Shown in pieces: positions 1 through 24,457 of a stretch of 24,457 nucleotides of DNA (within the stretch, counting starts at the first letter, position 1; every line of letters begins with the position of its first letter). Source of the DNA: a virus (lineage: Duplodnaviria > Heunggongvirae > Uroviricota > Caudoviricetes); the IMG/VR virus record IMGVR_UViG_3300035208_005614, positions 64,001 through 88,457 of that record; one strand, written 5' to 3'. The position numbers were made by a program, and so were the translations under genes. The notes beneath the pieces are model-generated. The model was given only the letters and a program-made list of their open reading frames with translations, did no database searches and had not been told where the DNA came from.

Positions 1-182
1 CCTTGATTATTTGATTGTACTGGTACTCCAAACTTTTGTAAAAGAGCTACTACGATTTGAAGTAATGCTCCTATACCAACAAGAATAAGTCCTGTCTGTG
101 TAGAGGTTGAGATCTGTGTTAGACCTGCACCCATAAGCAAACTTCCTGCCATTGCGATCGTTAAATTCTGATTATTATCCAT
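1..182 (-). CDS. Holin-like two-TM membrane protein, truncated by the window edge (not in ORF track)
   Basis: ATG at 182 overlaps the endolysin stop (ATGGATAA). Hand translation MDNNQNLTIAMAGSLLMGAGLTQISTSTQTGLILVGIGALLQIVVALLQKFGVPVQSNNQ shows two hydrophobic segments. Confidence 0.62.
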   Translation of the reverse strand, partial: MDNNQNLTIAMAGSLLMGAGLTQISTSTQTGLILVGIGALLQIVVALLQKFGVPVQSNNQ

Positions 183-1221
183 ATATTTGTCTTAATATTA
201 TTAAACTCTTCGGACCGACTCTTACTTTCCAAAGATTCTTCTCATTTTGAAAATCATATATACCGTGTGCAACTTGCCACTTTATCGTAGCTTGTGCTGT
301 CAGTGTCAAGAAGTTACCTGTACTTGGAACTGAATTCAACATGAACTTTTCGTACTTAAGTATATCCTGAAAAGATTTTACGTCAAGGTTGTTTCTCATT
401 CCGTAATTTAACGGTGTAAAGAAAGTATGTTTTGGTTTAATTACATCTGCATGATTGTTTGGAAGTGGAAGTAAATAACCCGCTCCATAACATCTTTTTA
501 TAAGGAACGATTCTGTAATAATTCTCTGACCGTTTTCTCCAGCAATAATAGCACTATCTTCTATTCCTAATGCTTTTTCTCCATTATGTAAAAAGAAATC
601 AACTGCTGCTATACCGTGATGTAATGCTGCCGTATCTCCTATTTTTAGATTAGGAAACAATAATGGAGGAACTACATTACCCCACCATTCTTCTCTTGCA
701 AAATATACAACTAATTGGACTGCTTTTCCATCAGCAATTATTGATGCAATTTTATCTATATTTATTGGGACAAAAGCGTAACCTCCTGCGCGATACTTCT
801 CAGCATCTGCCTTCATTTTATCTGTTAAAGTATAAGGTGTATTTATTTGCGTTTCATTTAGATTCTGTGAAGGTAAATCAGCTTCCATACAGACAACTGG
901 TTTGCACATAATTGAAAGACAATCCTGTTGATACATTCCTCCATCTTTATTTACTCTTGCTTGATACAAAGGAGTTGCTGACATTTCATTATAAACCCCT
1001 TCTTCAACGACATTTTCGTTACCTAAAAGTTTTGCTCCTGATTGAGCCATGCAAGAAGAACTCCCATCTTGATTTCTTTTTGACAAGAATTTAATCTCAG
1101 ATGTTGTTTTTTCTTTCCAAGTAAAAGGAACTGCTCTCGCTGTTTCTTCATATTGCCAGTCCTTAGATTTTTCTTGAACTGATCTAGGATCTGGTCTAAC
1201 TCCTAAAAAATTATTTTCCAT
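175..1221 (-). CDS. Putative endolysin: papain-like (C1) cysteine peptidase domain + C-terminal peptidoglycan-binding domain
   Basis: NQDGSSSCMAQS (Gln 6 residues before Cys, as in papain), HHGIAAVDF, GIEDSA. C-terminal LNYGMRNNLDVKSFQDIL...TGNFLTLTAQATIKWQVAHGI...VGPKS fits the PG_binding_1 pattern. Flanked by membrane-protein genes. Confidence 0.72.
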   Translation of the reverse strand: MENNFLGVRPDPRSVQEKSKDWQYEETARAVPFTWKEKTTSEIKFLSKRNQDGSSSCMAQSGAKLLGNENVVEEGVYNEMSATPLYQARVNKDGGMYQQDCLSIMCKPVVCMEADLPSQNLNETQINTPYTLTDKMKADAEKYRAGGYAFVPINIDKIASIIADGKAVQLVVYFAREEWWGNVVPPLLFPNLKIGDTAALHHGIAAVDFFLHNGEKALGIEDSAIIAGENGQRIITESFLIKRCYGAGYLLPLPNNHADVIKPKHTFFTPLNYGMRNNLDVKSFQDILKYEKFMLNSVPSTGNFLTLTAQATIKWQVAHGIYDFQNEKNLWKVRVGPKSLIILRQIYG

Positions 1222-1223
1222 TT

Positions 1224-1553
1224 TTATTTTTTTATTAAAATATCTAATTTTGCATCTATACCTCCCAACTTACATGCCGTCTCTCTTTCATATATAGACT
1301 GGCTTTGAATATGTCCTCTTAAATCAGATTTTACTTCTTGTATATCGTTCTGCATAATCTTAACGACACCGTCTTTCATATCCTGAAAACGGGTATCAAA
1401 TTTATCCGTTATACCTTTGAATTTTTCATCAAATACAGCATCATTTATTTCTGATACTTCTTGAGGCTTTTTTAAGGAATTCATTGCCGCGAAGATCATT
1501 GAGATGATTCCGAGCCCTCCTCCTATCATTGAAATTATTTCTAATATACTCAT
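1224..1553 (-). CDS. Single N-terminal TM protein with coiled-coil tail (holin- or lysis-accessory-like)
   Basis: ILEIISMIGGGLGIISMIFAAM followed by a charged helical segment; lies between fibre and endolysin. Confidence 0.5.
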   Translation of the reverse strand: MSILEIISMIGGGLGIISMIFAAMNSLKKPQEVSEINDAVFDEKFKGITDKFDTRFQDMKDGVVKIMQNDIQEVKSDLRGHIQSQSIYERETACKLGGIDAKLDILIKK

Positions 1554-1562
1554 ATGTTTATT

Positions 1563-1579
1563 ATTATACCTTAGTACTA
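1563..1579 (-). promoter_or_regulatory. Variant of the TAGGACTRTG-N-TAnnnT promoter element
   Basis: Minus strand TAGTACTAAG-G-TATAAT, 9 nt before the ATG at 1553. Confidence 0.55.
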
Positions 1580-1583
1580 TTAA

Positions 1584-4469
1584 TTAGTAAACTAAAATGA
1601 ACTGTTTAATCATAACTGATGTCCCTGGGTTCGTTACCCATGTAGGAGTGACCCAGTTAAATTCAATATAATCACCTTCAGTTACGGCTATGCTAAGCCC
1701 TGTTACTTTAAAAGAAGCAGCATTGACATCGTTGTGAAATGTATTCAATATAACATTATTACCTCCAGCATTAACTTTAAGATTTATTGTTGATGCTTCA
1801 TTCGTAGGTCGTGTCCCTGAATAATAATTATCAAAAATAATGGTTCTTATCGTTCCTGTCTTCAACATTCTATATCTATAAAAACCAGCGCTTGTGCCTA
1901 CAGTAAAACCATTTGATCCAAAATAATAAGTAGTCGCATCAGCAGGTGTAGCAATAGTACTATAACCTTGGTAAACCTGAGTAGCTGGTCCTGTTGGTGG
2001 GTTTGTATATTCTATATCTGTAAACCATCCTTTTGTAACCCTATTTGTCGTATCTCCAATATCTCCATCAATTCTTACTTCTCCATCATCAACCCATACA
2101 GCAAAATTATCTGTTCCTCCAACCATTGCATTTTCAATATAAAGAGTAGAAGTATTTGTGACAGTTGCTGCTCCATTAGTTACAGTTTGAGGTTTAATCG
2201 CTGCTGTTGCAATCATAGGGTGTGTTCCAGAACTTGCTTCAGTAATTGTTCCTGATCCTATTAAGAATTTAGAATAAGAATAATTTGCAGCAAGTGTTCC
2301 AACTGTTCCAGCATTAACTCCTAAAGAATAACTTGTATTAGATGCTCCGTTTAATTGCATTCCAGCGGCTGCACTTGTATAAGTTCCAGTTGAAGAACCG
2401 ACATTAACTGCATAAGGAATATTCATGTAGCTAGAACCATTTATAATTCCAGATGAAGTTATCGTTAAAAGAGATCCAGAATTTGTTGGATAAGCTCCTT
2501 TTTGGAGTCTAATTCCTTCTCCAGATCCTGTTTCAATGTTAACCCATGTATACCAGTTATATGCAGCATTGGCTGGCATTAATTCTAAAGCCCCAGAATT
2601 CGTATTATCTCCTCCTATCTTTAAAAATCCTCCTTGAAGTGTTGGATTACCTGTAAAAGCAGCAGATTCTAATGGTGCATAACCTGACACATCTGGGATA
2701 TCACTTGTCACAGCTATAGTTCCATCTTTATCTGGTATAGTTAAAGATCTGGCTAATGAAAGTCCAGAGGAATCTAAAATCACTCCATAATCACCAGCTA
2801 CACTACCGATAAGAAGTTGGCCTACCCCTACTCCAGATAATTCAACATCATCTAATGTTACAGTTGCTCCACCACTCATTATTATATTATTACCACTCAT
2901 ATCTAAATCATTTACAGAACCAGTATAAGGAACATACAAATCTAAATCAGAAGTTAAAGCAATAGTTCCTGTTTTATTAGGAAATGTAAATATTTGATTA
3001 GAACTTACTTGAGAAATATCTAAAGTAGCATCTCCACCTAAAGGATTCATAAGATAAATATTTCCAATATTATTACTATCATCATATCCAGGTTGTAAAT
3101 AAATTGAACCTGGAAGACCAGATGATGAGTAACCTCCATATAGCCAGACCTGGCCACCTTGACCAGTAGTTCCATCTCCACCTACAATCTCAATATCTTC
3201 TCCAAAACCGTTTGGATTTAATACATCTTCTTGGTTTGCACCAACAATTGACATATTTGTTCCTAATGAACTGATATTTGAACCACCTTCAAATATCAGA
3301 GAATTAAGTCCTAAATTAACATTTGAAGTAGCTCCAGTATAAGGAACAAGTGTTGAAAGGTCTGATATCAAAGCAATCGTTCCTCCTGTAGTATTTGGTA
3401 ATATAAAAGTGTTAATAATGTCAGATTCTACCCCACCAAATAAACTTAAATCAAAATTAGCAACTCTACGATATGGTAAATCATTTAAATATTCAATATC
3501 TAAAAATCCTCTATCTGCATTACCCGTTCCTGCCGTTAACCCTCCATTACCCCCTGCAATTACATCAGTCATTGTTATAGCTGGACTTACTACACCAGGT
3601 TGACCAACTGTATATGGGACAAAATTAGATATATCTGATGTTAAAGCAAAAGTTCCTGTTCCGTTTGGAAAAGTAAAAGTTTGATCAGAGGATAATAAAG
3701 AAATATCAAATAAAGCATTATATTGAAAATCATTTACGGTGTCTACACTTGCTGTTGCTCCACCCATTGTAAGGTTATAAGTTGTTCCAGCAACATATCC
3801 AGTTCCACCACTTCCTAAATGACTCGTTAAAATTCCACCGTTTTCATCAACAGTGTCAACCACTATTCCTCCATTATCTCCACCTCCCATAAAACCTGGA
3901 CCTTCTCCTCCAGTAAAACCTGTTCCTGGGTTAATTATTGTATAAGTAGCAATTTCTCCTAAAATTGTTCTTTGAAAAGTACTTACAGGAACATAACTAG
4001 AAAGATTTGAAGTTAAAGCAATTGTTCCCGTAGCGTCAGGAAAATAAAAAATACGAGGAACGGTCAGGTCCCTGATATTAAGTAATGCTCCTTTTGCTCC
4101 TGAAATACCATTCCCTATATAATTTACATCAGTAAGAAATACAACGTCACCATATGCTGGAGTGTTATTATTATTACTTCCTATAACAGGAATTGTATAA
4201 CCACTTCCACTCGCAAGAGGGACTCCTCCGTTAAAAGAAACATAACCTGTTTTATTTACATCTCCTACAAAACCGTGTCCGTTGTCTCCATATGAAAAAA
4301 ACTCATGATTTTCTATATAAACATCTCCATTTTTCATATCAACTCCACCCGAACTATTAACCACAACTGATTGTTCTGGCGCCGCATCATCATTGGCAAA
4401 GACTCTATGCGAAAATGCATGATCTGGTATATTCAATGGATCTGTTCCTGTTGGTAATTGTACTGTCAT
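1584..4469 (-). CDS. Modular tail/head fibre (receptor-binding) protein
   Basis: 961 aa, G/T/S/N-rich beta-structure composition, five linker repeats, beta-sandwich-like C-terminal domain, position next to lysis genes. Confidence 0.8.
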   Translation of the reverse strand: MTVQLPTGTDPLNIPDHAFSHRVFANDDAAPEQSVVVNSSGGVDMKNGDVYIENHEFFSYGDNGHGFVGDVNKTGYVSFNGGVPLASGSGYTIPVIGSNNNNTPAYGDVVFLTDVNYIGNGISGAKGALLNIRDLTVPRIFYFPDATGTIALTSNLSSYVPVSTFQRTILGEIATYTIINPGTGFTGGEGPGFMGGGDNGGIVVDTVDENGGILTSHLGSGGTGYVAGTTYNLTMGGATASVDTVNDFQYNALFDISLLSSDQTFTFPNGTGTFALTSDISNFVPYTVGQPGVVSPAITMTDVIAGGNGGLTAGTGNADRGFLDIEYLNDLPYRRVANFDLSLFGGVESDIINTFILPNTTGGTIALISDLSTLVPYTGATSNVNLGLNSLIFEGGSNISSLGTNMSIVGANQEDVLNPNGFGEDIEIVGGDGTTGQGGQVWLYGGYSSSGLPGSIYLQPGYDDSNNIGNIYLMNPLGGDATLDISQVSSNQIFTFPNKTGTIALTSDLDLYVPYTGSVNDLDMSGNNIIMSGGATVTLDDVELSGVGVGQLLIGSVAGDYGVILDSSGLSLARSLTIPDKDGTIAVTSDIPDVSGYAPLESAAFTGNPTLQGGFLKIGGDNTNSGALELMPANAAYNWYTWVNIETGSGEGIRLQKGAYPTNSGSLLTITSSGIINGSSYMNIPYAVNVGSSTGTYTSAAAGMQLNGASNTSYSLGVNAGTVGTLAANYSYSKFLIGSGTITEASSGTHPMIATAAIKPQTVTNGAATVTNTSTLYIENAMVGGTDNFAVWVDDGEVRIDGDIGDTTNRVTKGWFTDIEYTNPPTGPATQVYQGYSTIATPADATTYYFGSNGFTVGTSAGFYRYRMLKTGTIRTIIFDNYYSGTRPTNEASTINLKVNAGGNNVILNTFHNDVNAASFKVTGLSIAVTEGDYIEFNWVTPTWVTNPGTSVMIKQFILVY
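2675..4050 (-). repeat. Five dispersed protein repeats (F/I/L)P(D/N)x(T/D)G(G)T(I/F)A(L/V)xS(D/N)...(V/A)P within the fibre
   Basis: FPDATGTIALTSNLSSYVP, FPNGTGTFALTSDISNFVP, LPNTTGGTIALISDLSTLVP, FPNKTGTIALTSDLDLYVP, IPDKDGTIAVTSDIPDVSGYAP near 4020, 3645, 3375, 2955 and 2710. Confidence 0.85.
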
Positions 4470-4478
4470 ATTTTAAAA

Positions 4479-4727
4479 TTATAATTGGCCTGGACCAACT
4501 GATCTCCCCGCAACTTTGTCATGCACATTTATTTCTAATATAGAAGGATCTTTTTCTTTGACTTCTTCTTTAACGACCTCTTGGGTAGGAACGTTAGTTT
4601 TAAATTCAAAAGAAATATCTTTCCCTGGAAGAATATCTTCTCCAGCTATTTGCACTCCGTCTAGATACAACTTACCCTTACTAAAGAGAAGTTTATGTGT
4701 TTGTCCATCATTTAAATTATTATTCAT
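4479..4727 (-). CDS. Small hypothetical protein (82 aa) upstream of the fibre
   Basis: ORF track; directly follows an exact promoter element and fills the gap before the fibre gene. Confidence 0.65.
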   Translation of the reverse strand: MNNNLNDGQTHKLLFSKGKLYLDGVQIAGEDILPGKDISFEFKTNVPTQEVVKEEVKEKDPSILEINVHDKVAGRSVGPGQL

Positions 4728-4733
4728 TCCTAT

Positions 4734-4750
4734 ATTTTATCACAGTCCTA
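4734..4750 (-). promoter_or_regulatory. TAGGACTRTG-N-TAnnnT promoter element
   Basis: TAGGACTGTG-A-TAAAAT, 6 nt before the ATG at 4727. Confidence 0.8.
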
Positions 4751-4755
4751 GACAT

Positions 4756-4785
4756 AAAAAAATACCTCATTTCTGAGGTATTTTT
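4756..4785 (-). terminator. Rho-independent terminator after the glycosyltransferase gene
   Basis: Minus strand ATACCTCA-GAAA-TGAGGTAT followed by a T run; the A/T flanks make it potentially bidirectional. Confidence 0.85.
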
Positions 4786-4791
4786 AGTATA

Positions 4792-5736
4792 TTACTTGAT
4801 TTCCTTAGGTTTAACTCCTTTAACTGGAGCATTGTGTCTTGGAACACCTCCTAATGGATACATTCTACCCGCGTTATCAATATGTTGCACTAAGATATTT
4901 GTATCTACCAAGAATGGATATTTCATCTTCTGGAATTTAGGCCATCCTGCTTTTACGAAGATATTATCTCTCATAACTCTTTTACAGAAATTAAGATCTG
5001 TTGTTCCTCTTGTATAAGCGAATCTAGCACTACCTTCTGTATCTTCAGGTTTGTTGTCAAATCCCATATTACCTTTATTAAAGTTAGGTAATTCGAACAC
5101 TTTTCTAGTGACTTGTCCACCTATTGTGTATTCTTCACTTTCGTTCCAAATAGCTTTAATTATAGATCCATGGATAAGAGTAAAACCGAAAGGTATTCCA
5201 TCTGCCCAAACCTTATCTCCTAGTTTGAAGTCTCTAAAAGATCCATTACCTCTTCCTCTATACAAAATAGGTTCTGGAGGTACTGATTTTGTGTAGTAAA
5301 GACCAGAAATTATCGGTATTTTAGCTGAAGTCATGTACTCATTTAGTCTCACAAAAGCGTCTTGTGGAATGACATTATCTTGTTCTATTGACAAAAACCA
5401 CTCAAAATCACCTTCTACGACAGTCTTTGCAATCAAGTTCTCAGCATCTGGGAGTTGATATTCTATCGGTGCATATGTGTTTAACCACTGAATCATCTCT
5501 ACCTGAGACCAGTTTGTGGGTATAATCTGCCCATATTTGGCCATTACCCACTCAATTCTACACAAACCAGTACTTGGAACAGCTATAAGGATTCTATTCG
5601 TCCAGACCCCGTTTTTTGAGTCTGGGTTCTTGTCACATTCATGTCTTATTTGACCCTGAAGTGAATAATCGCTTCTTTGTTTCTTAACAGGGACGTTTTT
5701 GGTCAAATTATGACCTAGATTATTGATTTTTTTCAT
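4792..5736 (-). CDS. GT-A fold glycosyltransferase (GT2/Anp1-like) with atypical motifs
   Basis: RILIAVPS, EWFLSIEQDNVIPQDAF (DxD position), PIISGLYYTK, DGIPFGFTLIH, TTDLNFCKRV, VDTNILVQHID. Confidence 0.75.
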   Translation of the reverse strand: MKKINNLGHNLTKNVPVKKQRSDYSLQGQIRHECDKNPDSKNGVWTNRILIAVPSTGLCRIEWVMAKYGQIIPTNWSQVEMIQWLNTYAPIEYQLPDAENLIAKTVVEGDFEWFLSIEQDNVIPQDAFVRLNEYMTSAKIPIISGLYYTKSVPPEPILYRGRGNGSFRDFKLGDKVWADGIPFGFTLIHGSIIKAIWNESEEYTIGGQVTRKVFELPNFNKGNMGFDNKPEDTEGSARFAYTRGTTDLNFCKRVMRDNIFVKAGWPKFQKMKYPFLVDTNILVQHIDNAGRMYPLGGVPRHNAPVKGVKPKEIK

Positions 5737-5737
5737 A

Positions 5738-6319
5738 TTATTTAGTTAATTTAGTGTGTTTCTTTAAATCAGACAAATAATCTACATCAACTGCGTGTTC
5801 TTTAGTTATTTCTCTTTTTACAAGGACAACTTCAATATTTCCATCAGTATGCCATGTATTAATTTTGATTCTCCAAGGAAGAGGTGAATATACTCTATAT
5901 AAACCGCCTTTGTAAAAATTATCTTCTGGGTCAAAATATGACCAAGTTTCCTCGTTAATAAAATTAACGTGAGTTGGATCCCTAAACATACCCATTGAAG
6001 TAGCATAAGGAGCCCCGATGATAAATTCCCCACCTGGTTTTAGTATTCTCCAAACTTCATTCATAAACTTTATAAAAATTCCATGTGATGGGTTTATGTG
6101 TTCGATCACATGAGTTGAAACTGCTGTATTAAATGTTTCTGATGGGATTGCCCATGGGAAAACTTCCAAATCTTGTACTAAATCTACTCCTGGCAATTTT
6201 CTGTAATCTATTCCAAACCAATTCTCACCTTGTTTATTTCCACCGCATCCTATGTCAACGTATGACATTTTTCTTTTAGCGATGATCTTTTTCATTTCAT
6301 CCAATTTTTTCATATTCAT
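5738..6319 (-). CDS. Class I SAM-dependent methyltransferase (type 11-like)
   Basis: YVDIGCGG motif I, THVIEH, EVWRILKPGG, RDPTH. An alternative start is possible at 6313. Confidence 0.85.
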   Translation of the reverse strand: MNMKKLDEMKKIIAKRKMSYVDIGCGGNKQGENWFGIDYRKLPGVDLVQDLEVFPWAIPSETFNTAVSTHVIEHINPSHGIFIKFMNEVWRILKPGGEFIIGAPYATSMGMFRDPTHVNFINEETWSYFDPEDNFYKGGLYRVYSPLPWRIKINTWHTDGNIEVVLVKREITKEHAVDVDYLSDLKKHTKLTK

Positions 6320-6340
6320 ATATAAAATTAACTAATAAAA

Positions 6341-6386
6341 TACACCTACTATTAGTAAGTGTACTTTATTGCTTTTCACATGTCAA
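6341..6386 (-). promoter_or_regulatory. Sigma70-type promoter with overlapping 23-bp imperfect palindrome
   Basis: TTGACA (6386-6381), 17 bp spacer, TACACT (6363-6358). Palindrome TACAC-c-TACT-att-AGTA-a-GTGTA at 6341-6363. Confidence 0.75.
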
Positions 6387-6396
6387 GCTATCAAAA

Positions 6397-6894
6397 CTAA
6401 ACGCTTGCGAATCTAATTTGATATGTAGCATTCACGGATTGGTTTGTAGCACATGAAGAAGAAGCGAAGGTATTTCCTGCAAAGAGGGTACCAACGTTTG
6501 TTGTTGATGTGTTATATAGACCGATACATGAGATGTTTGCTGTCGTTGTTACGAAGCTAGCTGCAGATGCAAAAGCACCTGTAAATTGAGCTGTACCTGA
6601 TGCCACAATTGAAGAAGAAACTGCTGCTCTTCCGCTTGTTGAGTGAGTTAATTCACCAATAAGGGCTGTTGCGGCTGCTCCTACTACAGTACCAGTTCCA
6701 AGCGCCATGTAAGTGATGCTCTTTCCTGCTCCTGAAGTTAGCCAGTCAACAATGTACTGTCTAATTCCAAGGTCTGTGACTTGGTTTTGTTGCCATCCTG
6801 AGTCTCCAACTACACCCTTTCCATCTTCGGTAAGTTGAACTCTGAAAAACCCCTTAACCTTCAAGCCATCTGAATGAGATTTATTTTTTGCCAT
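6397..6894 (-). CDS. Putative virion structural protein (fibre/baseplate N-terminal-like small beta protein)
   Basis: QNQVTDLG...YMALGTGT...TALIGEL...R...ISCIGLYN...GTLFA pattern recalled from phage structural genes; A/T/S/G-rich. Confidence 0.5.
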   Translation of the reverse strand: MAKNKSHSDGLKVKGFFRVQLTEDGKGVVGDSGWQQNQVTDLGIRQYIVDWLTSGAGKSITYMALGTGTVVGAAATALIGELTHSTSGRAAVSSSIVASGTAQFTGAFASAASFVTTTANISCIGLYNTSTTNVGTLFAGNTFASSSCATNQSVNATYQIRFASV

Positions 6895-7023
6895 AATTTT
6901 TCTAAAAAGTTCTATTAAAAATACTAATCTAGATTAACATTTTGTCTACAAGTTCGACCTAGTAACCAAAATATTTTATTGAAATATACATATTCATTTT
7001 TTAAATTGTTTTTAACATCTATC

Positions 7024-7029
7024 ATTATA
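7024..7029 (-). promoter_or_regulatory. Possible -10 box just downstream of the terminator
   Basis: TATAAT, about 130 nt upstream of the ATG at 6894; no convincing -35 box. Confidence 0.3.
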
Positions 7030-7039
7030 CAACACATAT

Positions 7040-7072
7040 AAAAAAAAGAAAAGCAAGCCTTTAGACTTGCTT
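7040..7072 (-). terminator. Rho-independent terminator after the lectin-like genes
   Basis: AAGCAAGTC-TAAA-GGCTTGCTT (one G-U pair) followed by TTC and a T run. Confidence 0.8.
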
Positions 7073-7089
7073 AACTTAAAACATCTAAA

Positions 7090-7944
7090 TTAGTCTCCAA
7101 ATGGTGGATCATATGTTAAATCTTCTGCCATTGATAGGTTATCTACTGTGTTTATTTCACTATCTGATACTGGTGACGTTACTAGATCCTCCGAGATACT
7201 AATTGCATCTACATCTGATATAGGATTAACTGGTAAATTCATAACTACGGCTTCTGAAATAGAAACTGCCTGGACTTGACTATCCGCCTCATCATCTACC
7301 ATCGCAGTAACAATATTCTCTGTTATTCTTACCTTGTCTGATTCTTTAACGATCATCTCAAAACTTGAATCTGCGTTACCCTCACTCATTACAAAACCCT
7401 GAATACCTTTAACTTCAATATAGTCTATAAGCATTAGATCTGGAGCATCTGTAGTTGCATATAAACTCATTGGTGATCCTGGAATCAACTTTACTGGAAC
7501 TCCTAAATTATATGTATCATTAAATACTGCTTTAAATTGTTTATTTATGAAAAATGTTGCTGTTCCAGCTTCCCATTTGATTCTGAATTCTGTGTCTACA
7601 TCGGTCCAATCATCATCCCAATCTATAACTGCTGAGGATGCTATTGTTGTCCCATTTGAACATTCTGCCGTTAACACACCGTCTACTATTTGGAATAAAA
7701 GATATGCGTTTTTATTGTATTGAATAAAACCGAATCTAGAGTTATCCCCCAAGACTGGTTTTGCTATATTGATACTAAAGACAGCATCACCACGAAGAAT
7801 ATCTCCATAATGAATAATGGCTGCTTTTGTTAATTGTAATTGCCCACCAACGATATCTGCGTCTCCGTAAACTAATCTCCAGGTATCTAGGTCAAAACCT
7901 TCTTGGGCTGGATCGTATGTAAAATTAATGTATTGATTTGACAT
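7090..7944 (-). CDS. ConA/LamG-like beta-sandwich protein with acidic C-terminal repeats (paralog of 7965-8531)
   Basis: FRIKWEAGTATFFIN strand pattern typical of ConA-like domains; four repeats of 21-22 aa at the C-terminus. Confidence 0.55.
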   Translation of the reverse strand: MSNQYINFTYDPAQEGFDLDTWRLVYGDADIVGGQLQLTKAAIIHYGDILRGDAVFSINIAKPVLGDNSRFGFIQYNKNAYLLFQIVDGVLTAECSNGTTIASSAVIDWDDDWTDVDTEFRIKWEAGTATFFINKQFKAVFNDTYNLGVPVKLIPGSPMSLYATTDAPDLMLIDYIEVKGIQGFVMSEGNADSSFEMIVKESDKVRITENIVTAMVDDEADSQVQAVSISEAVVMNLPVNPISDVDAISISEDLVTSPVSDSEINTVDNLSMAEDLTYDPPFGD

Positions 7945-7950
7945 GATTAT

Positions 7951-7967
7951 ATCTTAACATAGTCCTA
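7951..7967 (-). promoter_or_regulatory. TAGGACTRTG-N-TAnnnT promoter element
   Basis: TAGGACTATG-T-TAAGAT, 6 nt before the ATG at 7944; its TAG is the stop codon of the upstream gene. Confidence 0.8.
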
Positions 7968-8531
7968 TAGTACTTCTAGGTTTGAACTCTGTATTCCTAA
8001 TACTTCAAAATAATTTAATAATAGAGCACTATTAGCGTTATTAGATAGGTATACGCTCATTGTGTCTCCTGGAATAACAATTGTAGGAACTCCTAGTGAG
8101 AAAGTGTTGCTAAATGTGGCCTTTAATTGACCATTAATATAAAAAGAAGCTATTCCTGGTTCCCATTTGATTCTAAATACTGTGTCTACGTTACTCCAAT
8201 CTGCATCCCAGTCTATTTCCTGTGAATAGACAGTTACACCATCAGAAGATTCTGCTGTCAATACATCATCTACAACCTTAAAAGTAAGATGTGCATCTTT
8301 GTTATGTTCCATAAAACCAAATTGTTTTGCATCCCCTGCCGCTGGTGCATCTATTCCTATACTCATTGAAAGATCTCCCCTTAGAAGATCCGCAAAGTGT
8401 ATAATTTCTGAATTACCTAAACTTAGATGATTTGCAACGACAACAGGAGCGCCTGATAGGGTGCTCCATGTGTTCAAGTCATATCCCTGACGTGTGGGAT
8501 CGTAATAAAAATTGAAGGTTTGGTTGGACAT
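7965..8531 (-). CDS. ConA/LamG-like beta-sandwich protein (paralog of 7090-7944)
   Basis: About 94 of 183 aligned residues identical to the N-terminal part of the neighbour by hand alignment. Confidence 0.55.
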   Translation of the reverse strand: MSNQTFNFYYDPTRQGYDLNTWSTLSGAPVVVANHLSLGNSEIIHFADLLRGDLSMSIGIDAPAAGDAKQFGFMEHNKDAHLTFKVVDDVLTAESSDGVTVYSQEIDWDADWSNVDTVFRIKWEPGIASFYINGQLKATFSNTFSLGVPTIVIPGDTMSVYLSNNANSALLLNYFEVLGIQSSNLEVL

Positions 8532-8558
8532 GTAATATAAAATTAATTGATATACTCT

Positions 8559-8575
8559 ATATTACCATAGTCCTA
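8559..8575 (-). promoter_or_regulatory. TAGGACTRTG-N-TAnnnT promoter element
   Basis: TAGGACTATG-G-TAATAT, 27 nt before the ATG at 8531. Confidence 0.75.
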
Positions 8576-8582
8576 CGAACAT

Positions 8583-9089
8583 CTACTCTTTAGTCTCTTC
8601 TTTAACTTCTGACTTTTTAGTTGATGCGTCAGCCTTAGGAGCATCTTTCTCCTTCATATCAGCGGCTAAGCCTAGAATAATATCTTTGAGTATTTTTGGA
8701 TTTGCTTTAAGAAGTCCAGGCAACATTTTAATTGCTTCACCCTCAATAAGTCTCTTCATTGCTGGTGTAAGTTTAGTAGGTCCAGTTCTTACCTTACCTT
8801 CTGCATGACCATACTTAATTTCTTGCATGGTATGAATTGGTTCGATTTCCTGTCTTTCATCTAGGAAAGGATCTACTTCATCTTGTTTAACTTCTAAAAA
8901 GTCTGTTCCACAGCTAGGGTGTTTTCTCATCAATTCGACAACTGAGTCTTCTTTGATATCTACAACTCCTCCTTGGAATTTAACATATAATCCAGGAACT
9001 GCATGAGTACCGATTGCTCGATTTCCCTCTATTCCTGGTCTCAAAACCACCATGTAGTTTGAGTTCTTGCTAACAAATTTGGTTGACAT
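8583..9089 (-). CDS. Hypothetical protein in the head module
   Basis: ORF track, 168 aa, beta-rich N-terminus and charged tail; A/T-rich start context aacaaaaattATG. Confidence 0.7.
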   Translation of the reverse strand: MSTKFVSKNSNYMVVLRPGIEGNRAIGTHAVPGLYVKFQGGVVDIKEDSVVELMRKHPSCGTDFLEVKQDEVDPFLDERQEIEPIHTMQEIKYGHAEGKVRTGPTKLTPAMKRLIEGEAIKMLPGLLKANPKILKDIILGLAADMKEKDAPKADASTKKSEVKEETKE

Positions 9090-9120
9090 AATTTTTGTTC
9101 ATATTTTAATTAATAAACTA

Positions 9121-9184
9121 ACGTCTTTCGGTCCTAATAAGTAGCAGAGGTCATTTCTGCTACCTATAGAACCAAAAGTTCCTA
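9121..9184 (-). other. Structured intergenic element (hairpins, no U-tract)
   Basis: GTAGCAGA-aatgacc-TCTGCTAC 8-bp stem, preceded by a weaker TAGGAAC/GTTCTA stem and followed by TTATTAGGACCGAAAG. Confidence 0.5.
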
Positions 9185-9190
9185 CCTGAT

Positions 9191-9949
9191 TTATTCTCTT
9201 ACAAAAGAGACTTGTAGATAATTTGTAGCGCTATCTGTTAGAGATGTTGTATCCATAACCATAACGATATATTCTCTACCTTCAGACGCTGTCAAAGGAC
9301 ATGTGCTGAATGATAAATCTGTTGCTCCTGCTGTACCTGTAGAATCTACTGATGTTGCAGCCCAAACTAAGGTTGTTGAACCGTCGATTGGATTGTATTC
9401 ATAAATTCTAACTGCACCTGCTTCTGCAGCAGATACATTTGCGTTGTAAACAAAATCAACTAATGAAACTCTGTGTCCGTTAATAGCTTTTCTTGATACG
9501 ACATTTCTGTCATAAGCAACTCTGTAAGCTAAGAATTTAGTTGTACTTGTGTCGATAAGGGCATCGTAAACTAATTCACCTTCTACAGATGATGCTACTA
9601 AACCAGCACTAACAATGATGTTTGAAGCCGTTGTTATTGTTGATGGTAGTGCATCCATGATTCTTGCTGTAAAGCCTCCCAATGCTGCACCTGCACCTGC
9701 ATCTCCTTTACCTGCATTGATAGCAGCTGCCAAAAGAGCGAGTGTTGAAAATGTTGCGAATGTGAAAACTGTTGCACCAAAAGATGTTGTAAGTGTCATC
9801 GATGTAGCTGTAATAACAGAGATAACTGGAGCTGATGTAGAAGCACCACTATAGGTAATTCTAAGAGCTACTGGTTGATCATCTAATACTCTTGCTACTT
9901 TTGATTCTCTTAACAAATATCTTGATTTTAATCCTTCCATGCTTGCCAT
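9191..9949 (-). CDS. Putative capsid decoration/cement protein (252 aa; start re-assigned to MASMEG)
   Basis: First gene after the capsid gene, A/T/S/G-rich. The ATG at 9949 has the aaaaaaattattATG context seen at other starts, and the ORF-track extension to 10039 runs through a hairpin region. Confidence 0.55.
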   Translation of the reverse strand: MASMEGLKSRYLLRESKVARVLDDQPVALRITYSGASTSAPVISVITATSMTLTTSFGATVFTFATFSTLALLAAAINAGKGDAGAGAALGGFTARIMDALPSTITTASNIIVSAGLVASSVEGELVYDALIDTSTTKFLAYRVAYDRNVVSRKAINGHRVSLVDFVYNANVSAAEAGAVRIYEYNPIDGSTTLVWAATSVDSTGTAGATDLSFSTCPLTASEGREYIVMVMDTTSLTDSATNYLQVSFVRE

Positions 9950-9966
9950 AATAATTTTTTTTAATC

Positions 9967-10040
9967 GGTCCCTAACCTTGGACCTAATAGGGAGCGGCTC
10001 GAAACCGCCCATGCTCCTGATTTTAATTCCCAGGAGCATG
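9967..10040 (-). other. GC-rich multi-hairpin element between the capsid gene and the next gene (candidate cis-regulatory RNA)
   Basis: CATGCTCCTG-11nt-CAGGAGCATG; GGGCGG-TTTCGAG-CCGCTC; alternative stems GGTCC/GGACC and CCCTA/TAGGG. Confidence 0.55.
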
Positions 10041-10075
10041 AAGGAATCTTAAACGTAATTTTAACTTAACTTAAA

Positions 10076-11344
10076 CTAGGATGTAACACCAAGAAGCAAT
10101 GCGTGCTTAGGTGATTGTTCTCTTTGAAGTCCGCACTCAGTGATATATTGATCTACTTCTCCATCTGCATCTGGTGCTTGGATGTTAGTTTGTAGAGATG
10201 TATCTCTGTTGTTCATGAATCTGTAAGCAAAAGCGTCCATATCCATCATAAATGCGTAACCTGCGTAATCCTGTACGAACAATGGGTTGTGTACAATGTT
10301 TACTGTACCGAATGCTGTGACCCATGTTGAAATCTTCATACCATAAGTTGTCTCAACTGGTTTACATAGGATTTGTCCTCTTGCAATTTCGTTGATAGCT
10401 TGTAGCACGATACCTCCAGCGAAGATCAATTTTGTATCATTACCGTAAGTAAAACCTTCTCTCAAGAATGTGTTCATATCTGGAGCTGTCAATGGACCGC
10501 CTTGATTTTGAACATATGAATTACCTGCGCTAATAAACTCATGAACTCCTCCAGTTGATCTCCTTGGATGACCGTAAACTCCTGTGTCTGCGAACTTTTG
10601 ACCCCACCAGAATGCTCTTTCAATGTCCAAAGCGTGTTCTGTACCTTTCTTTGCTCTCTGATAAGGAAGATCTTTACCTCCGTAAAGGTTAGCTTCTTTC
10701 TCTGTATTTGAGAGTGCAATTGTGGTTTTGAAAATCTGTGTGTAGTTTGTCTGAGGTGCAGTTTGGGTTGAGTTAACATTTCTTGCGCCTGAGTTTTCCT
10801 CGTTGACGTTACCAATGATAAACAATCCATCTCCATCTTTAATAACAGCTGCAGCTGTTGAACCGAAGCCTCTAGCTGCTGCTACTATGATGTTTGTTGC
10901 GACCGTAACAGCTCCAACAGTAAAACATTCACCAGTTCTTGCATTCTTTACAACGTCTCCGAGTGTAAATATTGCAGCTGAACTTGATCCTGCTCCTGTA
11001 ACTGTAACGTTCTGGTTTGCAGCTGCAGTTACGTCAGCACCTTGTGCTCTTGCGTATCTACCTCCGTAAACATCTTCAAACCATTTGAACTCAGGGTTAC
11101 CTGTAGCTCTCTTCATCATACCTGATCCTTTCCATGCTTTTCCATCCCATACTTTTCCTACGTTTGTAAGAAGAGTTACTAGAGGGTGCTTGTTTGGTTC
11201 AAGTAAGAATATTTTGTCAACCGCATCAACGATAAGTCTTTGTTCAGTATTAGCAGTTGTGGTTGTTCTTTGGTAACCAGTTGCTGCTGTATTGATAACT
11301 TGACCTGTTTGGTGAGTTGGCTCTGTGTAATAAGGATATGCCAT
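10076..11344 (-). CDS. Major capsid protein (HK97 fold, SU10-MCP/DUF5309-like)
   Basis: FKWFED, NYTQIFKTTIALSNT, EHALDIERAFWWG, GEVDQYITECGL; follows the scaffold gene. Confidence 0.88.
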   Translation of the reverse strand: MAYPYYTEPTHQTGQVINTAATGYQRTTTTANTEQRLIVDAVDKIFLLEPNKHPLVTLLTNVGKVWDGKAWKGSGMMKRATGNPEFKWFEDVYGGRYARAQGADVTAAANQNVTVTGAGSSSAAIFTLGDVVKNARTGECFTVGAVTVATNIIVAAARGFGSTAAAVIKDGDGLFIIGNVNEENSGARNVNSTQTAPQTNYTQIFKTTIALSNTEKEANLYGGKDLPYQRAKKGTEHALDIERAFWWGQKFADTGVYGHPRRSTGGVHEFISAGNSYVQNQGGPLTAPDMNTFLREGFTYGNDTKLIFAGGIVLQAINEIARGQILCKPVETTYGMKISTWVTAFGTVNIVHNPLFVQDYAGYAFMMDMDAFAYRFMNNRDTSLQTNIQAPDADGEVDQYITECGLQREQSPKHALLLGVTS

Positions 11345-11434
11345 AATAATTTTCTAAATAACTAATAATTTCTAATAAAGTTTATAAATTTGCGTGTTAA
11401 AAACAATTTATTCTAACTTTAAATAACGCTAATT

Positions 11435-12238
11435 TTAGAAGATATTAGGATTAGATTTCGATGCTATGAGTGTATCAACAACGTTTTCATCGCCTCTAAG
11501 ATGAGTGACACTTCCTGTTGGACTTCCGCCCATATTAAGTGCTCCGTTCTTTTCAGCTTCCGCTTTGTCAATATCTGCTTGCTTTTTAGCTTCCCTTTCA
11601 GAAAGTTCTCCTTTGACTGCATAATATGCGACTGCAATGTCGGTCACATCATGTTCATCAAGCCATTTATCGATTTCTGACGCGTACGTCGAGAAATCTG
11701 GTGTTCTGGCAATGAAGTCATTAACACTTGATTCAAAAGCATTTAGTTCATCACGTTCCTTAAATTTTGCTTCAAGTTCGCTTTTGATCTCTTTTGCTTT
11801 ATCTTCAACGAGTTTACTGACATCCTCTGGTGAAGCATTTTCATAAGCTTTCTTACCTAACTCCTTCTTAACTTCTTCGTTAGCCTTACTAACGATTTGT
11901 GCATCTCCGATTGTAACCTTACCTTCCATTGCGGCCTTAGCCAAATCTCCAGTAACTTTACCATCTATGATGGCTTGCACGATTTCAGGACTCTTATCTA
12001 GTTTATCCAGTAATGGAGCGATGTCAGAAAAGAATTTTCTGAACTCACCTAACTCCTGTCCTTGTCGTCCCGCAAGACTTTCTAACTCTGCGTGTTGCTT
12101 AGGATCTATCTTAACTTCCTCTGCTACTACTTGTGTCTGCCCACCTCCAACATTATTTGGATTTGGAACACTACCTGCTATAGGGCTACCCGCGGTTGCG
12201 GACCCATCAAATGCGTTGTTTGCCATATTTTTATTCAT
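11435..12238 (-). CDS. Capsid scaffolding protein
   Basis: Acidic and helical, HAELESLAGRQGQELGEFRK, directly upstream of the capsid gene; the start may be the second ATG at 12226. Confidence 0.75.
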   Translation of the reverse strand: MNKNMANNAFDGSATAGSPIAGSVPNPNNVGGGQTQVVAEEVKIDPKQHAELESLAGRQGQELGEFRKFFSDIAPLLDKLDKSPEIVQAIIDGKVTGDLAKAAMEGKVTIGDAQIVSKANEEVKKELGKKAYENASPEDVSKLVEDKAKEIKSELEAKFKERDELNAFESSVNDFIARTPDFSTYASEIDKWLDEHDVTDIAVAYYAVKGELSEREAKKQADIDKAEAEKNGALNMGGSPTGSVTHLRGDENVVDTLIASKSNPNIF

Positions 12239-12278
12239 AATTAATTAATAAACCGACTGAGCTCAAACGATTTAACGT

Positions 12279-12437
12279 CTATTTCTTTTTATCAAATTTC
12301 TTTGATGAAAGTTTTTTTGCGATATCTAACAAGTTTATCCCTTCCTTTATTTGAGGCTCCTTCTTAAGCTTAAGAAGAGCTTCAGAAATGGATGGACTTA
12401 TTAAATTCTCGGGCGTTTTTTCCATAGTTTTATTCAT
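12279..12437 (-). CDS. Small Lys-rich protein, 52 aa (not in ORF track)
   Basis: Hand translation MNKTMEKTPENLISPSISEALLKLKKEPQIKEGINLLDIAKKLSSKKFDKKK; fills the gap, with TATAAT 9 nt upstream. Confidence 0.65.
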   Translation of the reverse strand: MNKTMEKTPENLISPSISEALLKLKKEPQIKEGINLLDIAKKLSSKKFDKKK

Positions 12438-12452
12438 AATAATAATATTATA

Positions 12453-12686
12453 CTACCTATTAACGAAATTGCCAATAGCTGTCGAAACTTTACCCCCACT
12501 TGCTTCTCCAGTACTCTCTGTACCTTCAGCTACATCAACTGCCTTTTTCTTCTTTTTAAGTTTATTGACAACTGATTTAGTTTCTTCAGTACTTCTATCT
12601 GGACCTATACTGGAATAAGGTTTCTTGCCTGTAATGTCTGATTGATCAAACATTTCTGACTTACCTTTATCTTCTTGATTTGCCAT
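12453..12686 (-). CDS. Small hypothetical protein with a poly-Lys tract (77 aa)
   Basis: ORF track; TAACATG junction with the upstream gene. Confidence 0.65.
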   Translation of the reverse strand: MANQEDKGKSEMFDQSDITGKKPYSSIGPDRSTEETKSVVNKLKKKKKAVDVAEGTESTGEASGGKVSTAIGNFVNR

Positions 12687-12687
12687 G

Positions 12688-12996
12688 TTATTTGTTTAAG
12701 TGTTTTTTAATAATGACCTTTAATTCTCCTCGTTTCTTACCTCTTTTTTCCATCTTCTCAAGATCTGTATAATAACTTGGTACTTCGTTTATATGTATCA
12801 ATGCTATTTTACCTGTCTTTACTGGATCATCATCAGTAACGTTTGTATTTAAACCTTTCTTTCTTGCTTCTTCTTTACCGTGTTCTAATTCAACTTTTAA
12901 TCCTTTTCTAAATTGTTCAAGTCCTTTACTACTCAACCTTGATCCTAGTTTATCTATGATATTTTTTGCTTCTGTTGTAGAAAAGTTCTTTTTCAT
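12688..12996 (-). CDS. Small protein resembling the DUF5661 family
   Basis: GLKVELEH...NVTDDDP..TGKIALIHINEVPSYYTDLEKME matches the recalled family pattern. Confidence 0.6.
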   Translation of the reverse strand: MKKNFSTTEAKNIIDKLGSRLSSKGLEQFRKGLKVELEHGKEEARKKGLNTNVTDDDPVKTGKIALIHINEVPSYYTDLEKMEKRGKKRGELKVIIKKHLNK

Positions 12997-13000
12997 GTTC

Positions 13001-13168
13001 TTATTTCTTTAGATTTGGATATTTTTTTGAAATTTCTTTCTCTTCCTCAGCTTCACCTTTTTTAAATGATGGAGATTCTTTTGATTCATGAGCTTTTGAC
13101 TCTTTACCTGAAAAATCTGTTGCTGATTTTATAGCTTTTTTAACTATACTTTTTTTATCTTTTGCCAT
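13001..13168 (-). CDS. Small charged protein, 55 aa (not in ORF track)
   Basis: Hand translation MAKDKKSIVKKAIKSATDFSGKESKAHESKESPSFKKGEAEEEKEISKKYPNLKK. Confidence 0.7.
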   Translation of the reverse strand: MAKDKKSIVKKAIKSATDFSGKESKAHESKESPSFKKGEAEEEKEISKKYPNLKK

Positions 13169-13289
13169 GTTGTTTTTTTAAATATTTTTTAATAATTTTC
13201 TTCTTCTCAATACCGACCTTTAAACGACCTTCCTTTGCTGATTGTGCCGTATCTGTTGGTCCAGAATAATTTGGTTGATTTGTATCCAT
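13155..13289 (-). CDS. Small basic protein, 44 aa (not in ORF track)
   Basis: Hand translation MDTNQPNYSGPTDTAQSAKEGRLKVGIEKKKIIKKYLKKQHGKR; TAATATG junction with the upstream gene. Confidence 0.65.
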   Translation of the reverse strand: MDTNQPNYSGPTDTAQSAKEGRLKVGIEKKKIIKKYLKKQHGKR

Positions 13290-13290
13290 A

Positions 13291-13539
13291 TTAGTAAGCG
13301 GGTAATTTAACTTTCTTAATTGACTTTTTAATTATTGAAATCTTTGTTACTTTAGGAATCTTAATTTTTGTCATTTTAGCAAAATTGGGAGTACTTGTAC
13401 TAGCTCCTTTAGGAACTTTTGTTTTTGACAATGAAAAAGATGAATTTTTAGGAAGTTTAATTTTACCCATGAGTTTAGAACTTATTCTTGGTAAGTCTTT
13501 TGACTGAACTTTTATTGATGTTGGGTTTGAAATTGACAT
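13291..13539 (-). CDS. Lys/Ser/Pro-rich low-complexity basic protein (histone-H1-like composition)
   Basis: ORF track, 82 aa with a single acidic residue; TAAAAATG junction. Confidence 0.7.
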   Translation of the reverse strand: MSISNPTSIKVQSKDLPRISSKLMGKIKLPKNSSFSLSKTKVPKGASTSTPNFAKMTKIKIPKVTKISIIKKSIKKVKLPAY

Positions 13540-13541
13540 TT

Positions 13542-13721
13542 TTATGCTTTGTGAAATCTACTCAATGTTTTAGCCAAAATAGCTCTTTTTTTTGTCTTAG
13601 GGTTGTCGCTTTTTGCTGCTGCATTAAGTTTACTTGCTGGAATTTTCTTTCCTGATGGAACACCTAGCATCTTATGTAGACTTCCTGGGTTTTTTATTGC
13701 GTTTTGTATCCAATTTGCCAT
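13542..13721 (-). CDS. Small basic protein, 59 aa (start re-assigned to MANWIQ)
   Basis: WIQNAIKNPGSLHKMLGVPSGKKIPASKL resembles a small protein I recall from environmental phages. The track start is GTG inside the promoter element, and the ATG at 13721 lies 9 nt after TATAAT. Confidence 0.7.
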   Translation of the reverse strand: MANWIQNAIKNPGSLHKMLGVPSGKKIPASKLNAAAKSDNPKTKKRAILAKTLSRFHKA

Positions 13722-13730
13722 ATATCTTTT

Positions 13731-13747
13731 ATTATAACACACTTCTA
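13731..13747 (-). promoter_or_regulatory. Variant of the TAGGACTRTG-N-TAnnnT promoter element
   Basis: TAGAAGTGTG-T-TATAAT, 9 nt before the ATG at 13721. Confidence 0.65.
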
Positions 13748-13753
13748 ATAAAA

Positions 13754-14113
13754 CTACACAATCCCGTACCCTCCTCCATTGTCTTCCTTCTCTTTTTCCT
13801 CCTTATACTTAGGATTCTCTTGCTTCTTTGACTCAAATTTAAGAGAAAGAACAGCATCTTGTAAATCAAGGACTCCTGTTATAACACCTTGATACTGTGA
13901 TATTTTAGAAGGTTCCTTTACAGGATCAATAACAAGGAAAGAATTTTGTATAACCGCTATTCTCTCTTGATTATATTTAAGGATTGCGAACCACATAGGT
14001 GTTCCTTCCAATTCCTTTAACAAATTATTCATCTCAGAGTTAGTCATATCTCTTATCGCATCTCTAACCTCCTTAGTAAAATAATTCTTGATTTCATTAG
14101 TATTTTTATTCAT
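13754..14113 (-). CDS. Helical head-assembly-associated protein (Bbp19-like)
   Basis: LLKELEGTPMWFAILKY...ISQYQGVITGVLDL pattern typical of the small gene between portal and scaffold. Confidence 0.45.
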   Translation of the reverse strand: MNKNTNEIKNYFTKEVRDAIRDMTNSEMNNLLKELEGTPMWFAILKYNQERIAVIQNSFLVIDPVKEPSKISQYQGVITGVLDLQDAVLSLKFESKKQENPKYKEEKEKEDNGGGYGIV

Positions 14114-14135
14114 ATTTTTATATTTAATTTAATAA

Positions 14136-14633
14136 TTATTTATCTGACGCCCAATTCTTGTTCTTTGTAAACTTTCTTTGGGCTTCTTTATAAGCGGCCG
14201 TGCTACTGAATTGGTTTCTTGTAGGCATCTTCAATGTTTCTGGAGCTTCTTTCTGCAATGTTTCTCTAAGTCTTGGTGTTGTTGGACCAGCCTCTGGAGT
14301 TGGTGTAAAAGGAATTACTTTTTTAACTGCTTTTTGTACAGATAATTTTGCTGGAGATTTTCCGAGTTCTTTTGCTTCTTTGGCAGCTCCTGCGACTCCT
14401 CCTAACAAACCTCTAACTCCTGCATTTAAATAAGAACCTGGATCTCTAAAACCTAAATTCTTTTGATCAGCGGCCATCGTTGACTTGAATGTATCTACAG
14501 CGCCTTTGGCTCCTGCACCTACAACTTTACCTGCATTTTTTATTGCTCCTGTTATTCCTGCAGCGGTATTCTTAATACCGTCCATAGGACCACCTTTACC
14601 ACATGCTTTCTTTAATATTTGTTTCTTGTTCAT
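14136..14633 (-). CDS. Basic Gly/Ala-rich protein (165 aa), possible internal virion protein
   Basis: ORF track; N-terminal KKQILKKACGKGG and internal VQKAVKKVIP. Confidence 0.7.
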   Translation of the reverse strand: MNKKQILKKACGKGGPMDGIKNTAAGITGAIKNAGKVVGAGAKGAVDTFKSTMAADQKNLGFRDPGSYLNAGVRGLLGGVAGAAKEAKELGKSPAKLSVQKAVKKVIPFTPTPEAGPTTPRLRETLQKEAPETLKMPTRNQFSSTAAYKEAQRKFTKNKNWASDK

Positions 14634-14637
14634 GCTA

Positions 14638-14865
14638 TTAATTTTTAATTTTCTTATAAGCGAGTGGAATCGACTTTCTAAACCACTCTTGTTGTTGTAT
14701 CGGATTCAATTGAGAAACTGGTTTTGGCATTGCATCTAGTTTACTAAATTTAGTTCCTATCGGTACATTTGTTGCTGGAACTTTTTTAATCTTTAGTTTT
14801 AAATCATCTAATCCAGAGGGAACTTCCTTCTTGACGGCCTTTTTTAATAATGTTTTTTTATCCAT
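14638..14865 (-). CDS. Small basic protein (75 aa)
   Basis: ORF track; KKTLLKKAVKK N-terminus; TAATATG junction. Confidence 0.7.
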   Translation of the reverse strand: MDKKTLLKKAVKKEVPSGLDDLKLKIKKVPATNVPIGTKFSKLDAMPKPVSQLNPIQQQEWFRKSIPLAYKKIKN

Positions 14866-14866
14866 A

Positions 14867-15034
14867 TTATTTTTTTCCTAAAGAATTTGTTTCCGACCTT
14901 GGGATTGCTGAAGTTGTTGGCGGTTCTCCTCTCATCTTAAGCAAATCTATTGGAGCATTTGCTTGTTTGTACGGTGAGTTCGGCATTCCTCCTTTACCCA
15001 TGCATTTCTTAATTATTTTCTTCTTCTTATTCAT
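14867..15034 (-). CDS. Small basic protein, 55 aa (not in ORF track)
   Basis: Hand translation MNKKKKIIKKCMGKGGMPNSPYKQANAPIDLLKMRGEPPTTSAIPRSETNSLGKK; TAATATG junctions at both ends. Confidence 0.72.
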   Translation of the reverse strand: MNKKKKIIKKCMGKGGMPNSPYKQANAPIDLLKMRGEPPTTSAIPRSETNSLGKK

Positions 15035-15035
15035 A

Positions 15036-17195
15036 TTATTTTTTCTTTTTCTGAATGCTTGATGCTTGATTTACCAAAGCACTTTCAGGATTACTATTAA
15101 TACTATGAACGCTTGTGTTTGTATTTACCTTACCAGTTCTATTTGCCCCTCTTGAGTTTGTAGTAGGTAATGGAATTCTTGATGCTGTTGGTGGCATTCC
15201 TCCAGCGTTTAACAAGTTAATTGGAGAAGAAGCCTGTGCCATCGGTGCTGGCGCACTTGCACCTCCTCTTAACATAGCGAGTGCGTTCTGTGCAACGTCT
15301 GATGGAATATTTTTTGTTCCTCCCATTGGAGAAGGTACTTCGGGAACTCCTCCTGCCATTGTTGCCATTGGGTCAGATTCAGGTAATGGTTGTCCATCAG
15401 GACCTGCTGGCACTGGTTGCCCGTCTGGACCTACAGGTTGTCCATCAGGACCCATTGTAGGAGCAGCATCTTCGCTCTTAGCGACTGAATCAATTGACCA
15501 ATTCCAATCTGTAAGTATTTTTTGTGTAAGTTTTTGTGGATCAACGAATGGAAGGTTAATAAGAAGTTGAAATAGATCCATATCTTGTTTCTTTTTAATA
15601 TCTTGTTGTCCAGCAATTGATGGAAGTACTGACGCTTTGTAATCAAACAAACCGCAAAGATCATCTTTTTGTATAATAGGAAACATTTCTTTTCCATCAT
15701 CTCCGATAATTCTAATTGTCATATCTTTAGTAAAGAATTGTCTTTCCATATCCATCCAATATCTCATCAAATCTGAGAATCCATTACCTAAGTGGTTAAC
15801 GAATAATCTAACACGTTCAAGAGTTGATTCTCTAAGGTGTCTAACTTCAGTTGCTGAGTTTGCTCCTCCTCCTGCGCCCATAGAAAAGTCGTCAACACCT
15901 GATGCGTATCTCATATCTGCCTTTAACAAGTCTTCTTCCTTGTAAGCAGAAGCTTTTATGTCGCTAAATTGGACTTCTCTGACTCCATTTGGGTCAACTG
16001 AGTAAATAATACCGAAAGGACGAGTAACAAGTTCCTCTTTATTGATATTTGCAAGTGGATTTACGATCCACATCTTGTGAATTGACAAAGTAGCAGCATC
16101 TAACCTCTGATTTTTGATCATATTCATCATAATTTGAGGATTTTCAAGGATCATTGGAAGACCGTAGCCTTCATATTCACCTGGAACCTTCAAATAAGGG
16201 AAATCTATGTAAGTTGCCTCCTTAAAATCGTAAGGAATTGGTTGCCATCCTCCTTTTAGGATAGGACACCATCCTCCACCTACGTGAACTGAGTAACAAT
16301 CAGCAAAAGGTTGTGTCCATTCGAAAACTTCATACATTTGTAACTCTGGATCACCGAAAGTATTATATTTATCACTACCCCATCCATAAGCAGGGCCGTT
16401 AAATGTGTTTACACCCTTAACTGTGAGGTCTTGATTCTGTTTTACTTGGATTCTTATTGAAGCATAGTCTTGTAAATCACCTCCTGGGTTATTTAAAGCC
16501 AATGCAAGTCTCTCTGGATCTGCACTTGGGTACTTCCTGACGATTTCTGGAGCTGTTAATACAAGTCTTCTAAGCCAATATTGCTTGGATTGCCTTTCTG
16601 TGTTGTGCCAATCGTAGAAAAGAGAGTAGTTATCTACCCATTCTGCACTTGGAGCATCATAAAAAGTCTTTGATTCCTCTTTCCATACATACTTTTTCTT
16701 CAAAAGATCTTGTGTTTTAAGAAATTTTTGTTTTCTAACATCCTTTTTCCAATAAGCCTGAAGATATCCCATCCCGTAAATGAGTGAAGAACGAACTACA
16801 TCCTCTGTGGTCTTGTCCATTTTTGAAATTTCCCATATATAATCACCTAATTGTTGTTGTTTTTCAGCCTTTAATTGGTCATCTGCGGTTCTCCCCTGAA
16901 CACTGAAGTCAGGTCTAGCATCAAGAACACGAGGCATAAGAGTTTCTACTACAGCTTGTACGTAAGGAACGAATATGTTTGATTGCCAAGACTTAATTTG
17001 GAGTTGCCTATCACCGTTATAAGCAATGTATAGTTTATATGATCTATCTAAACGAGGTTTAATAACACGCAAGAAATATTCACGTGAATCCTGCATCTGT
17101 AACATGAATTTAGACTGAAAATTGACCTCCTCTGGCCCATAGTCAGATGGCGTATATGTGTTAAAACGGGTGTATTTATTTAAAATGATTGACAT
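15036..17195 (-). CDS. Portal protein (P22/SU10-like) with a low-complexity C-terminal tail
   Basis: 719 aa directly after TerL; SNIFVPYVQAVVETLMPR, YGMGYLQAYW, MIKNQRLDAATLSIHKMW, YASGVDDFSMG..NSATEV. Confidence 0.88.
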   Translation of the reverse strand: MSIILNKYTRFNTYTPSDYGPEEVNFQSKFMLQMQDSREYFLRVIKPRLDRSYKLYIAYNGDRQLQIKSWQSNIFVPYVQAVVETLMPRVLDARPDFSVQGRTADDQLKAEKQQQLGDYIWEISKMDKTTEDVVRSSLIYGMGYLQAYWKKDVRKQKFLKTQDLLKKKYVWKEESKTFYDAPSAEWVDNYSLFYDWHNTERQSKQYWLRRLVLTAPEIVRKYPSADPERLALALNNPGGDLQDYASIRIQVKQNQDLTVKGVNTFNGPAYGWGSDKYNTFGDPELQMYEVFEWTQPFADCYSVHVGGGWCPILKGGWQPIPYDFKEATYIDFPYLKVPGEYEGYGLPMILENPQIMMNMIKNQRLDAATLSIHKMWIVNPLANINKEELVTRPFGIIYSVDPNGVREVQFSDIKASAYKEEDLLKADMRYASGVDDFSMGAGGGANSATEVRHLRESTLERVRLFVNHLGNGFSDLMRYWMDMERQFFTKDMTIRIIGDDGKEMFPIIQKDDLCGLFDYKASVLPSIAGQQDIKKKQDMDLFQLLINLPFVDPQKLTQKILTDWNWSIDSVAKSEDAAPTMGPDGQPVGPDGQPVPAGPDGQPLPESDPMATMAGGVPEVPSPMGGTKNIPSDVAQNALAMLRGGASAPAPMAQASSPINLLNAGGMPPTASRIPLPTTNSRGANRTGKVNTNTSVHSINSNPESALVNQASSIQKKKK
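15388..15452 (-). repeat. Three GPDGQP repeats in the portal tail
   Basis: ggttgtccatcaggacc at 15388-15404 and 15436-15452; ggttgcccgtctggacc at 15415-15431. Confidence 0.85.
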
Positions 17196-17204
17196 ATTAT
17201 TGTT

Positions 17205-17221
17205 ATAATATCATAGTCCTA
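17205..17221 (-). promoter_or_regulatory. TAGGACTRTG-N-TAnnnT promoter element
   Basis: TAGGACTATG-A-TATTAT, 9 nt before the portal ATG at 17195. Confidence 0.8.
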
Positions 17222-17222
17222 C

Positions 17223-18662
17223 TTAATAACCAACGGAGGGCAAATGATTAGCGTAATTAATCTGATCCATCTTCTTATCAGAGATGACTTTAAAACCTTG
17301 TAAAGCAATCGCAGTGGCAAAGATACAGTCATCGTGATAAGAATCCATAGCCACCATATTGTTAGCATCATTAAAAATAAACACCGTCATTTCATCAACT
17401 GTTTCCTTACTATGTAACGTAATATTGTCCTCACGCGTCATCTGTTCGAATTCATCGATTAAAATTGGTCTTGTTAATTTTGTTGTTTTCCAACCTAACT
17501 TATCAGACCATGGGTTACCGATTGTGTCAAAACGTGCAGGTCTAAAATATAAAGATGGGTATAACAATTGTTTAAGAATATTAAGAACAACGTTACCGTG
17601 AGCTTCAGCTTCAACAACCATCAATGCATTATTATATTTTCTTCCCCACTTATCCAAAACTTTTGCAAATTTATCTGGTGCTATATGACCTCTCCACATA
17701 GCAACTTCTTCTCCAGTCATTCTGTCTAAAATAGTTGCAACTGCATAGTCTCCTCCTGATACACCTTCAGAACAGTCTGCTCCTAATACATAAAAATGTC
17801 CTTTCTCTGCAGGTCTGTAAATTCTAAAACCTTCTTCTTCTCTGACCATATGTTCTGATCCATCTTCCATCTTAACTTTATCTCCTACCTTCCAAACTCT
17901 ACTTCTTTGTAATGCAATTGTTTCTTGTGTAAAAACAGATCTACCTGAAATAAGAAATTCCAAAGCATAGTTGTTGTTGAACTGACGAGGGTTATTCATT
18001 CTTCTTCTAATCGTTTCAATTTCTTGCTCTGTATAATTCCACCACCAACCATATTCTTTTTTAATATAATCGTTTTCAGAAACCCACATTCTATGGAAGT
18101 AATCTCCCACAGCTCCAGGTGATGACTCAATAACAATCTTTCCATTAACTGGAACAGAAGCTTCAAGAGTAACAAGTTTTTCTTCTGCTTTATCCCAGAA
18201 AGGCACCTCAGTTAAAAGTGCATAATTGATTGTGTATCCTCTTCCTACGTTTTCTGTAGAAGGAAGAACAAGAATTTTTGAGTCTGCCTTAGGGAATGAA
18301 ATTTCAAACTTAGAGTTGTAATGGATCGTAGGTCTAATTGCATCAGGAGTTGTTCTATAAAATGTTTTAATTTTATCTAGAAGTTCAGCAGTAAGGTCGT
18401 TGTTGTATCCAACAATTGCTGTTGTAACTCCAGGGGTTGTAATTGTTTTATGATAAAAGAATCCAGTAACCGCAGTACTAAAACCAATCTGTCTAGCCTT
18501 CATAATAATAATACGATTGTTTCTTTGTATAACATTAAAAATATCCAACTGCGCAGGTTTAAGAATAAAGGGCTCTAACCCCTTACCTTCTTTTCCTTTA
18601 ATCTTACAAAAATTTTCTAAGTAAAATCTTGGATCTGCTAATTTTTCAACGGGGTTACTCAT
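17223..18662 (-). CDS. terL: Terminase large subunit
   Basis: IIIMKARQIGFST (Walker A), YALLTE (Walker B), IVIESSPG (coupling motif), YVLGADCSEG and HDDCIFATAIA (RNase H-like nuclease). Confidence 0.93.
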   Translation of the reverse strand: MSNPVEKLADPRFYLENFCKIKGKEGKGLEPFILKPAQLDIFNVIQRNNRIIIMKARQIGFSTAVTGFFYHKTITTPGVTTAIVGYNNDLTAELLDKIKTFYRTTPDAIRPTIHYNSKFEISFPKADSKILVLPSTENVGRGYTINYALLTEVPFWDKAEEKLVTLEASVPVNGKIVIESSPGAVGDYFHRMWVSENDYIKKEYGWWWNYTEQEIETIRRRMNNPRQFNNNYALEFLISGRSVFTQETIALQRSRVWKVGDKVKMEDGSEHMVREEEGFRIYRPAEKGHFYVLGADCSEGVSGGDYAVATILDRMTGEEVAMWRGHIAPDKFAKVLDKWGRKYNNALMVVEAEAHGNVVLNILKQLLYPSLYFRPARFDTIGNPWSDKLGWKTTKLTRPILIDEFEQMTREDNITLHSKETVDEMTVFIFNDANNMVAMDSYHDDCIFATAIALQGFKVISDKKMDQINYANHLPSVGY

Positions 18663-19173
18663 AAAGTCCTTTTGTTTCTTTATTTGCTTTCTCTTTTGCC
18701 AACCTAATATGTTCTGGCATCTCAGGTTCTACAACTTCATATTCAGCAATTTTAATCTTGTCTGGTTCCTTACCTTCAGTGGTGCTAGTTAATTTCAATA
18801 GAGTTTCTTCCCATCCTCCTCCTCCTATTGCCGTCTCTTCATACTTATCCAAACCAATAGATTTTAAAATCATATTAAGACCCGCCAATCTATCTGCTGA
18901 TTTATCTGCATTATCTATCTCAGATTTAATTCCCTTAACGACGTACTCAAAAGTAATACCCTCTTTCGCTAAAGCGTTGTGATATTCTTTTCTCATCGCA
19001 ATTTTATCAAGTGTTCTATAAACCTCAGCTACTGTTTTTACACCAATAAGTTCCTTAAGTTTTTTAGGATCTTGAGTAATATGCAAAGCTTTAAGCAACA
19101 TAATTTGTTGTGTTGTGTTCTGAGCATTATAGGCATATTTACCTTGTACAAAAATTACTGGTTTATCTTTCAT
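18655..19173 (-). CDS. terS: Terminase small subunit (putative)
   Basis: Overlaps the TerL start; N-terminal HTH-like segment; GITFEYVVKGIK...ADRLAGLNMILK oligomerisation-like helices. Confidence 0.6.
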   Translation of the reverse strand: MKDKPVIFVQGKYAYNAQNTTQQIMLLKALHITQDPKKLKELIGVKTVAEVYRTLDKIAMRKEYHNALAKEGITFEYVVKGIKSEIDNADKSADRLAGLNMILKSIGLDKYEETAIGGGGWEETLLKLTSTTEGKEPDKIKIAEYEVVEPEMPEHIRLAKEKANKETKGLYE

Positions 19174-19843
19174 GTTTTTTCTTTCTATTATTAACTCTCA
19201 ATGGCTTATCTGTATCTCTAACATAAAATGGAACGTCTCTATCCATGTTGTGTCTAATCTGATATTTGTCTCTGCCTAATTCATCATTGATTGAGTAAAC
19301 ATAATTTATTACGTAATCTAAAAACACGGCGAAAGTCATCTTTTTTTTGTCTGCTTCTTTAAGTAAATCTACACGATCTTCAAGCTGTGAAACTACAATT
19401 AAATAATCCATTGTAATATTCTTAAATGGAAACTTATAGTAATTAGGATTGGTAAAAGGATTGCCGTCCATGAATCCTGGGAAGAGTTCATCAAAATATG
19501 ATTCTATTTTTGAAAAGAATTTAGATTTTGTAATAATCTGTATATCTTTTCCTATATTTCTTCTAACTAATTTTGTAAAAGCCAACCCTGTAAGAAGAGA
19601 ATTCTTATACATAGGAAGAGTTGTTTTGCTTCCATAATAAGTAAACTTCCTTCTAAGCCAAGAAAGTTTAACTGTATAATTAAAAAGATTTAAATATGCT
19701 TCATCTAAAAAGTCATGAAAAAGAGAAATATAACTATTGATTGTCATGTCTTCAATAGTGATAGCAGCTAAATTTAGTTTAGTTCTACTTGATTTTCTAT
19801 CTATAGAAAATACTTTCTCATATACTTGGGGTAGGTGTTTCAT
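19163..19843 (-). CDS. Hypothetical helical protein upstream of terS (start uncertain: 19843 or 19747)
   Basis: ORF track, 226 aa, overlaps both neighbours; basic C-terminus. Confidence 0.65.
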   Translation of the reverse strand: MKHLPQVYEKVFSIDRKSSRTKLNLAAITIEDMTINSYISLFHDFLDEAYLNLFNYTVKLSWLRRKFTYYGSKTTLPMYKNSLLTGLAFTKLVRRNIGKDIQIITKSKFFSKIESYFDELFPGFMDGNPFTNPNYYKFPFKNITMDYLIVVSQLEDRVDLLKEADKKKMTFAVFLDYVINYVYSINDELGRDKYQIRHNMDRDVPFYVRDTDKPLRVNNRKKKHER

Positions 19844-20330
19844 TAGGATTTATATTCATATTATTTGTAGGCACTGCATCTGCACTAGGTTCTGCAACTG
19901 GTGCACCAGCTGTGTCTGATGGTTGTGGTTGTTGAGAATCATCAGCCATGATCATATTTAAAATCTGTACAACTTCTTTATATACATCAGGTTGAGTCTG
20001 TTGTAATTTTGCTAAGAAGGTTTTAACTTGATCTGGATTTGTAGGATCTATTCCATTCTTTTGGAAGAAATCATAAACCTCAGAAAAAAGTTGACTCTTA
20101 CTTTCTTGAGAAATTTTATTAACGTCAAACATACTTGTATCAAGTTCTTGTTTCTTCGCTTGAATTTTATCCATCATTGCTTTTAGATTTCCTTTCATTT
20201 CGTCCTGAGATAATTCAGGTTGAACTGAAGTTGGATCTGCTGGTGAATCAGGTACTGGTGGATTCATCGAAGGATTCTCACTTATTGGTGGAATTCCTGC
20301 AGGTGATTGTGGTTCTTGTGGTGTAATCAT
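19818..20330 (-). CDS. Acidic Pro/Gln-rich hypothetical protein with a helical core
   Basis: ORF track, 170 aa; preceded by a sigma70-type promoter. Confidence 0.7.
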   Translation of the reverse strand: MITPQEPQSPAGIPPISENPSMNPPVPDSPADPTSVQPELSQDEMKGNLKAMMDKIQAKKQELDTSMFDVNKISQESKSQLFSEVYDFFQKNGIDPTNPDQVKTFLAKLQQTQPDVYKEVVQILNMIMADDSQQPQPSDTAGAPVAEPSADAVPTNNMNINPNETPTPSI

Positions 20331-20363
20331 TTCTTTTTTCTATTAATTAATAATCTTTATGTA

Positions 20364-20393
20364 AGTATACCATGACATATAATATCTTGGCAA
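20364..20393 (-). promoter_or_regulatory. Sigma70-type promoter with extended -10
   Basis: TTGCCA (20393-20388), 18 bp spacer ending TG-G, TATACT (20369-20364). Confidence 0.65.
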
Positions 20394-20395
20394 CC

Positions 20396-23300
20396 TTATT
20401 TTTTTGTGCTCAAATCTTTTGTTGAAATATTTGTTGTGTCTAGGGTATAAAGTGGAATACCTGTTCTTCCTGCTAATGATCTTAAGGTCTTTCTAACAGC
20501 ATCTTCTTTAGTCATTGCACCGATAGAACTTCTTCCTTCTGCAGCGTTAGCCACACTTCTTGCTCCATAGCTTGGTATCAAGTTAATAATATCAGGAGAC
20601 ACATTTGCCATACCTAATGGAAGACCAGCGTAACTTGCTACTCCTGGGACAACAGCTTCGCCTAATGTTCTTCCTGCATATAACAATTTTGTTAAAGCAC
20701 TAGCATCAATAAGATTTCCTTTCTCATCATAAGTAGGATAAAGAGGTTGACCGAATTGTCCTTGTGGAGCTTCTCCTGTACCCGAAAGAATCCATGGTTG
20801 GATCCAATAATCTTTTAATACCTGACCTACTGGTGTTTGGAACAGTGGAATATTATCAGACATCTTCAAAAGATTTCCCTGTGGGGTATCAGAGTAACTC
20901 TTTTCTGATGGATTAAACATGTTCATTCCGTAAATAGGAATCATGTTTTTAACGTCAGTATTCCACATACCCATAATCTTAACCACAGTTGGTGAATCTA
21001 GATATTGATTATATTTATTTTGCATCGCAATCTTCTCTTCTGGTGATCTCGTTCCTGTGATTTCATTCAACATAAAACCGATCTTATTGAAAGATGAAAG
21101 ATTATTTATTGCTGTCTTCGCACTCTTTATAGCCATAGCATATTGGAAAGAATAAAAGTTACTTCCAGCAATAGGAAGAGCTCTCATTATCTTTACAAAG
21201 TCAGGCATAGCAGCATAGTTCATATAAGTTTCCATAGCCACCTCTGACGCTTTTAGCGGTTTAAGTCTATATAGTTTTTGTCCGTTTTTAATTATAGGTT
21301 CCAATATATCTTCTGGTGAGAATGGAACAGTTCTACTAAGTGTTATAAGTTGTTGTTCTGTCAATCCTATTCTAGACATATAATCTACTGATCCAACTTT
21401 GAAAGTTTGGTCAATATGTTCATACCATTTAGGCATAGAGTTGATTACTTTATCTGCTACAAAATACATAGGATTGTTTGGATGTGCCTTTGCATTTTCA
21501 GCAATGATTGATTTTGTCTTATCAAAAAGATTTGCATTTAATTCTTCTGTTGTAAATGTTCCTCCTCTCTCTGCTTCTGTAAGAGTTCCTTCTTTCAATT
21601 TCTTCATTACTGATTCAGATGCAGTAGGGAAAGCTCCCATCTTTTCTTGCATTGCCTTCTTCTCAATTTTTGACATACCTGCCTCTGCCTCTGCTCCTTT
21701 CTCAACCCTTCCTTTTAGAGATGAGATATTACCTTCTTTCGCCATGATCTTAGCAACCTCTTCTTCAGAAGCCATTGCTTCCTCAAAAGCTTTTTGCATA
21801 TAGTCTCTTACGTCAACCATTTTAGTTGGAATAACGCCAGCGATTTTATCTTCAACAGAAATCTTTCCTACAATTTCTGATGGATCAAAGCCGAACAACT
21901 GTCTGAATCTTGTAGGATTTTCATCTGCCATAGTTATCAAAAGATTTGTATCGTTAAAGAACATTTCTTTGATACCTGTGATTCCTAATTTTCCACTCAA
22001 TAGTTTTTTTGCATTCATCAAAGAGTTCATATATTCAGGTTCCCAAACTGGAAGTCCCATCATCGCGCCCATGAAAAAGTTACCTACGTTTGCGACTACG
22101 TGAGATCCAACGTTATAAGGAACCTTCATTGCTTTAAACAAAGATGTAAATTTTTCCAATCCAGTTAAAGCACCTTCAAAGGGTTTCCATTGTCCTGGAT
22201 TTATATTAGCAATCTTACCAGCAACTCCATTGATTGTGTTCCAAGTTTTTATAGTTTCATCAGCTCCTTCTTGCACTGCCTTTTCTATATTGGCAGGTTC
22301 CATTCCTAATTTACCTTTTACAAAATTAGCAATATCACTAAAGGTTGTTGCCTTTGCTTTATCAATTACATCGTCATACCACTGTACTCCAGTCTTTCCT
22401 GGTTCGACTCTCTGATAAACCTTAGCCAAATGATCAAGATTAACCTGATCCATTGCAGTTCCTAGAAGTGATTTAGCATTTTCTATGGTGTTTGCCACCT
22501 TTATCTGTCCATGTAACTCAGGAATTATTGCTCCTGTTACCTGATCTCGTATTAAAATATTACCTGCTGTATCTGCCTTATCAACGACAGTGTCTGCTAT
22601 TCTTTTTGTAAGACTATCAATATTAACCGTAGCATCCTTTGCTAAAGCTTCGTTTATATCTAAAAAGTTCAATCCTTCGGTGGCATGAGTCAATTTAAGG
22701 CCTGTATCCTTACCTAAATTGGTGATTTGGTCCTTTAAATCAGCGATTCTAGCTGCATCTGAGGGTGAATACTTGAAAAACTTGACAATATCTTCTCCAG
22801 ATGGCATTGCTTTACCTAAAATACTAACGGAAGGTACCTTGTTTACTAAATCTTCCACTGTTTTTCCTATAATTCCAGTAGGTTGACCGAACATTCCCTT
22901 GTTTATCTTGCTATAAACGTCAGTTCCCATCAAAGTATCGTACTTTTCAGCTCCTGCAATAGCCTTTTCACCTAGTTTTGAGGCCGTTTCAGTGACTCCA
23001 GTACCTGTTTTTTGTAGTAAATTACGCCATTTATCGCCTAAAGTAAGCCCTTCTTGACCTGCTTCTCTTGCCATTTCCTCTGTAACAGGTGTTAATTTAG
23101 ACCATGTTTTGACCATAGGAATCATATTTAGAGCCGATGTTGCCTTCTGGGCGAGGTTAGAAGTGAGTCCTGTAACTCCTGTATCAACTGCTTTGCCTAT
23201 ATCAAAACCAGTAATAGCAGCTTTTGTACCAGCTTCAACAGCGCCTCTTTCAATTCCACCCTTAATTAGACCCATTCCTACACGAGGAACAAGCGCGGAT

Positions 23301-23791
23301 GTTCCCATTGTTAGCCAGTTAACAGGATCCAATGCGATATCAAGAGCAAATCCTAGAGGAGCAGATATTAATCTATTCGTAACTCCTTCTTGATTTAGAA
23401 CATTACCGAAAGTAAGCCCCGTCTTCATGGCTTCATTTACGTTACTTGCAAGGGTTGGAGAAGTTCCTTTACCTAATGCGTATTGTGCTGTACCAGCGAT
23501 TGCATTAAGAGGTTTCTGTATAGCTTTCAATCCACTCATCCACCAAGAATCTTTAGGTGCTGAAACTGCAGTTGTGTCTCCAGATGTTTGATCCGCTTTT
23601 CCATACCAAGTATTGCGAAGGTTTGTGCTCTTCGCATCTTCTATTTGTTTCTTAACTGAGGCAAGTTGAATCGCCAAGTTTGCATCTTTGTAAGTAGGAA
23701 CTGTATTCGGTGTATACGCAGTATTAGACCCCTGTAGTTGAGAGGTTATAGAACTCGCTTTATTTTGTAAGGCTTCTAAAGGTGTGGCCAT
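20396..23791 (-). CDS. Large internal virion / DNA ejection protein (putative)
   Basis: 1131 aa, A/G/K/T-rich, helical, with the hydrophobic LGFALDIALDPVNWLTMG segment typical of podoviral core proteins. Confidence 0.6.
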   Translation of the reverse strand: MATPLEALQNKASSITSQLQGSNTAYTPNTVPTYKDANLAIQLASVKKQIEDAKSTNLRNTWYGKADQTSGDTTAVSAPKDSWWMSGLKAIQKPLNAIAGTAQYALGKGTSPTLASNVNEAMKTGLTFGNVLNQEGVTNRLISAPLGFALDIALDPVNWLTMGTSALVPRVGMGLIKGGIERGAVEAGTKAAITGFDIGKAVDTGVTGLTSNLAQKATSALNMIPMVKTWSKLTPVTEEMAREAGQEGLTLGDKWRNLLQKTGTGVTETASKLGEKAIAGAEKYDTLMGTDVYSKINKGMFGQPTGIIGKTVEDLVNKVPSVSILGKAMPSGEDIVKFFKYSPSDAARIADLKDQITNLGKDTGLKLTHATEGLNFLDINEALAKDATVNIDSLTKRIADTVVDKADTAGNILIRDQVTGAIIPELHGQIKVANTIENAKSLLGTAMDQVNLDHLAKVYQRVEPGKTGVQWYDDVIDKAKATTFSDIANFVKGKLGMEPANIEKAVQEGADETIKTWNTINGVAGKIANINPGQWKPFEGALTGLEKFTSLFKAMKVPYNVGSHVVANVGNFFMGAMMGLPVWEPEYMNSLMNAKKLLSGKLGITGIKEMFFNDTNLLITMADENPTRFRQLFGFDPSEIVGKISVEDKIAGVIPTKMVDVRDYMQKAFEEAMASEEEVAKIMAKEGNISSLKGRVEKGAEAEAGMSKIEKKAMQEKMGAFPTASESVMKKLKEGTLTEAERGGTFTTEELNANLFDKTKSIIAENAKAHPNNPMYFVADKVINSMPKWYEHIDQTFKVGSVDYMSRIGLTEQQLITLSRTVPFSPEDILEPIIKNGQKLYRLKPLKASEVAMETYMNYAAMPDFVKIMRALPIAGSNFYSFQYAMAIKSAKTAINNLSSFNKIGFMLNEITGTRSPEEKIAMQNKYNQYLDSPTVVKIMGMWNTDVKNMIPIYGMNMFNPSEKSYSDTPQGNLLKMSDNIPLFQTPVGQVLKDYWIQPWILSGTGEAPQGQFGQPLYPTYDEKGNLIDASALTKLLYAGRTLGEAVVPGVASYAGLPLGMANVSPDIINLIPSYGARSVANAAEGRSSIGAMTKEDAVRKTLRSLAGRTGIPLYTLDTTNISTKDLSTKK

Positions 23792-23799
23792 ATTAAGTT

Positions 23800-23816
23800 A
23801 TTCTATCACAGTCCTA
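23800..23816 (-). promoter_or_regulatory. TAGGACTRTG-N-TAnnnT promoter element embedded in the last codons of the HU-like gene
   Basis: TAGGACTGTG-A-TAGAAT, 8 nt before the ATG at 23791; overlaps CTA GGA CTG TGA. Confidence 0.8.
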
Positions 23817-24099
23817 GCTCTTGAAAAAATTTCTTGACTTTATAATCGGGAGAAAATTTTATCGTTGGTTTAGCAGGAAGCATTCCAGGTTTTCCTGTAA
23901 CACTTACAAAATTTCTAGCCTTATGAATCTTTAAATTAAATTCTCCCCAGTCAGGAAGTTTAATTGTATGCTTTCCTCTTAATTCTCTGGAGATAGTTTT
24001 GATCATTCCATAATAAACATTACGAGCAATCGAAACATCTATGATACCAGAGTGAGTTGCAACAAGTTTAAAAAATTCTTCTGGGTCTATGCTCTTCAT
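23806..24099 (-). CDS. HU/IHF-like DNA-binding protein
   Basis: IKLPDWGEFNLKIHKARNFVSVTG...PAKPTIKFSPDYKVK fits the HU/IHF beta-arm pattern; 97 aa. Confidence 0.8.
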   Translation of the reverse strand: MKSIDPEEFFKLVATHSGIIDVSIARNVYYGMIKTISRELRGKHTIKLPDWGEFNLKIHKARNFVSVTGKPGMLPAKPTIKFSPDYKVKKFFQELGL

Positions 24100-24100
24100 T

Positions 24101-24331
24101 TTATTTTAAAGCGGCTTCAACATCTCCTTCATTAAAGCCTTTAAGGATCTTCTTACCAATCACTATAACTGGAACTCCCATCTGTTCGCTAATCTCTATC
24201 ATCTTCTTTCTTGCTACAAGATCTTTTTGAACATCGATCGATTCATATTTCAAACCTTTCGAATTAAAATAATCTTTGGCAACCTGACAGTAATGACACG
24301 TAGGTGTCGAATATATTGTTATTTTTTTCAT
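24101..24331 (-). CDS. Glutaredoxin / NrdH-like redoxin (start re-assigned to MKKITIY)
   Basis: ITIYSTPTCHYC (CxxC), GVPV cis-Pro motif, GF; TAACATG junction at 24333/24331. Confidence 0.88.
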   Translation of the reverse strand: MKKITIYSTPTCHYCQVAKDYFNSKGLKYESIDVQKDLVARKKMIEISEQMGVPVIVIGKKILKGFNEGDVEAALK

Positions 24332-24332
24332 G

Positions 24333-24440
24333 TTATTTTTTTGCATCTATCCACATCATCTCTGTTAAGATTACTGTGCCTGGCGCGTAATTTGCTACGC
24401 CTTTATAAGCTTTCTGTGGCATCATCTCAGGACTGTTTGT
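24333..24440 (-). CDS. C-terminal fragment of an upstream ORF, truncated by the contig end
   Basis: Open frame TNSPEMMPQKAYKGVANYAPGTVILTEMMWIDAKK ending TAA one base before the glutaredoxin ATG. Confidence 0.5.
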   Translation of the reverse strand, partial: TNSPEMMPQKAYKGVANYAPGTVILTEMMWIDAKK

Positions 24441-24441
24441 T

Positions 24442-24457
24442 AGATCGGAAGAGCGTC
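24442..24457 (+). other. Illumina TruSeq adapter remnant (artefact)
   Basis: AGATCGGAAGAGCGTC exactly at the 3' end. Confidence 0.95.

Follow-up and report, generated by a model that had tools for sequence, protein, structure and literature searches.

A 17-base signal before virion genes of an uncultured phage: almost certainly a promoter with a short box instead of a -35 element

Results

An uncultured phage repeats a 17-base signal before its virion genes, and this signal is almost certainly a promoter in which a short box takes the place of the -35 element. Judging from its sequence, it is probably a -35-independent extended -10 promoter of an RNA polymerase carrying a factor of the sigma-70 family (the primary sigma of the host). 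The extended -10 form and the position of the spacer element are known, and what appears to be new is the additional, near-invariant GGACT/GTACT box. Little is understood of promoter elements located between -10 and -35, and a natural "-10/Z" class has so far only been predicted. The phage clade described here provides dozens of natural, predicted promoters with a near-invariant 5-bp box and without a -35 element. The motif can also be used to map operons in a phage lineage that has no cultured member.

Occurrence of the motif

The window (24,457 nt of the 101-kb phage genome) contains five copies of TAGGACTRTG (4741-50, 7958-67, 8566-75, 17212-21 and 23807-16), all of them on the minus strand, which is the gene strand. 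This recount agreed with the original count of five copies against about 0.1 expected by chance: the expected count in the window was 0.11, and at least five copies were reached in none of 100 shuffles. As had also been claimed, one base past each copy there is a -10-like hexamer (TAAAAT, TAAGAT, TAATAT, TATTAT or TAGAAT). The same strand bias was found genome-wide, with all six exact 17-mers on the minus strand and none for the reversed control. The genome has about 14 such sites, every one co-oriented with the downstream genes. The motif extends outside the window, with exact 17-mers and further variants elsewhere in the genome.

Of the seven window sites, all on the minus strand, six had an ATG 6-9 nt past the hexamer; at the remaining one the distance was 27 nt. 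The boxed extended -10 promoter predicted at 4734..4750 (TAGGACTGTG-A-TAAAAT) has the ATG of an 82-aa ORF (4479-4727) 6 nt past its hexamer, and a leaderless mRNA is therefore predicted. An intrinsic-terminator-like hairpin with a T run (4758..4785, minus strand) ends about 7 nt upstream of this promoter (4750) and is a predicted marker of a transcription-unit boundary. The same 6-nt distance separates the hexamer of TAGGACTATG-T-TAAGAT (7951..7967) from the ATG of a 284-aa ORF (7090-7944), and the TAG with which the box begins (7965-67) doubles as the stop of the ORF 7965-8531. The latter, a 188-aa paralogue of the 284-aa gene, is preceded by a boxed promoter of its own, TAGGACTATG-G-TAATAT (8559..8575), and by the 27-nt leader.

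The site TAGGACTATG-A-TATTAT (17205..17221) is placed between the genes for the large terminase and the portal. The copy at 17212-21 starts 1 nt past the stop codon of the terminase, the portal ATG (17195) follows 9 nt past the hexamer, and the position is kept in many relatives. The site TAGGACTGTG-A-TAGAAT (23800..23816), also kept in relatives, lies 8 nt from the ATG of a 1131-aa ORF (20396-23791) and overlaps the TGA stop (23806-08) of the ORF 23806-24099. This TGA and the TAG at 7965-67 account for the two exact copies that had been described as overlapping upstream coding ends. Both variants were exactly as described: TAGTACTAAG-G-TATAAT (1563..1579) combines a GTACT box and a perfect -10 without TG, and TAGAAGTGTG-T-TATAAT (13731..13747) has a degenerate box, the TG and a perfect -10. 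In each the ATG lies 9 nt past the hexamer, belonging to a 109-aa ORF (1224-1553) in the former and to a 59-aa ORF (13542-13721, ATG at 13721) in the latter.

Anatomy of the signal and position at gene heads

With the hexamer set as -12..-7, the TG falls at -15/-14 within a T-R-T-G at -17..-14, and directly upstream there is a near-invariant G-K-A-C(-T) at -21..-18. The box consensus is G-[GT]-A-C-T, in GGACT and GTACT forms, and in a distant clade the G-K-A-C box is one base further upstream. Conservation was confined to about 24 nt, and across the 40 nt upstream of the box the information content was close to 0 (69 non-redundant sites), with no sign of a -35 element. The TG was present in 40 of the 45 box-plus-hexamer matches close to gene starts vs. 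6 of 26 elsewhere. Together with the unconserved -35 region, this supported the original assignment to the extended -10 type. Likewise, the box at -21..-17 sits in the spacer, nearer to the -10 than the MotA box, as had been proposed.

Regarding position, 45 of 71 box-plus-hexamer matches had a co-oriented gene start no more than 100 nt downstream, and positions of this kind make up 7% of the strand. Part of the motif statistics is based on sites chosen with the motif itself; hexamers lying 6-9 nt before an ATG were chosen without reference to the box, and 24 of these 33 had a GKACT box at 4-nt spacing. The distance from the motif to the ATG ranges from 6 to 68 nt, with a fixed register to TAnnAT. 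Terminator-like hairpins were found at most 70 nt upstream of 12 of 119 sites, compared to 0.9% of random positions (about 11-fold).

Conservation in relatives

In the close relatives (clade 1: G000, G002, G001 and G010), each genome has 9-12 sites with the core pattern (G-K-A-C-T, 4 nt, TAnnAT), where 1-2 are expected. In the distant relatives the pattern is one base longer (GGACT-T-RTG-n-TATAAT) and stands at orthologous gene heads; G006 and G007, with this 5-nt register, had 8 sites each vs. 1-2 expected. Orthologous sites, with diverged flanks, lie ahead of the portal, 1131-aa and DUF5659 genes, among others. In 80 related loci, matches to a position-weight matrix (PWM) were co-oriented in 79 cases and opposite in 11. 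Thus, the promoter class originally proposed was supported by its restriction to the gene strand, its place at gene heads and after terminators, and its orthologous positions in relatives.

The accompanying suggestion of a late class proved too narrow. Sites do precede virion genes, but a copy also heads the DUF5659/replication-initiator operon, here and in every relative. Lysis genes downstream of the sites, which had been part of that suggestion, were not confirmed. No excess of the pattern was found in 401 genomes from the phylum of the best RecA match or in the unrelated viral contigs scanned, which indicates that promoters of this form are not in general use in them.

Box and -10 strength

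A perfect TATAAT was less frequent at boxed sites (12 of 62) than at extended -10 sites without the box (47 of 103; Fisher p = 7e-4). Weaker hexamers at boxed sites would agree with a box that contributes to the binding of polymerase. The idea that a perfect hexamer compensates for a weaker upstream part is therefore upheld statistically for the close clade, but not for the distant one, in which TATAAT is already present in 9 of 10 boxed sites and compensation is not seen. The measurable compensation and the 1-bp register shift between subclades make these sites a template set for asking what reads the spacer.

Discussion

Relation to known spacer elements

The view that the signal resembles no described system was overstated, given that TRTG-n-TAnnAT corresponds to an element already described (-16/extended -10) and that the box lies at the position of the Z-element (PMC3173786). 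As in the Gram-positive "-16 region" (TRTG-n-TATAAT), the phage sites have TG one base before TAnnAT, mostly after T-R, lack a -35 and mostly have an A 7 nt past the hexamer, where RNA is predicted to start; unlike it, they add the near-invariant G-K-A-C box directly upstream of TRTG, and many abut an ATG. The Z-element, 4 bp upstream of the -10, contacted by the beta' zipper of RNA polymerase and able to replace the -35, led to the prediction of a "-10/Z" class; it was defined on two T7 promoters, with a loose consensus (AACCT, AACAT, AATGT) that was left open and effects under 2-fold (Yuzenkova et al. 2011, PMC3173786). Both are 5-bp spacer elements 4 bp upstream of the -10 (about -22 to -18), and the spacing was the same in the 24 of 33 sites described above and 5 nt in the distant clade. 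In contrast, the phage consensus G-[GT]-A-C-T is near-invariant and does not resemble AACCT/AACAT, and its register shifts by 1 bp between phage clades.

Proposed mechanism and candidate readers of the box

We infer recognition by the host sigma factor solely from the likeness to TRTGnTATAAT, and likewise infer that RNA starts there and that the host enzyme is used. In the proposed mechanism, TAnnAT would act as the -10 element and T-R-T-G as the extended -10 or "-16 region". The box, 4-5 bp upstream of the hexamer and at the mapped Z-element position, would give an extra contact that stands in for the sigma-region-4/-35 contact.

By analogy with the gp39 and AsiA-MotA switches, the reader of the box is quite possibly a phage-encoded factor on the polymerase, although we would stop short of calling this probable. 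It is only slightly less likely, in our view, that the host enzyme reads the box directly, through the beta' zipper, the Zn finger or sigma region 3; the spacer at -19..-32 is near the beta' zipper (PMC3950348). The near-invariance of the box, compared to the loose Z-element with its less than 2-fold effects, fits better with a dedicated reader. A phage factor as the reader would amount to a substitute for sigma region 4 of a new type; with the core polymerase as the reader, the sites would form a natural and highly conserved "-10/Z" class, the first of its kind.

The original suggestion of a phage sigma factor or activator was not supported, as none was found. A six-frame search of the genome with PF04542 (sigma-70 region 2, expected of a phage sigma factor such as T4 gp55, SPO1 gp28/34 or phiEco32 gp36) gave nothing at E <= 1, with matches in the control genomes, and PF08281 yielded just an 11-bit match within an exonuclease gene. 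The MotA and AsiA families were absent from the Pfam and PHROGs matches of the early proteins, and no gp39-like factor was identified in the phage. The sole sigma-region-4-like protein is a poor candidate for the reader, as it occurs in this genome alone and the motif throughout the clade.

The most specific form of the proposal is put forward as tentative and rather doubtful: GKACT would be a new, strongly sequence-specific element that replaces the -35 from 4-5 bp upstream of the -10, read by a phage factor on the host polymerase or by the polymerase core, and coupled to leaderless translation in a non-Shine-Dalgarno host.

Alternative explanations

The motif could instead be the promoter of a polymerase of the phage itself, the candidate being a conserved 2390-aa virion protein, with the extended -10 likeness a coincidence. 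The density of the motif in this phage family, set beside the lack of excess in the 401 bacterial genomes and the unrelated viral contigs, would suit such an enzyme, as would the retention of the giant gene in all relatives and the early-looking operon headed by one copy in every one of them. T7-type promoters share the outline TA-GACT-3/4 nt-TATA with the motif. Phage two-barrel polymerases also recognise short promoter motifs specific to them (PMC10770324), but in known phages the virion polymerase transcribes early genes and not virion genes (10.1101/2020.03.07.982082). We consider this explanation unlikely, since coincidence would have to produce a textbook TRTG-n-TATAAT consensus, in which a single base separates TG and hexamer, and a predicted start-site A at sigma-70 geometry, and box-less TRTGnTATAAT sites serve other genes of the same genomes. 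Moreover, no T7-like polymerase was found (PF00940 had 0 matches in the phage and 0 in the controls as well), the RNA_pol domain was absent from all large proteins checked, and a phmmer search of the PDB with the giant protein gave no polymerase match.

Should the promoters be ordinary extended -10 promoters, the box could be the operator of a phage repressor or timer overlapping the spacer and not a positive element. The GTACT form does give an 8-bp palindrome (TAGTACTA), a near-invariant box suits a sequence-specific protein, and the phage has small DNA-binding proteins, among them zinc-ribbon proteins and one that is MerR-like. However, the palindrome is missing from the more frequent GGACT form and from the entire distant clade (GGACTT), the box stands at a constant 4 or 5 nt from the hexamer with no second half-site, and the -10 hexamers are weaker at boxed than at box-less sites, which leaves an operator improbable. 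That the signal is no promoter at all, and is a repeated RNA-level signal for processing or translation or a recombination/packaging repeat, is very improbable. Its nearness to start codons and partial overlap with coding ends of upstream genes would be compatible with this, but the ATG distance varies (6-68 nt) while the TAnnAT register is fixed, the sites follow terminators, the signal is strand-specific and always at gene heads, and conservation that ends at about 24 nt speaks against a longer repeat.

Comparison with other phages and predicted leaderless expression

The preferred reading, a -35-independent extended -10 promoter with an additional box, has partial counterparts in other phages. 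As in the T4 middle promoters (MotA/AsiA), a phage-specific upstream box would replace the -35 before a normal -10; the MotA box is centred near -30 and the box described here is at -21 to -17, with no MotA/AsiA relatives detected. The crAss-like Cellulophaga phage phi14:2 is similar in size (~100 kb), in its repeated host-type promoter motif at virion genes and in its virion polymerase (putative here). It differs in that its sites are of the Bacteroidota type (TTG ... TAnnTTTG), an element absent from this genome: the -7 element TAnnTTTG, which in Bacteroidota primary-sigma promoters goes with a TTTG near -33 and for which phi14:2 gave a positive example, was found at -20..-4 in 0 of 125 genes and within 100 nt in 7 of 125.

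The genome would use two promoter classes, with canonical TTGACA-N16-TATACT promoters in the replication and takeover blocks and boxed extended -10 promoters before virion genes and the DUF5659/replication-initiator operon. This points to a two-class switch resembling that of Thermus phages, in which middle and late promoters are of the extended -10 type and sigma-4 is displaced by gp39 (PMC7403470). In common with P23-45 and phiYS40, late genes would have an extended -10 without a -35 and others a -35/-10, and many late mRNAs would be leaderless (here predicted from sequence). In those phages no conserved spacer box was reported, as far as the cited literature shows, and their host phylum and lineage are unrelated.

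The middle and late mRNAs of phiYS40 are leaderless (PMC3594737), and a -10 element adjoining ORFs leads to leaderless expression (PMC12340547). Here, RNA would start at the A 7 nt past the hexamer, which itself is present at all sites; an A at +7 reached 0.83 at sites next to an ATG and 0.59 at sites with a leader. The ATG lies 6-9 nt past the hexamer in 36 of 142 non-redundant sites, and at about a quarter of sites the start A would be that of the ATG, so that the mRNAs are predicted to be leaderless. This would add a case of systematic, predicted leaderless expression beyond the phyla in which it is already known. Such mRNAs would fit a genome with few SD-like motifs: these were found for only 7-11 of 125 genes, and the upstream regions are A-rich.

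The boxed motif in the window and in the whole genome

All genes of the window lie on the minus strand, among them those for the large terminase, the portal and the major head protein. The exact core TAGGACTRTG occurs five times on this gene strand, at window positions 4741-50, 7958-67, 8566-75, 17212-21 and 23807-16, as the original prediction had it. By chance 0.11 copies would be expected, and none of 100 shuffled sequences reached five. One base separates every copy from a TAnnAT hexamer downstream, and the variants at 1563-79 and 13731-47 have the sequences originally described. The overlap with the coding ends of upstream genes also holds: the TAG in the copy at 7958-67 serves as stop codon to the preceding gene, and the copy at 23807-16 includes the TGA of the gene before it. 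The hexamer precedes the ATG of the downstream ORF by 6-9 nt at six of the seven sites and by 27 nt at the seventh. A pair of paralogous genes whose products both begin MSNQ (284 and 188 aa, window 7090-7944 and 7965-8531, minus strand) has a boxed promoter for each member, an arrangement conserved in close relatives.

The IMG/VR record (101,237 bp, rated complete), of which the window covers bases 64001-88457, contains six exact 17-mers, all on the minus strand, compared with none for the reversed control. Variants of the motif are located at genome positions 61594, 44437, 60533, 62221 and 5224 on the minus strand and at 16420 on the plus strand, each co-oriented with its surrounding gene block. 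Genome-wide, the gap between hexamer and ATG is 6-9 nt at eight sites and 27-31 nt at four, with two further sites having longer gaps of 68 and 82 nt.

Conservation in relatives and a shifted register

A portal search of IMG/VR retrieved 80 related loci, with portal identities of 55-84%. When these loci were scanned with a weight matrix derived from the present genome's own sites, 79 matches fell on the gene strand vs 11 on the other strand. The motif was present at orthologous places, upstream of the portal gene, the 1131-aa gene and the MSNQ pair, despite diverged flanks. A strict scan of the whole records of ten long relatives returned 8-9 matches in each carrier and none in the control, leaving the other relatives as apparent non-carriers. 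The orthologous upstream regions of the latter show GGACT-T-RTG-n-TATAAT or TATACT, that is, one base more. Rescanning with a 4-nt spacing between box and hexamer gave 9-12 sites per genome in four close genomes, and a 5-nt spacing gave eight sites in each of two distant complete genomes (G006, stretches L105-L110, and G007, stretches L111-L115). Two more genomes had weaker sets, with GTACTT and GGATTT; shuffled sequences yielded 1-2 sites in all these scans. The box is found at -21 to -17 in the close clade and at -22 to -18 in the distant clade. Leaders in the latter measure 20-60 nt, and its transcripts would not be leaderless. A contrast of gene content between carriers and non-carriers was dropped because the distant genomes proved to hold the motif in this shifted register.

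The proposal of a late promoter class was borne out in part. It is in line with the virion-gene content downstream of the sites, which is the sole basis for the term "late". In all relatives, however, one copy stands at the head of the replication operon, and the boxed class is thus not purely late.

Anatomy of the element

Across 69 non-redundant sites, the nearly invariant positions were G3, A5, C6, T7, T9 and G10 together with T-A...A-T of the hexamer, a result that is partly circular since the sites were selected by matrix. The TRTG-n-TAnnAT part matches the described extended -10/-16 region of primary-sigma promoters. Upstream, the 40 nt 5' of the box revealed no conservation of a -35 or UP-like element in the same 69 sites.

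Three selections independent of the box or the TG were used against the circularity. Among TAnn[AT]T hexamers located 6-9 nt before the ATG of ORFs with at least 60 codons, the box GKACT (GGACT or GTACT) was found 24 times at the 4-nt spacing and one to three times at other spacings. When box and hexamer were matched regardless of TG, 45 of the 71 matches lay in the 100-nt zones preceding co-oriented gene starts, which comprise only 7% of strand positions, and TG at -15/-14 was present in 40 of these 45 vs 6 of the 26 located elsewhere. Finally, the orthologous portal site keeps the box even where the TG has been lost, as in GGGACTTTAGTATAAT and GTACTATAGTATAAT.

Downstream, the seventh base after the hexamer is A at a frequency of 0.83 in ATG-adjacent sites and of 0.59 in leadered sites, where it is preceded by T. 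Judged from its position, this A is a putative start with the usual sigma-70-type geometry.

Probable promoter function and alternative readings

Of 119 sites, 12 have a terminator-like hairpin with a T run in the preceding 70 nt, vs 0.9% of random positions; one such hairpin (window 4785-4758) ends about 7 nt short of the box at 4750. A generic -35/-10 scan of the window gave 61 matches vs 69.8 in shuffles, which leaves the boxed motif as the one strong transcription signal of this stretch. The predicted compensation between box and -10 applies to the close clade, in which a perfect TATAAT is present at 12/62 boxed sites and, among box-less TGnTAnnAT sites close to gene starts, at 47/103 (p = 7e-4). 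It does not extend to the distant clade, whose boxed sites already have TATAAT in most cases. Box-less TRTGnTATAAT located 6-9 nt before an ATG is common in relatives, which indicates that extended -10 promoters are the general currency of these phages and that the box is an added element. Taken as sequence patterns, the boxed sites almost certainly represent a clade-wide promoter class, an extended -10 in which a conserved box occupies the spacer at the position of the Z-element and from which transcripts would often be leaderless.

Other readings of the motif have to be weighed against this one. That the phage's own polymerase, rather than the host enzyme, uses the motif is unlikely: phage two-barrel polymerases do have private promoter motifs (PMC10770324), but the motif's precise agreement with the extended -10 consensus, its start geometry and the sibling sites that lack the box speak against it. 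The palindromic TAGTACTA form of the box would suit an operator. The commoner GGACT form and the distant clade do not fit an operator, nor does the box/-10 compensation, and we regard this reading as improbable. A signal acting at the RNA level or in recombination is very unlikely, because the motif keeps a fixed register to the hexamer at variable distances from the ATG.

Comparison with known promoter systems

The Z-element has been mapped 4 bp upstream of the -10 hexamer; at this position the beta' zipper contacts it, and it is able to substitute for a -35 (Yuzenkova et al., PMC3173786). Natural "-10/Z" promoters were predicted in the same study, which left the Z-element consensus open (PMC3173786). 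The phage box occupies exactly this mapped position. It differs in sequence, being GGACT/GTACT vs the published AACCT/AACAT, and in being almost invariant, whereas the Z-element consensus is loose and its effects are less than 2-fold.

The replication and takeover region (stretches L007/L008, outside the window) has five copies of a second promoter class, cTTGACAAGTA-N7-AGGAGTATACTTA, at genome positions 8071(-), 11727(-), ~16395(-), 20828(+) and 24140(+). This class has a canonical -35/-10 with a 16-nt spacer and TATACT. In Thermus phage P23-45, the gp39 switch shifts transcription from -35/-10 to extended -10 middle and late promoters (PMC7403470), and in the related phiYS40 most middle and late mRNAs are leaderless (PMC3594737); leaderless expression is also documented to arise from a -10 element placed directly against the ORF (PMC12340547). 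The present phage likewise has a -35/-10 class for replication genes and the boxed extended -10 class for virion genes, and by analogy these two classes would fit well with the Thermus-phage switch scheme. Distinct from the boxed class, a TTGACA-17-TACACT signal overlaps a hairpin with a 17-bp stem at window 6334-6386 (minus strand), ahead of a methyltransferase gene (5738-6319).

A crAss-like kinship was rejected. Records of cultured phages (50,697) include only distant relatives (<30%) of the capsid and terminase, no DFDxD motif was found, and the promoters of Cellulophaga phage phi14:2 are of another type. Upstream of g070, g075, g108, g092 and g093 of phi14:2 (stretches L092/L093) we found TTG(C/A)...TAnnTTTG, the Bacteroidota promoter type. 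This phage thus provides a positive example of the -7 element TAnnTTTG, which a whole-genome check found to be virtually absent from the present phage. Literature searches with the motif sequence string returned primers only.

Candidates for the factor that reads the box

The near-invariance of the box suggests a dedicated, sequence-specific reader. A six-frame search of the phage genome for sigma-70 region 2 (PF04542) gave no match, while control genomes did match, and a PF08281 search of the phage genome gave nothing useful. For a T7-like polymerase, there was no PF00940 match (the controls gave none either) and none in a Pfam scan of the giant proteins. Pfam and PHROGs scans of the giant, conserved early and promoter-proximal proteins revealed no transcription factor, and the giant proteins had no sequence match in the PDB.

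A 147-aa protein (genome 29512-29955, plus strand, L008:13513-13956) combines a sigma-70 region-4-like helix-turn-helix with a Cys cluster. Its Pfam match is weak (E = 9e-4, below the family cut-off), and no homologue was found in seven relatives even at E = 10. Being unique among the eight genomes compared, it cannot explain a clade-wide motif and was rejected. The best-conserved small early gene encodes a 91-aa DUF5659 protein (genome 16468-16743, stretch L007, plus strand; 46-79% identity in six relatives) and in every relative immediately follows a boxed extended -10 promoter. A double C4 zinc-ribbon protein is encoded at the end of the early block, adjoining the 2390-aa gene (genome 31300-31650, plus strand, L008:15301-15651), and is conserved in all complete relatives. 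The predicted folds of these two proteins had no PDB match at E <= 0.001.

On the bacterial side, 401 genomes of the phylum that gave the best RecA hit, which may not be that of the host, had the boxed pattern no more often than its reversed control, and five candidate genomes showed no excess either. An IMG/VR scan with GGACTTATGNTATAAT returned 83 stretches, those outside the phage family having only 1-2 copies. Thus, given the 401 genomes and the few copies in unrelated viral contigs, the motif is dense only in this phage family. Such a distribution leans towards a phage-borne reader, with the reservation about the host phylum. L218, an unrelated 139-kb IMG/VR contig that uses Shine-Dalgarno sites, has two GGACTT[AG]TGTTATAAT copies before genes; these may be chance occurrences or a sign that the box is functional in other hosts as well.

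Phage gene content, translation signals and host

The phage genome has 34% G+C and 15 tRNA genes, and encodes GroEL/GroES, RecA, RtcB, peptide deformylase and two giant proteins of 2390 and 2680 residues. Over the whole genome, Shine-Dalgarno-like sites precede 7-11 of 125 genes, and the 10 bases 5' of the ATG are strongly A-rich (78% A at -6, 66-67% at -3 and -2). The best RecA matches (49%) were to Ignavibacteriales and Bacteroidota MAGs, one of which is AT-rich and SD-poor; a look-up of the peptide deformylase for the host returned viral clusters only. The RecA matches tentatively point to an SD-poor, AT-rich bacterium of the FCB group as a candidate host.

A 10-kb part of the window had no RNA dataset listed as a match. 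One metatranscriptome contained 5% of the words of the capsid gene, in assembled contigs, which cannot reveal start sites. Phage DNA is present in groundwater and landfill metagenomes. Immediately beyond the window end, the record has a run of 10 N (genome 88458-88467).

Follow-up and report, generated by a model that had tools for sequence, protein, structure and literature searches.

A portable terminal lysine tag on small basic proteins of a gene array between portal and scaffold in an SU10-type phage

A short lysine-rich motif, [ILV][ILV]KKx[ILVMC]x[KS], was found within 15 residues of an end in 7 of the 11 small proteins whose genes separate portal from scaffold in an uncultured phage (~100 kb). 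The motif is a portable terminal module that has been moved onto otherwise unrelated bodies, and the tagged array has the appearance of a new system of address tags, which would bring proteins into the phage head. N-terminal tags start at residues 6-8 in the 55-, 75-, 165- and 55-aa proteins, and C-terminal tags are carried by the 82-, 44- and 102-aa proteins. All positions are given in the window, the whole 24,457-nucleotide stretch of DNA that was analysed.

The array consists of 11 minus-strand ORFs, and both their number and their coordinates (Table 1) agree with the original prediction. Orthologues were identified for all 11 ORFs, each in 5-49 related contigs, and all 11 were under purifying selection with dN/dS values of 0.08-0.53, dS being saturated. 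The 55-aa gene at 14867..15034 had orthologues in contigs L001, L005 and L011 and a dN/dS of 0.24, and the 44-aa gene was present in 30 of 49 loci with a dN/dS of 0.13-0.25. The 119-aa gene was the sole array gene present in 49/49 loci. Near-universal genes were limited to this gene and the 52-aa gene, both untagged, and the latter is normally the last gene ahead of the scaffold gene. The start of ORF 13542-13742 is probably the ATG at 13721, giving 59 residues, because its orthologues begin MANWI. Fold and family searches with the 119-aa protein gave no match, nor did a PHROG search with the 44-aa protein or family searches with the 267-aa scaffold-like protein. The premise that portal and scaffold usually lie few genes apart fits the two nearest cultured phages, each of which has one small gene there. 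No terminator-like site was found inside the array, the only two in the scanned stretch both lying within the portal gene. A short way upstream of the portal start is TAGGACT, one copy of an element that recurs. The genome is AT-rich (~35% GC), and an MNK or MKK start is common to many genes in the region.

Table 1. Coordinates of the array genes, the adjoining head genes and the segments copied from them
Feature	Position	Strand	Description
Portal gene, 719 aa	15036..17195	-	Directly upstream of array; Pfam P22_portal 5.9e-20, SU10_portal 9.5e-20; PHROG portal families
Portal C-terminal tail segment, aa 640-683	15147..15278	-	Copied in 55-aa gene 14867..15034
55-aa protein	14867..15034	-	N-terminal tag IIKKCMGK (14993-15016), then GKGG, then portal-tail copy (14876-15004)
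75-aa protein	14638..14865	-	N-terminal tag LLKKAVKK (14827-14850); dN/dS 0.20-0.33
165-aa Gly/Ala/Lys-rich protein	14136..14633	-	N-terminal tag ILKKACGK (14595-14618), then GKGGP
119-aa protein	13754..14113	-	Untagged, non-basic, helical; AF2 pLDDT 88.8, all helical
59/66-aa basic protein	13542..13742	-	Without strict tag; phrog_15706 7.5e-6; present in 9 loci
82-aa Lys/Ser/Pro-rich protein	13291..13539	-	C-terminal tag IIKKSIKK (13312-13335)
44-aa protein	13155..13289	-	Capsid N-arm copy (aa 6-28; 13206-13274), then C-terminal tag IIKKYLKK (13173-13196)
55-aa protein	13001..13168	-	N-terminal tag IVKKAIKS (13124-13147); conserved KKYxNLKK end
102-aa DUF5661 domain protein	12688..12996	-	Appended C-terminal tag IIKKHLNK (12691-12714)
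77-aa protein	12453..12686	-	Untagged; mid-protein KKKKK run; 10 loci
52-aa protein	12279..12437	-	Contains ..EGVDLLDIAKKLSxKKF; 39/49 loci; dN/dS 0.08-0.29
Scaffold-like acidic protein, 267 aa	11435..12238	-	Assigned from position, composition (49 D+E vs 33 K+R) and conservation
Major capsid protein, 422 aa	10076..11344	-	Pfam SU10_MCP 3.9e-52; PDB 9in6 1.8e-31 from aa 74 onward
Capsid N-arm segment, aa 20-42	11219-11287	-	Source of copy in 44-aa gene

All seven terminal copies were recovered where they had first been noticed, together with the internal echo VQKAVKK at residue 99 of the 165-aa protein (14319-14339) and the partial copy EVKKELGK at residue 122 of the scaffold. The enrichment held against composition-preserving shuffles, which had been proposed as a check. 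Whole-protein shuffles gave an expectation of 0.07 motif proteins against the 7 observed (0/20,000 shuffles), and shuffles in blocks of 10-20 residues, in which local Lys and Ile richness is kept, gave 0.10-0.15 with a maximum of 4 (0/20,000). A harsher test, which allowed for post-hoc choice of the motif by taking the best pattern in a 6-class reduced alphabet, was of modest significance with six defined positions (6 proteins sharing a pattern against a mean of 3.9; 1/300) and not significant with five (31/300). Across the whole 101-kb genome (141 ORFs, 31,200 aa) 7 matches were found, all 7 of them in the array. Among 48 related contigs the motif occurred at 0.89 per 1000 aa inside arrays versus 0.02 outside, was ~36-fold denser than in flanking genes, and was terminal in 15 of 19 copies. 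The repeat is one of protein and not of DNA, because the codons at the seven sites differ synonymously.

Conservation of the motif over its flanks, a second proposed check, was observed in three families, where identity was 0.61-0.90 within the tag and 0.33-0.42 in the remainder. Five orthologues of the 165-aa protein gave 0.90 and 0.33 respectively, and the 82-aa family gave 0.69 and 0.38 with a tag class similarity of 1.00. Contig L005 carries a fused 195-aa gene equivalent to the 165-aa and 75-aa genes of the window, with the 75-aa body matching its C-terminal part; both products of the gene fission are tagged, and fission and fusion variants keep or gain the tag. Two different families have the same ...KQHGK extension after the tag. 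Gene content of the locus ranges from 3 to 11 genes among relatives, and the strict motif is rare in those whose portal is less than ~65% identical; distant relatives carry NSW[VI]K[KR]-type leaders. The 44-aa family, the most widespread of the tagged families, has a tail identity of 0.32, and in some relatives its tail is a plain Arg/Lys run. Simple charge attraction would account for this variability as well as a specific docking site would.

The tag has been added to a foreign domain in the 102-aa protein, which passed the Pfam DUF5661 model (PF18905) with 60.7 bits against a cut-off of 27 (E=1.7e-16, domain residues 10-85). Residue 85 is the last of the domain, and the tag has been appended after it. 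Usual DUF5661 members are 86-92 aa long and have no Lys-rich tail. Among the top 120 homologues a ...LKAIIKKHLKK-type tail was present in the 35 closest, which are array-type, and in 0/84 of the more distant. One tailed homologue was checked and lay in the same portal-array-scaffold-MCP context; one tail-less homologue, also checked, lay on an archaeal chromosome among housekeeping genes.

The original interpretation was partly supported: the motif behaves like a portable terminal module on differing proteins and is conserved in orthologues. The proposed amphipathic Lys helix gained no support, since the helical hydrophobic moment of the 12-residue tags was no higher than in shuffles; for the same reason the helix itself is an assumption. 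The accompanying statement that the proteins are essentially unrelated outside the motif had to be corrected, because the upstream 55-aa and the 165-aa proteins share a 16-residue leader, MNKK.I[IL]KK[AC].GKGG, and two array proteins copy segments of the portal and capsid proteins.

These two copies are new observations. At the level of sequence, the 55-aa protein at 14867..15034 consists of the tag and a copy of the portal C-terminal tail (BLASTP with aa 640-683, 48% identity, E=3e-8; hhalign probability 97%, E=7.7e-11). The copied tail reads ...AMLRGG...SPINLL..G.PPT..IP..TNSRG, and conservation of its motifs extends to more than 60 related portals. By the same kind of comparison, the 44-aa protein consists of a copy of the capsid-protein N-arm followed by the tag (hhalign against the MCP profile, probability 85%, E=6.5e-6). 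The 44-aa protein and the capsid arm of its own genome showed no co-variation (permutation P=0.82), and there was no clade-specific signal either. Both arm-copy proteins already hold a candidate address, so the tag looks like payload in them.

The surrounding genes form an SU10-type head module, as judged from the capsid and portal matches to Pfam SU10 families (Table 1) and a match to PDB 7z45 (5e-6). AF2 modelled the capsid protein poorly (pLDDT 50). A conserved internal VKKxLGKK in the scaffold (aa 122-129; 11852-11875) matches part of the tag, and two relatives have the strict motif there. Searches of the complete 101-kb genome for a head protease of the Peptidase_S78 or ClpP type found none; a search of the genome for T4-type Peptidase_S77 also gave no match, but its positive controls gave none. 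A divergent protease may have escaped these searches. None of the four N-terminal tags is followed by an L/I-x-E cleavage site, the next residues being GKGG(P/M), KEVPS or ATDF.

Our preferred reading, tentative and somewhat short of probable, is that the array is a hypervariable locus whose products go inside the head and bear a docking tag that is not cleaved, functionally like the T4 capsid-targeting sequence (CTS) or the RIIK hook of 80alpha/SaPI1 and a member of neither. Its products are small, very basic and, judged from their low-complexity composition, probably largely disordered. The genes are probably co-transcribed with those of the portal, scaffold and capsid, and the proteins would be built into the procapsid and then stay in the head with the DNA. 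The tag, roughly KK-x-[ILV][ILV]-K-K-x-[ILVMC]-x-K, lies 3-15 residues from either end and is often followed by GKGGP in N-terminal copies. By analogy, its most likely job would be to dock its bearer onto the acidic scaffold or onto the capsid protein, at its inner face or N-arm region, and it is probably not cut off, unlike that of T4, because no HK97/S78- or ClpP-type head protease was detected. In other phages it is through the N-arm that the capsid protein touches the scaffold, and the two arm-copy proteins would probably sit at the binding sites of their parent arms. Diverse internal proteins of T4 share only a conserved targeting sequence, which loads them onto the scaffolding core (PMC3012670), and the variable locus of 3-11 genes resembles them. 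A C-terminal helix and RIIK hook, common to the scaffold of 80alpha and CpmB of SaPI1, bind the N-arm and cleft of the capsid protein (PMC5644958), and the SPP1 scaffold binds the N-terminal helix of its capsid protein (PMC6813328). Weighing against the preferred reading are the variable tail of the 44-aa family, the candidate address already present in the arm copies, the unremarkable hydrophobic moment of the tags, the rarity of the strict motif in relatives with less similar portals and the modest outcome of the reduced-alphabet test.

The arm copies could be taken further, as 'assembly-arm mimicry', which we regard as possible if doubtful. The array would then hold free-standing, fast-evolving copies of the linear motifs by which the portal tail, the capsid N-arm and possibly the scaffold (VKKxLGK) touch, and these would act as interchangeable uncleaved addresses. 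Each would direct members of a changeable set of small basic proteins, some of them cellular domains that were captured (DUF5661, for example), to a defined site in a protease-less capsid.

It is equally possible, and equally doubtful, that the proteins condense DNA or neutralise its charge, with the Lys-rich ends as the strongest DNA-binding patches and with targeting left to other parts such as the arm copies. Most of the array proteins had been described as strongly basic, and this was borne out by 169 K + 25 R against 90 D+E in 892 residues and by net charges of +6 to +19 in 9 of 11 proteins. The degeneration of the 44-aa family tail into Arg/Lys runs points the same way, as do an SPxK/SPKK site ahead of the internal echo in the 165-aa family and a weak match of the 59-aa protein to the capsid-protein family of fusellovirus VP2 (E=0.001, under the Pfam cut-off), VP2 being DNA-binding. 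H1- or protamine-like tandem S/TPKK or Arg-rich repeats were not found by inspection, the SPxK site of the 165-aa family being single. The fixed Ile/Leu/Val residues and the terminal position are what is best conserved, yet they are needless for non-specific DNA binding, and since the protein bodies are basic in any case, there would be no need for exactly this peptide on a DUF5661 domain. To our knowledge proteins cannot enter the head with the DNA through the portal, so a loading step would still be required.

Less likely again is a role in assembly, as regulators or decoys that the virion does not retain. The arm copies and the scaffold-like VKKxLGK peptide would then compete for sites on scaffold, capsid or portal so as to set the timing of nucleation or of scaffold release, and would leave with the scaffold. 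The capsid N-arm and portal-tail copies suit such a role, as does the scaffold's own VKKxLGKK, and there is a precedent for competition through a shared terminal peptide in CpmB and the 80alpha scaffold (PMC5644958). Gain and loss of 3-11 genes would, however, be unexpected for core assembly control, the two near-universal genes carry no tag, and the 44-aa protein does not co-vary with its own capsid arm.

A role of the tags as membrane-binding amphipathic ends of ejected proteins, like the MinD and FtsA helices, with channel formation or host-membrane anchoring after ejection, is very improbable. The peptide is cationic, hydrophobic and terminal, and the leaders of distant relatives resemble the FtsA tail. 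Ejection of head proteins is known from short-tailed relatives such as SU10 (PMC9509320). Against this, the tag offers just 3-4 modest hydrophobic residues per two turns, one position often being Ala, Cys or Ser, its hydrophobic moment does not exceed that of shuffles, and no transmembrane or larger hydrophobic segments were visible by eye in the array proteins. Least credible, and already largely refuted, is the absence of any function of its own, the tag being a by-product of Lys/Ile-rich composition, of A-rich codon preference near gene ends or starts, or of tandem duplication; the AT-richness and MNK/MKK starts of this genome, the tandem paralogy of the 55-, 75- and 165-aa genes and the five-position test would favour it, and it is contradicted by the block shuffles, by matches confined to the array and replicated in relatives, by conservation under purifying selection with synonymous variation, and by the tail added to DUF5661.

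How tailed phages without a head protease pick proteins for the capsid interior is poorly understood, and few address tags have been well described, the T4 CTS and the HK97 protease tail being examples. If the docking reading is true, an uncleaved tag of ~8-12 residues, usable at either end, would offer a simple new means of loading proteins into HK97-fold capsids. The portal-tail and capsid-arm copies suggest an origin of such tags by duplication of the flexible arms of structural proteins, and the conserved portal-tail motifs are candidate interaction sites worth mapping.

Among known systems, the T4 CTS is N-terminal only, not Lys-rich, and removed by the prohead protease. The tag described here differs in lying at either end (four N-terminal, residues 6-15; three C-terminal), in having no L/I-x-E site after its N-terminal copies, and in belonging to a phage of an SU10-type short-tailed, not T4-like, lineage in which no S78 or ClpP head protease was detected. 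It is like the CTS of IPI-III and Alt in being a short terminal peptide shared by diverse basic proteins of a highly variable locus (PMC3012670). The hook of the 80alpha scaffold and SaPI1 CpmB is likewise a terminal peptide, of ~16 residues, with hydrophobics flanked by Lys/Arg (RIIK, against K-I-I-K-K here). The order of elements differs, however, there is no sequence homology, the scaffold of this phage ends in ..SNPNIF and not in the tag, and CpmB and the 80alpha scaffold serve as assembly factors and not as cargo. The tag here does have an IIKK core, but just 3 of its 7 copies are C-terminal and its helical moment is not above that of shuffles. Encapsulins are cellular compartments without portal, scaffold or DNA, whereas portal, terminase and scaffold genes are all present here, and there is no homology between the two; the encapsulin cargo-loading consensus is of Gly/Ser/Leu type. 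In encapsulins, short terminal peptides address unrelated cargo into an HK97-fold shell (PMC8346489). In this phage, too, a conserved short terminal peptide is shared by unrelated proteins whose genes adjoin that of an HK97-fold shell.

The tag is a portable peptide that sits at protein ends and is maintained by selection; its bearers are small, basic and diverse, and are encoded by a hypervariable locus of the head module. Its strict form, [ILV][ILV]KKx[ILVMC]x[KS], was located near either end of 7 of the 11 proteins encoded by the array, the small ORFs lying between the portal and scaffold genes. All seven copies were exactly where the original prediction put them, as were the echo inside the 165-aa protein and the partial copy in the scaffold. 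The seven copies use different synonymous codons, so that the repeat exists at the peptide level and not in the DNA, and across the whole genome (31,200 residues) the motif occurred 7 times, every time in the array. Enrichment was confirmed with composition-preserving shuffles of whole proteins, for which 0.07 motif-bearing proteins were expected and 7 observed. The accompanying worry that Lys/Ile richness inflates the matches was addressed by shuffling within blocks of 10-20 residues, which leaves terminal Lys patches in place; 20,000 such shuffles gave an expectation of just 0.10-0.15 motif-bearing proteins and a maximum of 4. Correction for choosing the pattern after seeing the data, utilizing the best gapped pattern in a six-class reduced alphabet, gave 1/300 with six defined positions, weaker than the plain shuffles, and no significance with five. 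Arguments for the motif that are independent of shuffling are stronger than the shuffle tests. The amphipathic helix proposed for the tags was not supported, a hydrophobic-moment test being not significant.

The window derives from an IMG/VR virus record of 101,237 bp, rated complete, and a DNA-level search returned no match to cultured phages. The head module is ordered on the minus strand as large terminase, portal, eleven ORFs, scaffold-like protein and major capsid protein. The capsid protein shares ≤29% identity with its counterparts in Roseobacter phage CRP-810 and Caulobacter phage Kuura; its own AF2 model had a pLDDT of 50 (<50 for residues 1-95). The scaffold contains 49 D+E and 33 K+R. 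No terminator-like sites were found within the array. Six copies of TAGGACT occur in the window, none of them within the array, and the count is not beyond chance (9/100 shuffles); one copy precedes the portal start by 20 nt.

Positions of features in the window, the genome and related IMG/VR loci (L numbers)
Feature	Source	Position	Strand	Remarks
Large terminase	window	17223-18662	minus	
TAGGACT	window	17215-17221		
Portal	window	15036-17195	minus	Pfam P22_portal and SU10_portal
Portal C-terminal tail	window	15036-15500		aa 565-719
Eleven small ORFs (array)	window	12279-15034	minus	
119-aa protein	window	13754-14113	minus	all-helical
ORF with listed GTG start	window	13542-13742	minus	ATG of orthologues at 13721
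Scaffold-like protein	window	11435-12238	minus	acidic, 267 aa
Scaffold VKKxLGKK site	window	11852-11875		aa 122-129
Major capsid protein	window	10076-11344	minus	Pfam SU10_MCP, 3.9e-52
Giant putative ejected protein	genome	31653-38825		2390 aa, beyond the window
DUF5856 protein, 129 aa	L006	9146-9535		Pfam 3.5e-10
DUF5856 protein, 129 aa	L019	9849-10235		
DUF5856 protein, 129 aa	L020	7042-7431		Pfam 1.3e-9
DUF5856 protein, 129 aa	L022	7732-8121		
Cys/His-motif ORF	L005	10735-11259		
Cys/His-motif ORF	L049	6534-7067		
Cys/His-motif ORF	L078	2912-3457		
Long capsid-protein match	L001	11778-13962		
Long capsid-protein match	L041-L043	10206-12381 or 7172-9347		

Searching IMG/VR with the portal yielded 80 loci at 55-84% portal identity, 48 of which had both portal and scaffold (n = 49 with the window). 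The portal-scaffold gap of the related loci spans 1.0-3.4 kb and 3-11 ORFs. By BLAST clustering of the 49 loci, the 119-aa helical protein was the sole universal array gene (49/49), the 52-aa protein before the scaffold was found in 39 and the 44-aa protein in 30, and other array families were gained or lost. Orthologues were found for each of the 11 window ORFs; synonymous change between them is saturated and dN/dS is 0.08-0.53, so that these are real genes. With the window left out, the density of the strict motif was 0.89 per 1000 residues in arrays versus 0.02 elsewhere, and 15 of 19 copies lay ≤16 residues from a protein end. Three matches fell beyond the arrays: two are the conserved VKKxLGK site of the scaffold, and the third is a further N-terminal leader. 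The predicted conservation of the motif over its flanks was seen in the 82-, 55- and 165-aa families (tag identity 0.61-0.90 versus 0.33-0.42 for the body); in families with a body that is a conserved domain or peptide in its own right, tag and body were similarly conserved.

Portability was seen in the 102-aa protein, in which a DUF5661 domain (Pfam) occupies residues 10-85, with the tag located past its end. Among the best 120 DUF5661 homologues, the 35 closest (mostly ∼101 aa) carry tails of the type ...LKAIIKKHLKK, whereas in the remaining 84 (mostly 86-92 aa) the protein ends after the domain. One tailed homologue is neighboured by portal, small genes, scaffold and SU10_MCP; one tail-less homologue has archaeal neighbours (ribosomal protein L15e, DNA ligase, TBP and MCM genes). 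No mention of DUF5661 was found in open papers. Gene fission and fusion variants agree with this: a 195-aa gene in L005 equals the 165-aa plus 75-aa genes of the window, where the 75-aa gene, now separate, carries a leader of its own, and L030 and L080 have the 44-aa type fused, via the tag and GKGGPG, to a body rich in Lys.

Two array proteins carry copies of head-protein arms. In the 55-aa protein encoded downstream of the portal gene, the tag and GKGG precede a segment copied from portal residues 640-683 (..SPINLL..G.PPT..IP..TNS.G), with 48% identity (E = 3e-8) and a profile-profile probability of 97% (E = 7.7e-11). The 44-aa protein has the tag after a segment that copies residues 20-42 of the capsid protein (..RTTAxSxxEGRLxVD; profile-profile probability 85%, E = 6.5e-6). 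Neither motif occurs elsewhere in the genome. The capsid N-terminal helix is contacted by the scaffold in both SPP1 (PMC6813328) and 80alpha (PMC5644958). Own-genome co-variation of the 44-aa protein with the arm of the capsid protein was rejected (mean identity 8.0 own, 8.1 cross-genome, P = 0.82). A copy of the scaffold C-terminus in the 52-aa protein was without hhalign support, and no copies of portal, capsid or scaffold segments were found in the remaining array families. The portal itself ends in a long low-complexity tail, retained clade-wide, with four short motifs kept in >60 related portals (ALAMLRGG, SPINLL..PPTA, TNPRGxNRxGKVNTN and NSNPESxLxNRAxNIQ); these motifs are candidates for contact points within the head. 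The sole other genome copy of GKGGP is at aa 2171 of the giant putative ejected protein, and GxGGPG[FY] is found again in relatives, both in array proteins and in portal tails; this could be a common linker or motif, or a chance match.

Pfam and PHROGs gave no match for 8 of the 11 array proteins. The 119-aa protein is a conserved head-module protein with a confident model (AF2 pLDDT 88.8) that matched no fold in PDB or BFVD; it also lacks a Pfam or PHROG match and a named Atlas cluster. Homology to it of the small gene that separates portal and scaffold-like genes in Kuura or CRP-810 was not supported (E = 0.53 and 0.14). For the ORF with the listed GTG start, orthologues begin at the downstream ATG (MANWI..., 59 aa), and the GTG is probably wrong.

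Several relatives differ further. Some arrays contain a 129-aa gene, absent from the window, for which a Dps-like identity was rejected as Pfam assigned DUF5856 in the two scanned. ORFs of ∼175-180 aa in or at the edge of arrays have Cys/His motifs and, by eye, look like HNH-type homing endonucleases. In L001, L041-L043, L029, L033, L047, L059 and L061 the capsid-protein match extends over ∼2-2.2 kb rather than 1.27 kb, and the first ORF of L001 and of L041-L043 ends directly after ..KIFLLEP. This pattern suggests insertion of an intron or homing element at the same capsid-gene site in several relatives. The portal ORFs of L063, L064, L068 and L080 are 1029-1060 aa with the frame open, ∼320 residues above usual, possibly reflecting an inserted domain or intein.

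In other phages the scaffold is the usual receptor. The scaffold VKKxLGKK site is kept clade-wide, resembles part of the tag and meets the strict motif in L046 and L047; the tag may derive from this site or bind like it. The array proteins would be loaded into the procapsid with the tag as their address, a reading based on the array lying between portal and scaffold, the absence of terminator-like sites within it, TAGGACT just before the portal start, and precedents: a CTS (capsid targeting sequence) common to diverse T4 internal proteins (PMC3012670) and the RIIK hook common to the 80alpha scaffold and CpmB (PMC5644958). As no S78 or ClpP head protease was detectable in the complete genome and no cleavage-type site follows the tags, the tag probably stays on its bearer uncleaved. 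Among rivals to procapsid loading, plain DNA binding by the tagged proteins ranks first, then a role as transient assembly decoys, then tags as membrane-binding ends of ejected proteins. A tag without function is essentially excluded by the block shuffles, the confinement of the genome's copies to the array, the density in relatives and the DUF5661 tails.

Functionally, the array resembles the T4 CTS/internal-protein system but does not show its defining protease site, protease and N-terminal-only position. The common hook of 80alpha/SaPI1 and encapsulin loading peptides are alike in principle, with no homology. New here are the Lys-rich tag at either end, the copied portal tail, and a setting of SU10 type in which no S78 or ClpP protease was detected.
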